NCBI GenBank assembly: GCA_905178155.1
Contig: CAJINV010000005.1
Location: 3,651,253 to 3,715,252 of the forward strand
DNA: 64,000 bases
Reading direction: 5' to 3'
From: Amoebophrya sp. A120
Taxonomy: Eukaryota > Protista > Dinoflagellata
Positions within the stretch are counted from its first letter, which is position 1; each line of letters opens with the position of its first letter. Under the pieces are notes generated by a model. The model had not been told where the DNA came from. It was given only the letters and a program-made list of their open reading frames with translations, and ran no database searches. Position numbers and translations under genes: made by a program. Positions 1 to 64,000 of this stretch are shown here, piece by piece.

Positions 1-1265
1 CCCTTCGCTTTCGGGACCTTCTGTCAACGCTGGCGGGGACGCTCCTGCTCTGCCACTTGTCAAATCGCCAGGTTCGACATGCGTCATTTCGGTGAACGAC
101 GAGCTGCCTCTGCGTTTTGCTGCTGACTGGCTGCTGCAATGCTGGTCGTACTCGGGGAAGTCGAGTTTCTTGTCCTGGTTCAGGTCCGCGGACAGCGGGC
201 AAGTGCCGAATTCTGCCCCTTCGAGGACGCCATTGCCATCCGTGTCCAAGGAGCTGAAGTATGCAATAGAAACATGGTGGTGCCGCTACCTGCTCCAGGT
301 TGTCATGCGAGACATACAATAGTGGTTCATCGAAAGCGAAAGGAAACCAGAGTTGTGCAGCTGCAAGTGGTGGAATATCGAATGACTCTGTTGCTCATCA
401 AGCGTCCCTTCGCACGACAAATTTTTTGTATCTGTGTGGAGTGGGTGGGAGCGGGACCATGATTGCAGTACATAGAAAGCGCGCGGCGTTCAAAACCGTC
501 ATTGGCTTGACATTGTAGTACAGTGCGAGGTCGAGTACGAGCGTTTTAAAATGCTGCTGGGAAGCAGTTTATGCATTGCCAAGCAACAAGACGAATCAAT
601 GTATCCTAGGCAGGGCTACTGGCTAAAACCGCATGACAAATTTTGCCAAGTCGAAAAGCGCTTTGCGATTGCGAAGCTGACTCAGCATCAAATGTTGACT
701 CAGCTTCGCAAAGCGCCTTGTCTTCGTCATGCAATCCTGCAATTGGTACGAGCACGATACTTGTTGCTTTGCACTGCATACCCGTGCGATCTTCTCCGCC
801 TCCTTTACCTGGTGGAGACGGCTCTTGGCGGAAGTGAACAATTTCTGCAAACGAGCCATGGCAGAGGTTTCCGAGAACGCAGACGGCGGGGAGGTTTTCC
901 CTGCGGCTGCCGCTGGTGTACCTGAGTAGGTTGATGGTTTGCGTGCTGCTTGATCTTTTTATGGTGGAAAACGGATCTTCGATATCAAAATCCAGGTGAC
1001 ATCAAAATTCGCATGTGGTAGGTGCGACTTGCTGCAAAAGCAAAACCAGAAGAAACCTTTTTTGTTTTTGCAAAATTCAAGACCAGCAGGGTAAAGTTGA
1101 AGTACGTTCTTTTTCGGCCTTCACCGCCCCGCCCTCGACAAAGGGATCCAGAGACGGGGGCTCCGCATTGTACATTTCCGCATCATTTTCGATCGCCACA
1201 GACTGCTGGACGGCGTCGACGATCCCAACAAGCAGCGGAGAAAAGATGATGAGCGGCCGCATCAT
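1..1265 (-). CDS. Secreted EF-hand-pair protein, copy 1 (multi-exon, 3' end runs off the window)
   Basis: Signal-peptide-like MMRPLIIFSPLLVGIVDA. One GT-AG intron and two TAT...ATA introns (570-780, 260-474). Spliced product reads ...ARFSSLDTDGNGVLEGAEF...DLNQDKKLDFPEY, two EF-hand loops. Confidence 0.7.
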
Positions 1266-1969
1266 GATGCTGGTCATCTTGTTGAAGCAATGGGGCTGCT
1301 TGCGAGGTAAACCTGCTGGCGCTGGACCTAAGGCGTTATTACGTAGTTTAGAGGTATCGTCATCGCGTAGAAGTGAATCAAATAAAGTCGTATTATCACT
1401 TGAAATCGACATCGAGTACGATAACGATGAGACTCATTTTTCACTGTCTTACACCGAAAGGAAAAATGGGCAACAGCACTTCACGCAGCTGATGACACCC
1501 ATCTCTTGTTCCCGCACTCACCTTATCAACACAGACAAGTCACTCACACAACATCTTCTAACGGAGTCTCGCCTTTCAGCTTTAGTGATTGAGTATTTGT
1601 GCGCGAAACACATGCTCCACGCTTCCGTCGCTCTCCAAGACACAAATCGTGTTGCTCGGGATCTCTGCAGCTGGCTTTTCTGCATCTAAGACTATGCACA
1701 CACATCGAAACGAACTTCACTCACAAGTCTCATTTCCCGGCGGAATGACATCGCCGAAAACAGATTCGAAGCGACGAAGAACGCAAGAAATGATCTTGAT
1801 TTGTCGTTTAAGCATGTCGACATTGTGCTGCGTCTTGTCATCGAGCAAAAATGCTCACCACACGAAACCGTAGGTGTCGCGCGAACTACTTTCAACACCC
1901 TCGTGAGGAGTCTTTCTTGGCGGCACATAGTTTTCTTTCAGCGACTACACTTCTAAAAATTCTCAAATT

Positions 1970-2300
1970 CTACTCTACAAGCTCCTCCACAGCGGGAGCA
2001 TCTAAAACCGCTTCCGGCGACGGTGCATCATCTACATCTGCTTCTGCATGTTGAGGAGTGCTATTCATATTCTGGAGTTTCATAGTCTTCCGGTCTCTCA
2101 TGTCGGAAGCGGGACTGTGCTTCCGGTCTGATGTGGCACCATCATCATCTTGAGAGAGTGGACTCTCTTCTATTTTTACTCGTCCTGCACCTGCTTGTCG
2201 TTCATACTCCTCCGCATGCTGGTAGAAGTCCTTCGTGATAGACGTCAAACCAAACGCCCTCCTCATATCCTCGACCACCATAGGGTAAATGGTTTCCTTC
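1970..2300 (-). pseudogene. Duplicated 3' tail of the lipase gene (also 5698-6005 and 8824-9148)
   Basis: KETIYPMVVEDMRRAFGLTSI...AVEELVE matches the lipase last exon at 12452-12785 but lacks the catalytic part. Confidence 0.85.
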
Positions 2301-2301
2301 C

Positions 2302-2451
2302 TCATATCCTCCACTCGCGGCCGTACACCTCAACACCGATGTGGTAGGCCCCAATAGTTTCCGTGGTTAGCTTACCAATCAGGTCGTTGAACTGTTTCAC
2401 CTCTTTGCGGTTGGTAACATGGTAGATGTGCAGAAAAACGTCGCCGAGCAT
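2302..2451 (-). pseudogene. N-terminal fragment of a PPPDE/DeSI peptidase fused to the lipase tail
   Basis: MLGDVFLHIYHVTNRKEVKQFNDLIGKLTTETIGAYHIGVEVYGREW then RI-stop. GAYHxGVEVYGREW is the PPPDE His motif; the Cys motif is absent. Confidence 0.8.
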
Positions 2452-3523
2452 CTTGATCTTCTAAAAATTCATCATATGATGCGAAGCAAAATGATATAAC
2501 AAGGTAAATCGAAAAAATCCTCCTTTTTGCATCATCAAAGACAGTGACAAAAAGCGAGACAATTATTCGCGCTTGAAAACACCGGCATGGTCGGGCGAGC
2601 GGTAAACTAAAACCGTACAAATCTTTAAAATCAAAGACCGAAAAAATGTTCTTCTTCATGATCACGTTGATGCTCTTGTGGTAAGTATGTAACTAAGTAC
2701 CTCCCTCTGGCCATCCTATAAACAGCGTACAACGTCGGATCAACAAAATTATTGGCAGCTTTTCAAGCTCCGGAACCTTTTTGCTTTTACGTCGACCTAT
2801 TTCTTCACACTTGAATGTAATTTGTACCTGCGCTTATCATACAGGCACGATGATAATCTTGCGACTGCGAGGAAACGGGTCTTCCTGTCGCAACAAAAAC
2901 TTCTGACGACGAAAACACAGAATCGAATCGACAACCAAGAGCGCGGCACGACGAGGAGAGAGTCGGACTCTAAGAACTGCGTACTGTCGCTGTGCTGTGT
3001 CCGTGTCACTTCCCCGCGCCATGAACAATACAGCACGAAGTTGTCACAGCTTTCGCGATAAGTTTTTTTTTGATGGTTTGTTTTTTTTTCCCCGCTGTTG
3101 TTCTTTTTTCTCGGCTACACTATCAGCTCCTCCACATTGGGAGCATCTACCGCTTATCCGGTAGTTGCACCTAGTCACTCGTACATTCGAAATCATTTTT
3201 TTTGAAATGAAACATTCGAAATCATTTTTTTCTCTCGTATGCATTTAAGTACATACTCGTTCCAAAGCGAACAGTTTTTGCAGCCATGCCTGAACTACCA
3301 GAACCGGTCAATGGAGTCCTTCTAACTTCCGTCCCGCAGGAGCCGGGCCCTCTTTGCAGCGATAGACTCCTCCTCTTGAAATGGGATCCCCGTTGCCCCC
3401 TGCGACTGAGACGCAGCGGCCGACGGGCCTCGCCAGGCGGGGGGGGCATCTGCTGCACTTGGAACGTCGCTGGTCGGTTGCGAAGGAGCGTTGCTTTGAT
3501 GTCGTGACGTAGAAAAAATGTAG

Positions 3524-4991
3524 CTATGGTCTGGCTATCGTCAAAGTGATGAGAAAGAGGACAGCAGCACTTTTGGCGAGATGATGTGGCCAACAGGAGC
3601 GTATCAGCAAAATGAAAAATTCTGGATGTGCGTACCTTCGTCCCCTTCGGCTGCGTGCAATTAGCATTTCCGGCTCTTGGAAAGCGCTTGCCCCATCGCA
3701 GCAGCTCGACAACCACCAAGGCCAACAAGATGAACTCATCTGGAGAAATGCCATTTCTGTGGGGTTCTTTTCCGGGGCTGCGGTTCCCGGACCAGCAGGT
3801 AGATTTACTCCGCCAATTTTCGAAACACCGTCACCGTCGCCCGCCTGCTCTTGCTGACTGCTGCAATGCAGGTTGTACTCGGGGAAGTCCAATTTCTTAT
3901 CCTCATTCAGGTCCGCGGACAGCGGGCACGTGCAGAGTTCCGCGCCTTCGAGGACGTCGTTGCCGTCCGTGTCCAAGGAGCTGAAGTATGCAATAGAAAC
4001 ATGGTGGTGCCGCTACCTGCTCCAGCTTGTCATGCGAGACATTATACAAGAGTTGTTCTGGTTCATCGAAAGCGAAAGGAAACCAGAGTTGTGCTGCAAG
4101 TGGTGGAACATCGAATGACAATGTTGCTCATCAAGTGTCGTTGGTGTTGCTTTGCACGACAAATTTGTATGTATGTGGAGTGGGTGGGAGCGGGACCATG
4201 ATTGCAGCACATAGAAAGCGCGCGGCGTTCAAAACCGTCATCGGCTTGACGTCGTAGTTCAGTGCGAGGTCGAGTACGAGCGTTTTGAAATGCTGCTGGG
4301 AAGCGGTTTATGCATTTCCAAGCAACAAGACGAATGTAACTTAGGCAGGGCTACTGGTTAAAACCTCATGACAAATTTTGCCAAGTCGAAAAGCGCTTTG
4401 CGATTGCGAAGTTGAGTCAGCATTAAATGCTTACTCAGCTTCGCAAAGCACTTTGTCTTCGTCATGCAATCCTGCAATTGGTACGAGCACGATGCTTGTT
4501 GCTTTGCACTGCATACGCTTGCGATCTTCTGCGCCTCCTTCACCTGGTTGACACGGCTCTTGGCGGAAGTGAACAATTTCTGCAAACGAGCCATGGCGGA
4601 GGTTTGCGAGAACGCAGACGGCGGGGAAGTTTTCCCTGCGGCTGCCGCTGGTGTACCTAGGTCGAAGATGGTTTACGTGCTTGGTCTTATATCTTGTTGT
4701 GCAAGCATAATCACGAAGCGAAATCTTGAAAAAAGCTTAAACTTATGAATGTCGGTGAAGTTCTTTCAGCTCGTATTTGTAAACTTTTGAGGATTCGACT
4801 GGCAAAATTCAAAAAGAACAGAGAAGTATCTATCAAGTACGTTCTTTTTCGGCCTTCGTCCACCCCCCGACAAAGGTATCCAAGGGCTCCGCACTGTACA
4901 TTTCCGCGTCGTTTTCGATCGCCACAGACTGCTGCACGGCGTCGACGACCCCAACAAGCAGCAGAGACGAGATGATGTGCGGCCGCATCAT
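3524..4991 (-). CDS. Secreted EF-hand-pair protein, copy 2 (different C-terminus)
   Basis: Same exon layout as copy 1. DTDGNDVLEGAE and DLNEDKKLDFPE loops. 3' end taken from ORF 3524..3976 and uncertain. Confidence 0.65.
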
Positions 4992-6594
4992 GGCGCTCAT
5001 CTTGTTGACGCAATGGGGCTGCTTGCAAAGTAATAAGTCTGGTGGTGGTGGACTTTAGGCGTTTATTTCGTAGTTTAGAGGCGTCGTCATGACGTAGAAA
5101 TGAATTGAGTAAAGTTGCATTATGACAACTTGCAATCGACATCGAGTACCATAACAATCAAACTCATTTTTCACTGTCTTACACCGGAGGGAAAAATGGG
5201 CAACACTTCACGCAGCTGATGACACCGCTCTCTTGTTCCCAAACTCCCCTTATCAGCACAGACAAGTCACTCACACAACACCTTCTAACGGAGTGTCGTC
5301 TTTCAGCTTTAATGATTGAGTATTTGTGCGCGAAACACAGGCTCCACGCTTCCGTCGCTCTCCAAGACACAAATCGTGTTGCTCAGGATCTCTGGTGCTG
5401 GCTTTTCTGCATCTAAGACTATGCACACACATCGAAACGAGCTTCACTCACAAGTCTCATTTCCCGGCGGAATGACATCGCCGAAAACAGATTCGAAGCG
5501 ACCAAGAACGCAAGAGTTGATCTTGATTTGTCGTTTAAGCATGTCGACATTGTGCTGCGTCTTGTCATCGAGCAAAAATGTTCACCACACGAAACCGTAG
5601 GTGTTGCGCAAACTGCTTTCGACAACTTCGTGCGGAGTCTTTCTTGGCGGCACGTAGTTTTTTTTCACCGACTACACTCCTAAAAAATCCTCAACTTTTA
5701 TTCTATAAGCTCCTCCACAGAGGGAACATCTAAAACAGCTTCCGGCGACGGTGCATCGTCTACATCTGCATGTTGAGGAGTGCTATTCATATTCTGGAGT
5801 TTCATAGTTTTCCGGTCTCTCATGTCGGAAGCGGGAGTGTGCTTCCGGTCTGATGTGGCACCATCATCATCTTGAGAGAGTGGACTCTCTTCTATTTTTA
5901 CTCGTCCTGCACGTGCATGTCGTTCATAGTCCTCCGCATGCTGGTAGCCCTTCGTGATAGACGTCAAACCAAACGCCCTCCTCATATCCTCGACCACCAT
6001 CGGGTAATTCTGGTTGCGGTTGTCCTACACCAGGATCCGGGGACTCTGATTGTGGTTGTCCTACATGTTCGTCCCAGCCAGGTCCTCCCGCTGCAAAATG
6101 GTATCGCGATCAGAGGCTAATCAGGCCCCAAGTGTTCGTGCGCCGCGCCTGGTCCGCCTGTTTTCTTCTTTTCTCCTCCCTGTGATGTCAGAAGTACAAC
6201 AAACAGCAGTGATGATAAGGGAGATAATGTCTCGAACGAGAGGTGGCCTGTAATTACGTTATTTGTCCTGCGCTGGCGCTGGTCCCGCTTGCAAATAAAT
6301 TCGTCTTCGTGCTCCTGCACGTGCACGAGCAGCGATGCATACACATGACCGATGATATTCATATTAACTACTGGCTCGCTAAGCCCTGCTCGTTTCGCGC
6401 AGATTTCTCCATCTCCTCCGAGACGCAGAAAAATAAACTGCACTGCAAAAGCATAACGTTAGAAGTTAGTGGTCTAATAAACACGATGAAGAACCTGAAG
6501 TGAACGGCTACCTACGAAGAAATATAATATATGTGCAGCAAACTATGTATAGTTCGGAATCCAAAAAAAGTACTCCTTTTTTTGCTCTGGGTTA

Positions 6595-8228
6595 CTAGCT
6601 TTCAAAATCGCCTCGTACTCCTGCCTTCCTGGGAGGACGACGAACTCCTCGGCGCCAGGGTCGGGGCCGGGCCTGATGAAGATGGTGATCGTGATGTTTC
6701 TTATTCTTGTCATCGTAACGAAGACTCCTGACATCTAGCAGTTGCTTCGAAAGCGATGAATCGTCGCAATAAGTTGACTCTATCTCGGTCTTGGCACTAA
6801 TATGTGCAGGAGCATAGAGGAAGCCAGAGCAAGCTTCTATCGTGTACCTGCTTGCAGACCGCGGCGCTTCGCTGCTGCTACAACAAAACGACGACCGCGA
6901 CTCGCTCCCCCTGCTCTTCTCCAGAAAGGCCGCCTCGTCAAGAACATCCGTGGCTTCCACTTCTGTCACCGGTGTCGGGGACGCTCCTGCTCTGCCACTT
7001 GTCATATCGCCAGCTTCGACATGCGTTATTTCGGTAAACGACGAGCTGCTGGCAGAGGCGGCACTGTCTGCGTTCTGTTGCTGACTGCTGCAATGCTGGT
7101 CGTACTCGGGGAAGTCCAATTTCTTGTCCTCATTCAGATCCGCGGACAGCGGGCACGTGCCGAATTCTGCCCCTTCGAGGACGTCATTGCCGTCCGTGTC
7201 CAAAGAGCTGAAGTATGCAATAGAAACATTTTTGTGCCGCTACCTGCTCCATCTTGTCATGCGAGACATTCTTTCAATAGTGGTTCATCGAAACCAGCAA
7301 AGTTGTGCAGCTGCAAGTGGTGGAATATCGAATAACTCTGTTGCTCATCAAGTGTCGTTGGTGTTTCTTTATTGCACGACAAGTTTGTATGTATGTGGAG
7401 TGGGTGGGAGCGGGACCACAATTGCAGCACATAGAAACCGCGCGGCGTATAAAACGGTCATCGGCCTGACGTTGTAGTCCAGTGCGAGGTCGAGTACGAG
7501 CGTTTTGAAATGCTGCTGGGAAGCGGTTTATGCATTGCCAAGCAACAAGACGAATGTAACTTAGGCAGGGCTACTGGTTAAAACCGCATGACAAATTTTG
7601 CCAACTCGACAAGGAAAAGCGCTTTGCGAAGCTGAGTCAGCATTAAATGCTGACTCAGCTTCGCAAAACATTTTGTCTTGTTCGTCATGCATTCCTGCAA
7701 TAGTTGGTACGAGAACGAGCACGATACTTGTTGTTTTGCACTGCATACGCTTGCGATCTTCTGCGCCTCCTTTACCTGGTGGACGCGACTCTTGGCTGAA
7801 GTGAACAATTTCTGCAGACGAGCCATGGCGGAGGTTTCCGTGAACGCAGACGGCCGGGAGGTTTTCCCTGAGGCTGCCGCTGGTGTACCTAGGTAGGTTG
7901 ATGGTTTGTGTGCGGCTCGATCTCGTTATGGTGGAAAACGGATCTTCGATATCAAATCCAGGTGACATCAAAATTCCTATGTGGTAGGTGGGACTCGCAA
8001 AAGCCAAACCAGAAGGAACTTTTTTTGTTTTTGCAAAATTCAAGACCAGCAGGGTAAAGTCGAAGTACGTTCTTTTTCGGCGTTCACCGCCCCGCCCTCG
8101 AAAAAGGGATCCGAGGGCGAGGGCTCCGCACTGTACATTTCCGCGTCGTTTTCGATCGCCACAGACTGCTGCACGGCGTCGACGACCCCAGCAAGCAGCA
8201 GAGAAAAGATGATGAGCGGCCGCATCAT
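6595..8228 (-). CDS. Secreted EF-hand-pair protein, copy 3
   Basis: MMRPLIIFSLLLAGVVDA signal, same introns, last exon in ORF 6595..7203. Confidence 0.65.
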
Positions 8229-9149
8229 GCTGCTCATCTTGTCGACACAATGGGGCTGCTTGCAAAGAACAGGCCTGCTGGTGGACTTTAGGCGTTTATT
8301 TCGTAGTTTAGAAACATCGTCATGACGGAGAAATGAATTGAATAAAGTTGCATTATCACAACTTGCAATCGACATCGAGTACGATAACAACCAAACTCAT
8401 TTTTCACTGTCTTACACCGGAGGGAAAAATGGGACACACTTCACGCAGGTGATGACACCGCTCTCTTGTTCCCAAACTCCCCTATATCAACACAGACAAG
8501 TCACTCACACAACACCTTCTAACAGACGCTCGTCTATCTTCCAGCTTTAGTGATTGAGTATTTGTGCGCGAAACACAAGTGTCATTTCCCGGCGGAATGA
8601 CATCGCCGAAAACGAATTCGAATCGACGAAGAACGCAAGAAATGATCTTGATTTGTCGTTTGAGCATGTCGACATTGTGCTGCGTCTTGTCATCGAGCAA
8701 AAATGTTCACCACACGAAACCGTAGGTGTTGCGCAAACTGCTTTCAACAACTTCGTGCGGAGTCTTTCTTGGCGGCACGTAGTTTTTTTTCACCGACTAC
8801 ACTCCTAAAAAATTCCTCAACTTTTACTCTACAAGCTCCTCCACAGCGGGAGCATCTAAAACAGCTTCCGGCGACGGTGCATCATCTACATCTGCATGGT
8901 GAGGAGTGCTATTCATATTCTGGAGTTTCATAGTTTCCCGGTCTCTCATGTCGGAAGCGGGACTGTGCTTCCGGTCTGATGTGGCACCATCATCATCTTG
9001 AGAGAGTGGACTCTCTTCTATTTTTACTCGTCCTGCACCTGCTTGTCGTTCATACTCCTCCGCATGCTGGTAGAAGTCCTTCGTGATAGACGTCAAACCA
9101 AACGCCCTCCTCATATCCTCGACCACCATAGGGTAAATGGTTTCCTTCC

Positions 9150-9299
9150 TCATATCCTCCACTCGCGGCCGTACACCTCAACACCGATGTGGTAGGCCCC
9201 AATAGTTTCCGTGGTTAGCTTACCAATCAGGTCGTTGAACTGTTTCACCTCTTTGCGGTTGGTAACATGGTAGATGTGCAGAAAAACGTCGCCGAGCAT
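9150..9299 (-). pseudogene. Second copy of the PPPDE N-terminal fragment
   Basis: Same sequence as 2302-2451 at offset +6848. Confidence 0.8.
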
Positions 9300-10371
9300 C
9301 TTGATCTTCTAAAAATTCATCATATGATGCGAAGCAAAATGATATAACAAGGTAAATCGAAAAAATCCTCCTTTTTGCATCATCAAAGACAGTGACAAAA
9401 AGCGAGACAATTATTCGCGCTTGAAAACACCGGCATGGTCGGGCGAGCGGTAAACTAAAACCGTACAAATCTTTAAAATCAAAGACCGAAAAAATGTTCT
9501 TCTTCATGATCACGTTGATGCTCTTGTGGTAAGTATGTAACTAAGTACCTCCCTCTGGCCATCCTATAAACAGCGTACAACGTCGGATCAACAAAATTAT
9601 TGGCAGCTTTTCAAGCTCCGGAACCTTTTTGCTTTTACGTCGACCTATTTCTTCACACTTGAATGTAATTTGTACCTGCGCTTATCATACAGGCACGATG
9701 ATAATCTTGCGACTGCGAGGAAACGGGTCTTCCTGTCGCAACAAAAACTTCTGACGACGAAAACACAGAATCGAATCGACAACCAAGAGCGCGGCACGAC
9801 GAGGAGAGAGTCGGACTCTAAGAACTGCGTACTGTCGCTGTGCTGTGTCCGTGTCACTTCCCCGCGCCATGAACAATACAGCACGAAGTTGTCACAGCTT
9901 TCGCGATAAGTTTTTTTTTGATGGTTTGTTTTTTTTTCCCCGCTGTTGTTCTTTTTTCTCGGCTACACTATCAGCTCCTCCACATTGGGAGCATCTACCG
10001 CTTATCCGGTAGTTGCACCTAGTCACTCGTACATTCGAAATCATTTTTTTTGAAATGAAACATTCGAAATCATTTTTTTCTCTCGTATGCATTTAAGTAC
10101 ATACTCGTTCCAAAGCGAACAGTTTTTGCAGCCATGCCTGAACTACCAGAACCGGTCAATGGAGTCCTTCTAACTTCCGTCCCGCAGGAGCCGGGCCCTC
10201 TTTGCAGCGATAGACTCCTCCTCTTGAAATGGGATCCCCGTTGCCCCCTGCGACTGAGACGCAGCGGCCGACGGGCCTCGCCAGGCGGGGGGGGCATCTG
10301 CTGCACTTGGAACGTCGCTGGTCGGTTGCGAAGGAGCGTTGCTTTGATGTCGTGACGTAGAAAAAATGTAG

Positions 10372-11856
10372 CTATGGTCTGGCTATCGTCAAAGTGATGA
10401 GAAAGAGGACAGCAGCACTTTTGGCGAGATGATGTGGCCAACAGGAGCGTATCAGCAAAATGAAAAATTCTGGATGTGCGTACCTTCGTCCCCTTCGGCT
10501 GCGTGCAATTAGCATTTCCGGCTCTTGGAAAGCGCTTGCCCCATCGCAGCAGCTCGACAACCACCAAGGCCAACAAGATGAACTCATCTGGAGAAATGCC
10601 ATTTCTGTGGGGTTCTTTTCCGGGGCTGCGGTTCCCGGACCAGCAGGTAGATTTACTCCGCCAATTTTCGAAACACCGTCACCGTCGCCCGCCTGCTCTT
10701 GCTGACTGCTGCAATGCAGGTTGTACTCGGGGAAGTCCAATTTCTTATCCTCATTCAGGTCCGCGGACAGCGGGCACGTGCAGAGTTCCGCGCCTTCGAG
10801 GACGTCGTTGCCGTCCGTGTCCAAGGAGCTGAAGTATGCAATAGAAACATGGTGGTGCCGCTACCTGCTCCAGCTTGTCATGCGAGACATTATACAAGAG
10901 TTGTTCTGGTTCATCGAAAGCGAAAGGAAACCAGAGTTGTGCTGCAAGTGGTGGAACATCGAATGACAATGTTGCTCATCAAGTGTCGTTGGTGTTGCTT
11001 TGCACGACAAATTTGTATGTATGTGGAGTGGGTGGGAGCGGGACCATGATTGCAGCACATAGAAAGCGCGCGGCGTTCAAAACCGTCATCGGCTTGACGT
11101 TGTAGTCCAGTGCGAGGTCGAGTACGAGCGTTTTGAAATGCTGCTGGGAAGCGGTTTATGCATTGCCAAGCAACAAGACGAATGTAACTTAGGCAGGGCT
11201 ACTGGTTAAAACCGCATGACAAATTTTGCCAACTCGACAAGGAAAAGCGCTTTGCGAAGCTGAGTCAGCATTAAATGCTGACTCAGCTTCGCAAAACATT
11301 TTGTCTTGTTCGTCATGCATTCCTGCAATAGTTGGTACGAGAACGAGCACGATACTTGTTGTTTTGCACTGCATACGCTTGCGATCTTCTGCGCCTCCTT
11401 TACCTGGTGGACGCGACTCTTGGCTGAAGTGAACAATTTCTGCAGACGAGCCATGGCGGAGGTTTCCGTGAACGCAGACGGCCGGGAGGTTTTCCCTGAG
11501 GCTGCCGCTGGTGTACCTAGGTAGGTTGATGGTTTGTGTGCGGCTCGATCTCGTTATGGTGGAAAACGGATCTTCGATATCAAATCCAGGTGACATCAAA
11601 ATTCCTATGTGGTAGGTGGGACTCGCAAAAGCCAAACCAGAAGGAACTTTTTTTGTTTTTGCAAAATTCAAGACCAGCAGGGTAAAGTCGAAGTACGTTC
11701 TTTTTCGGCGTTCACCGCCCCGCCCTCGAAAAAGGGATCCGAGGGCGAGGGCTCCGCACTGTACATTTCCGCGTCGTTTTCGATCGCCACAGACTGCTGC
11801 ACGGCGTCGACGACCCCAGCAAGCAGCAGAGAAAAGATGATGAGCGGCCGCATCAT
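10372..11856 (-). CDS. Secreted EF-hand-pair protein, copy 4 (5' half from copy 3, 3' half from copy 2)
   Basis: Diagnostic bases switch from copy-2 type to copy-3 type at about 11095-11101. Confidence 0.65.
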
Positions 11857-12451
11857 GCTGCTCATCTTGTCGACACAATGGGGCTGCTTGCAAAGAACAG
11901 GCCTGCTGGTGGACTTTAGGCGTTTATTTCGTAGTTTAGAAACATCGTCATGACGGAGAAATGAATTGAATAAAGTTGCATTATCACAACTTGCAATCGA
12001 CATCGAGTACGATAACAACCAAACTCATTTTTCACTGTCTTACACCGGAGGGAAAAATGGGACACACTTCACGCAGGTGATGACACCGCTCTCTTGTTCC
12101 CAAACTCCCCTATATCAACACAGACAAGTCACTCACACAACACCTTCTAACAGACGCTCGTCTATCTTCCAGCTTTAGTGATTGAGTATTTGTGCGCGAA
12201 ACACAAGTGTCATTTCCCGGCGGAATGACATCGCCGAAAACGAATTCGAATCGACGAAGAACGCAAGAAATGATCTTGATTTGTCGTTTGAGCATGTCGA
12301 CATTGTGCTGCGTCTTGTCATCGAGCAAAAATGTTCACCACACGAAACCGTAGGTGTTGCGCAAACTGCTTTCAACAACTTCGTGCGGAGTCTTTCTTGG
12401 CGGCACGTAGTTTTTTTTCACCGACTACACTCCTAAAAAATTCCTCAACTT

Positions 12452-15400
12452 TTACTCTACAAGCTCCTCCACAGCGGGAGCATCTAAAACAGCTTCCGGC
12501 GACGGTGCATCATCTACATCTGCATGGTGAGGAGTGCTATTCATATTCTGGAGTTTCATAGTTTCCCGGTCTCTCTTCATGTCGGAAGCGGGAGTGTGCT
12601 TGCGGTCTGATGTGGCACAATCATCATCTTCATCTTGTTGAGTGGGTGGAGTCTCTATTTTTATTCGTCCTGCACGTGCATGTCGTTCATACTCATCCGC
12701 ATGCTGGTAGTCCTTCTTGATTATAGACGTCAAACCAAACGCCCTCCTCATATCCTCGACCACCATCGGGTAAATGGTTTCCTTGCAGCTCATGCCCCAG
12801 GTGAAATCCAGGTGTTGGTAGCTGGGTTGAAAATCGGTTCTGGTCACGTTCGCGTCCACAGATTTCAGCATTTTCTTCAATTTGTCCACGTCCTTCGGAT
12901 CGGCAAGCGCGTCCTTACCCCCGGAATAAAGGGAAATCGTCAAGTCTCGCTCTATATGCATTGCAAAAGGAAAAGCATCTTCGTGCTCCTCGTACTAAAA
13001 GATCGCTGTCATGCACGACAAATACAATTTTCCAGGCTAAAAGAGCATGGCAATTTTCATGGGCAATGCTAATCATTTAATCGTAGTTGAAAAACAAAAA
13101 ACCGACGCTTTTGCGATTGCAATTCATATTTGACCTCCGGATTTTCGTCAAGAAGCTTCTTCTATGCATTGCAAAAGTATCGTACTCGTATAAATGCACT
13201 ACAAATTTCCTCAGCATGAGAAATAAAATTTGTACTGCAGATTTGCCTTGGAAACAAGATTTGTAATGCAAGACTTGCATTTCTTGTACGAGTACGATAC
13301 TTTTGCACAGGATATCTTCAAGCTTCCTTCCACGTCATAGGACGGCGGCGAAAGCGAGCCGTAGTGGTACAAATTCGAGATTGGCCCGTAGTCAAACTTC
13401 CGCAGTTCTCCGGATCGGACCAGATCCGCCCAGTGGACCATGTTTTTCACCGAGGTTCCACCAGGCGAGTTGTACACCATTACCGACTATGGACTGCGCA
13501 AGTATCGACGCACTGCTCGTGGTAATTATTGCAATCTCTACCATGACTAGTTATAAGTCAGAAAACCCATTATTTAATAGTATCCCGCAATAAAAACGAA
13601 CAATGAAAACGAATAACGAAAACGAACAATGAAAACGAATAACGAAAACAAAGAATGGAAACGAAAAACGAAAACAAAGAATGGAAACGAAAAACGAAAA
13701 CAAAGAATGAAAACAAAAAACGAAAACAAAGAATAGAAACGAAAAACAACAACAATGGAATGCAGACAAAGTGCCCAAGCTTCTAAGCGGCGACGCCTCG
13801 AAACGATGAGGCCTCGAAACGCCGAAGGAAGCAGCGAAGCCTCGAAGCAGCGAAGCCTCGAAACAGCGAAGCCTCGAAGCAGCGAAGCCTCGAAGCAGCG
13901 AAACCTCGAAGCAGCGAAACCTCGAAGCAGCGAAGCCTCGAAACAGCGAAGCCTCGAAACAGCGAAGCCTCGAAGCAGCGAGGCCTCGAAGCAGCGGAGC
14001 CCCGACGCAAGCAACGAAGCCCCGAAGCAGCGAAGCCAAGCCCCAAAGCAGCGAAGCCCCGAAACAGCGAAGCCCCGAAGAAGCGAACCCTCGAAGCAGC
14101 GAACCCTCGAAGCAGCGAAGCCTCGAAGCCGCAAAGCCTCGAAGCCGCAAAGCCTCGAAGCAGCAAAGCCTCGAAGCAGCGAAGCCTCGAAGCCGCTCAG
14201 CCTCGAAGCAGCGCAGCCTCGGAGCAGCGAGGCCTCGGAGCAGCGAGGCCTCGAAGCCGCGAAGCCGCGAAGCCTCGAAGCAGCGAAGCCTCGAAGCAGC
14301 GAAGCCTCGAAACAGCGAAGCCTCGATGAAGCAGCGAAGCCTCGAAGCAGCGAAGCCTCGAAGCAGCGAAGCCTCGAAGCACCGAACAAGCAGCGAAGCC
14401 TCGCTCGAACAAGCAGCAAAGCCGCGAACAAGCAACGAGGCCTCGAACAAGCAGCCAAGCCTCAAACAAGCAGCGAAGCCTCGAACAAGCAGCGAAGCCT
14501 CGAACAAGCAGCGAACCTCGAACGAGCAGCGAAGCCGCGAACAAGCAGCGAAGCCTCGAACAAGCAACGAAGCCTCGAACAAGCAACGAAGCCCCGAAGG
14601 AAGCAGCGAAGCCCCAAAGCAGCGAACCCTCGAAGCAGCGAACCCTCGAAGCAGCGAACCATCGAAGCGGCGAAGCCTCGAAGCAGCGAAGCCTCGAAGC
14701 AGCGAAGCCTCGACGCAGCGAAGCAGGAGAGCCTCGAAGCCTCGAAGCAGCGAAGCCTCGAGGCCCCGAAGCAGCGAAGCCCCGAAGCGGCGCAGCCTCG
14801 AGGGAGCGAAGCCCCGAAGCAGCGAAGCCTCGAAGCAGGCCGGTCGGTGCCAGATCACGGCAAAGCCAAGCCGGCCCCGGGTCGTGGCCAAGCCGAAGCC
14901 GGCGCCAAATCATGGCCAAGCCGGGGCCAGATCATCTCATGACAAAGCCAAGCCGGTGCCAGATCATGGCCAAGCCGGTGCGGTGCCAGGTCGTGGCCAA
15001 GCCGGTGCCAGGTGAATCATGGCCAAGCCTGCCTGCCTGTGCCCGAGCATAGCCAAACCGGTGCGGGATCATGGCCATGCCTGCAAGTGCCCGGCCGCGG
15101 CCAAGTCGGTGCCAAATCATGGCCAAGGCGGTGCCAGGTCGTGGCCACGCCGGTGCCGGGTCATGGCCGTGCCGGTGCCCGATCATGCCCAAGCCGGTGC
15201 CGGACCCTAGCCACGCCGGTGTCGGGCCCTCGCCGAGCCGGTGCCCGACCATGCCCGCCCCCCGCCGCCAGATCGCGGCCCCGCCGGTGCCAGCATGCAA
15301 GATGACGGCAAAGGCCAACCTGCCCGCCGCGCCGGCCGGTGCCGGATCGTGCCAAAGCCGTTCTCCCGCTTTGAAAATCGCCGGCGGATGGGCCTCCCTG

Positions 15401-18400
15401 TGCTGAAGCGCCGACAACGATTCTCCACAAAGAGACGCTGAGTGCTACTATTCATCTAGCGGAATACTATTAAGTCAGCAGGTTACTGGACACGGGAAGC
15501 GGGATAAGGCTAGTATTGCATCACAAATGATCTTCTCAGAATGTACAAATTCCATTTTTTCTTCTACGTGCGACGCAATGTAATTTGTTCTACGTTCGAT
15601 GCTTTTGCAATACATACTGGGACACGAGTCTTGTTCATGTTTGCGGTCGGGTCCGAATCCATGCCGACGATGTCCATTGCAAATGTGTCTGGTGATGCTC
15701 GATTGTAATGCTTGAGCACCCTGCTCTCAAGCGCAGCCACGCATGACAAATCTCTGCGCCGCCTTGTCACCCTGGGTAGCGCGCAATAGAAGCTGCGCTT
15801 TTACATGACAGACAAGGTCGCGCTTTTGGCAGTAGTCATGCAACACTTTCAGAGGCATGCAAGCCAAGCAATACAGATTCCACTTTTCCAGACCCAGACC
15901 TATTTGCGGTGGGTACACGATGAGGAACAGCAAGTCCTCGCACACCGCGGGATAGCTTTCGCACACCGGCCCAGTATCCACAGAAAATTATGTTTTGGTC
16001 TACCGTCGAGAAGCTTGCATTGCTGGTTTGTGAATCATTATGATACGCGCACTACCAAGTATGCCAACTTTTTGAGCATGCGACAGCACTTCTGCGTTAT
16101 TTCCTGCATCACAGGGTGGAAAACAAGCTGCCCGTCCTCGTGGACGTGAGTGACGAAGCTGAAAGGTATGCATACGCCAAACAAGCATGACAAATCTAGA
16201 ATCAAACTTCAAGACCTCCCAAATTACACATTCACACTGCATACCCGGCTATCCAGTGCAACAAGGGTTGATTCGGGAGGAACGCCCGGTCGCCGAACAG
16301 CTCGAACTATCAAATATAAAAACGTCTGGGTCTGGAAGATTGCAACTTGTCATGCTAAATCTGCAGCATGCAAAAATCTGTGTTGCATGCTTACCAAAAG
16401 TCGCCCAATTTTGACCAAGTCGGGAGGTGGTTTCTCATGCAGGATAGGCATTAGAAAGTTCTCGCAGAATCTGTCATGCTAGCTCCGGCATTCCAGACCT
16501 CATGGGTCATGGAAGAGCAGCATGACAAGTCGCGCATTCTTCCAGACCCAGACATTTTTACACTTGATACGAACAGCTGGTCAATGTGCAGCGCGATCAG
16601 AGAACCGACCAGCAGCGACGCCTGGTTGGCCGCGGAAGCGACCGGCGCCAAGGCGGAGTATATAACCCGCTCAGGTGTTACAATCTCAAACGTTACAATA
16701 AAGCCTGGGATTTGTCTTGCATAATGAGCATGAAAGACTCGCAGACCATTCCACTTTCTGCAACACAAATTTCGCCAGATTGTAGTGGAGTTTGGGGCTC
16801 CGGAACTTGTCATGCGCAATCCTATGAGAGTTGGGTAGATCATGCGCTCTTGCATCACAGATTTCGACACTCTATTGTAACGTTTGACATTGTAACGTTT
16901 GAGCAGGTCATAGAGTAGTGCTGGATTTTCTTCGCGAACGCCGGGCCAAGTTGCGACAGGGCGACGAACATCTGCAGAGTGCCCTGCGAGTGCCCGACGT
17001 AGCCAAGCTTGTGATCATCTTCAAGCTCCTTAGGATCGTGGTCTTCCTCTTCTTCGGAGGCGGAGCCGGAAGTCATCAAATCATGTTCGTTACTGCGCCC
17101 GCCCCGCCGGGTGTTCGCAATTATGTAATCTACAACTGCGGGGGTGTCGGATAGCGCAATGTCGTCAAAGGAGAAGTCCCAGAACTTCGAGTCTTGGGTG
17201 GTCAAATTCACGTGCTCGAGACTCCAGGTGCTGCCGCGGGTGTTGCCGAGCCAGACATCAAAGCCCTGTATCAAACAAAAAAAGTTCGTCACGATCACTC
17301 ATGCGCATTTTTGCAATACAAAACTTTCTGTCATGCGTAAAAATGCATCACAGCCAAACTTCCTTAGGGATTTCCCTAGTGTTTCTGCAACACAGAGGAA
17401 AGTTGTGATGCTAAAAAAATTTGTAATGCAAAGCCCGCAAGTTAGTGACAGTGACAAACTTTTTTCTCTCCATACCCTGATCTGCCAAGATAAACGCGAG
17501 CGACTCATCCGGTTCGTTGACCAATATGAAATGCAAAAATATCTGGGTCTGGAAACTTGCAATGCTGCGTTGGGAATAGTAAATGCCCTGTAATGCACAG
17601 CCAACCATGAGAAATATCTGCGCTTCTTTGTGTTGCGTTTCTCGCATGACAAACTGCGTCTTTGCATGACAGGCAAAAGGGTCTCTCTTTGGACACGCAT
17701 CACAAACTTTTTGGTCATGCCAGACAAGCATGACAAGTCTCGCAAGCTTCCAGACCCAGACAAATTTGCCGTTGATAACCAACCACGTTGCGCAACTGTC
17801 AAGCAGCCCGTGCTGGAGCAGGATTGGGGGCTTAGGGGTGGCTGTTCTGGATGCAGAGAAGATCGTCGTGTCTGTTGAAGTAGTAGCGCCCGTGGTCCTC
17901 GTCGTCCTGCTTGTCGTAGTAGGGACCCCGTTTTTTTGTGAAGGAGTAGATGATGTGGAGGTCGTATTTCGGTCATGTAATAGCTGGTGCTGTGCTGCTG
18001 CTACAGGTGAGCTTGCGCTTCTCTGACGCAGAAGTTCCTCGCTGTTTATTTTGCGCTTGTATTCCTCCTCTTTCTGCTGCTGCTCAACCCTTCCGTGCGG
18101 AATCCGAAACAGTGTCAGGATGTACCCGTCGCTCGTGGTAACCTTGTGAAATTCCAAGGGGTATCCCTTGGTCAAAATCAGCTCCGACGCGTTCCGATGC
18201 GCGTCGGGAATATCATTGGCCTCGGGCTCCAGTTTCTCGAGGATGGCAGACGAAATTTTCAGTGCGGCGGAAGTCGGATCTCCTTCTGCTGGAGGTGCAC
18301 CTGAAGACGAGAGGGTCTTCAAGGAAGGTCCGCTCACAGACTGTGTAGCCGCCTCTTGTGCTTCTTTGTACTTCAAGTCGAGATCGAAAAGCCAGTCCAG

Positions 18401-18808
18401 TTGCAGTGTGTGAAGCAAGAAGGTGGACCAGGTTGTGGGCACCAAAGCGGTATTTGTGCAGGCACCAGCTGCGGTGGGTTTTGACGGTGATGCTGCGACG
18501 TCAACCGTGGAGGGTTTCACGACCGCGCGGACACTCTGCTCCGCTTGTCCCTTTGTGCTCGCCGTTCTTCCAATTCTTTCTGCTGAGCCGACCGGTCGCT
18601 TGTTCTGTGACAAGAAAAACGGGAGACGAGCTCCAATACCTGTATCTGCTGACGACCTGTCCCTCTCTGGATCAACGCTTACTGCACTTGCACCAGCGGG
18701 TCGTGGTGTGATGGTCACCGTAAAGACAACAATCGAGGCGAATATAGCTACGGCCGAACGAGGCTGTGATCTCGGAAATAGAAACGGCGCTGTCATTTTC
18801 GTGAACAA
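12452..18808 (-). CDS. Acid/gastric-lipase-family alpha/beta hydrolase, 10 exons
   Basis: Motifs in order after splicing: VTTSDGYILTLFRIP, LLQHGLLDS, SLAFILADQGFDVWLGNTRG, GHSQG, ALAPVA, PGGTSVKNMVHW, GGKDALAD, YQHLDFTWG. All nine introns are TIR/direct-repeat elements. Confidence 0.93.
12955..13127. mobile_element. Degenerate introner, lipase intron 9
   Basis: TAT...ATA ends, decayed flanks (tcaaa/tagag in transcript sense). Removal gives EVKRDLTISLY in frame. Confidence 0.6.
13163..13314. mobile_element. Introner, lipase intron 8
   Basis: TIR containing tgcaaaagtatcgtactcgta, exact 5-bp duplication TCTTC. Confidence 0.85.
13590..13755 (+). repeat. A-rich minisatellite (gaaaacgaa/acaaagaat units)
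   Basis: Direct reading of the sequence. Confidence 0.9.
13790..14838 (+). repeat. Satellite of 8-bp units (cgaagcct / cgaagcag)
   Basis: About 1 kb of alternating cgaagcct and cgaagcag variants. Confidence 0.97.
14839..15360 (+). repeat. GC-rich minisatellite (gccggtgcc...atcatggccaa units)
   Basis: Direct reading of the sequence. Confidence 0.85.
15671..15915. mobile_element. Introner family 1 (decayed), lipase intron 6
   Basis: cagacccagac TIR remnant, flanks gacga/cacga. Removal gives LFLIVGMDSDP. Confidence 0.75.
15975..16243. mobile_element. Introner (decayed), lipase intron 5
   Basis: TAT...ATA ends, flanks cccag/cccgg. Removal gives HWIAGPVCES. Confidence 0.75.
16308..16569. mobile_element. 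Introner family 1a, lipase intron 4
   Basis: ~30-bp TIR (consensus tatcaaatgtaaaaatgtctgggtctggaag), exact duplication CGAAC. Orientation is opposite to the copies at 32883, 36743, 37043, 45863 and 55309. Confidence 0.95.
16661..16912. mobile_element. Introner family 2, lipase intron 3
   Basis: TIR containing tcaaacgttacaat repeats, exact duplication GAGTA. Removal gives QHYSALAPV. Confidence 0.9.
17269..17474. mobile_element. Introner, lipase intron 2
   Basis: TIR tat...aaaaaagtt(c/t)gtcac, exact duplication CCCTG. Removal gives ADQGFDVWLGN. Confidence 0.9.
17525..17777. mobile_element. Introner family 1b, lipase intron 1
   Basis: tctgggtctggaa TIR, exact duplication ACCAA. Removal gives ATWLVNEPDESLAF. 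Confidence 0.92.
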
Positions 18809-20286
18809 GCCTTAGCAAGGTAAACAATTTGATGTGCTGCTGTGGTTCAGCCGCTAAAAAGAACCTTCATCTTCTTGTGGTGCAAGCGTACGATTAGAAA
18901 GACCTGGCGCAAGTCTGTACGTAGTTACTAGCTATTGCTATGAGTTTGGTGCTTATAATTTCCAGCCCCATCGGCATCGGTTGCGGGGGCGGCCGCGGCG
19001 GCCCAACCTGCACTTATTTGAAAAAATGCTGTTCGGCTCTCTCCGTCTCGTGTCGCGCTTGCTACGTTTCGATCGCTCGAGAGTTCGGGGAAATCTATCA
19101 AATTGTTTCGTCAAAAAGACGGTCTAGAAAAGCAGAAGCTGCAGCAGTGACACGAAATTTCGGTGCCAAGTACAAAATAGCGCCTACACAAAGACAAAGC
19201 TACTCAGACGAGCCGGCAGCGGTGAACAGAGCTGGCTGGAGTCGTGAGTCTGGCGACAGGGCCGCGTCCTCAAGCAACACCCGAGCGCTGCCGACCGTAT
19301 AAAAATAGTTTCACTTCTATCGTCTTTATTCCTTCTTCATCTCCCGCTTTCTCGTAAGCACCTTTGCGAGATGCTTACAGAGAAAACGGGCGACACCAAA
19401 ATTCAACTATACAGGTTGTAAGGGTTATTTGAAAGTAGTCGAGCGCTTCACCGCTGCCCAAACTCTACTGAAGGAGGACAAGAAGTAACCTCTCATCTTC
19501 TATTCGAGTACTCTAGCGCGAGAGCGAGCGCGGTGCTGAAAACCGGACGCTCAGACCATAGGTTCCACATTTCATATCAGTAGAATTGGTGTGCTGCATT
19601 TTCTGCTAATTTTGTCAAATATCAGTTCGTCTTTCCCTCGGCGCGGGAAATGAGTTTCCACGTAGGTATACTGTTGTAGAAGTACTGGCTATTGCTGTTG
19701 TAATAGAGTGTAAACTAACGACGAAGACTACGAGTTGTGTTATAAAACAGTTTGGATTTTGTTGGATTCGCTGATCCACCTGCAGTTCTTGCTCATGGCG
19801 TGAAGCAAGCTCTGAGTTTTTGAATCTACGGTGTGTCGTAGAAGATTCAGTTTTGTTATTCACTGTCCTGATGACGTAATGTTTTTAAAGGACGAGCTCT
19901 AGTGCTAGCCATATTACATTCTGCTATTGAAGATTCTTTTTCTTTCGATTTCCTACCGGCGATGGCGCGCCGGTGGAAAATGAAGTAAATTGATAATAAG
20001 TCAAGGTCTGTAAATCACTACGATTGCGTTGAAGATACGTTTAAAGATCAGGTCAGATGAACGATAGACTTGAGACAATTTTGCTAAGTTGCAGTTTTTG
20101 TTGCTAGCAGCTACTCAGCTGAAAAGCGGTTTTGTGGTGGTGGAACCTGTACAACGAGCAAGGCACAGGTACCTCCAACCTCCAACAGCATCTACCAGTA
20201 GCACTATCCTAAAAACAGAAATTTGTTATAAAAGATGAAGTAGTCAGACCTCATATTCTTTTCCAGGTAGGTGTCACCACAGCTTT

Positions 20287-20778
20287 TTACCGCGTGGTTC
20301 CGTAGCCGTAGATGTTCTTGCCCTGCAGTTTCAGTGCGTTAATCACCTCGTTGGTCCTCACGGTCGCTCGGCCTTGGTGACTGGTCAGAATGTAGGTCTG
20401 CTCCGTCACTTTTTCCAACCACTGCTGGAACGCCAAGCGGATGGGCTGGTAGATCTTCGCACTCACGCGTCGGACGCCGCCCCGTCTTGCCAACCGACGG
20501 ATGGCGGACTGTGAGTCGTTTTTGGATAGGATAATTTCCCCTGGGTTTGTGGCGCTGTGCTTGCAACACTGATGTTGTTTTACAGTGTAGTTCCAGTTCT
20601 TGAGTAAACGTTAACGCGTCCTATTCTGACTACCTCATGCTCGTACTTACCGCAATATCGTGAGAAAAAACCTATGTGCAGGATAGAGCAACAGGAAAAA
20701 TAAACCCTACCTTGCAGAGATTGTCATGGACAACTTCTTGGACACCAACGTCATCGGGCCGCTTTTTCCTCCTATCAT
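20287..20778 (-). CDS. Highly divergent histone H4-like protein (5' exon structure uncertain)
   Basis: SAIRRLARRGGVRRVSAKIY...ATVRTNEVINALKLQGKNIYGYG aligns without gaps to the H4 fold. Possible first exon MIGGKSGP... at 20778. Confidence 0.85.
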
Positions 20779-21449
20779 GAGTAAAAACGTACCCACACCA
20801 GAGTCAGGATGGGGATTTTGCAACACAAACCTAGGAGTCTTGTGAGTCACGCGTGACAAGTTGCACTCTGCAGTGTAGTGCAGGTTAGCGAGTGCAGCCG
20901 CGTCACAGATTCATCTGCTCATCCTGTTCACAGCATCACAAATTCCAAAGCACGATTGGAAATGGCTCTCATGGGTATGCGCATTACAAGTCTTCCTGTC
21001 TTTGCAAATCTGCATTACAACCCTGGCGTGGGTACGTTTTTACTCAGGATACCTCCCCGTTTCCAAGTTCAGCTGGTTCAAATCCTCCCCGGCGACCAGG
21101 GTACGTATGGTAGCAAAAATTTCTCGAAATCTCAACCTTATCTACCACGACCAACAGATCAACACCAGAGTACTAAAGGTCATGACGGCATTTGCTGCTT
21201 TGCGAGGCCGCGATGCGTAAAAAACGTCGCAGGAACTACTAGTACTACGCGAGTCATTTTTGAGAGAATAAAGGAGCGAGACATTGACTTCGACATCTAC
21301 TTTGCAGCAAAGCCCAATAACACGCTCACCATAAGGAAAGGAGCATTCTTCTATCTGGATTTAGTTTCGCACTATTCGTGCAGAGGTAGGGAGCATAGAG
21401 ACATCAGGGCGCAAGAACTACTTAAGGATCACGATCAGGACATGCATAC

Positions 21450-23830
21450 AAAAATCGAAAATTTTGCTATCATAACTTTCTGCAGAAAATGATTCCCCGC
21501 ACGGTAACTGTCGTTCTCAAGCTTCCACTTCTTCAGGTACATCTTGATTTCCTGAAAGGATGGATGTTGCAAGAAGGGTTATAGAAGTTTAAAAAGTATA
21601 AAAGTTGGAGACACAGTAGTGAGTTTTCGCTTCCTGCTGCACCACCTGTGTCTGCTACTGCTACTCAGACTTCTCACCAACAAGAAGTATAAGAATCGAT
21701 GTACAAAAACAGCAAAAACAAGTTCACTGACTTTCTCGTTCACGCGTTTTGTTTCTACCATGCCCACTAGCACAGAAATAAACAATAGGGCGGTAAAATC
21801 GGAAGCAAGAGGGGCTTGAATCTGTATACATTCATTTACCTTCCACTGCTCCTTCGTGATGGCCTGTCCCGTTGGGTCTAGGATGAACAAAGGTGGGTTA
21901 CATTCGTCTGACCCTAACCCCCGCTAGTGCCCACCCACTAGCGGGGGTTTATGTACTGGAAGAGACCAAAATAAAGCACAGAGAAACTTCAAATTTTCAG
22001 GAAAGGAGTGTGGAGAACCAACTAGCGGGGGTTAGAACTTTTTGGAAAACAGACAACCTAACCCACCCTTGTTCGTCGGATCCAAATCATGGCGCTTCAC
22101 ATCGCCGGGTGGGCTCCGGCGATCAGGGTCGGCGAGCCTCCAAAGACATCAACTACAGAACAGATCTGCAGCGTACCACCCAGAATAAAATATGCCACCA
22201 TGGTATGGGGCGCGGATTAATATCGCGCACCAGGCCATGCTGCAGAGCCCTACTCCCGACGGAAAACTAAAGGGCTACAATGCGAATTTCGCACCCGCCA
22301 TGCCGCGCGAAGGGTGAAATGGGACTGGGCATAACAAGTCACGACACAATACCTTGAGCCAAAAGCCTCCCACTGCAACACGCTTGACATCGATTTCATA
22401 ATCCACAAGTCTCAATAAGCGACGCTTCAGGTTGACATCAGTGCACTGAATGCCGAAAACCTGTCGCGCCAGATCTGCACACACTTAATTGAGACTTGTG
22501 GACTACAAGATCAATGTGTCAAAGCTTGCGATGTCGGCACTTTGGCTCAAGGTGCAATGGCGTGAGTTGCTACGCCCAATCCCTTTTCACCCCTCACGCG
22601 GATTGACAACCACAGCGACGCACCCAGGGGCCGCCCGCGTGGAGGACACGCATGCAGGAATTTTTGGCCCCCTAGATACAACCGGAAAAGTGCTTTTCTG
22701 TTCCCTCACCACGAGCGGCTTTATCCAGCATTTTACTTCTCCATGTGATGCCGCTTTTTCGCCTTGTTTCGCGCCCTAGTTTTTCTGTTTGTGATTTTTC
22801 AAACCGAAGCAACTGCCACGACCTACTTGCGGCCCCGCTTTGCCCTTTGGTTTTTGCGCTGGAACCCGCGTCAAAAAGTAGAATTGTGACCCCGTGCGTA
22901 AATTGAGGCTTTTGAAGTACCTTCCACTGCTCCTTCGTGATGGCCTGTCCCGTTGGGTCGCACAAGTCTGCTTCGTACTTCATTTTTGATTTTTTCTCCC
23001 ACAAAGATTCGACCGGTCCGTTTCTGTTTTTCTGCCTTCGAATCTCGTTGTTGTAGGCGTCGAACTGGTATGCAGCGCAAAAGTGTACTATCGTGCTCGT
23101 ACTTTGTTTTTGCAATGTTACTGCATGACAAATCATCTTCTTCTACTACCTCGCGTGAGACACAAATGCCATTTTTCTCTCTGTAAAAATTTGTGATGCA
23201 AAAAATCAGTACTAGCGCAATATTACGTTTGCAATGCGTAACTGGATTACAAACTCGTTCTTGTACTTGATCTCCAGCATTTTCGAAAACGTCGCCAGCC
23301 ACCACATCCGGTAACTAAACTCATGGATTCCGGTATGCTTTTGGATGTCCTTTTCACCATTACAGAAGTTTTGTTTCGAAACTTTCTGAAAGAAAAGGTA
23401 TCGTCCATGTACTTAGGTAGGTTTCTGCTCTTGAAGAAAGTTGTTGGCTTGATGCATTTAGACGAGGAAGATGGTTCAATATCTTCATGGTTGAAGATGA
23501 TTCCTTTGTTCTCAAAAATGCAACGTAATGTAGTTCTCGGATGGTGAAAAACATCCAATCGCATATTGGGTGCACGATCCAAAAGTTTGCGCTTGGGTCT
23601 GTTTTGATTATTTTTGTTTCGAGGGACGACGAGCGCAAACATTGTAGTGCTGAGTTACAGGATACTATGCAGGCAGAGCGGCAACAAAAGCAAAAGTATT
23701 GACGATGAAGTAGATGATCCGTATAATAATGTACACCAACTTTACCCTCTTCCACGTCTCCGAGGTGTAGAATTGCAACGACTCGTATCCTTTGGAAACT
23801 CGCCCAAGCCGACGAAGCCTTCATGATCAT
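21450..23830 (-). CDS. Possible multi-exon gene of unknown function, interrupted by an intronic insertion
   Basis: Exon-like ...KYEADLCDPTGQAITKEQWK|gt joins in frame to cag|EIKMYLKKWKLEND. Limits are uncertain. Confidence 0.35.
21879..22917. mobile_element. 1039-bp composite insertion between identical 42-bp direct repeats
   Basis: 21837-21878 equals 22918-22959. Contains a ~200-bp foldback (21880-22081) and a ~300-bp imperfect palindrome (22303-22601). Confidence 0.8.
22530..22588 (+). ncRNA. SL-RNA-like cassette (degenerate); inverted partner at about 22316-22374 on the minus strand
   Basis: gatgtcggcactttggctcaag matches the dinoflagellate SL at 16 of 22 bases, is followed by GT and then a ccctttt tract 29 nt later. 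Confidence 0.4.
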
Positions 23831-25099
23831 GAATAAACAAGTACTAGATGTAAAATTATAACTTTATTTTGTAGTGCAACGAACTGCTTGTTCTTCTGCT
23901 TACTCACTTACATCATTGTATTCAATTGAGGGCTTCATCCGGCGATGGCGCAGATTTTCTGTTGGATAGCTCGTAGGCAGTTACGCGAATCACCAAGATC
24001 CCCGATGGGTTTATAGTGAGGAAAAACACGGACACGAACAGGCATCCCTCTTCACTGAGTCACATGCATGACAAGACGTTTGGCGTTGGGACCTTCATCT
24101 CCTTCCCCACGAAAAATGATCTACAAGCATCAACTAGGCACCGGAAATTTTCACGCTGCTCGGAGTTGGAGTCTGCGCGACTGCTTGCACTGCTTCTATT
24201 TTTTACCAAAGGGCAATAATCTTGTTTGCGAAACAAGTCGTCGCGTGCAGGCAGTTGTTCGAGTGAAGTACTGGATGCAAGGGCGCTAGAAGTTTCTTCT
24301 TCACATAGTGGCGATTCTGGTACAGTACGGCTTCAGCTCCTCTGTAGGCTGCGGCTCCTCCACGAAACCAAGCTGTGGCGTTTTTTGAGAATTGAATTTG
24401 AAATCAAAATCGAAATATTAGATTATAGTTCCGCTCTGCAAGAACATTGTCGGTTTCTTTTCGTTACCACCGTGTCTGGTCTACTTCCGCTTCGTTCTAG
24501 TTCCGTGCCAGTTCTACTGCCTTTGCGGCGCCGTGTTCTTGGTACTCAAGAACATGGTGGAACAAACATTACTACACTGTAAATGCTCCTGCTATTGCTT
24601 CTCTATAAGTTGTAGCTTCCAAGTCTTTGAATGTCCTATTCTATCTGGATATTGTTCCATTGAACTACGTCATCTCATCTCGAAGAAGCACTAGAAACCT
24701 TCCTGGGATCCCCTGGCATCGTTGACTGGGTAAACTCCAACTTAGTTCTTCTATGCAATGCAAAAGCTACAGATACAGTGTTGTTCTCGCCTTCCCTTTT
24801 CGTGCCTTTGTCGCGCCGTATTCTGTGTCGTTGTATTGTGCACTGCAGTAATTGCCAATAATGCCAGACAGCGACGTCATCTGCGCCGAGTTGGCGCTAC
24901 AACTTGTTCCTGTCATCCTCTAACAGCAACATTGTGTTTTCGACGTTTGTTGCAAATTTCTTTCACCTCGTTCTTCATACTCCCGGTTCGTTGAGCTGTA
25001 ATTCAAAAATGCACCGAGCTAGCTACGACAGCTTGATGGGCATCAAGCCTCGTACGAGGGGTAGGTAGGAAACAAAGAGGAGCAGCACTGTATATAAAT

Positions 25100-28000
25100 C
25101 GAAATATTTCCAGTTGGATACTTCGCCTTGAGGAACCCGGGGTTCGGATACCGCTCTACCGGGTGTATCAGCGGCCCGGCGATGCCGAACGGCGTGCCGC
25201 CGGCGGGCATCTTCGCGCCCTTCGCGACGGCCTTCTTCTGTGCGTAGTCCATCTTGTAACTCCCGCCACCATACATGCTGTAGGGGTCGCCAAACGCCGT
25301 GTTGCCCGGCGTGGGGGTGTTAAACTTGTTGAACGAAGAACCCGAAGACGCCCCACTCGATATGTTGTGACTACTCCCCGTGGCGCCGCCCGTCATACCG
25401 GGGTAGTACTGCCCGCCCCGGTGTTGGTTGTGGAACATGGCCTCGGCGGAGGAAACCTCGGACGGCGTATTGGGCATGTGCTGGCCGCCGGGCTTCATCC
25501 TTATGCAATACAAATTTACTCCTGTACACATACTACACGACCACGCGCCGACGTACAGAGAACTACATCATGACGATTGATTTTGCGAAGAACTTGTGGT
25601 TTACAGTGCTGTCTGCAAGAACGCTTGCACTTGTCATGCTTTACTTGGGTAAGGCCCGCAGCTTCTGTGAAACTTTTAATCGCGCAGCACATTCCTTGTT
25701 TTAAGCCTTCGAATGCCTAATCTAGGAAATCGCGTTCATTAGGTTTAAGCATTAAAATGCCTAAACTAAGAAGTCGCAATTTAAGCACTCGAATGCTTAA
25801 ACTCACGGAAACGCGGATTGCAATTTGCTCTAGCAAATTTTCGTTGCGTTCCTTCCGAGTGTTATCCAGAGCACACACCCAAGCGGCCCATTGGACCGCG
25901 CCTATTGGGGCTGGGTCAAGCAGGCCGTGCCTAGCTTCCGTAGCGGGGAACGGCCCACTCCACCACCACCTGGCCCCCAGGGCAAGACCCCCCAGAACCC
26001 CACCACCGGTGGTTGAATGGGGGGAACCGCGCCAGCCCCAGCCCCACTTGCCCCCACGGGGAAGACAGAAACAAGCGAAGCGGTATGCGTAGCAGGACGC
26101 GCCCCGCTGACGCCAAAACTTGATATCAACAGCGGCCACAGCAGTCCCCGTCGCGGGCTGTGATTCCCGACACGTCGTTTGGAGAAGCAGCACTGCCTAC
26201 AAACGGGCGGCAGGAGCGAGAAAAGCCGACCAGGAAAAGTGTGAGCGCGCGAGGAAGCGAAAACGTATACACGGAAGTAGACCCTTACGCTTCAGCACCA
26301 AATCCGCAGTAGACAAGAAAAGTGCGCCAGTGAAAACCCCTGTTCGACCCCGGAGGCACAAGCACCCCCATAGCAAGTTCCGGCACGACCATCCGGGTCA
26401 AAAATCACCAAGCGCCACCTATCACCAGAGAAAGTCAAAACCAAAGGTCGCAGTGACAGCGTTGTGGCCCCAAAGAGCATCCCCCCGAACAAGCCCGAAA
26501 CCCGGAAACGTCGTCCCCTACTAGCCCCCTTTGAGAGAAAAAGCAAAAGAAAAAGCAGTCCGCTGGGTAGCAAGACTTAGTCCAGTGTGGCGGCAAAGCG
26601 TCACCATCCCCCGGCCCTGAGTATAGATGCGGCCCTACGCACCAGTCCCCTCCCGGGACCTCCTATTTCCACATCTAGGAAAGCATGTCCCGCAAACACA
26701 GCGGCAATTGGCGGCGAGGTGTCGGCGGCAGCACCCTGCCGATAGGGATTGTCTTATCCACCACAGCCTGAGACAACAGCAACAGAGGACTACGAGGTAG
26801 TCGGCCGCCCCCACCTGAAGCAGAACCTGGCTCCCCCCAGGAGCTTGTGGTTTAAAGTTTGATTTTACGAAGAACTTGTGGTTTAAAAAAGTGCTGTATG
26901 CAAGAACACTTGCACTTGTCATCAAAATAGGATTTTTGAAAGCCAGTTTTAAGATGCAGAAACCGCATCTGCACGTCGTGTAGCTAGTCGTCCGGAAATA
27001 AACTTACTGTGGATAATCTTGTATCGTTGCGCACTGTACTCCGAGCCGGGCGTCCCGTCGGAGTCCGCGCCGCCGCTGGACAGAAAACTCCCCGGGGGCA
27101 TGTTGCCGCCACCTTTTGTATTAACATTCAAGGCGTGTGCTAATAAATCTAAACTCATTACAAAAATCTCACATGATCTGAATCAGATTTTCTTTGCATC
27201 GTTGTCACTGTCGTGCACAATCGGCATCTTCAGTCACGTCTTGGTGAGAGAGGTGGCCGTGGCGGTGGCCGGATGTGAGGGCACCCTCACATCTTTCCTG
27301 TAGTTGAAGAACGACCAGCAATCGTATAAACGAGCTAAAGTATTCAAAACTACACCATTATGATACCGAGTAAGTTCCCGCGGTAAGATCCGTCCGAAGC
27401 TCCATCCGAAGCGTTGCCATCCCCTCCCATGTTTATTCTCTTCGCACTCCCCGACCCCGACGAGGGTGTGCCACCTTGGTCGGAATAGATCCGACCCCGT
27501 TTATTACTTCTCTTGTTCTTATACTTCGCCTGTGGCTCGTCCTCGTCCTCCGAATTAAATCCCTTCGCCCTATTAAACAAGTAAAGAAAGATAAGCGACA
27601 TAATTTGTTCTCTAGTAGAAAGTCATGTAGTATAATTTGGTCATGTGGACAAGGAACTACTCCTGACATCACACCCGACTCGATAATTTCGATGCTTCGT
27701 CTATACGTCTGCGTATGTGCAATATGAAAACAAAATAAAAATCTAGTACATTTTGTCGGGTAAGTCGACGGACTTTGGCTTTTTCTCGGTGTATGGGTCG
27801 TCCGCACCGTCCCATTTTTGCCGGTTGTGATGCCCTTTTACCTGTTTCTATCCTCTGCAAAAACATCTGTATCGTCACAGCGACCCTCGTTGTACGCCTT
27901 GCAATAGTGATATATGTTGCTGAAGACAGAGGTAAGACCGTTTTTGTCCAAAAGATCTCCATGCGGTCTCGTTCTATTTGTACATATTCCGTGTCTGTGG

Positions 28001-30468
28001 ACAGTGACACTTTTATATTTTGTGTCTACTTGCGAATGCAAATTGATGGACGAGCATACAACCATCGTACTTGTTTACTACGAGAGCGATACTGATTCTC
28101 ATGATTTTGCAATGCATAGTCTCCTCAGGTCGTCGGCGCTGGAGTAGTTCGCGCCGCTCTGGGTCGGGTCCGTCACGACTATAGAAGCGTCAGGTTGCAG
28201 AATTAACAAAATCAAAATGGCAAAAGCTGTTGACGCATGAAACGCCAGACACAGCAAGGAACTGCCTGTCATGCGTTTAGGGTTTAATCTTCATCTTATA
28301 TTAGAGCTGCATCTGAAACCTGGCACTCCCATAACAATCGCCGGGAGCATTCCAGCCTGCTATGCAAGACAAATTTTCCGATTCCGCTCACGTACCACTA
28401 AAAATGCGATGTCAAATTATAATTGTAATCCTCGACCACGACAGCAGCACCAACCTACAACATACATGCCGCTTTTGATGCTGAATAGGAGTGGACTTGA
28501 ACAACCGGTGAAGCAGATTTTTCTTTTCGATGGATTCGGTCATGGTCTAGGTCTTGGTGGAGAATAGACACAAACAAGACAGAATCTGTACGTGTAGGGA
28601 TCGAAAGACTCTAGTGCTTCTGTGGATACCTGCGCTTCTTTTTCGATCAACTCCGGGCGCTTTTTTAGATTCGGGTCGTTATGCATTGCAAATATGTCTG
28701 GGTCCTCTGGGAGAGGCTGAGTCTGTGATGCTCCATCACGAGGTTGAAGACGACACGAAAATCTGTACTTTTGCAGGAGTGGCAATAAAAGCTACCCACT
28801 TTGTGTCACCTGAAGACGAAGTTCTTTCTCATGCAGAATTATAGGCATCGAGGAGGAGGAGGCTTCACAATTATAGGGCTCCTGGTGCATTTTCACAAAC
28901 GAGGGCTGGTGCATTTTCACAAACGAACAACCTGACACTTTTCTAGTAGACGACCCAGACGTATAAGTTGCACTGCATAGTCGCCCCCGCCGAGCAATCC
29001 TTCAGTCTTATCCATGTCCTTCGCCTTCAGCTGCTATGACAGTGCACAACTTCCCCTCTATCGCATGGACAGCAATACAAAACCCCGCATGACCATAAGT
29101 TCACGCGCACGCGCTTAAAAATACAGCTACATACTGTTTGGGCTTCAAACAGTATGACCCAGCAGCGCTTGCGCTTGGTCTTGGATTTGGAATCTTGCAT
29201 GACAAATGAGGAAGAGGGGAACGACGACGAGTTGTGCACTCTCATAGCAGCGCGTCTTCATTCCGAAGCGTCTGCCCCCGCCGCCAGTCCGGGTCCGCGT
29301 CTTGTACGGTCCCGATCTGCCTCACCTTGTATCAAAACCAAAAGGAAAAAATCCCCCCTCCCCATATCCAAACGAAATTTCTGATGCTGGATTTGGATAC
29401 ACAAATCAGATTTGTGTTGCAGAAAGGCATTGCGGCCAGATCCCCAGGCTAGGTGGGGGTGTATGGGTCTAGTTGCTCAGCATGGCAAACGGCCCCCCTT
29501 CAGGCCCAACGGCATGACAAATCGCCTCCAAAAATATAGAGGAAGCTGCTGCCCTTGTCTTCTTGCAAGACAAATGTGATTTGTATCCTCAAATCAGCAT
29601 TGTATTGAATACAAATTTCCGGAGACATATCTTTTCAATATGGGGAGGGGGGATTTTGCCTATCAATACCTGGTCGGGACTCATCACGCTCACATTCAGC
29701 GGTGGCGACCCGGGCCCACCGTACATTGGGTCAAACAGTGCACGCTGGGGCTGGTTCGAGGGAGCCCCTTGCCGGATATTGATCCGATCCGCGGACGAAA
29801 ACCCGGGATTGCCGTGAAGTCGCGGCTGCCCCTCCGCGGGGGTGACTTCGTCGATGCGCATAAGGTATGCATTGCAAAAAATACTTATATCGCATCTTCA
29901 GTAGGATAAATGGCATGACATCAATTTCATTCGTGCAGTAGATGAATGATGAACATCTAAACTATAAAATCATGCACAATTAGTACTACACTCAGCTGCG
30001 GTAGCAGAAGATTTTGATTTTTTTTCTGGGATGATAGATGCTGCAGCAAAGATATTAGATGCACAAATTTATGGAAGTAGTGCGATACCCTAATTTTGCA
30101 TCCATCGTGCATATCATGTTCATGCGGTGCTGGCCGCCTGGCGTGAGCGTGTCGGGGAACACTTGCGGCACCGGATTACCCTGCGCATCGGTGGTCCAAT
30201 CCCGTGGACGGAATTGCGGGTTCGCGTTGGGGACGTAGGTTGCATCGGCCGGCGGATTGATGGACAATCGCGCGGGAAGTGGGGGGGACGAGGACTTCGG
30301 TTGCGGGGGCCGGGGCGGGGGGTCCGGGCTAAATCCGGGATACCCCATCCACTGGCCATTCTCGTCTCGCTCGGGGTACAGGTTGTTTGTTGTCCCGGGG
30401 GAGCTTGCGTTGCCGCCGGGACCACGCTGGTTGTTATTACCACCGGTGGAAGAAGAGGAAGGCTGCAT
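25100..30468 (-). CDS. Gly/Pro/Ser-rich protein of unknown function, more than 10 exons (3' end not resolved)
   Basis: Continuous frame after removing elements at 29866-30113, 29330-29668, 29035-29246, 28680-28979, 28361-28628, 28180-28333 and 27849-28118; the junction across 25502-27015 is also in frame. Exons at 27100-27750 were only partly resolved. Confidence 0.75.
25502..27015. mobile_element. Introner with a nested 1.2-kb insertion
   Basis: TAT...ATA ends, flanks atcct/atctt. Removal gives QRYKMKPGG. Confidence 0.7.
25638..26858. mobile_element. GC-rich insertion between imperfect ~61-bp direct repeats
   Basis: 25577-25637 resembles 26859-26922, with a few substitutions and a 3-bp indel. 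Confidence 0.7.
27849..29246. mobile_element. Cluster of five introners separated by micro-exons
   Basis: Elements 27849-28118 (gtttc/gtctc), 28180-28333 (acgac/acaat), 28361-28628 (cctgc exact), 28680-28979 (gtcgt/gtcgc), 29035-29246 (gctgc/gcagc). All have TAT...ATA ends. Confidence 0.8.
29330..29668. mobile_element. Introner family 3
   Basis: TIR aaaatcccccctccccatat, flanks ccttg/cctgg. Orientation is opposite to the copies at 43295 and 53957. Confidence 0.9.
29866..30113. mobile_element. Decayed introner
   Basis: tatgca...tgcata ends, flanks taagg/tcatg. Removal keeps the frame (NMMRIDE). Confidence 0.65.
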
Positions 30469-30917
30469 TTTTGTGCTTTATTTGGTCCTTCGTGTTACCT
30501 CACTTCGTTACAGCTCATAGCTCATCTCCACTAAAACTAATGGACAAAAATGCTCCTTGTCCAGATCTTCAATTTTATTCGACTGCAGTGAAAAAAACTC
30601 TTCTTCCTGTTTTTCCGCCCTTTTGTCTTGGTTTAAAAAGAGCATAATTCTTTTAGCAATGCAGAGGACGAGGCGCAACAGTTTATCAATGCGGCGGATG
30701 TTGAAGGGGGGAGCAGATTGGAGAACATAAGTGGTACTACTTGCAAGAGACGACGACTTTCCTCAGAAAATCGATATATCGACTTGATGTCCTGCATGAC
30801 GCCAGCAGGCTGCGTCGTCTACTCATTGTCTCAGAACACCAAATAATTGGATAGAGATACTGAGCTCTCAAAATCGGGCGTGAAATACAAAATGTTCCTA
30901 GAACTACCAAATATAGC

Positions 30918-31633
30918 CGCCGGGGCGGAGGTAGTGAGGTCGTGGGCGTTTTCTTGCCGGCCGTCGCTTTGGCCGCGGCTGTGCTTTTCCTGGGTTCGCC
31001 ATACCGTCGTGAGTAACGTTAGGCCGCACGGTATGGCGGCCGCTTTATAAACGTCGCAAATTTTGGCAAATTCCCGATATTCCTTTCCGAAAGCCAGCCC
31101 CCATGCTATGGGGCCGATCCGGGTGCCACAGGGGGCGCCCAAAAAGCGAAGGGAAGTCGGGCCCTCAGCATGCGGGTTGGCTTTGCGCGTCTGGCGCGCT
31201 TTTGCTTTTTTGCGTTTTTACTTTTCGCGCCGGCGCTTTTTGCAAAGCTTCCCAGGCTCTGAAACCGGCGAAAATTCGGCCGCTTTCGCGGCCGCCCAAA
31301 ATGCTCCGAAATCGCGGCCGTGCCGTGCTGTTTCGCTGTTCTGATTTTGGGCGCGTTTTTTTCGCGCCCCTTTTTGGGCGCCCCAAACCGCCAGAAACTA
31401 AGGCGGTGGGCGCCTCAGAAGGGCGTCCCCTTTGCTGGCTTGTCTGCGTCGTTTTACCCAGCGGCGATCGATAGAATCCGCTGGCGATTCGGTGCCGACA
31501 CAGCCAAAGCTGCTTGATAATTGAAAATTTTTTATGTCCAAAAACGCTTCCCGCCGCTTAAAAACTGCCGGTCGTTTTTCAGGGTATATGGCAAAAAAAC
31601 TCCCCGGTTAGAACCGTTCGGTGACCTCACTAC
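30918..31633 (+). mobile_element. GC-rich interspersed repeat related to the 3' part of the element at 47897-49297
   Basis: 31316-31629 is a close reverse-complement match to about 47932-48246. The left end ccgccggggc...gtgggcgttttcttgccggcc also occurs at 47895. Confidence 0.8.
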
Positions 31634-32427
31634 ATACAATGCGTAGTCCAGTAAGTCCGCTGTAGGCAATCATGAAGCAGAATTAGTGGAGTGCTTACTT
31701 AATTCACTACAAGAATTTTTGACACACACTACCGGTATTCTTTCTAGGAGGCAACGAGCAACTCACAGGCTCGAGGCTGATTCACCACTCCGAGTAGAAG
31801 ATCCACTCAATTTTCATCTTCAACATCATCTCAGCAAGACTTATGAAGATTTACTCTTTAAGTGTAACGTGACAACAGTCACCTCTCTCTCTCCTCTACG
31901 ACGAGACCACGAATAAGTGCTTTCTTTAGATCACCAATGCGAGTCGATCGATGAGCCCGGGACGAGGGATGAACGGCATCGATTTCATCAGACTAGCAGG
32001 GAGCCGAACAACATAGCGCGCGCTTCAAAATGCTCAAGCGTCCGCCCTCCGCACGACAAATCCTACGTTTGTTCACGGAAAATACATATACAACACAACT
32101 TCGCTGGCGTAAAACTTAGGTACACGGTCAGAAAATAATCTACTCCGGGGGCGGGGGGGAGTTGGTGAGAAGTCTTAACTTTGAGACTATGATCATCTTC
32201 GACTCCTTTGCTTGCGACACTGCGGGGTAATACTTAAGTGGTGTTCTCGTCTTGGGGAAGACACAAAGAACACGAATGAATTGAGGGTCGGGATGGTATT
32301 ACTTCGTAAGTAGGAAAGCGCGGCGCTCCGAAGTACTTGTGAGGTGGTCGTGAAAAGGGTGGACACAGGCGCCGCTGCGGATGCGTTGTCCTCAACATGA
32401 TCTGCAGCTCGTAGTACATCTGAGCGG

Positions 32428-33904
32428 TTACTTATTATCCTTGCCACCTCCACCCCCGGCGCCACCTGGTGGCACTCCCGTTGCCGATACTTTTGCGATG
32501 TCTCGATAGGTCTGCTTTCCCCAGGAAAAGGGCACGTATCTGAAAATTTTGCATTTCAACGTGACAAGAACATATAGGTATAGCTGCATCTGTACAAAAA
32601 TAAACTACTACATCAAAAAGTAGAGACTCATGCAAGTACGACTAGTTCAAGCTCCACTTCGACTTCCGGCGGCATAAAGTAGACTACAGGAGTGCACGCG
32701 GAAATAACTAGTAGACAAACAGTACTTGTATTTGATCATGTGCGCCACTCGGTCCTTCATGGTGATGAACACCAGGAGGATGAAGTACATGAGTAGTATC
32801 GGCCAGAACACGGGGAGGTCGAAGACGCTGAAGAAGGTCATGAAGATCGAGATCCACACCATCCTCGTCCCGGCGACCCAGATATCAACCGCAAATATGT
32901 CTGGGTCTGGAAGAGTGCCAGACTTGTCATGCAGGTTTTCCATGACCCATGGGGTCTGGTATGTAGGACATAGCATGACAGAATCTGTGATAGTTGTATG
33001 ATGCCTATTCTGCATGAGAAACTGCATCTCGATTAGGTCACAAGTGGACAGCTTTTGGTAATAAATCATGCAACACAGATTTTTACATGATTCAGATTTA
33101 GCATGACAACTTCGGACCTTCCAGACCCAGACATATTTGCAATGCATACCAGAATTTGAATTCGGGCAGTTTTCTGCTAAAGGGGCGGAACTCGCCGTCC
33201 GACCGCTCTTCCGTTACGGAGGACGCACCGGTGGGGAGGATGGGCCCATCGTCGTCCATTTCGTCGGGGTCGAACTGAGAGCAGTTGCAATGGTTTGCGT
33301 TTGTGTATCAAAAAAGAGGAGAGACACTGACACAACTTTTGCTTTTACGCATGACTTAGTTGAAAATTCCAAATTAGCTACTACAAAGCGCAATCGTTCC
33401 GTATCACGATGGCACATCAAAAGAGAGATTATAGTGAAACAATAAAAACCAAATACTGCTGGTGAGAGGAAGCCGATGAAGAGATTGAGAAGGTAGATCC
33501 CGAGCATGTAGGTCACGATGTAGAAACCGTGAAGGAAGTACACCCGTATGCAGTACCTGTTGAATTAGAATTTGATTCACTTTTACTATGTGCTCACGGT
33601 GGTCCTGGTCCCGTTGATGCATGCATGAACTGCAACTTGAACAACAGTAGTAGGGGAAGATGAATTTTTTTACTATGAATATATCATCACTCTTCAAACA
33701 AAAACGAAACCGAAAGCACCAAAAAAAAACTACATTAACCAGTTTTATATACAGTAGGAGTGAAATGGCGAAGAAAGCCCATCTCTGCGTGGGAAAAATG
33801 ACTGTTCTGTCGAGCTGCGTCTGTGCTATTCTCTTGTATTTCAGCCACGCCTTCTGTGCCGGTGGTGTGCTCGTGGCACCCTCGCCTGGCCGGGGTAGCT
33901 CCAT
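32428..33904 (-). CDS. RER1: Golgi-to-ER retrieval receptor Rer1, 5 exons
   Basis: [66 protein letters not shown]. Confidence 0.96.
32883..33148. mobile_element. Introner family 1a in RER1
   Basis: Family-1 TIR, exact duplication CCAGA. Removal gives EFKFWVAGTR. Confidence 0.95.
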
Positions 33905-36699
33905 GGTGTGTTGTCGCGATGGGGATGTTCTTGGCTGGAGTTCTTGTGTATCTTTACAACTCCAAAAAGCCTGTCGCTGTGGAACTGGAAGTCCACGGAA
34001 CTGTTGGACTCGGGAGATTGATAGTATCGGCTCCAAAATACTTATTGACCGGAAGACTTCTGTCTACCTCCGGTCCTGCGACGCGAATGCGAAGGGTTTT
34101 CTCACCGCGTGTTGTCCTCCGCTGCGGCTTCCGTCGCCCACGGCAAGTCTTATTTTTCCTTGTTCTGTTCTAGTACTTACTCCGTGGCGAACGTAAGCTG
34201 CACCTGTTCAATCTTCTACCAGACCGGCGCGAGTATCGAGCGCAGCAAATCGATTCTGGTGCCTGGTTCAATCCTGGAAGACCACAGCCCGAACTAACAG
34301 TTCTTGTGCCGTCTTCAATAATAGGTCCTCGCAGGAGACTGCCCTTGCTACTGATAGTTCTTCAGCCGTTGTCCTAGCAACCAGCTCGCTTCTTTCTCTA
34401 CCCGTCTTCGCGTCGTAGTTCCTTGTTGGTATGATTCCTCCAGCGCTGCTGGTACAGGTTCTACTCCTGTGCTGCCACTTCTTTCTCTCTACGAAGATGA
34501 GGAAGGATACCGCCTGCTCATCAAGAAGCGCGTGAATAAAAATGGACGTGATCGGGTGTTCTCGTCGTACCTCGCCACTTATTTTGATGACAGGACCCGT
34601 AAAATGTGGAGTGCTTGTGCTGGTGCTATTCTGCTTTGTCTATTCTCGTGCCTGTGTCGCGCTGGTGAACATTTGACTTTGTTCCGCCCCGATCTTGACC
34701 AGTTCGTGGCAGGAGCGGCCCGACGAAGATGAAGCGCTGGCGATTTAGGTCGTGGTCCTCTTTAGCGTCGCCAACCCGAGCAAACGAGCGAGCGACTGGT
34801 CGTGTTGGCAGCCAACATATTACTAGTCTGAAATGTAGAACAAATTTCGTCCAACCAGAAGTCTTTTTCGTTGGTTGCTTAGTTAACTCAATTATCGTCT
34901 GGAATGGGTTGTACTAAATGTCATTCTAGGAATCAACAAAACAAACTCACTTTCGCAAAAATGCTAATTTCGTGTGGTCCATCGAAGCAGGAACGGCACG
35001 CTCGTTATTATACTAGCAAAAATTGTTGTCGGATCGCGATCGTCGGTCGCTGTTCTTGAGAAAAGCTGAGATTTTTACGGCTTCACTCTGCTTTTTTATT
35101 GCGGGATCAATCGCGAGCGCGACGTTGTAGTCATGCTCAACTGCTCAACATTAGATCGAGGAAAAATCATTCACGTTCTTGTGCCTGTCTCGATCTAACG
35201 GTTCCTTTGCGCATGTGTTGCCTTCTCAATATTATCAGTGATCTTTTATGTTTTTCTGTTTTCGATTCCTCGAAAAATTCGATTCTCACACCGAAGACAG
35301 AACAGCTCAGTATCTGCAAGTACTATAATATTGAAAAAAGGGACATATTCGTCCTCTCGTTGGCTATTTTTTTCCTTTTTTTGACTTTTCAATCTTGTAA
35401 AAATGAAGCAGTTTTCAAGTCCAGAAGATTCGTTTTTGTCGGTATAGACAAAGCTAAGCTGCGCCCACCTTGCAGCTGGTAAAACATCGAGAAGAATGGA
35501 ACCATCAGGGGCACCACTAGAAAGTGGCTTCTGAGGTTTATTTTCCTAGCCGTAGTAGGCGGAAGCATCAACAAAACGCGGCTCTAGCTGAACAAAACTT
35601 TCTTGGGCGGGGGAGGGGGTACTAATGCGAAAGTTTGCTTTAAAGATGAAGCTCGATCTGTGAAAGTACTAGAAGATCCTGTAGTCCTCGGTGGCCTTAG
35701 TTACCTTTTCGATTGCTGGAAGTGCAAACCCAGTTTAGTTTGGTATTCAAATTATCGCAGAGGCACTTTGAAGTTTTCTGTGGCTGCTACTCGAACCGCA
35801 TGGTATGGATGCTGCAAACGGTTGCTCATCTGCCAAATTGTGGTCAATGCCAAGCATACAAATCAGTGGCCTAGAAGGAAGCAACTGCAGGTTGGTATAC
35901 ATTCAAAGTCGATTCTGGTTCGTGGTCTGGTCGCAATCACCACCACTCCGTCGTTGTTATGATGTTGTATCTCCCTGCTCATCTTGCAGAAAATGTACTA
36001 ATGTTGTTCTATCAGGTGATCCTACACCGCAGCTGCCATCAAGTAGCTATATCCAACTTTCATCGGGCCATGGCATGGCCGTCATCTTGTTGCACTATAT
36101 ATAACCTTAAGCAGTACATCTCCATATCGAGGCTGTACTGCTTTTGCCCACGCTCGATACCACTCGAAGTAGCAATCTGCGAGGAGCAAGCCCGCGTATT
36201 TTTATTCTGAAAGGGAGTGGCCGATAGAGCGGGTGAGAGCGTCCAGAAAAAAATCACCCCCCAGCACCAGCTTGCTGCCAACTTAAACCACTCCAAGACA
36301 GTCAAGAGGATCTCCCCTTGATATTTAGCTCTTCTGTCAGGTGAAATGGTCACCGTACTTGTAAGTCGCATGCTGTTTGTTCCAAAAAAGCGATCGCTTC
36401 TTCGAACTTAGCTGTCGTCGGTATACAGTGTAAAGTCCTAGTATCCTATTCGTAAATCTACACCTAGAAAAGAAAGTCTCATGATGTTGACTACATTGGT
36501 TGCTGCTTCTCATATTCTATTTCATGTGTTCAAAAGTAGTACTTAAATCAAAAAGTTGAACAAGGTAAAAAGTCAATATTCTCGTTTGTTGATAATTATT
36601 CTCAGATAAAAGGTAAACCTGAATCAATTATCAACAACTTGTCGAACCTTACTCTCACTGGAGCAGCTTCGTGTCTTCCACTCGACCTCAACGTTGTTC

Positions 36700-39166
36700 T
36701 CACTGAAACTGCATTTCGTTCCTCCTCTTCTTTTGATTCCGATATCAAATGTAAAAATGTCTGGGTCTGGAAGAGTGCAAGATTTGTGATGTAGGTTTTC
36801 CAGGACCCATGAGGTCTGGAATGCGAGACCCAGCATGACAGATTCTTTGAGGTCTCTACCATGCCTGTCCTGCATGAGAAACTCCCCCTCAACTTGGTCA
36901 AAAGCGGACAGCTTTTGGCACTCACGCGACACAGATTTTTGCATCATTCAGATTTAGCATGACAAGTCCTAATCTTCCAGACCCAGACATTTTTGCATGT
37001 GATATCCGATCGACAAACTCGATTTCGTCTTCGCTGTCTTCGTATCAAATGTAAAAATGTCTGGGTCTGGAAGATTCCGAGATTTGTCATGCAGTTTTTC
37101 CAAGCTCCACCAAGTCTGGAATGCAGGGCCTAGCATCACAGGTTCTGCAGCCCCTTACTGATGCCCATTATGCATGAGAAATGCCCTCTGAGCATGGCGA
37201 GAAATGGGGACCTTTTGCAAGTCATGCAACACAGATTTTTGTATCACCCGCAACACGCATCACAAGTTCGCATTCTTCCAGACCCAGACATTTTTACATT
37301 TGATACTTCGTCCGCTGAGGGAATTTCCCGTGTTCCGATGGTTGACTTTACATTCCGGCCCCCTCGGTAGTTGTCATCCCCACGTTTATTGTTGTTCCCA
37401 CCTCCACCGCCCCGCGGAGGATTCCTGTCCCCCCGATCCCGATCGTCCCTGCCCCGGCTGCGGTCCCGACTGCGGTCCCGGTCGTTGCCACCGCGCTGCG
37501 GCTTCAAAAACTCCTTCGGCGGCCCACCGGCCTTCGGCTTCAGATTTGCGGACGACCCTCCGCGGGTCGTGTTGTTGTACTCGGCCGGTGGGCCCGCGTT
37601 GCGGCTTCCGCGGTCGTCACGACCTCCACCACGGTTGTTCCCTCCTCGGTTGTAGTTGTCCCGGTCATCGTCCCGTCCGGTGTCGCCCCACTCCTCGCGG
37701 GAAATCTTGTTGACGGAGGCGATGTCCCGGTGTTCATACGGGTTCCCGCCCTTCTGCGCAGAGGTGTTTCCGCTGTACATCACCTGAGACTTCTGCCCGT
37801 TTTTGTCCACGTGGTACACCACCTTAGTTCCCGAACCCGCAGGAGGTCCCATGTTAGAACCACTCGTCGGTTGTTGCTGCACGACCGCTGTACTGGCCGC
37901 TGCGGCGGCGGCCGCGACCTGCCGGTCCTTTTCCGCATTCTGCTGCTCCAAAGCCATGATGTCGTTCTCCATCCGGACGCGTCTGGCCGCGTGCCAATCG
38001 TCTAGTTCTTGCAACTTCGACTCGTAGTAGTCCGCGGCCTCGCGGAGTTTCCCCTCGTAGTAAAACTGGATCTCCTTTTTCTCGTTCTCCAACTCCTCGT
38101 CCCAGCCCCGCCCCCACCAGATGGAGTCTTTCGACTTCGGCACGTACCAAACCGGATAACCACTGTGGTTGAACAAACAGCCCGCCACCCGGCACTCCGG
38201 GCCGTTCTTACACGTCGACGCCCGGCACTTCTGGATCGTCTTCAGGGCCTCGTCCGCGTTCGCGTGCACTTTGTCGCACTGTTCCGCGGTCTGGTCACAG
38301 CAGCCGGTGAGAAAACGGAAGCAAATCGTCGAGCGACCGCCCTTGACGACGCGACGAATGTATTGGTCTTGAATGCTACCCTTCACCGGCCCGCCGGGGT
38401 GCTGGTACAGGCAGTTCTTCAGTTTGCAGCGATCCCCGTTCCGGCACGGGAGGGAAGCGTAGTAGCTGTAGACTTTGTCCAGTTCTTCCGTCGGCGGGTG
38501 GCGGAGCGGGCAGAGGTCCTGGAAGGGGCACTCGCCGATCAAGTACAAGCGACACAGCTTCTTCCGGTCGTCGTTGCAGACCACGCATTGCAAATCGTCG
38601 ATGTGCCGCTCAAACACTTCTTCCTGAGAATTTCGTTTTCATTTGTGATAGTACGTCTTTCTCTTTTCATCCACTAGAAAGAGCAAATCATATTTGCCGA
38701 TTGTTATCTGATGGTGCGCGGTGGAAGTCTTGTGCTAATGTGCATCATGACAAAGTCCATTTCAACTGTACCCTATGCAACACAAATCAACTTTTATTAC
38801 CTCTTCCTCCTGCGATTCAATTTCGGATTCCGCGTTGGCAAACTCCTGCGAGAATTCGTCCACCACACTGGCCTGATCGACGTCTAACTCCAGAACATCG
38901 GCGTTGTCCAGAAACAGTTGACAGGTTTTGAAGCACTGCGCGGACGAGAGGCGGAGACTGGTCAGGTCAAAGTTGTCCAGGACCGCATCCGGGGCGGAAG
39001 ATTCCCCATCGGCTGCTTTCAACAGTGTCTTCGCCAGTTGTTCCAGCTGCTTGATGGAACGCGGCGTCAAAGCGAGCAGCTTAATGTTCTGATTCAACAA
39101 CTCCAAAGCGTGGGCACCCTGCGCTCGGGTGAGCTTCATCGAAGTAAGGTCGAAGAACTTCCCCAT
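36700..39166 (-). CDS. Multiple CCCH zinc-finger protein with an RG/RD-rich tail, 4 exons
   Basis: CRLYLIGECPFQDLCPLRH, CRNGDRCKLKNCLYQH, CFRFLTGCCDQTAEQCDKVH, CKNGPECRVAGCLFNH. One GT-AG intron and two introners. Confidence 0.88.
36743..37004. mobile_element. Introner family 1a
   Basis: Family-1 TIR, exact duplication TCCGA. Confidence 0.95.
37043..37305. mobile_element. Introner family 1a
   Basis: Near-perfect 31-bp TIR, exact duplication CTTCG. Confidence 0.95.
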
Positions 39167-40556
39167 TTTGTTGCGGGCGTTTGAGTTATTTGTTCGTATC
39201 TACAACAATACCGTTTGGTGCAAAAAGTATGGAAAACTTGAAAAAAGTTCTTTCTGCAGAAGTTGTGGTAGCTCTGTATACAAAAAAACTGACAATTTGT
39301 TCTCCGAGTGCCCTAAAATTAGTCTGTGTCGCCTACAGAAAGAGTAGGTGAATTACTCCACACTGTAGTGGTCTTGACAAACAAAAAAACACTTTTGTCC
39401 CTAAAGGCAATTTTTTTGATTGAAAATTGATGAGACGAGATGCTGAAGGGTGAAACGAGAAATTGTTGCGCGAAATAGTTCGGTCAATGAAAATGATTGA
39501 GCTTTGTTCTCATTGGTCGTAGCGTTCTTTGGCATGGGTCACTGTTTACAGGTGTACGAGAAGGTAAACAAATGCTGGCTTGGAAAAATCATTTTTGCTG
39601 GGTCGTGATCTTCATGTTTTACTTTTTGTTTTTTTCCAGTGAGGCTCGTATGCAACGGTGAAATAAAACAAGATCCCCGTGGTCTACAAAAGAATGATCC
39701 ACCACTTGATTGTTTTTCAGCTCGGTTGGGGAAAAAACGCAATCGTGCATGCATTTGAACTTTTCAAACAAAATCTAGGCTGCATTTGTAGATTTACATT
39801 TACACTGGGATGCGCTGGTGTAATAATTACATCTACCCATCACGACGTTGATTTTTCAAAACGGGATTCAACTTTCGAGTATATCGATCAACGCTCATAC
39901 GCGATTGCGATTCGAAGATCTTGATGATGTTAATGTTTGAGGCGAAGCTACGTACTGTATAAATTGCTTCCATGAAGAAACATCAGCCTGATCATCTGCT
40001 CTGTTTATTTCTCGTGCCTTTGGATGCTTTCAGATCGAATCGACGGCTGCAGGAGCAAATTTCTTAAATACGAAACGCTAGTACAACGTGCAAGTATTCC
40101 ATCAATAAAGGTGCAATATAATATGGTTAGTTTTCGCATTCTATTGTTTCTTCACGGGATAGTTTTTGAGATGCCCATTTGGATTTGCGACGGTATTTGA
40201 CATTTCGCATTCACCTTTGAACAGCGATGAGAATCAAGAGTGTGCCCATGATGAACAACATGAAGCACGGAAAAGGTGACCGCGAGTCGTCAAGCACAGA
40301 TATCTCGTTATATTGCGCCTTTTCAATTTCTATGAGGAGCTCATGCTCAGCAACATGCTAAGACAATCTATAGCTAGCTGCGGTTTCGCTACTACGGGGC
40401 AGGCACCAAGCACGTGAGCAGCACTGCCTGCCATCTTGCTTGACGGGCAGGCTGAGTGCCAACGTGCGTGCGCCGAGGCCACGCTTGTTCTACTCTGGAA
40501 TTATCGACTTCGCTTTTACAATGGGTTGCACAGCGCGCAGCAATCGATTCTGCCGA

Positions 40557-42121
40557 TCATACCGTGCTGACCAACGAGTCGTACTTGGCCACGGGGAAGC
40601 CGCCGACCAGCTCATTGACGGTTGACCGCATCTTGTCGAAGTAAATGAACTTGATCAAGTCCGTCTGGGAGAAGTTTAGTCGCGACTGCACGTACAGGTA
40701 ACCGCTACCCTGGGCGTCAAGGAGGATACCTGTGGTCGGGGAGATAGAGTTTTCTTATGATGTTCTTGGAAGCGGTTTATCTAATCTTGTTTTTTTTCTC
40801 ATGCAGCAAAAAGCGCATTTTAACGCATTACACATACGCTTACCCTGCCCCCTTGCCGCATACTCCGCAACGGTGAAGTTCGTTTGCCTATAGGTGTCGT
40901 CCAGGATCTGCCTCTCTTCAGCATATATCTTCGACACGTTTTGGTTAGCCTGGGCTTCGATTACCTGTGGTAAGTATGAATGAGAGTGGCTCCTGATTGG
41001 TCGCTTTCTTGCGGTTCTTTCATCATTTCACGATAAGAGCTCTACCCCGAGAACTCCACAAAAGAATCGAGGAAGCACAGCACCCCACAACTCACCTGTG
41101 TTTCCCCCTCCACTCCGCTGGTGACCGCGCGTCGTATGGAAATCTGCTTGTTTAGATACACGTTGTCAATCGTGCTGAAGCTGGTACTCCCCAAGCCTAT
41201 CGCTCCTAAGTACACGGCTGTCACGTAGCCGTACACGGGTTGCAGTCTCGCGTTGATTTTATGCGATACAAATTTCCCGTACATGTACGAATTGCATGCT
41301 AACTTTGAGTGTCAAACTTGTCATGCTGAAGAGGATTCAAGGAAAACGAAAAGTTTGTCATGCAGAAACCGCATTTGCACGTCGTGTAATAGTACGGGAA
41401 TAAATTTACTGTGGATAGATTTCCCACCCGATCACCTTGGCGACGTAATCCCGGTCGGTCAGAAACTGCTCCATTTGGAGGGTGCCCGACCCGATAACCA
41501 CGGCCACCGCGTTTTTGATGATGGTGATATACCGTGCCTCCCAGTTCTTCTGCGGAAAGAAGCTGATGATCTGACGATGTTTATTTTGGAGAAGCATTTT
41601 TGTTCGATTGTGGTCTACTCATGCAACATCTCCGGAAAAGGAAAAGGAAAACCACGAGAATGGAGTAGTACTGGTTGGTTATTTTCTTTTTTTCATTTTG
41701 ATTTTCTACTTCCTTGCATACTGTTTCTTGTTCCCGTACACTATAAACTCAATCCAATGGCAATAGGTACCTCCGGCAAATACTCCACCCTTAACTTGTA
41801 GTAACACGTGAGTGACACGTGCACCGAGACCGCACTGCTCCCTACCCCCACCCGGCCCGTGATCGCGTTTCCGTTGGGGCACCCCGGGCAAAACGACAGC
41901 TCCGTCCAGGTGGTCGGAAAAGCTTCGAGCTGTCGGGCGAGGCCGAGCATGTAGCGCCCGGGGCCGTAGATTTTCCCCTTGTTGTACTGCCGGTTAATGC
42001 TGTTGAACTCTAAGCCGAGGTTGTTGACGTCCATCGTGGTAAACGAGCACGCGAAGAGGATCACGGAAGCTAGGATCACCGAGAACCAGCAACACAGACA
42101 ACACTGGGCTTCGCTCTTCAT
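40557..42121 (-). CDS. SPFH/band-7-like membrane protein, about 5 exons
   Basis: N-terminal TM helix, then IYGPGRYMLGL...AFPTT, QFLTDRDYVAKVI, a coiled-coil-like EAQANQ segment and LNFSQTDLIKFIY. Confidence 0.7.
41260..41417. mobile_element. Introner in the SPFH gene
   Basis: TAT...ATA ends, exact duplication GATTT. Removal gives GWEINARL. Confidence 0.85.
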
Positions 42122-43166
42122 CTTGTTGCTGATGATCTTTTTTATGGGCCTTGCTTATATATTGGTGGATCACTGCTGGTGTCGAATTCTTCGGCGGCGA
42201 CGCGACGGACGCGGTGGCTGAGGTTGTGATAGACAGCTCAATTCTTGCGTGGAACGGTTTGGATTCTGTTTTTTTTATTCTGCTAGGAGGTTTGACCCGT
42301 CGTTGCGCCACCGTGCGGAATTCCGATTTTGTCGCTTGCAATGATCTCCCTCGTTTCCCGCTTGTCGCAACCGCAACCACCTAGGCGTCTTTGAGGAACA
42401 CTTGCGCCCGGTAGAAGTTGCCGCGACACGGATAGAAACAAAACGCGGAAGCGTTCAGACTGGTTGCGGGAACGATCGCCATCTTGTGCTTTGTTTCTTT
42501 TCCACTCAGAAAAATCTTCAGCGTTCGTGCGGGTAGATCACCTGTTCAAATTGAACTTCCTGATCATGAGTCTCTCGTCTCTTTTCGCAAAGGAGCGACA
42601 CTCAAGCCCCGGTGCAAGAAGTCGAAGTCACGCAGGACAGAAGATCAAGGAAGAAAGAAATTTTTCTACCGATTGCTACGAGCCGCGGATCTTTTGATTG
42701 GCTGTTGAGCGATGATTTGGAACATCATGTGAACGTTCTTGGGCTTTGCTGCGACGGGATGCGCACGAACAACGACCGAAAGTTTCATTGCCAATTGGTA
42801 CTGTTTGCCAAAGTGTTTTTTATCTCCTAGAGACACGGATGTGAATGATAATGAAATGCAAATGGAAATCATGCTTGTTCCGTAGCACGCCATGGATTCT
42901 GACTCACCTGTATCAACATTGGTCAATGTATCAGAGCATCGAAAACAAGCCCCTTCCGTACGTACATCGTTTCTACTTCTAAAATCGATTAGCTAGAGGA
43001 CTCTGCAGCAGTAGTTGTCGAAATCTACGGCGGTGGTTGTACTACCACAACGATGTGACAAATCATCGAACCTGTGCTCGAGAGATTGCTGTCCACCAGC
43101 CGCATCTAGTACCTCGCCGTGAGCACAGATGAACCACTAGTCCATCAGGCACCACAGAATCCTGCT

Positions 43167-46100
43167 CTAGGGAGGCGGTTCTCCATCTCCATCTCCGCCG
43201 CCTCCTACAACGTCCCCGTAAAAGTACACACCCATTACCCCCAGAGCGATTACCCCCAGGAGGAGGCGAATGCTGTTGGTTGTGTCTACGCCAGTATCAA
43301 GAAGAAAAATCCCCCCTCCCCATATCGAAAACGTATCCGTCTGAAAATTTGTGATGCGCATTTGTGACCTCAAATCCTGTCTGTCTTGCAAGAAGGCAAG
43401 TCCAGAAAGCGTTCCGCATTTTGCAGGCGGTTTGTGATGCTGTTTGGCTTAGAGCATACACGTGTGTCATGCTAGGCGCCTACGTCTAAACCTCTCGACT
43501 GAGGCTTGACATATGCCAGCATTCCTCTACTGCAAGACAAATCTGACTTGTGTATGGAAATCCAGCATCAGAAACTTCGTTTCGATATGGGGAGGGGGGA
43601 TTTTTCCTTTTGATAGCCAGCAAAACTAGCCATGCCCTCGTCCGCCGTGTTCAAACGGTATGCAAGCGGAAACGGAGTCTTTTTTCAAGTTGAGTCAAGT
43701 AAGGTCATCTTGAAAGTGGAATAAATATTTCTTGTTCTTCGTGAACGTGACGCTGGTGGCGTTCTTACAACAGCATTTACTATACATGGTGAATTATATC
43801 GTACCCGAGAAATTGGACAGACCAAAATCGTCCAAATGACTCAACCTCCGGAGGACAAATTCTCCCGCCATCCATACACTTGTACTCTTTCCCGCCACGA
43901 CCGGCTTGAGAAGGCAGCAGATTTCCTTCGTGCATTCGCGGTGCGGCTCGCAGGGCTGGTCTAGAAGAAGTTCTTCGTCCACCGAGCAATAGTTCTCCAC
44001 GACCGGAAGCAGGGACTCGCACAAGAGCATGCAGCAAGTTATCGCATCCTTTTGTGTGTCCCGTGCAAAAGTTGCATCGTCGTGCCAGCGAGAGCAGTCG
44101 TACAATACTGCATGACAAATCTATTCCCCGTCGCCTCTCAACCTGTACATGACCTGGGACGTCGAAGTAGAACGATAACAACTTAATTCGCATTTCGTGT
44201 CTGATGATCTGTTTTATATGCAAAACAATACGCCTCTAGCCTCATCCAAATCTTTTGCAATGGATACTCTGGCACACACTCATGCGACGCGCACGTGGGA
44301 ATATCCGCCTCGGGACCTTTATGCAATACAAATTCCGCTGACGCTGTGCTTAGCTTGTACCTACCAGGGCGCGGAGGCGGAAGTACAATCTGTTTGGCTG
44401 CAGTGCTGGCAACCCAACAAGTTGCTCCAAAATACTAGACATTAACTTCCATTAAAAAAAGCGAACTGTGTCAGAAGACAAGCCTGGGCTGCATGCGAAA
44501 CCAACCTGTAGTTTAACTTTTATTAAGTTTCTGTGTTGTAGTAAACAAATTAAGCGCAACAGTACAGCGGTATTGAATTTCCCTGAGATACCCATTCACC
44601 TCGTCATACTCACGGAGAACTTGCGTGGCTTGGGTGCCTGTGAGTGTTGTTTCGTCCGCTCCCGCGCTCTCTTCCTCTTCTTTCACTTGCTCGGCGGTTC
44701 GGTTCACGCATATGTCTGCCTCTGTTTGGGTCTTCGCGGAGGTCAACATCGCGTTGCTGCTGGACGAGGCGAGTCGGGACAACGAAGACGGACCGGAAGA
44801 TCTATTGCTTGTGGTCTCAGTTTGTGCTACAACTCCGGGTGTCGTCGATGTGAGATGAATACTATGAGCAGGATCAACATCAACATCAGCACCATCATCA
44901 TCTCCTACTCTCGTGGCAGTGCTTGTACTACTGGCACCATCGGCCGTCGGCGTCGACGTGGTCAAGGACGACGCTGCGCTGATGCGAGTATCGGGAATAT
45001 TTTTGCTCCTGCTTGTGTCCTCGCCTACTTCTACCACATCATCTGCATCAAAACCATATCGTCCTTCGTTCCCGTGGCCTATCGCGGGACTCACCCGCCG
45101 GAGCCGACGCTCCGAAACCGAAGCAGAGGTGGGGGCAGACGGGGTAACAGAGCCTCCGGCCGCAGCTTTGTCGTCTGCAGGAGGTGGACCAAGAGTCAAA
45201 ATGTAGTCATGTTGCTCCGCTTGTTGCAATACATCATCTGGGCGCCGTTCATCTCGCTCTCGCTCGAAGACCTCTAGCCTCGTTGGAGAAGGTGGCCTTG
45301 ACGCAGCTGGCCGTCGTGCTGTGCCCCGTGTTCTTGCCATGTGGCTCGTCCTGCCTTCTTTGTGATAAAATGAACTTGCCGCGGAAAGGACAGAGGCTGA
45401 CGCAGCTCCTGTTGACAATGCACTGCTACCCAGCGAACTGCACTTCTTCTTACAGATTGGTATGTCTGCGTCGTTGTTTCGGAGTAGATATCCGTCCTCA
45501 CACGTCTTGCAGGCGTGCGCGCCCTGGGCCGGACACTTTTCCCCCTCCGCGCCCGTTCCGCGCGGGCAGGTGCACGTCTTCTTCTCGCACGCTTTGGAGT
45601 CTGGGTTCAGCTCAAAGCCCGCGTTGCAATCCTCGGTGCATCGCTCCGCGCCGTCCTGGTCACAAGCTACCGCGCCGGCCGCGACCGCGTGACCATGGAT
45701 GCAGATGCACTGGTTGGCCACGCAGACCATGTCCTCGTTCAGATGGTACCCGTCCGCGCAGTCGGTGCAGCGCGACTGGCCGTCGCCCGGACACGACGTG
45801 TGCCCGAGGGCGACCGGCGTCCCGTGGTCGCAGACGCACTCGACTTGCTTGCAGCATCTGAGTATCAACTGTAAAAATGTCTGGGTCTGGAAGAGTGCGC
45901 GATTTGTCATGCTGCTTTTCCATGACTCATGAGGTCTGGAATGCAGGACCTAGCATGACAGATTCTGCGAGACCTTGCTTTCCAATGCCTATCCTGCATG
46001 AGAAACTACCTCCCGACTTGGTCAAAACTGGACGACTTTTGGTAATCATGCAACACAGATTTTTGCATGCTGCAGATTTGGCGTGACAAGTTGCATTCTT

Positions 46101-49100
46101 TCAGACCCAGACATTTTTACATTTGATACTGGGGCGGTCCGCGGCGGTGCAGGTTTTTCCGGCCGCCGAGCAGAGTATGGGGTTCTCAATTGTTACATTC
46201 TCAACTGTTACATGAATTTGTGATGCTAAACCGACCGAAACCACAAACGCAACCCATAGGGCACCTTTCCGCAGATGGTCAGGCCACCGGGTCGCGGAGA
46301 ATTTGTGATGCAAGAATAGCAACACGAAAAGGCCGGAAATTGCAACTCTTGCATTACAAATTCGACACAGATTCCCATGCTCTTTAGCGCTTCCAAAATT
46401 TGTCATGCGAGGCAGCTTCACTGTGTGGACGTTGGTGCTCATTTTGCATGACAAATCATGTAACGGTATGAGAATGTAACAGTTGAGAACGCCATACAGA
46501 GGGTGAGGGCCTTCGAAACATCGTAGGTCTGCCCCGCCTCGCACTGCAGTTTCGTCGCCAATATCGTAGAATCGTGCCACTCGCTGCAGGTCGCGATCGG
46601 GGTGGCGCAGAGGGCATAGGCGTTGTTCGTCCCGTCCTCCCACGTCACCTTCTTGGATGTGCACTTGAAACCAGGAGTCGAAGACGAAGATGTCGAATCC
46701 ACATTGACAAAATATGACGCGGCGAGGAAATTGTCTGGATCGTTATTGTTCGGAAGAATAGCGCAGCCGCCGCCGATAATGTAGGTGTGCCTGGGACAAC
46801 TAACGGTCCTGGTCCACCATGACGTGTCGTCGCCTGCCGGATGACCTGGGGGGTTACTGGTTGTTAACTCTTCCTTGAAAACGTACCGTCCAAAATCGGA
46901 CCGGACGCAAATAGCCACGGCCGTCATGGTATCGATAGAAGAAGGACATATCTGTTGGCATTTCCACCCTTCTACTTTCGGCCGCGTCTCCTTCAGATAA
47001 CAGTTGGAGGAACTCGAGATGTAGCAGCCGCCGCCGACCACCTCCGTGCCCGTCGGGCAGTTCATTTCGACGCTGAGTGCGGTTTGCGAAGTTTTTCGGT
47101 AGGAGGAAGGGGAAGTCATTTTGCCACCATCTTTCACCGCGTCCGCCACACACACGCCAACATCACGAAAAAAGGCTGTCGCGGCGGTCTCAACCCTACT
47201 TCGCACAAAACCTTTGTCTTATCAGACGCACAAGTAGAAAACACATATGAGATGCGCATTTGCATTTCTTGCAACATGTCGTCGAGAATGATGACAGAAA
47301 GAGTCTCGCCGGTCGCGGAAGAGAAAGAATGTGAATGTGCGCATTACAAGTTGAGACTGAAACATTTTTTTCTCGCGATAACCGGCCCCGAACATAAAGT
47401 CCATCGCGTCCTTGTCGTTTGCGCTGGCGACGCGGCCAACGGTGTACTTCCCTTTATCCCCTGACTGCTCGGCGTCTGGGGCGCAGGCGGTGAGCCCCAA
47501 GTCCCCGTCAACCACATTCAAGCTGGCGCGCCCGCACGCTAGGCCCAGGGCAAAGCGGCCGGCGCCCTCGCAGCTTTTCGAGGACCAAATTGCGGCGTTG
47601 TCGACGCTATCGTCTCGGCGCCACTGAAGCGTGACTGGCATCCTGTACTAGAAAATCTATTCTTCCAAAGGCCGATCTTCGCATCACGGCAGGCATACCT
47701 GCTTACTACTACTTCATCTACTTACAACTCATACTGACAATCGTATCAAAGCATCAAATTATGTTGCAGCTGCAGGACGAAAAATAGAAAATAAATCATG
47801 CACGACTTTCAAGAATTTCGTTTTTGCCTGCATGTTCGCTCTCTTGCAGATCAAATTCAAAGCATTCGCGATCAACGTGATGACGTTAGATTTTCCGCCG
47901 GGGCGTGGGCGTTTTCTTGCCGGCCCCGGCCTTGAGGTCACCGAGCGGCTCTAACCAGGGAGTTTTCTTGCCATGCATCGCGCAAAACGACCGGCAGTTT
48001 TCAAGCGGGCGGAAGTCTTTTTTGACAAAAAATATTTTCAATTATCAAGCGGCTTTGGCTGTGTCGGCACCGAATCGCCAGCGGATTCTATCGATCGCCG
48101 CTGGGTAAAACGACGCAGGGGAGCCGGCAAAAGGGGCGCCCTTCTGAGGCGCCCACCGCCTTGGTTTCTGGCGGTTTGGGGCGCCCAAAAAGGGACGCGA
48201 AAAAAACGCGCCCAAAATCAGAACAGCGAAACAGCATGGCACGGGCGCCATACAGCTCTTCTGCTGCCGCTAGCAGTTCCGGGCGGTAGTCTTTGCCAGG
48301 TTTTCCGGATCGGAAGCCCCTGGTATTCAGGACGAAGAGGGTGAGAGGGAACCTCTTCTCATCGCTTTTGACCTCTATGAGCGGCGGCTGGATGCAGCGC
48401 TGGTCTAACTGTTCCGTAATCTTCTGGCTGGATGATTTCGAATCCATCTCCTCGAAGCGGGTGCGTATCTGTAGTTTCTCCTCGTCGCTGATGGTGGTTA
48501 CTACGTCATGGTGCTGTTGCCACCAGCCTCCTTTGGTGGTCCTCGAGATGGCGAAGGGCAGGCCGTCGCGCCAGAATATGCTGCCCTTGTTGACTGCATC
48601 CGCCAGATCTACGAGGAAATTGGTAGCATCCCGAGGAACTGGTGCTGCATCATACTGTTCGCCATCTTGTTGTGCATCATCAACTGGTTCCCGAACATGT
48701 TTGGCGCCATCATGTTCGCCTGCATGTCCGGCCCCATCATCGCGTTCGGTAGCAATGGGGGGAGGTTTTGGTAGGTGTACTGGATCGTCGGTGTTTGCGT
48801 CTGGAAACCGCTTAGGAACTGGTCCACTTCTTCTTCCTCGGGCGACTGGTCTTGGATGGGGGTGGATGTTTTATTCCAGAGCGTCGCGTTGCCCCCTGCC
48901 CATTCGTCCAGGAAAGAAATCACCTGCTGGTCTGTGATGCGCGTGTCCTTGTACTTCCCCTCTCCTTTGATGAAATCTCGGGCGACGGCGTAGAGCCTGT
49001 CTCTTCGGTGATCGTCGGTCATGATTTGAATTTGAAACTTATAAAATAATTTTGCTGCGAAAAACACCGTGAGAGCGGAGAGCCGATAGCATGAAGAGTC

Positions 49101-50358
49101 TCTCTGGGCGGGCAGCTCTCATACTTCCGTCCCCAGGCAGGGAAGGAAAAAGGGAAAAACAGAAAAGAAAAAGCCCTTCTTCTTTCTCTCTCCCCCCCCA
49201 CGATGAAATAGATTCTTGCTTCCTCCGGAGAGTAGGAGGCAGAAAGAATTCGATAACGAAGGATAATCTCTCATCCTTGAGCCAAAATGGCTACGGATCA
49301 AATTCAAAGCATTCGCGATCAACGTGATGACGTTAGATTTTCCACAGCGTAATCTGCCCGAAAGGACCAATGTGTATTGGAACTTCCTTCGTGTCCACAT
49401 AGACTTGCCGTGAAGCAGTAGATGCAGATTCGCGTGCGTCCCCCGCTAGTGCGCCCAGATCCTGTTGATCGACTTGGCTCGCCGATGTCGCTACTCTGGT
49501 GACCTGTCCGGGTCTAGTGCGGTGAAGACTGGTGGAACTACTTATCGGTCTACTTGTTGCAGCACTTGGAGTTGCTGTTGCATTTCTCGTAGTTGTAAGA
49601 CTACGGTCTTCCTGCCTCACGTCGTGATGTCCAGTGCCATCATCTGGTCGACGACCACGAGGACGTGGTGTAGTGTTTATTTCATGTCCACCTTTCCCCG
49701 ATGGCACTTCGGGAGACGTTGTTGCTGTAGGAGAGGGTCGTGAGAGATGAAGGGTCGTCCTCGACGTGGGGCCGCTGCTCTGATCATGGTCGTTCGCCTC
49801 TTGGTCTTCTCTTCTCGTAGTTGTTCGTCCACCATCATTGGTACCGTCATACCGATACCCACCACCTTCGGATCCCTCGTGGTCGAGGAAAACGCCTATT
49901 TTTGCCGTCTGCTCCGCCTTCGTCTTCACTTCAGCAGCGCCTTTGGATCGAGATCGTGGAAATGGAGATCGAATAAAAACGTTCTTTGCGCTCTCGTCAG
50001 TCTGGATGTAATTATTGATGTCACCAGAAGCGCCGCTACTTCTTTCCCTGCTCTTGTCTGGCTGGAGGCCGGTGGTCGCCCCATCAGCTTCAGAGGTGGC
50101 TCCGCTGCCCACTATTCTAGGAACCAGTGCCGTCGTGTCGTTGTCAAGCTGCTCCCGGCGGACCAGCGCGAAGGACAGCTGCAGTGGCAGCAGAATCAGA
50201 AAGAAAACCAGCAGTGTTGTGGTGATCGTTCTTGGACAATAGAAACACACAGCACGAACTGTATTCGACGGATCGTTCTTCTTCTTCCGACAAAGCAACG
50301 CGAGTCTCAGTAACCGTACCAGACAGAACGAGTTGACGTCGAGCAACCTCCAAGCCAT
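43167..50358 (-). CDS. Large Cys-rich surface or type-I membrane protein (link between the 49.4-50.4 kb exon and the rest is uncertain)
   Basis: Hydrophobic N-terminal segment, two CPxxxxxxGGGC modules, three or more CxCxxG...CxxCxxGY/F repeats, an S/T-rich spacer and a C-terminal TM helix (LLLGVIALGVMGVYFY). Confidence 0.72.
43295..43615. mobile_element. Introner family 3
   Basis: TIR aaaaatcccccctccccatatcgaaa, exact duplication GCCAG. Confidence 0.93.
44320..44590. mobile_element. Decayed introner
   Basis: TAT...ATA ends, flanks acctt/cccat. Removal gives VNGPEADIPTC. Confidence 0.6.
45863..46128. mobile_element. Introner family 1a
   Basis: Family-1 TIR, flanks ctgag/ctggg. Confidence 0.93.
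46176..46496. mobile_element. Introner family 2
   Basis: TIR tatgg(g/c)gttctcaa(t/c)tgttacattctca, exact duplication CAGAG. Confidence 0.92.
47897..49297 (-). mobile_element. Spliced-leader-capped, internally deleted non-LTR retroelement copy with a 46-48 bp target duplication
   Basis: 47849-47896 equals 49296-49343. The 5' end is the full SL. ORF1-like frame 49023-48609 and an overlapping -1 frame ending in LTLFVLNTRGFRSGK...ELLAAAEEL, then the repeat shared with 31316-31629. Confidence 0.8.
49276..49297 (-). other. Perfect dinoflagellate spliced-leader sequence (genomic relic)
   Basis: Minus strand reads TCCGTAGCCATTTTGGCTCAAG, 22 of 22 with DCCGTAGCCATTTTGGCTCAAG. It is followed by GA, not a GT donor. 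Confidence 0.97.
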
Positions 50359-51348
50359 GTTAAAGTTAACTGTGGAGCCGATATTTATTTCTTGCGCTGC
50401 CAGACGCACGGCTCCGGTTTGAGCTGCTAAACAGCTCCTCGGATATTTGCAGCCTATATTCGCATATACAATGTAGTTGAGGGTGCAGCTTGAGATGCGG
50501 GGTGGTACAACGTAGGCACCGAGGCACATTCCGCCGCGGCCATGTGCCGCGTATGAAGATTCAACATACCTTTACAAATGGAACCATCTCACTCCACGCA
50601 GCTACCTTCTGAGGACACGTCGCCCTTGGAGACGCTCCTGGCCCTACATCACTCAATGACACAGCTCGAAAAAACCTTTTCATCATAAGTACTTACATAT
50701 ACCAAACAGTGGTGCGAAAATGTTGGGGGTCCACCTCCTTGGTTTCATCTTCAACTCCCAAATAAAAATATGACACGTGGCTAGAAATAAGAAGCCTGTC
50801 AACTACATCTCTCCTCTCTCATCTCGTGCGATGTTGCGTGCCTAAACTGTTGTTCGTGCTGGCGCTTTCGCGGACAGCCCGTTCTGCGGCTCGTAACTAA
50901 AAACGCTCTCGACCTTGGATAAAACCCAAAGCTGAGTAGACCAAGCTGCAACGCAGCTGCAACGAACTTGCCAATGCAACTGAAGCTGTCTACGACGACG
51001 AACAAGACGAAGACAACACAGGAAAGAACCTATCTCAAACATTCTTGTTTTGCTTTTGAAGTGTGAACGATACCAATCCACCCAGTTCAGCCATATTAAC
51101 TATAACCAAGAACAAATCACATCATCGCTAAATGTAAATTTGCGATCAACAGAGAATAGAAGATCTGTGTACAATTATATCGAACTGTCGCAGGCACCCA
51201 GAACTACTAGCGGTAGCCCCTGTGTTGTCAATGTTGCAGCAGCTTTCAACTGCTATATCCAAAGGCAATTCCTTGCTCGGGTTACAGTCGTTGGGTGTTG
51301 TTTCAAAAAACCGCAATTTTGTCTTTTCCTTGTCATCGCATTTCTTTT

Positions 51349-52419
51349 TTACACCAACACACCACCCCCGCTGCCCTGGTTGTTGCCTTGTGTCGCTTGT
51401 GTGGCCGCAGCCTGCTTGTCGGCCTGGGGATCGACGATGTTGTATCTGATAGAGAAATAAAAAAAATTCCAATCAAGGTCGTGCACAAGAAAACAAGATC
51501 GACCTCGTCAAGTAGAGAGAACCAAAATCAGCACGAGGACTTCGGACTCGGAGGGTTGCGTAATATAATTGCGAGGCCAAGCTGTACATCCTAGTCGTTG
51601 ATGAAGATGTCCTGCTGGCAAGAACAAAATTACGAATACTTCTCCTTGAACAGCTTCCTCGTTTTTCCTTTCTCTTCCAATTTCGCCTTAAACATTTCGA
51701 TCGCCTTCTCAATTTTGCCCTTGTTATCGTCCACCTGTGGTCGCACGTCTTTTACCGTACCTGTTGTTTTCGTTCGATAAAAAAGGTTCTTGGATGTAAC
51801 TTGCATAATTGCAAATAGGAAAGTTATCTTTCTATCTATGATCACACATGGATAAATCGCATGACAAATTCGAGCACCAGCAGGAGCATTTTTGTGATGC
51901 TCATTTGGCTTGGGAGAGCCATTTTGTGTTATTGCGATCAAGCAAAGAAAACAAATCAATACGTTCTGCGAGGATGCCGCCGACCATTCTGCAACATCGC
52001 CTGTCGTCTGGAACGCCCTTCATGGCTACCAAAACCAGCTCGTGTTCTCGTTTCTGATTGTAATTGTGTGTTTATTTTTGTCATGCTAAACTACAGACTG
52101 CGCTGCATCGATGCATTTTCAATCCGCAATAACCATTACATGATCGTGTACGACTGAGTGCAAAGTGAACATGAACAGGATGAGAATTTAACAAGACTAA
52201 TCATGATGTCATACCAAATTCATCTACAGGCGGCCAAACTTAAGAAGTACATCTACATACCTCCTGGTCCAAATCCGCAATCTTCTGAATCATCTGCCCG
52301 ATTTCTGATTCTATTTGCTGGTAGGCCTGCTGCAGCTGCTCCTGTGAGGGGTTCTTGATTTCTTTCGCCTGGCCGCCCGCCATGTAGTCTTCTGCCGTCG
52401 GTACGCCTGCCATCGCCAT
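51349..52419 (-). CDS. PFDN2: Prefoldin subunit 2, 4 exons
   Basis: IQKIADLDQE|KREHELVLVAMKGVPDDRRCCRMVGGILAER|TVKDVRPQV...FKEK|YNI...GGVLV-stop, with GT-AG introns. Confidence 0.92.
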
Positions 52420-53877
52420 TGTCTCGGGCTGAAGTGGATTCTCCTTGCCGGTGACCTGGGAAGATAGCAAAGAGCGATCTTGTTATAGTCGCGAATTAAG
52501 TACCCTCGTTGGGATTTTTTTTACGTCGTGCGCGGCAGGAGTTTTGTCGCCGTTCTGCTTCTTGCGGGGTTTCGGCAGCGTGCTGTATTAGTTCCTCCTG
52601 GTATGGACAAAAACTGAATCCTGGTGCGTCGCGCGGTCGTCTACTATTCTTCGCTACTTACAAGCACACGCTCTTGCCGCGAGCGCGATTTCAACTTGTC
52701 GCCGGTACAGCTAGAGCTTGTGATGGTGACGATCAGGACAATGTTCTTGAGGCTTCTAGGTTCTTGTATCGAAATCCGAAAAACGACGTGGTGCTTGGAA
52801 ACAAGGTGGAGAAACGGAATTGCGGCTCCCTCAAGATCAAGAAGAACAGGTCCACCAAAATAGAACTTTTCGTCTCGATTATTTGACTATGGGTGTCGCA
52901 AGCCAATCGAGGAACCGCAGGAGTGGCGTCGTCTGGAAAGGCGTTCCGCCAGACAAAGAGACGCTCAATACGCTTTTCCTTTTCGTATGTTTTTGTTTAC
53001 TGTTCTTCTTATTGCGCGCCTGCTTATACTATATCTTACGTGGTTACTGGTTGCTTTTTTACACCGGTCCTTCTTCTATTCCAATACGATTCAACGTTCT
53101 TCGCAATCTGTCGCCGTGCCTGTGTGGAGATTGGATGGGAATAAATAGTGAGAAAACACAAGCACACGAGTGCTCAATTAACTTCTACGCTAGAACAATA
53201 TCTTGCGCTTCAACTCTCTTCACCATGCAAGTGCGTTGTGCAACTACTTCGAGCTTGTTCCTACATTTTACGGACAAATTTCCAGATCAAAAAGCGGCCC
53301 GATTTCATTCCAACTTGGTTTATTTCTTGAACTTTTACACAACCAAAATTGATCCTAATTCTTCCGTGATCCAGCCCAATTTTTCTGGCGCCGATTCTTG
53401 CAGAAGAAGTTCGTTTTATGTGCAATTTCAAGGTGAGTGATATTTTGGTGGTGACGGATTTGGATTTATTCTTATCCGCCGGCTAGTTTTCCGAGATAGC
53501 AGTTGAAGTCGAACAACGCAGGCACAATAAAGCAAGGAGCATCGCATCTTCATCAGCTCAGGCGAATAGGTATGCGGAAGTGATAAATAAACTCCCAAAT
53601 GGAGGACGAGGAGGAGAGCATCACGATCGGTCAGCAGGGATTGCGTTCTGTTCTTGGAAATACGAAGATATAGAGGTCGAGCTTGTACTCATATATACGA
53701 CGTCGTGGGAAGAAACCAACGTACTTTGCGCTGGTCAATACTCTTTGTTTTTCACGAAAATTTCTTCAATCAGGATATGCTTGAAGAAGTTTTGGGGGTT
53801 GTTCATCCTCTTCCCGAAGTACAATTGAAGGTCCTCCCCATCTCATGTGTAAACAGAATTCCGCCACGGGCCGCTTC

Positions 53878-56408
53878 TTAAAACTTCTGATGGTCAAACT
53901 GGTCCACCGTGATCTCGCCGTTTTCCTCCTTATACACATACACGACCACCTTTGCGTATTGTGAGGAAAAATCCCCCCTCCCCATATCGAAAAGGTACGT
54001 AATTGGCAATGCTGATTTGCGACCACAAATCATCTCTGTCTTGCAAGAAGGCAACTTCACAGGCTCCGCCGCTTTATGAAGGCGGTTTGTAATGCTGTTG
54101 GGCCTACAGCGCAGACGTTTCTCATGCTAAGAGCCCAGCCCAAAACCTCTCTGCTCAGGCTTGGTATGGGCCTGCAGTCCTCTCCAGCAAGACAAATCTG
54201 ATGTGTGTACGCAAATCCAGCATCACAGACTTCGTTTTGATATGGGGAGGGGGGATTTTTCATTTTGATATTGCGCCCTGCACCGCCATCAGCATGAAGC
54301 TTGGTGTGGACTGTCCCATGGCCGGTAAGGGCGCAGGAGCGGCGGGCACCGCCGGCACAGCAGAACCATCCTCCGGTGGATTCTGTTGCATTACGTCGGC
54401 CGCCACATCGAGATTTGCTATCTGTTCTGTGACCGCATTGACTGCGGGGTCGGTAGCTGCGGGTGGCGGAGGTGGTGGCGGAACACCTTGTTCACCAGGC
54501 GCACTGTCTTCACCTGCAACGACCGGAGCAGCAGCTGCGACCTCGGCAGTCATTTTTTTCATGCCACTCGGCATTACGGCGTCAGCCGGGTCTGCTGCCT
54601 CACCCTCGGCTTTCGGAGCTTTCGTCACTTCAGCTCCTTCCGCGGTAGGTAGTGACGATGTGGTCTCGTCGGATTTACTTTCTGTTCCTTGTTGTTCCGC
54701 CGGGGTGTTCGTTTCAGCTCCCTCCTTGTTCGTTGCAGCGTCAGCTCCTACTTCCGCCTTTGCATCTGCTTCTTCTGCAGCAGTTTCAGCACTTTTGTCC
54801 TCCCCTGACGCAGCTGCTCTTCCGTTTACGACCGTCGCTGCCTCTCCTTCCGGTCCTGCAGCACTGGACTTAGACCCGGTTTTATTCAAGTTCGCCACTG
54901 TTGCTGCACTCTCCGGTGGTCCACCGGCTGCACCCGTCGGACTAGGTTGCTGCACGGCCGTCGCTATCAAATGCAAATATGTCTGGGTCTGGAAGACTGC
55001 GAGATTTGTCATGCTAGTCCGGCATGACTCTGCACTCTGTATTGCGTGGCCACCAAAAGGCCCTCTTGCCTGTCATGCAAAAGCGTAGTTTCTCATGCGA
55101 AATACGCAGCACAGAAGCACGAAAAAACTTGTCATGCTTGGCGCCGCATTACAGAGCACTTATTGTTCACAGACTTGCATCACAAGTTTCCAGACCCAGA
55201 CATATTTGCAATGCATAGTCGCCAGCAAGGCCCGTGCCGCGTTCGCGAAGTCGTTGGCGAAGAGCTGGCTGACGTCGTAGTGCTGCGCCGCCCCGGTCGC
55301 GCTGCCCGTATCAAATGTAAAAATGTCTGGGTCTGGAAGAATGCGCGATTTGTCATGCGGCTTTTCCATGACCTGTGAGGTCTGGAATGCAGGACATAGC
55401 ATGACAGATTCTGTGCGATCTTATCCATGCCTATCCTGCATGAGAAACTGCCTCCCGACTTGGTCAAAACTGGACGACTTTTGGTAATCATGCAACACAG
55501 ATTTTTGCATGCTTCAGATTTAGCATGACAAATTGCATTCTTCCAGACCCAGACATTTTTGCATTTGATAGCCCGGGTTCAGAAACAACTTGTTTTCCAA
55601 GGCGAAGCACCGGGCTTCGTGCGTGTGCCCGGAGATCAGCACGTCGCAACCGAGCTTGCGCTGCCACTGGAGCAACGCGGCGTCGGATTTCCAGGGGAGG
55701 ATTTGGTATCCAAGAAAAAAAATGTTTTAGTGTAACTTTGTGTTGCAGAAAATGCAAAACTGCTACACTTGTCATGCTGGACATGCATCAGAAGCAACTT
55801 TCGTACGTGCTTTCACGTACTAGCTTCGCATGACAGGTTTTCTGTGTTATGCAGAGCAAACTTGTGATGCTATTCCTCCAAGAAACTTACACTCACACAG
55901 TTCTTTTCCTGCGTATTTGGTACCCGGAAATCATGCCCACCTTAAACGCGCCCACCTCGACCACGAGCGACTCGGGGAGTTCGCGGCCCAGGATCGCCTT
56001 GTCATCTGATTCGCCGCGGACGCAGTGGACTTCGTGACCTGCAGGTCGTGGTGGGGAAATTTGCAATGCCAACACCCTTTGCAGCGAAGAAGAAGCTTCG
56101 TTCCTGGTGAAAAAATAAGTCCTGCTTGGCAAGGACCGCTTGCGCTCCGCACAGCATCTAACTGAGCATAAAAACAACACCTGCCTCCGCGCAACATCAG
56201 CTTTTACAAACAAACAACTCTACTTTTTTTTACCTAGCCCCTGCAATCCATCCAACACGGCTTTGCTACCGCAGTTGCCCGTGCACAGCACGATCTTGAT
56301 TTTGTCCGTCTGCAGCAAATCCTTGAAGCATTCGGGAAGGTCGCGGGTTCGCTGCGGTATGTGCTGGTCGCCGATTACAAGCACGAGATCGCCAAACTCG
56401 AGAGACAT
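53878..56408 (-). CDS. VPS29: Retromer subunit Vps29 with a large low-complexity insertion, 6 exons
   Basis: [70 protein letters not shown]. Confidence 0.95.
53957..54270. mobile_element. Introner family 3 in VPS29
   Basis: Family-3 TIR, exact duplication TTGCG. Confidence 0.93.
54965..55217. mobile_element. Introner family 1b in VPS29
   Basis: Family-1 TIR, exact duplication GTCGC. Orientation is opposite to 17525-17777. Confidence 0.93.
55309..55570. mobile_element. Introner family 1a in VPS29
   Basis: Near-perfect TIR, exact duplication GCCCG. It splits the NPGS motif. Confidence 0.95.
55707..55915. mobile_element. Introner (decayed TIR) in VPS29
   Basis: Exact duplication TTTGG. Removal gives GYQILPW. 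Confidence 0.85.
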
Positions 56409-57099
56409 TCTGTTTGTTTCGGAATGGTGCTAACAGGTCTCGGTCCTCTCTTTGATCTGCGTATAAAAATTCGAAAGCGTGATCGTCCAGCAACACGAAG
56501 CAAGATCTAGCGTCGAATGCTTAACTACGGTCGTGCGTACTAACGATCAGTCGGCTATTTAGGGTCGCTTGCCCTTGCTATGTTGTGTATAGTGTCAAGT
56601 TCAAAGTACATTCATCTGCGCACGTGCTGCATGCTGGAGTGCTACGGCAGGCAGACACATTTTTCGATTTCAAAGTCCTACATAGTTTCTTTTTCTAGTT
56701 TATTTGCTTGAACTAGTTATATTGAGCATCGCTGTGGTATGCGGCCTGAGAAACAAAGATACTGTGCATTATCCTTATGTGTTTGCTGTCGAATGTTTTT
56801 TCTCTTTTCTATTTCATGTTCTTCACATAAGAAGGAACAGCTTCTGTATTTTGTGATGAAGCAGGGTAGCTAAAGAAAACACACTGATCGACATGCTTAT
56901 TTTGGTTCAAACATATTAAGCGAAGTACCACGATGGTTGAGAATGTTGACCCATCTATCACTATCGTCATGCAAACCGATCACATCTTCAGAGTTCTCAT
57001 GTCGCCCGCGATTGCACTTACGTCGTTCTGGGGTTCCATTTCGGCTAACACCAATGCAATTTTGTTTCCAAGCACGGCACTGGCCTTGCGCGTGGCAGA

Positions 57100-58690
57100 A
57101 CGCGGGCGATTAAAGTCACAAGCACCAGCTCGCCGGGCTCAAGGAAAAACAACTTCAGAGCATCCTTCCCTGGTCGGTGAGAGGTATCTCCTAGGCAAGG
57201 CACGGACCCTCACCCGGCCGCGCAGGCGCCCACAAAAAATGCCCGGCGGCATCGGGCGCGCGCGGTCGTTCGAACACAACGAACACCGCCGCCAACGATT
57301 CCGGCTTGCCAATCGTAGTGCGCAGGGGGGCGCCAGAGCAGAAAAGAGGGGCCCGGCTTCCCTTCCCCCGAGCTCGCTGCGTCGGCGCGCCGGCAAAGCA
57401 TGCAGGAAAACACGACGGTGAAGACAGAGGGGGCGCAAACGGCAAGCGCCCAAATCAGGCCGCCCCGCGGCCTGCCGTTCAAGCTTAGCTAGCAAGGCGC
57501 GCGGCGCCAGTACGTAGACAAGCACTTTGGCTGTCCAACGATATCACTTTGCCAACCAAGGCCGGCCCCCCCACCCTAGGACGCGCGCCGGCTTGCAGAG
57601 TCGCCGAAGTCGCCGCATGTGCCGGGCCGCCGCCCTCGTCTGTGCACAAAGTGGGTCTCTCCGTAATTTGCGATCACGCAGGCGCGCGGCCCCCAGAAAG
57701 GCCAGCCGTAGCCCCGCGCGCGCGCCGGCAGGGTGGCGGGCAGAAAAAAAAAGGGCGGGCGAGGCACAAGGGGGCGCCCCCTCGCCCGGGCCAATATTTA
57801 CGGCGGCCCAGCATGCGAGCTAGCGCTGGCGTAGCCTTGTGACAATGTGACAAGGCTGGCAGTTCTTTGGGTTCAGGATTTCTATAGGACGCCCAAACTT
57901 TGCTGCTTGCGTTCTTACTTCCTGGCGCAGTCGCAGTTTTGGCAGCCGCAATAGTCTGTCTACCGCTCCGGCTTGTCGCTGTCTTAGGATAGCGCCGAGA
58001 TTTCTTATGCCCGTAAGAATTGCAATGGTTTCTTGTCTAAAGTGCCAAGACAAACCCGGAGCCACTCCTACCAACCGGAAGCGGGCCGAGTTGACTTCCG
58101 CCGCCCTGTCTGGCTCTTAGAAGCAGAAAAGAATGAAACGGGCCCACCGCGGCCCCACGCGCCCGGTCCGCCGGATACGGCGCAAAGACGGGCGGGCAGA
58201 CCCGGCCAGGCTGACTCCTCGGCGCCCCGCGCGCCCGCGGTGCATGGCGGCCCGCCAATGTCTGCCCGGGCCAGCGCGCGCCAGGCAGACTCACGGGCGC
58301 CCATATCTAAGGGCGCGCGCATAGGTGAGGGCGCCTGGCCGCGCCGGCGCGCGTTGTGCGCGCGTCGAGCTTTTCCAACGAGCCCCGCAGCGGCCGGCCC
58401 GTCTTGTGTTTGGGCCCGTCCATCGCCATCGCCTGCGCCTTCCCCCTGGGCGATTTTTCCCCCGTCATCCGCCGCGATCTTGCGCAGGGACTGAAGAAGC
58501 CGAGCGGGTCGGATGTGAGCGAGAGTGGCGCTGTTGAAGACGCTACCACAGACACAACGAGAACAAAACGACACGCGCCGGCGCTCGCGCAGCTGGCGAA
58601 CTATGCCGGAACACTCACAGAAAGATAACTTGCCAAGTGAAAGGCTTGCCGCTTGCGCTCTTTTCCGGCGTCGTGTTCTACGCGTGAAAG
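57100..58690. other. GC-rich non-coding island, probably repeat-derived
   Basis: Abrupt rise in GC and gcgcgc/ggccc content between AT-richer flanks. No credible protein and no termini found. Confidence 0.4.
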
Positions 58691-59069
58691 CGTTTCGTTA
58701 TTTTAGGACATGGCAGAAAAACAAAAAGACACCTCCAAAGGAACCAGGCCGAGATCTAGAAAATTACGAGTACATCTAAGAAGTGAAGTCTTTAAGCTGT
58801 GAGCAGCGTGATACTTTTCATCTCTTTGTAGTTTCTTTCATTAGATTTGCTGGACAAAAAGATTAGAAAACATGCGAAAAAGAGAGTTCTCGCGGTTCAT
58901 GTCGCAGGGCGGGGTTTACTCCAGTACGTACTCACTATGAGAAAATACATCCAAATCGCTAGTATTTTTTGTATGTTGATGTTGAAGATCCACGACGGTG
59001 TGGATGGTGGAGTCGCTAATTGTATGTTCCTTCTTTCATCTTTCACCTTCTCAGCGTCCACAGCACTTC

Positions 59070-62000
59070 CTAAAACGCCGTGACATCGTGGCAGCGGTCG
59101 ATCTGCTCCAGTAATTCCGTGAACTCGTCGAGCAGGTACATTTGCACCCGGGGCAGATGATCGGGAATCACCAACGCGATGACCTCGTGGACGAAGTGGA
59201 TCGTTTCCCGGATGATCAGCGACAAGTTCATCACGAAGAACGATAGCCGCCACATTTGCCCGTGGGACAGGTCCTGCGGGATCCCCTGCTCCCGGTAGTA
59301 CCGCGCGTGCATCTGGTAGGACAGGCGCCACTCCGCGCACAACACGATCAACTCCTGACATATTTGCAAAATGTGCTCAAACCCCTTCTTCACGATGTAC
59401 AAATACACCGTGTCCTCTACCGCGCGGCAGCTGTTGGCGAGCGGGTACAGGGAAGCAGACGCGGCAGGTGGACAGTTGGAGGAACCGGATGTTAAGGAAA
59501 CAACACCATTTGTAACCATCAACTCCGAACCCGTCCTTGTCGGAACGGACGTCGAGGCCGGCCCGCCGGGCGCCGCGGTCGTGCTGGAGCTGCTTCTGTC
59601 CAACTTTTGCAGGAAAAAAATGTTGCTTGTGGACCGTGTGTAGGAGCACGAACTCTCCTGGTCGTCGAGGTCTTCAGCGTCGGCTTTGTCATTTTCCTCG
59701 TGCAGTAGTGGCCGCTGCGCCTCCAAATCGTACTCCAAAGAGAACTTGTCAATGTTGTCGTGTGGCGCTTTGGAAGTACTTCTACCGTTATGGCTCGTCC
59801 TTCTATCCAGCTGGCCATAACTAGCGGTAGAAGTTGCAACTTTGTTCATCTTGTTCAGCAGTGCGTTTCCTTTGGTTTTCCGGTCCGTTTTTCTGCGACG
59901 CGTGCAGCAGAACAAGCTGCGAAGGAATTCTGCCCAAGTAGACGCTCCTGGCGCACCGTTTCCTTCACGATCTTCTTCTTGCCGCTCTTGGTCATATTTG
60001 TCATAACTCTCCTGTGCGGCGTTGCGAACGTTCTTGCAGTTGTGTCCACCTCGATGACCACCCGCGGAAGGACCAGTGGTAGCTTTTGTCGTGGCTGCAC
60101 AACTCTCCTCTGCCTCTACAACTCCCGCGTCGTCCGAGTCCTCCTCCTCAATGTCGTAGTCTTCCACAAACACAGTTGTCTTTTCCGAACCGTTCGTGCT
60201 CACATTCGATGCCTCGTCGTCCTCGAAATCCTTCACCGACCCGTGGTCGTGGTGCTGCACCAGCAAAGATCGCAGCGCCGCGTTGGTCAGTCTCTGCGGC
60301 CCGCTGGGAGGAGGTGGAGGAATTGTTCCTGGTTGATGCACCAGCTGCCCCGCAGGAGCAGCACCACCTGGTGTATTACTATACGACCCGGCGAGATTGG
60401 TGGACATGCCCAAAGGTGGACAAGCACCACCTGGTGGGGGGAGATGAACGCCCATAGAAGTTGTAGGAGGACCTCCTCGCGACGTCGCAGTAGTCGTGGT
60501 TTGCTGAAAATTGTCGAAAGCAGCAGAAGCATGGTTTAGCGTTCCTGTGGTCAACATCGCTGAGTTGCCTGCGCAGCTGTTGGAGCTGCTGTAGTTCATG
60601 TTGGGTAGCTGCCCATGAAGATTCTCCGGCTGCTGTTGTTGAAAATGGTGATCCACCTTCTGCTCGACGTTATTTAGATTCATACCCCCAGAAGTTGTAC
60701 CCCTGCCACCAAACTCACCAAATTTCCGGACTACTTTTGGTTTTTTTCCGAACAGCTCGGAGGCCAAAATCGGATTTTCCCGCTGCTGTTCCAGCGCTGG
60801 GTCGAGCAACAGAGTCAAACACGCCTGCAGCCGCTTGAACAACACTACCAATTCGTAGATCGGCAAATCAATGTACACTGTCGGCGACTCCACGGTCATC
60901 ACTCGGGCAAACAGCGGCCGCAGCCGCTTACTCACACGCATCACACGCTCGGTCGAGGTTCCGGCCATGTCGGCTTCGTCTTGCTGCTGGTCCGGCGTAG
61001 GTTGGTAGTTGTTGTTCATCAAACCGGTAGGTCCCGTTGTTCCTTGCTGCTGTGCAGTCGTTCCTTGCTGTTGCTGTACTCCTCTGTAGCTGCTACTTCC
61101 ATGTTGATGATTCGAACGATTTCCAGCACAAGAGGAAAAAATGCCCGACAAACTCAGTCGGGAGAAGAAATTGAAGGTGGAAATTGTTTGGAAATCTTCG
61201 CTGAGCATCTTGTTTGTCCGAAACAAATCGCGGATTTTGTGCTCCAGTTCTAATTTCTCCTCCTGGTACTTTTCCTCCGCGATTCGCTGCTCCTCTTTCG
61301 ACGCGGCCATTAGTGCGGAGGCAGACGTGCTGGTTGTGTTTCGGCTCGTTCTCGAAGCGGAGGTGGTCACGGTGGCCGAGCTGACGTTGCTGGTCTTCCT
61401 GCTGGTGTTAGTTGTTCGGAGACGACGATGGAGGTGGTGATCATGCTGCTGTGTAGCTTCGTGCTGCGCTGTGCCGACGAGAGAGTCGAAGTTCTCGTCC
61501 ACATTCGGAGCGGACTTAGCGTAGTGGTGGTGGTGGTGAAGCGATCCTGGAGCATTAAAGTGGCGATGATGATCATGCTCGTTTGAAGATATAGCCATTC
61601 CCTGTTTATCCACTTGTCGCCCAGGATACTTCTCCAGGTGCAGCGCGTGCTCGTCGTGCTGTGCGGGCCGTGGTCCCAGTACATTTTTCTTCGAAGTCAC
61701 ACAGACCAAACTGGGCGATCTCGAAGTGTTCTCTTCCGAGGTCGTTGTGTCCACTGGAAAACGTGCCAAGCCCAAATCCGCGAGGTTGTCACTCATACTC
61801 GGCCAGCGAGGTACTAGATTGCCCGAGCCCGGCGGTTTACCTCCGGATAGAGGTCCTGAATTCAACGTTGATGTTGGTGGTGCACCAGGCAACCCGGTTG
61901 GAGCATCAGGCTCCCGCGGTCCTCCCGGAACTACGATAGGAGGCAAGTGCACCCTTGAAGTAGCAGTAGCTTCGTGGGTAGTTGTAGTTTTTCTTGTTGA

Positions 62001-63959
62001 AGACTGATTGTGTTCGTCCCAACGGAAGCTGGTGTTGTCGCCCTTGTTTGGCGGAGGTAAGACAAGGCCGACAAGCGTCCCGGTCGAGCTGCTATTCTCC
62101 GCGGTGGACGGCGACGGACCTAAATGTTGCGCAAGATAAGCACCACCAGACCTACTACCAGCAGAATTGTTGTTGCTTCGCGCACCACTGCACTCGAGGT
62201 TAGGATTGCTGATGCTCTGTGACCGCCGGAATAGACTCTGGCTGTGTAGTTGCTGCTCCCCGTGCATCACAACAGCAGCCCCACCGGGATCGCTGCTCCC
62301 CTCGTAGGTCGCTTCTGTGATAGATCGCGGCAAGGCAACCTGCGGTGCGGACGGAAGGTGAAAGCTGGATTCGCAGTTCTGCGGTAAGGTTGGAGACGTT
62401 GGGAGGAGTAGGTTGGGAGCTGCAGATGCTGGGCCCCCGCCGGTGGAGCTACCTGGTAGTTGTGCCTGGTGATAGTGCGTCATCGAAGCCCCGCCCGCCG
62501 GGTTCGAACCCTGACTGCCGTACTGCAACGCGTGATCGCGGAGAGGTACTAGGGGTTCGTCGCTCCTCTTCCCCGCGATGGCCCCAGCACCGCCCTGGTC
62601 GACACTGCGCACGCTCATTTGTGGTAAGCAGAATTCAGCGGCCTGATGAAAGTTCATCTTGTTTTCCTGGTTATAAAAATCTTTGATCTCGCCAAACTGC
62701 AAGTTCGCTGTCATGTTGCCCGGTGGCGCTGGCGGACTGGTCAGGTTAAATTCCTCCATTTGCTCCGAACGATCTCCGGGGCTCGGCTTCCGCTTCAAGT
62801 TGTCGCGCAGCTTCTCTTTTTCCTTACTCCCGTGCTTGTGTCGATGCGACGTCTTGTGGTCTTTATGCAGCTTGTCATGATCCTTAACCTTAGATGTTGA
62901 TTTGTGGTGCCGCATAGGAGATGAAGAAGCCGCTGCGACGGGCGAGCCGGTTGGATACTCAACGAGCGGATTTGTGTCAACGGGCGCAGTCATCGTGTTC
63001 AGATTCAGTGGACTGGACTTTCGCTGATGATGTTGCCGGTGGCGGTCCTGATGCTGATGATGATGATGGTTGCGTTTGTCGCCTTTCCCATGAGCTGCAT
63101 CTTTCTCCCTAGTTTCGTGCGAATGATGCTGGTGACTTTGCAAATTTGGGTTGTTTTCCGAAAATCCCTGATGCAACAAATTCTCATCCGACCCGCGGCG
63201 CGTACTGTGGTGATGATGCCCATGATGCCCCCCGCTGTGCTTGCCACTGGCTCCGTGATGACCACTGTGGTGGTGTCCATGCGCTCCTTTCTCGCCCTTG
63301 AACATGCGCTTTACTTTTGCCGTTTTCAGAAAATTGTACACATTATCCGGATCCGCGGTCCGCGCGTCCAGAAACGACCTTCTTTTTTTCGCCCGCTTCG
63401 GCCGGTGCTCCGGGCTGCACAGACCACCGCCAGCACCTCCGGTTGTGGTTCCGTTGTTGTTCTTGCTGCGGCTGCCATTGCTGGAAGTTATCGACGCATT
63501 CCGAATTCGGGAGGAGCTGGGGTTGCGGAAAGCGGAAGAAGCAAAGTGATGCTGACCACGGAAAGAGGACGGTAACGTAAGCTGGTGGCCGTGGTGCAGA
63601 AGGGAACGAGGATGGCCGTGGGAAAAATGATCGTGCTCGATGAAAGCAGGTTGCTTACCACTAAAGCTGCCGTGATTTTTGTGTTGGTGCTGGTTGCTGC
63701 TGTTTAGTGTTGTATTCTGCTGGTGATAAAATGGCAGGTGAGCACCAAAGTTACTAGAACTACTAGACCCGGAACCTTGAAGATGATGGCCAACATTCGT
63801 TGCAAGTCCCCGCAACGCGGCCCTGGAGGATGATCTGTCGAGAGACTGACACCGCATGGAGTTACTGTCCGACAGCCCCCGCCCCCGAGGATGAAAGAGG
63901 CTTGAGTGGTGGTGCGCGAGGCCACGAGACCGCAAGTTTCGGTTGTGCAGCCATTCCAA
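59070..63959 (-). CDS. Large His/Ser/Gly-rich protein of unknown function (single 4.9-kb open frame, probably the last exon of a gene starting beyond the window)
   Basis: 1629-codon uninterrupted ORF with helical-looking segments between low-complexity tracts. No family recognised. Confidence 0.85.
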   Translation of the reverse strand: MEWLHNRNLRSRGLAHHHSSLFHPRGRGLSDSNSMRCQSLDRSSSRAALRGLATNVGHHLQGSGSSSSSNFGAHLPFYHQQNTTLNSSNQHQHKNHGSFSGKQPAFIEHDHFSHGHPRSLLHHGHQLTLPSSFRGQHHFASSAFRNPSSSRIRNASITSSNGSRSKNNNGTTTGGAGGGLCSPEHRPKRAKKRRSFLDARTADPDNVYNFLKTAKVKRMFKGEKGAHGHHHSGHHGASGKHSGGHHGHHHHSTRRGSDENLLHQGFSENNPNLQSHQHHSHETREKDAAHGKGDKRNHHHHQHQDRHRQHHQRKSSPLNLNTMTAPVDTNPLVEYPTGSPVAAASSSPMRHHKSTSKVKDHDKLHKDHKTSHRHKHGSKEKEKLRDNLKRKPSPGDRSEQMEEFNLTSPPAPPGNMTANLQFGEIKDFYNQENKMNFHQAAEFCLPQMSVRSVDQGGAGAIAGKRSDEPLVPLRDHALQYGSQGSNPAGGASMTHYHQAQLPGSSTGGGPASAAPNLLLPTSPTLPQNCESSFHLPSAPQVALPRSITEATYEGSSDPGGAAVVMHGEQQLHSQSLFRRSQSISNPNLECSGARSNNNSAGSRSGGAYLAQHLGPSPSTAENSSSTGTLVGLVLPPPNKGDNTSFRWDEHNQSSTRKTTTTHEATATSRVHLPPIVVPGGPREPDAPTGLPGAPPTSTLNSGPLSGGKPPGSGNLVPRWPSMSDNLADLGLARFPVDTTTSEENTSRSPSLVCVTSKKNVLGPRPAQHDEHALHLEKYPGRQVDKQGMAISSNEHDHHRHFNAPGSLHHHHHYAKSAPNVDENFDSLVGTAQHEATQQHDHHLHRRLRTTNTSRKTSNVSSATVTTSASRTSRNTTSTSASALMAASKEEQRIAEEKYQEEKLELEHKIRDLFRTNKMLSEDFQTISTFNFFSRLSLSGIFSSCAGNRSNHQHGSSSYRGVQQQQGTTAQQQGTTGPTGLMNNNYQPTPDQQQDEADMAGTSTERVMRVSKRLRPLFARVMTVESPTVYIDLPIYELVVLFKRLQACLTLLLDPALEQQRENPILASELFGKKPKVVRKFGEFGGRGTTSGGMNLNNVEQKVDHHFQQQQPENLHGQLPNMNYSSSNSCAGNSAMLTTGTLNHASAAFDNFQQTTTTATSRGGPPTTSMGVHLPPPGGACPPLGMSTNLAGSYSNTPGGAAPAGQLVHQPGTIPPPPPSGPQRLTNAALRSLLVQHHDHGSVKDFEDDEASNVSTNGSEKTTVFVEDYDIEEEDSDDAGVVEAEESCAATTKATTGPSAGGHRGGHNCKNVRNAAQESYDKYDQERQEEDREGNGAPGASTWAEFLRSLFCCTRRRKTDRKTKGNALLNKMNKVATSTASYGQLDRRTSHNGRSTSKAPHDNIDKFSLEYDLEAQRPLLHEENDKADAEDLDDQESSCSYTRSTSNIFFLQKLDRSSSSTTAAPGGPASTSVPTRTGSELMVTNGVVSLTSGSSNCPPAASASLYPLANSCRAVEDTVYLYIVKKGFEHILQICQELIVLCAEWRLSYQMHARYYREQGIPQDLSHGQMWRLSFFVMNLSLIIRETIHFVHEVIALVIPDHLPRVQMYLLDEFTELLEQIDRCHDVTAF

Positions 63960-64000
63960 GTACTTGGTGCTGCTTCTTATGTCAGAAATGCCGCCGTGTT

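Follow-up and report, generated by a model that had tools for sequence, protein, structure and literature searches.

A fixed splice register for the TAT...ATA introners of Amoebophrya sp. A120

Introners of the marine parasite Amoebophrya sp. A120 have been described by Farhat et al. (2021; PMC7789003) and Gozashti et al. (2025; PMC12130899). Their inverted repeats (IRs) follow a consensus of TAT, seven variable nucleotides and at least three A (PMC7789003), and the text of that paper, as far as it was available, presents the splice position as variable and not known. The elements considered here lie in a window of 64,000 nucleotides (the whole stretch of DNA analyzed) and belong to the same system: common to both are an IR of TAT + 7 nt + an A-run, lengths of about 240-260 nt, direct repeats of 3-5 nt (5 bp in the Fig. 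S19 legend), many families, some GT-AG members, co-oriented genes and RNA-supported removal. End consensus and gene layout likewise point to A120 as the probable host. Because they match the A120 introners of PMC7789003, the class is already known; an earlier note on this DNA was correct on this point and in stating that the machinery had been left open. The detail added beyond the published class is a fixed register (N1-TAT...ATA-N4). Figures aside, the available A120 introner text describes neither this 1/4 register nor AG skipping, two-orientation splicing or an internal 9-mer, and the fixed-register rule was not found in the published literature on these introns (figures again aside).

Several other systems are comparable. 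Introners of Micromonas, Aureococcus and Symbiodinium are likewise non-autonomous elements with terminal inverted repeats (TIRs) and TSDs whose removal restores the mRNA, but they use carried or co-opted canonical GY/AG sites, and thus rely on target sequence, whereas the window elements do not rely on it (PMC9860276). The non-canonical introns of Fritillaria borealis resemble them, in the portions available, in being MITE-derived, non-GT-AG and present in bulk (PMC13326754; PMC11282704); the difference is that Fritillaria has preferred ends (AG-AC, AG-AT), a kept U1 and a changed U2AF, whereas A120 has free ends and a U1 that was not found. The nonconventional introns of euglenids, a lineage unrelated to Amoebophrya, share TIR/TSD origin, paired ends, fixed offsets and slidable borders according to the sections seen (PMC12501133; PMC11282704), but they are marked by N3-CDG...CH'G-N5-6 with a purine next, as opposed to N1-TAT...ATA-N4 with no exon base preference in the window. 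MITEs are alike in their TIRs, fixed-length TSD, lack of coding capacity, many copies and subterminal repeats; unlike MITEs, the window elements are spliced from RNA.

Elements, families and host genes

Within 12955-55915, a motif scan together with RNA-like contig joints identified at least 37 TAT...ATA elements, all on the minus strand and of 152-369 bp, two enlarged ones aside. Eight more lie upstream on the same strand, in four tandem gene copies (260..11375) holding two elements each (260-474, 570-780; 3987-4213, 4309-4515; 7214-7433, 7529-7747; 10835-11061, 11157-11375; read from sequence only). The earlier note had reported 29 elements of 150-340 bp, which are real, though both its count and its size range require revision; its two elements enlarged by nested inserts are confirmed as 13488..15616 (2129 bp, with ~1.9 kb of tandem repeats) and 25502..27015 (1514 bp). 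The figure of 37 omits two probable introns suggested by the frame model: 43659..43991, a probable further element without a repeat, and 44108..44267, a probable hybrid between an element-type GT donor and an ordinary AG acceptor (both minus strand).

An end-pair scan for TA(T/C)...(A/G)TA with an exact 5-bp repeat and a TIR of at least 12/22 retrieved 17 pairs, compared with a mean of 0.69 and a maximum of 3 in 100 shuffles. With the TIR filter off, 40 pairs were obtained versus 37.9 by chance, which is chance level, so the element signal resides in the TIR. One of the 17 filtered pairs, 24197-24614, was rejected as chance. Candidate 39197-39477, through which an unbroken RNA-like contig passes, was rejected too. 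The 5′ end is TA in 39/39 elements, and A occupies positions 11-13 in 30-37 of 39. The 5-bp direct repeat is perfect in 18 of 37-39 window elements and in 114/134 family-1 copies elsewhere. The elements thus display the TIRs, 3-5 nt border repeats, IR consensus and family repetition of A120 introners, as well as the TIR, fixed TSD, many copies and absence of coding capacity that characterize MITEs.

Two multi-copy families are clear (identity 72-92% and 72-79%); beside them stand a related subfamily and two weakly similar pairs. The earlier note had put the number of TIR families at three or more. Family 1 comprises 16308..16569, 32883..33148, 36743..37004, 37043..37305, 45863..46128 and 55309..55570, with 17525..17777 and 54965..55217 in its subfamily; family 2 includes 29330..29668, 43295..43615 and 53957..54270. 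Orientation differs within each, 16308 being reversed relative to 45863 and 55309, and 29330 relative to 43295 and 53957. Element 46176..46496 is weakly related to 16661..16912.

The acid-lipase gene (12452..18796, minus strand; Pfam PF04083; PDB matches 6v7n/1k8q) carries nine elements, the removal of which leaves an open frame of 770 aa within the modelled stretch, with motifs GHSQG, ALAPV, ADPKD and HLDF and a stop read from the sequence. A gene of 807 aa (20287..30468, minus strand) holds 15 elements and six ordinary GT-AG introns and has a C-terminal histone-H4-like fold, as judged from histone-fold matches below cut-off. In RER1, profile positions 71-104 and 104-158 meet across element 32883, element 36743 lies in a CCCH zinc-finger gene, and the VPS29 gene (53878..56408, minus strand; 425 aa, including a long insert of low complexity; PDB 2a22) contains four elements. 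Open frames return once the elements are taken out, and the Pfam, PDB and profile matches bear out the earlier view that lipase, RER1 and VPS29 are interrupted and restored. Every catalogued copy lies within a modelled reading frame, as had also been proposed, 43295 by the model alone.

None of 130 loci compared for empty sites was orthologous to the window, and neither the window nor 384 kb of loci yielded a transposase with the same ends. The nested insert of 25502-27015 gave no Pfam domain in the 6 of 18 listed ORFs scanned, and an Rfam search returned 0 hits. Two long copies considered as transposase carriers (L026 and L067) turned out to be one enlarged and one ordinary copy, with no transposase.

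Removal from RNA-like contigs and presence in DNA

RNA-like contigs (two samples, one study) lack the element plus 5 nt at 24/37 sites and show one edge only at 5/37 further sites; that these runs are RNA is a likely guess, none being recorded as such, and the comparison spanned the region apart from 12400-15300 and 30600-36400. The 24 two-sided sites, 20 of which are not GT-AG, consist of 10 direct joints among those listed, one loose-end junction, one predicted retention contig and 12 cases of exact record-position arithmetic on RNA-like contigs.

The direct joints, all in the 20287..30468 gene and drawn from 15 listed of 28 joints, are 20767-21052 (element 20773..21051), 21101-21476 (21106..21474), 23062-23240 (23069..23240; perfect repeat, 5′ end TAC), 23328-23566 (23334..23565; repeat 3/5), 23781-23970 (23786..23968; 4/5), 24006-24308 (24012..24307; 2/5), 24747-25122 (24752..25120), 25496-27016 (25502..27015), 27843-28119 (27849..28118; 4/5) and 28174-28334 (28180..28333; 3/5). 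The loose-end consensus, in X4 and X5, belongs to 13488. For 15671..15915, which has mutated ends (TAC...ACA) and a partly retained form, the predicted retained contig 15643-15946 equals that observed in four runs. Arithmetic covers 15975..16243 (repeat 4/5), 16308 (by length), 16661, 28361..28628 (perfect repeat), 28680..28979 and 29035..29246 (both 4/5), and 29866..30113 (3/5; also a piece edge at 30113). Gaps of 45 nt in RNA-like contigs and 42 nt in an X4 contig serve 17269..17474 (perfect repeat) and 45863 (4/5), respectively, and contigs likewise support 17525, 46176 (both with perfect repeats) and 29330.

Single piece edges were found for 37043 (at 37306), 44320..44590 (44592, in X4; repeat 3/5, with an out-of-frame AG 1 nt upstream left unused), 47161..47380 (47156; this element ends TAT...ATG, so that a G-U pair would remain), 53957 (54271) and 54965 (54959). 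Eight of the 37 sites have no RNA view: 12955..13128 (repeat 2/5), 13163..13314 (perfect), 32883, 36743, 43295, 55309, 55707..55915 (perfect), and 41260..41417, which has a perfect repeat and a weak TIR and is present in DNA contigs. The raw RNA runs X9 and X10 are uninformative because their 214 and 3 mapped reads fall on element sequence alone.

Contigs of DNA run X1, which may be the source of the window itself, keep the elements with 0 differences at a depth of about 40-45, and 44320 and 47161 each lie within one unbroken X1 contig. These contigs bear on the possibility that a transposase excises the elements from DNA in expressing cells, with RNA copying the empty allele. The transposon anatomy would suit such a process, and rare empty sites are conceivable, the joints of the DNA-run comparison being listed in part. 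However, the intact contigs, the retained forms also present in RNA-like runs and the 1/4 asymmetry at symmetric ends, which suits a single-stranded substrate, render it very improbable. Retention as the main form and use of nearby GT-AG sites, which the earlier note had named alongside DNA excision as outcomes contrary to its claim, were not seen in RNA-like contigs, nor was excision in the DNA contigs. At the end-mutated 15671, contig depths were 9.7 vs 28.3, 4.2 vs 16.8 and 8.3 vs 30.5, compared with 8.8 vs 246 at site 23334; as contig depth measures abundance poorly, this is a mere hint of greater retention at 15671.

Splice register and end bases

In transcript sense, the upstream cut precedes the first TAT by 1 nt and the downstream cut follows the last ATA by 4 nt; for a listed element the predicted intron is start-4..end+1. 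This register (k=1) fits 14/14 junctions with differing repeat copies, whereas k=0 and k=2 fit eight each; assuming uniform registers, the probability of such an outcome is ~4e-5. Just two junctions fix the register alone, the zero-slide joints of 21106, which has no repeat left and TT...TA ends, and of 24752, which is GT-AG. Because all genes here are on the minus strand, transcript polarity cannot be separated from chromosome strand. In Table S4 of Farhat et al., all nine top A120 non-canonical classes carry T at +2, in agreement with the register (PMC7789003). The earlier proposal that boundaries are set by the element ends is supported and sharpened by the 14/14 fit in RNA-like contigs.

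The same junctions speak to whether the joints could be reverse-transcriptase template switches across hairpins between the direct repeats. Such artefacts typically arise at strong hairpins with short repeats, both of which occur here, and the evidence consists of assembled contigs only. An artefact is nonetheless scarcely credible, given that the joints of 21106 and 24752 share no bases and others have mismatched repeats, and given a single fixed register, removal of elements with weak hairpins, and removal as the majority form that restores conserved proteins.

Donors read N-T (GT 18, CT 14, AT 7, TT 5 of 44), and acceptors are free. In 33/37 elements, no slide that yields the in-register product gives GT-AG; among them are the seven previously singled out (16661, 36743, 41260, 43295, 53957, 54965 and 55309). 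One correction to the earlier note concerns the remaining four (20773, 24752, 28361 and 29330), which can all be read as GT-AG in this register. At no slide does element 16661 (CT...CT in register) provide a GT or an AG, as noted before, and the same is true of 36743, 41260, 43295, 53957, 55309 and 55707. Five GT-donor sites bypass an in-frame AG that lies 3 nt upstream. At two GT-donor elements, 13488 (loose-end consensus; CG end used) and 16308 (length arithmetic), an in-frame AG directly after ATA is unused. For one family, copies in either orientation are spliced. The window showed an excess of G at -1 (20/39, p 0.005) and of AG (8/39, p 0.002); a residual spliceosomal preference was rejected when this excess was not replicated in another assembly, where 78 oriented family-1 copies (of 123, with 45 dropped as strand-unclear) gave G at +1 in 25/78, G at -1 in 25/78 and AG in 8/78.

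Ends were predicted to pair in 26/37 folded elements, a set without the two enlarged ones and six of the array copies, versus 0/11 ordinary introns. Because predicted end pairing is weak in 11/37, five of them non-canonical with RNA support, the stem is not shown to be required, and a strict terminal hairpin as a requirement is unsupported for those 11.

Candidate removal machinery

The explanation we favor, with a probability of roughly 0.55, is that the elements are DNA transposons of a non-autonomous kind and that a modified spliceosome is led to a fixed cut by their own ends. A transposase encoded elsewhere would insert them, duplicating 5 bp and possibly docking on a common 9-mer that often lies ~40 nt in from either end. 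In the transcript, U1 and AG recognition would be replaced by the two element ends, acting either as a stem or as a repeated end motif; the element's T and A would occupy donor +2 and +3, the acceptor would be placed by fixed distance, and the invariant A at -7 is a candidate branch point. Loss of one repeat's worth of sequence would restore the mRNA, which would therefore be intact at any site and in either orientation. In favor of a spliceosome, the register sets the element's TA where ordinary donors carry TA (GTA starts 10/12 ordinary introns here), all four elements able to be GT-AG take that form in this register, and the probable hybrid intron 44108..44267 would count in the same direction. 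U2, U4, U5, U6 and most spliceosomal proteins are reported for A120, with U1 undetected (PMC7789003), and tunicates provide a precedent (PMC13326754).

The active site of the spliceosome depends on the intron's first base and on its final two. In these introns all three are free, which weighs against a spliceosome, as does the bypassing of in-frame AGs at GT donors in a cell that splices ordinary GT-AG introns.

A tentative alternative, which we consider possible, retains the same elements and register and assigns the cut to a non-spliceosomal machine (a second ribonucleoprotein, or an endonuclease together with a ligase) for which the paired ends serve as a ruler, as has been proposed for the nonconventional introns of Euglena. 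Amoebophrya would then possess a second nuclear mRNA-splicing chemistry, a ruler at -1/+4 that ignores GT/AG, as a convergent twin of the Euglena system. The lack of base preference at +1, -1 and -2, the ignored in-frame AGs, activity in both orientations and pairing confined to the elements in the folded sets all suit it, and the euglenid literature, as available, describes cuts at fixed offsets from a paired motif with distinct factors suspected (PMC12501133), as well as circles (PMC11282704). Conversely, the offset matches the T+2/A+3 of ordinary donors, a ~1-in-6 chance if arbitrary; the GT-AG members and the probable hybrid suggest a continuum, whereas Euglena hybrids are said to be rare (PMC12501133). 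U1 is reportedly missing in A120 (PMC7789003), and the Euglena signature is different.

U12 donors have T-A-T at +2 to +4 (the minor-intron donor being RTATCCTT), tolerate varied end bases and place the acceptor by distance. A diverged minor spliceosome would accordingly suit the donor N-TAT of 36/39 elements, and for Physarum an expansion of U12 introns derived from TIRs has been reported (PMC11282704). We regard this as unlikely, as N-TATCC continues in just 7/39, splicing occurs in both orientations, and U11, U12, U4atac and U6atac reportedly went undetected in A120 (PMC7789003).

The rule N-TAT...ATA-NNNN shows where a lariat branch or circle junction should be sought and which bases to mutate, and would guide annotation of tens of thousands of slidable introns. 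It also accounts for the ability of a transposon to enter exons anywhere with the protein unchanged; under a second chemistry, if true, any TAT...ATA transposon insertion would be silent in either orientation. Both outcomes are informative, pointing either to a spliceosome freed from G+1 and AG or to a second splicing machine, and sites 13488 and 16308 constitute a natural competition between a canonical AG and the ruler.

Element Families and Dispersed Copies

Scanning the window for TA(T/C)...(A/G)TA ends, an exact 5-bp direct repeat, and a terminal inverted repeat (TIR) of at least 12/22 returned 17 pairs versus 0.69 in shuffles; one pair was discarded and 16 were kept. Extension with a motif model trained on 20 elements, a looser scan, and RNA joints yielded 37 elements within 12955–55915, named here by start position, and eight further elements in four tandem gene copies at 260–11375. 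The element-based observation of the earlier note is thereby confirmed, its count of 29 being too low. All genes here lie on the minus strand, and a single consensus, TAT-S-N6-AAA, describes both element ends across families. Family 1 comprises 16308, 32883, 36743, 37043, 45863, and 55309 (72–92% identity), with a related subfamily of 15671, 17525, and 54965, while family 2 comprises 29330, 43295, and 53957 (72–79%). The class is an already known system, as the earlier note had stated: the available text of Farhat et al. 2021 (PMC7789003) describes introners of A120 whose end consensus and repeats are the same, and A120 TIR introner families are reported in Gozashti 2025 (PMC12130899), among the matches listed. 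The end consensus and gene layout mark A120 as the probable host.

The shared 9-mer TTGTSATGC, counted together with its complement, is present 51 times where ~1 would be expected; 45 matches fall inside elements (30/45 elements have one), often ~40 nt from an element end. Its occurrence in both orientations would fit a DNA-binding site. Outside the catalogued elements, it is found at 44110, 51859, 51892, and 52078 in surroundings that look intronic; these stretches possibly represent decayed elements whose splicing is now of the GT–AG type. Strong end pairing is predicted for 26/37 elements versus 0/11 ordinary introns, and several elements with weak predicted pairing are also spliced.

One other assembly displays the family 1 end at 130 listed loci (L001–L130), which contain 134 elements, perfect 5-bp repeats flanking 114 of them. 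A codon model, for which the window served as training set, allowed 78 of 123 ordinary-sized copies to be oriented (46 one way, 31 opposite, 1 unclear), and junctions looked coding for 71 on the gene strand versus 31 on the other, the same model having scored both strand and junction. Since neither G at +1 nor G at −1 nor AG was overrepresented in these 78 copies, the excess of G at −1 and of AG in the window was dropped as a signal. Among individual copies, L067 (1428–1689) combines a perfect repeat with a mutation in the last base, and L026 (3001–3972) is enlarged to 972 bp with a largest ORF of at most 86 codons. In a raw RNA run (X9), ~195 reads at 36737–37006 match only element 36743, and their loose ends are mutual reverse complements; they may derive from a copy elsewhere in the genome or from a fold-back product.

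Removal from RNA in a Single Register

Contigs of the DNA run X1, possibly the window's own source, carry the elements at a depth of 40–45 with 0 differences. In the bins that contain elements, summed depth rises by orders of magnitude, in line with their repetition throughout the genome. Excision at the DNA level is unlikely. Four further runs (X3–X6; two samples from one study, presumed RNA) skip ordinary GT–AG introns exactly and leave two intron-internal bins uncovered, and were therefore taken as likely mRNA. In these runs, direct joints at ten elements each correspond to loss of the element plus 5 nt, the 2.1-kb element 13488 (13488–15616) is bridged by a loose end, and a 42-nt gap explains the removal of 45863 and 46176. 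Two long contigs agree with the spliced model at 10/10 checked record positions, and this arithmetic, which constrains the summed length per group rather than single elements, supports ten more. Overall, support is two-sided for 24/37 elements and from one edge for 5/37, with 8/37 not visible. A retained form of 15671, predicted at 15643–15946, was found there in 4/4 RNA-like runs. Both terminal triplets of this element (15671–15915) are mutated, and the retained form breaks contigs in all four runs; it is possibly less efficiently spliced.

A perfect repeat allows the cut to slide over six positions, and where the repeat copies differ, RNA reveals which is kept. Fourteen junctions are informative in this way (eight direct joints, one loose end, one bubble, and four piece edges, two of which presuppose 5-nt removal). 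A single offset is compatible with 14/14, placing the intron from 1 nt before TAT to 4 nt after ATA, while offsets 0 and 2 each fit eight. The earlier proposal that element ends rather than canonical dinucleotides set the boundaries is thus supported. At 21106, where no repeat is left, the joint has zero slide and the intron ends are TT...TA; template switching is an unlikely source of the junctions. Elements 16308 and 45863 lie in opposite orientations, matching at 91% as reverse complements, and each is removed. Within 13488, tandem arrays of 13-, 16-, and 22-bp units are nested at 13589–15256, and removal is still in register.

In-register donors (n = 44) are GT (18), CT (14), AT (7), and TT (5), and acceptors comprise 14 different dinucleotides. 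The seven elements that the earlier note had singled out as lacking GT–AG (16661, 36743, 41260, 43295, 53957, 54965, 55309) all stand, although 4/37, all among the others, can be read as GT–AG. Five GT-donor elements have an in-frame AG immediately 3′ of ATA; at 13488 and, as judged from the arithmetic, at 16308, the RNA skips it and uses an end other than AG, and at 20773, 24752, and 28361 a distal AG is used instead.

Mechanism of Removal

Element anatomy, presence in DNA, exact removal, the single compatible register, and removal in both orientations are shown. A transposase acting in trans would insert the elements, and both ends would then be recognized on the transcript. We favor removal by a modified major spliceosome, at slightly better than even odds (about 0.55), because the register sets the element's TA at donor +2/+3, GT–AG members use the same register, a probable hybrid intron lies at 44108–44267, and A120 reportedly lacks U1 while keeping U2, U4, U5, and U6 (PMC7789003, available text). 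The A at −7 would be a candidate branch point. Because removal does not need G+1 or AG and even bypasses them, a separate Euglena-like machine stays a tentative second possibility. A minor-type spliceosome is unlikely.

According to the available text of Farhat et al., the border position varies and is not known, and the mechanism is left open. Its Table S4 gives T at +2 in 9/9 top A120 classes, in agreement with our register, although aligner conventions may contribute. We did not find a fixed register stated in the accessible portions of the Amoebophrya splice-position literature, whose figures or supplements could contain it (comparison also included PMC11282704, PMC12501133, PMC9860276, PMC12005148, PMC12787238, and PMC13326754). 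Such a register makes the open splicing mechanism of this known system directly testable.

Host Genes and Neighboring Repeats

Removing elements plus 5 nt each extends the modeled stretch of an acid lipase, identified by Pfam and PDB matches, to 770 aa versus 466 unspliced. Element removal also makes the Pfam segments of RER1 abut, yields a 425-aa VPS29, opens three additional reading frames, and produces a gene of 807 aa with a histone-H4-like fold at its end. VPS29 bears an insert of ~230 low-complexity residues (54271–54959) between conserved motifs. The 807-aa protein (20287–30468, 21 introns that include both elements and ordinary GT–AG introns) has a low-complexity N-terminus, and its terminal fold is divergent, with Pfam matches below cutoff. 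Its 1.37-kb GT–AG intron at 21552–22920 features a 42-nt exact duplicate (21837–21878 = 22918–22959) copying the upstream exon end including its donor, and an inverted-repeat element with 61-nt arms that lacks TA ends (22303–22601).

The tandem array at 1–12700 consists of four gene copies with two elements in each, comprises long near-identical blocks, and contains a repeat of the lipase 3′ end; the repeats of its paralogous elements have drifted apart, and one stretch of the gene is presumably EF-hand-like. A 320-bp intergenic repeat (31311–31629 and 47933–48251) is inverted, 91% identical, and high in summed X1 depth. An exact 48-nt repeat (47849–47896 = 49296–49343) may be the trace of a larger mobile element.

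What the first reader, a model, noticed from the sequence alone, without database searches (positions are those of the whole stretch)
47849..49343. A LINE-like element copied from a trans-spliced RNA: full spliced leader at the 5' junction and a 48-bp target duplication
Seen: a 1.4-kb insert between identical 48-bp repeats. Its minus-strand 5' end is the complete 22-nt dinoflagellate SL, sharing 2 nt with the repeat. Next come a pyrimidine-rich leader with a second possible acceptor (tttttcgcag), a short ORF1-like frame, and an overlapping -1 frame (open from about 48870) ending in LTLFVLNTRGFRSGK...ELLAAAEEL. The sequence then jumps at about 48245 into a GC-rich repeat also present at 31316-31629. 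There is no poly(A). Established: xxxNxxGL/F is motif I of APE endonucleases in non-LTR retrotransposons, and SL relics mark retroposed mRNAs in dinoflagellates. Inference: a LINE family whose transposition RNA is cut from host transcripts by SL trans-splicing, here as an internally deleted copy. Such a family could be the machinery behind SL-relic retrogenes.
Basis: partly seen in the sequence, partly recalled or inferred. Interest (0 to 1): 0.85.

Follow-up and report, generated by a model that had tools for sequence, protein, structure and literature searches.

The report
Spliced-leader-capped broken LINE-like insertion
A 1.4-kb insert in an intron of what is likely a parasitic dinoflagellate starts with the exact 22-letter leader these cells splice onto messenger RNAs and sits between two identical 48-letter repeats, so it is likely a broken copy of a LINE-type jumping gene made from a leader-capped RNA, a likely but unproven candidate for the machinery that makes dinoflagellate retrogenes.

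Summary
Observation confirmed: exact 48-bp direct repeats, a 22/22 dinoflagellate spliced leader at the minus-strand 5' edge, two overlapping frames, a jump into a dispersed repeat, no poly(A). The leader is followed by GA, not GT, so this is no SL-RNA gene. Public contigs show a second copy, about 3.5% diverged, that runs about 3.95 kb past the break; its next ten codons resemble the second endonuclease motif. That supports a LINE, but weakly: no database hit, no reverse transcriptase seen. Spliced contigs place the insert inside a non-canonical, introner-type intron of a 659-codon host gene, pointing to an Amoebophrya-type genome. Best reading: a dead, chimeric retrocopy of an SL-capped LINE RNA whose 3' part comes from an abundant host repeat. 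Not shown: that the family normally moves through trans-spliced RNA, that the repeat is the LINE's own 3' end, or that it makes retrogenes. Two other inserts in the window have 42-64-bp repeats without SL. New variant of a known kind; moderate interest.

The parts
49296..49343 (-). 5' copy of the 48-bp duplication (positions +3 to +50 of the host intron; holds the intron's 5' inverted-repeat arm)
49276..49297 (-). complete 22-nt DinoSL, first 2 nt shared with the duplication, followed by GA (no splice donor)
49023..49275 (-). 253-nt leader, 45% GC, pyrimidine run, candidate acceptor AG at 49055, three upstream ATGs (51, 27, 17 codons)
48609..49022 (-). ORF1-like frame, 137 aa, acidic then Met/Gln/Asn-rich; no homologue found
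48252..48870 (-). overlapping -1 frame (ORF2-like); 48252-48597 is shared with a second copy; ends in a motif like the first block of exonuclease III/APE endonucleases
47933..48251 (-). block of an abundant dispersed repeat, 90.6% identical to 31311-31629
47897..47932 (-). 36-nt 3' end, 78% GC, matching the opposite end of the 31-kb repeat in inverted orientation; no poly(A)
47849..47896 (-). 3' copy of the 48-bp duplication
47628..49345 (-). host non-canonical intron that holds the insert: 1718 nt now, 271 nt without it; 5-nt direct repeat at the borders; 11-nt inverted arms (10 of 11 paired) at 49344-49334 and 47649-47659
46439..50358 (-). host gene, three exons (50358-49346, 47627-47383, 47157-46439) giving an open 659-codon frame; start codon inferred; function unknown, no Pfam hit on its pieces
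30916..31633 (.). second, longer copy of the dispersed repeat with 11-nt inverted ends; donor family of the insert's 3' part

Best explanation
The insert, which starts with a complete spliced leader and lies between exact 48-bp repeats inside a host intron, is likely a dead retrocopy of an APE-type non-LTR (LINE) element that was likely reverse-transcribed at the target site from an RNA capped by SL trans-splicing. Inferred steps: (1) a donor copy lying in a host transcription unit was trans-spliced at the G at 49275, giving an RNA that began with the SL; (2) a full-length element, for which the 4.2-kb relative is a candidate, supplied endonuclease and reverse transcriptase; (3) staggered cuts 48 bp apart in the 5' part of an introner-type intron, priming on the RNA's GC-rich 3' end with 2 nt of homology and no poly(A), synthesis to the first base of the SL, and joining with 2 nt of homology; (4) the 3' 355 nt came from an abundant host repeat, either by a template switch during copying or by an earlier fusion at the donor, so this copy stops within the first 30 or so codons of the endonuclease and cannot move by itself. 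Because the SL ends in AG, each new copy would carry its own acceptor and would regain the same 5' end at the next round (inferred, untested).
For: SL flush with the duplication and 2-nt overlaps at both ends. No GT/GC after the SL, which all identified Fugacium SL genes have (PMC6616646, passages). A second copy differs at 11 listed places over 48252-48595 and continues about 3,955 nt beyond 48252; 7 of 11 differences are at third positions of the -1 frame (P=0.039), none makes a stop, 6 of 7 amino-acid changes are conservative, and the 3 nearest the motif are silent. Its next 30 nt keep the frame open as S-L-A-P-R-V-C-A-L-I, in register with PDIICL-type blocks of six viral exonuclease III proteins; the two-block score was reached by 2 of 2000 shuffles and by 6 of 127,930 window positions. 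Asn-to-putative-Glu spacing would be 35 against 27 in R1Bm endonuclease (PMC1919474, passages). Amoebophrya genomes hold non-LTR elements (PMC7789003, section 5); non-LTR 3' ends may lack poly(A) (PMC2881922, passages).
Against: No homologue: Pfam 0 families on both frames, PDB best E 0.36, 1.84-billion search one chance hit in a repeat protein, word searches none, metagenome and viral contigs none, Atlas no hit at 0.9. The motif score (20.7) is far below five of six true exonuclease III sequences (61-75 leave-one-out; the sixth 29); the second block alone has about a 15% chance within the allowed spacing, and the catalytic Glu codon is cut off after its first G. A full-length HMM of seven viral proteins gave no domain. 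Only 4 of 11 differences are silent (P=0.21). RT was never seen. About 95 codons precede the motif, more than in R1Bm. Only one SL-headed copy is known. Two other inserts in the window have 42-bp and 61-64-bp repeats with no SL and no similarity to this one, so long duplications need not come from this element.
Confidence: 0.6

Rival explanations
1. Ordinary SL-relic retrocopy of a host or unknown gene: the frames are not a LINE, and the endonuclease motif is a chance likeness.
For: All homology searches were blank; motif score modest; SL-tagged retrocopies are common in dinoflagellates (PMC5585692, PMC6050394, passages).
Against: The longer copy continues the frame with motif-II-like residues exactly where expected and has room for an APE-RT frame; overlapping two-frame layout; RNA contigs cross the frame overlap unspliced (record 14).
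Confidence: 0.17
2. It is a LINE, but the SL was already in the donor's DNA: an inherited, encoded 5' end (or one picked up by co-transcription from an SL-RNA gene into which the family inserts), so no trans-splicing is needed in each round.
For: One copy cannot tell fresh from inherited SL. DNA-encoded full SLs head genes in giant-virus contigs (134 sites). Elements that target SL-RNA genes exist in trypanosomatids and nematodes (recalled). Trypanosomatid LINE RNAs avoid trans-splicing (PMC1874656, passages).
Against: The SL is 22 of 22 perfect and starts at the junction; the duplicated target is host intron, not SL-gene sequence; the genome paper reports a single complete SL per Amoebophrya genome, which argues against many SL-headed donors if this genome is like those.
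Confidence: 0.14
3. The duplication was made by DNA repair or by the inverted-repeat element at the 3' end (templated insertion or transposon-end rearrangement), with an SL-headed cDNA captured as filler.
For: The insert's 3' end coincides with a terminus of the repeat family; no poly(A); two unrelated inserts with 42-64-bp repeats nearby.
Against: The SL start lies exactly at the duplication edge, as expected if copying ran to the RNA's first base; the 31-kb repeat copy shows no long duplication (survey).
Confidence: 0.07
4. Assembly artefact, or the locus is the SL-RNA gene itself.
For: No contig bridges the internal junction; an X4 contig runs flank-duplication-flank without the insert (record 11); the genome paper calls its single full SL an SL gene.
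Against: Both outer junctions are in X1 contigs with no differences, the 3' junction also in X3 and X5; insert pieces in the spliced-type runs match the window's copy at 0-1 differences; no GT donor; no Rfam match at gathering score. The X4 path crosses a repeat longer than the assembly word and may be chimeric, or may show an empty allele.
Confidence: 0.02

Closest known systems
DinoSL-tagged retrocopies / recycled mRNAs of dinoflagellates (PMC5585692, PMC6050394, PMC12014239, PMC3229502: passages read; Slamovits and Keeling 2008 as cited there)
   Same: SL sequence in genomic DNA at the 5' end of a reinserted message.
   Different: Here the SL is complete, flush with a 48-bp duplication, and the message is likely a retroelement's own; those papers state that the responsible enzyme is unknown and lean to Ty1/copia.
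APE-type non-LTR retrotransposons (L1, I, R1, RTE; PMC2881922, PMC1919474, PMC2887409: passages read)
   Same: Duplication at the target, leader + short frame + second frame opening with an endonuclease-like motif, no LTRs.
   Different: SL as 5' end; duplication of 48 bp against 6-20 bp quoted for RTE; about 95 codons before the motif; RT not seen; 3' part foreign.
Trypanosomatid L1Tc/ingi (PMC1874656, passages read)
   Same: LINE in a host that trans-splices its mRNAs, facing the same problem of keeping a full 5' end.
   Different: L1Tc uses an internal promoter and its RNAs are unspliced, with no SL; this copy carries the SL.
SL-RNA-gene-targeting elements SLACS, CZAR, CRE, NeSL (recalled; only search listings seen)
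   Same: Non-LTR element physically tied to SL sequence; long duplications (recalled).
   Different: They insert into SL genes and duplicate SL-gene sequence; here the SL is inside the insert and the target is a host intron.
Amoebophrya non-canonical introns / introner elements (PMC7789003, sections 10 and 11 read)
   Same: The host intron has inverted arms and a 5-nt border repeat, as described.
   Different: It is the landing site, not the insert; whether it has repeated family members was not tested.

Membership tests
APE-type non-LTR retrotransposon | Target-site duplication, no LTRs | tested here: met
   48 of 48 nt; empty form restores a 271-nt hairpin intron
APE-type non-LTR retrotransposon | APE endonuclease at the start of ORF2 with its catalytic residues | tested here: inconclusive
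   Block 1 present, block 2 likeness in the longer copy, 2 of 2000 shuffles; no Pfam, PDB or HMM hit; Glu codon and all later motifs unseen
APE-type non-LTR retrotransposon | Reverse transcriptase domain | not testable with these tools
   Absent from this copy; only 30 of about 3,955 further letters of the longer copy are shown; no genome held
APE-type non-LTR retrotransposon | ORF1 with nucleic-acid-binding motifs | tested here: inconclusive
   137-aa frame, no family or homologue
APE-type non-LTR retrotransposon | Dispersed copies, often 5'-truncated | tested here: inconclusive
APE-type non-LTR retrotransposon | 3' poly(A) or short-repeat tail (common, not required: PMC2881922) | tested here: not met
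   GC-rich end
DinoSL retrocopy | SL in DNA at the 5' end, joined to downstream sequence without the SL intron | tested here: met
DinoSL retrocopy | Parent locus with a native acceptor in place of the SL | not testable with these tools
   no genome held
SL-RNA gene | GT or GC donor directly after the SL exon | tested here: not met
   GA follows; criterion from PMC6616646
SL-gene-targeting non-LTR elements (recalled definition) | Insertion into, and duplication of, SL-RNA gene sequence | tested here: not met
   duplicated sequence is the 5' part of a spliced host intron
Amoebophrya-type non-canonical intron (host site) | 8-20-nt inverted arms and 3-5-nt border repeat, removed from RNA | tested here: met
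   junction in X4, X5, X6; arms 10 of 11, repeat 5 nt; definition

The most novel reading that the evidence does not exclude
A LINE family of parasitic dinoflagellates that has no promoter or ribozyme of its own and uses host SL trans-splicing to cut its transposition RNA out of host transcripts; the copied SL supplies the next acceptor, so the 5' end renews itself. It makes 40-60-bp duplications without poly(A), captures other RNAs by template switching, hides in non-canonical introns, and is the enzyme source for SL-tagged retrocopies.
Probability: 0.25. Interest if true: 0.75.

Novelty: new variant of a known kind. Interest (0 to 1): 0.45.

Why it matters
Reviews state that the enzyme behind dinoflagellate retrogenes is unknown. 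A retroelement copy that begins with a complete SL inside its target duplication shows that SL-capped RNA can be copied to its first base and gives a signature (long duplication, 2-nt overlaps, no poly(A)) that can be scored at host retrocopies. It is the opposite solution to trypanosomatid LINEs, whose RNAs avoid the SL. It also raises the testable chance that a lone full SL in such a genome is a retro-insertion and not the SL-RNA gene. The limits: one broken copy, LINE identity resting on short motifs, and similar, intact cases already noted elsewhere in this scan (unchecked).

Tried and rejected
No whole genome is held, so copies could not be counted. Protein searches all blank or chance. 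Single-sequence structure model unusable (mean pLDDT 38); no fold search made. Full-length HMM from seven viral exonuclease III-type proteins gave no domain for query or shuffles, so that control is void; a bacterial expansion found nothing. A degenerate scan of metagenomes for the nine-residue motif gave 28 stretches, none an endonuclease or relative by inspection and tblastn (best E 0.067). My first guess of a canonical GT-AG host intron ending at 47643 was wrong: contigs splice 15 nt further on. No RNA holder listed on record; raw-read runs X9 and X10 cover only a short piece of the repeat at mostly 90-95% likeness and none of the host gene, so they say nothing on SL-primed ends. No contig of X3-X6 covers 49229-49295, the SL junction; contigs cannot show ends and a hole proves nothing. 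Rfam: no match at gathering score in the window, only sub-threshold noise near the insert. No canonical slippery heptamer seen by eye at the frame overlap, so how ORF2 is read is open. A Walker-A-like word in another frame across the duplication lies in the intron and was dropped. SL sites in viral contigs do not model this insertion: 5 of 134 have 20 nt or more of upstream flank repeated downstream, and the three inspected short non-giant-virus contigs look like RNA viruses, not LINEs (by eye). Earlier-findings look-ups by place and by sequence were empty.
Full report
Observation. The 48-bp repeat is exact. The 22-nt dinoflagellate spliced leader (SL) lies at 49297-49276 on the minus strand with no mismatch, is the only match in the window at up to three mismatches, and none of 100 shuffles produced one; its sequence agrees with the motif printed in PMC5585692. 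Its first two letters are also the last two of the repeat. A 253-nt leader, a 137-codon frame (49022-48609) and an overlapping -1 frame open from 48870 follow. At 48246-48251 the sequence passes into a block 90.6% identical to 31311-31629. There is no poly(A).

Host context. No genome is held, so I used public runs and both lays. Runs X3-X6, guessed to be RNA, show spliced junctions. X3 removes 47157-47382, an intron with GT..TG borders and inverted ends. X4, X5 and X6 (one sample with X3) join 49346 to 47627: an intron with a 5-nt border repeat and 11-nt inverted arms, 10 of 11 paired. With these two introns the flanks give one open 659-codon frame (start codon inferred). Such introns, with a DinoSL, are described for Amoebophrya (PMC7789003, sections 5, 10, 11), so the genome is likely of that type (inference). 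The insert sits in sense orientation 50 nt into this intron; the duplication covers intron positions +3 to +50, including the 5' arm. Without the insert the intron is 271 nt and folds with its ends paired. The spliced product is the same for filled and empty alleles, so splicing of the 1718-nt form is not shown.

Are the junctions real? X1 contigs carry the SL junction (48568-49325) and the 3' junction (47867-47987) without differences, each with 30 letters in the repeat; a 48-nt contig of the repeat has about twice the word depth of the flanks (95.6 against 41-44). X1 may be the source sample. The 3' junction is also in X3 and X5. The internal junction is not bridged. One X4 contig runs from right flank through the repeat into left flank (record 11); since the repeat is longer than the assembly word this may be a chimeric path or an empty allele.

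What is the coding part? Every homology search was blank or chance. The useful evidence is a second copy: a 4,179-nt X1 contig matches 48475-48252 (6 differences in 224) and then runs on in other sequence for about 3,955 nt; a 150-nt contig extends the variant to 48595. Of 11 listed differences, 7 fall on third positions of the -1 frame (P=0.039), 4 are silent (P=0.21, not significant), 6 of the 7 replacements are conservative, none is a stop. The 30 letters shown beyond the break keep the frame open as S-L-A-P-R-V-C-A-L-I plus a codon beginning with G. Against a two-block profile from six viral exonuclease III-type proteins (L122 left out because its second block did not align), the motif pair scored 20.7: 2 of 2000 shuffles and 6 of 127,930 six-frame window positions reach this; block 1 alone ranks within 9 of 127,930; block 2, the independent part, has about a 15% chance; the training proteins score 29-75 leave-one-out. 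A full HMM found no domain. In R1Bm endonuclease the first catalytic residues are Asn-13 and Glu-40 (PMC1919474); here the spacing would be 35 if the cut codon is Glu. This is suggestive, not decisive; I put LINE identity at about 0.75. Reverse transcriptase was not seen.

The 3' part. 47906-48309 has summed word depth of about 4,900-38,000 in X1 against 41-44 in the flanks (not a copy number, but clearly an abundant repeat). The 31-kb copy is about 717 nt with 11-nt inverted ends. The insert's last 36 nt match the other end of that copy in inverted orientation, and the repeat's terminus overlaps the duplication by 2 nt. So the insert ends at a terminus of a host repeat. Whether this repeat is also the LINE's own 3' end (internal deletion) or was joined by template switching or an earlier fusion cannot be told; I favour a chimera because the repeat looks like an inverted-repeat element and far outnumbers the LINE-like part.

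Mechanism. Shown: SL flush with an exact duplication, 2-nt overlaps at both ends, position in a spliced intron, a longer relative. Inferred: target-primed reverse transcription of an SL-capped RNA to its first base (model as in PMC2881922); SL added by trans-splicing to a transcript read from a host unit; renewal of the 5' end because the SL ends in AG (trans-splicing onto an earlier SL's AG is described in PMC3229502, there at the inner AG, which would truncate it). One copy cannot separate a fresh SL from an inherited one. It is not an SL-RNA gene: GA follows the SL, whereas identified SL genes have GT or GC. PMC7789003 reports a single complete SL per genome and calls it the SL gene; its Fig. 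S6 could not be seen, so whether that is a site like this one is open.

A caution from the window. Two other inserts have long repeats: exact 42 bp around 1,039 nt (21837-22959) and 61-64 bp at 89% around 1,221 nt (25577-26922); neither has an SL or poly(A) at its ends or similarity to this insert. Long duplications are thus a local habit. They may be products of the same enzyme or of another process.

Comparison and novelty. SL-tagged retrocopies are known and their enzyme is stated to be unknown, with Ty1/copia favoured. Trypanosomatid LINE RNAs are unspliced. Nine literature searches listed no paper whose title or opening describes a dinoflagellate LINE copy headed by the SL; I read passages of twelve papers and named sections of one of them, none in full, and subscription journals are mostly not covered. 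Earlier notes of this scan describe intact SL-headed LINEs in other dinoflagellate genomes; they are unchecked leads, agree with this reading and lower the uniqueness of this broken copy. Verdict: real feature, new variant of a known kind, interest 0.45.

Noticed in passing
L001-L119 (IMG/VR contigs): The exact 21-nt SL core occurs at 134 distinct sites, most listed contigs being giant-virus bins; 127 of 134 have A before it, 105 of 134 have a frame of 100 aa or more starting within 150 nt, 5 of 134 have a repeated flank. Looks like virus-encoded SL heads behind AT-rich promoter-like words; earlier scan notes report the same.
   Followed up: partly
L047, L049, L067: Short contigs with RNA-virus-like frames (by eye) that carry the SL at or near an end.
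   Followed up: no
window 21837-22959: 1,039-nt insert between exact 42-bp repeats, rich in inverted repeats; holds an inverted pair of SL 3' ends (12 nt at 22364-22353 minus, 11 nt at 22541-22551 plus), each followed by GT, as an SL-RNA gene relic would be. No Rfam match.
   Followed up: partly
window 25577-26922: 1,221-nt insert between 61-64-bp repeats (89% identical), no recognised frame.
   Followed up: partly
window 16303-16577, 32881-33149, 36741-37007, 37041-37307, 45862-46130, 55301-55573: At least six copies of a 260-270-bp element with about 50-bp inverted ends, 71-92% alike; likely introner or MITE family.
   Followed up: no
window 1-12784: Tandem array of a unit of about 3.6 kb, 85-96% identical between copies; tested frames had no Pfam hit.
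   Followed up: no
window 47157-47382: 226-nt GT..TG intron with inverted ends, spliced in X3; its ends fit an introner motif described in PMC7789003.
   Followed up: yes
window 13589-15253: Long minisatellite block (13-, 16-, 22-, 27-nt units).
   Followed up: no
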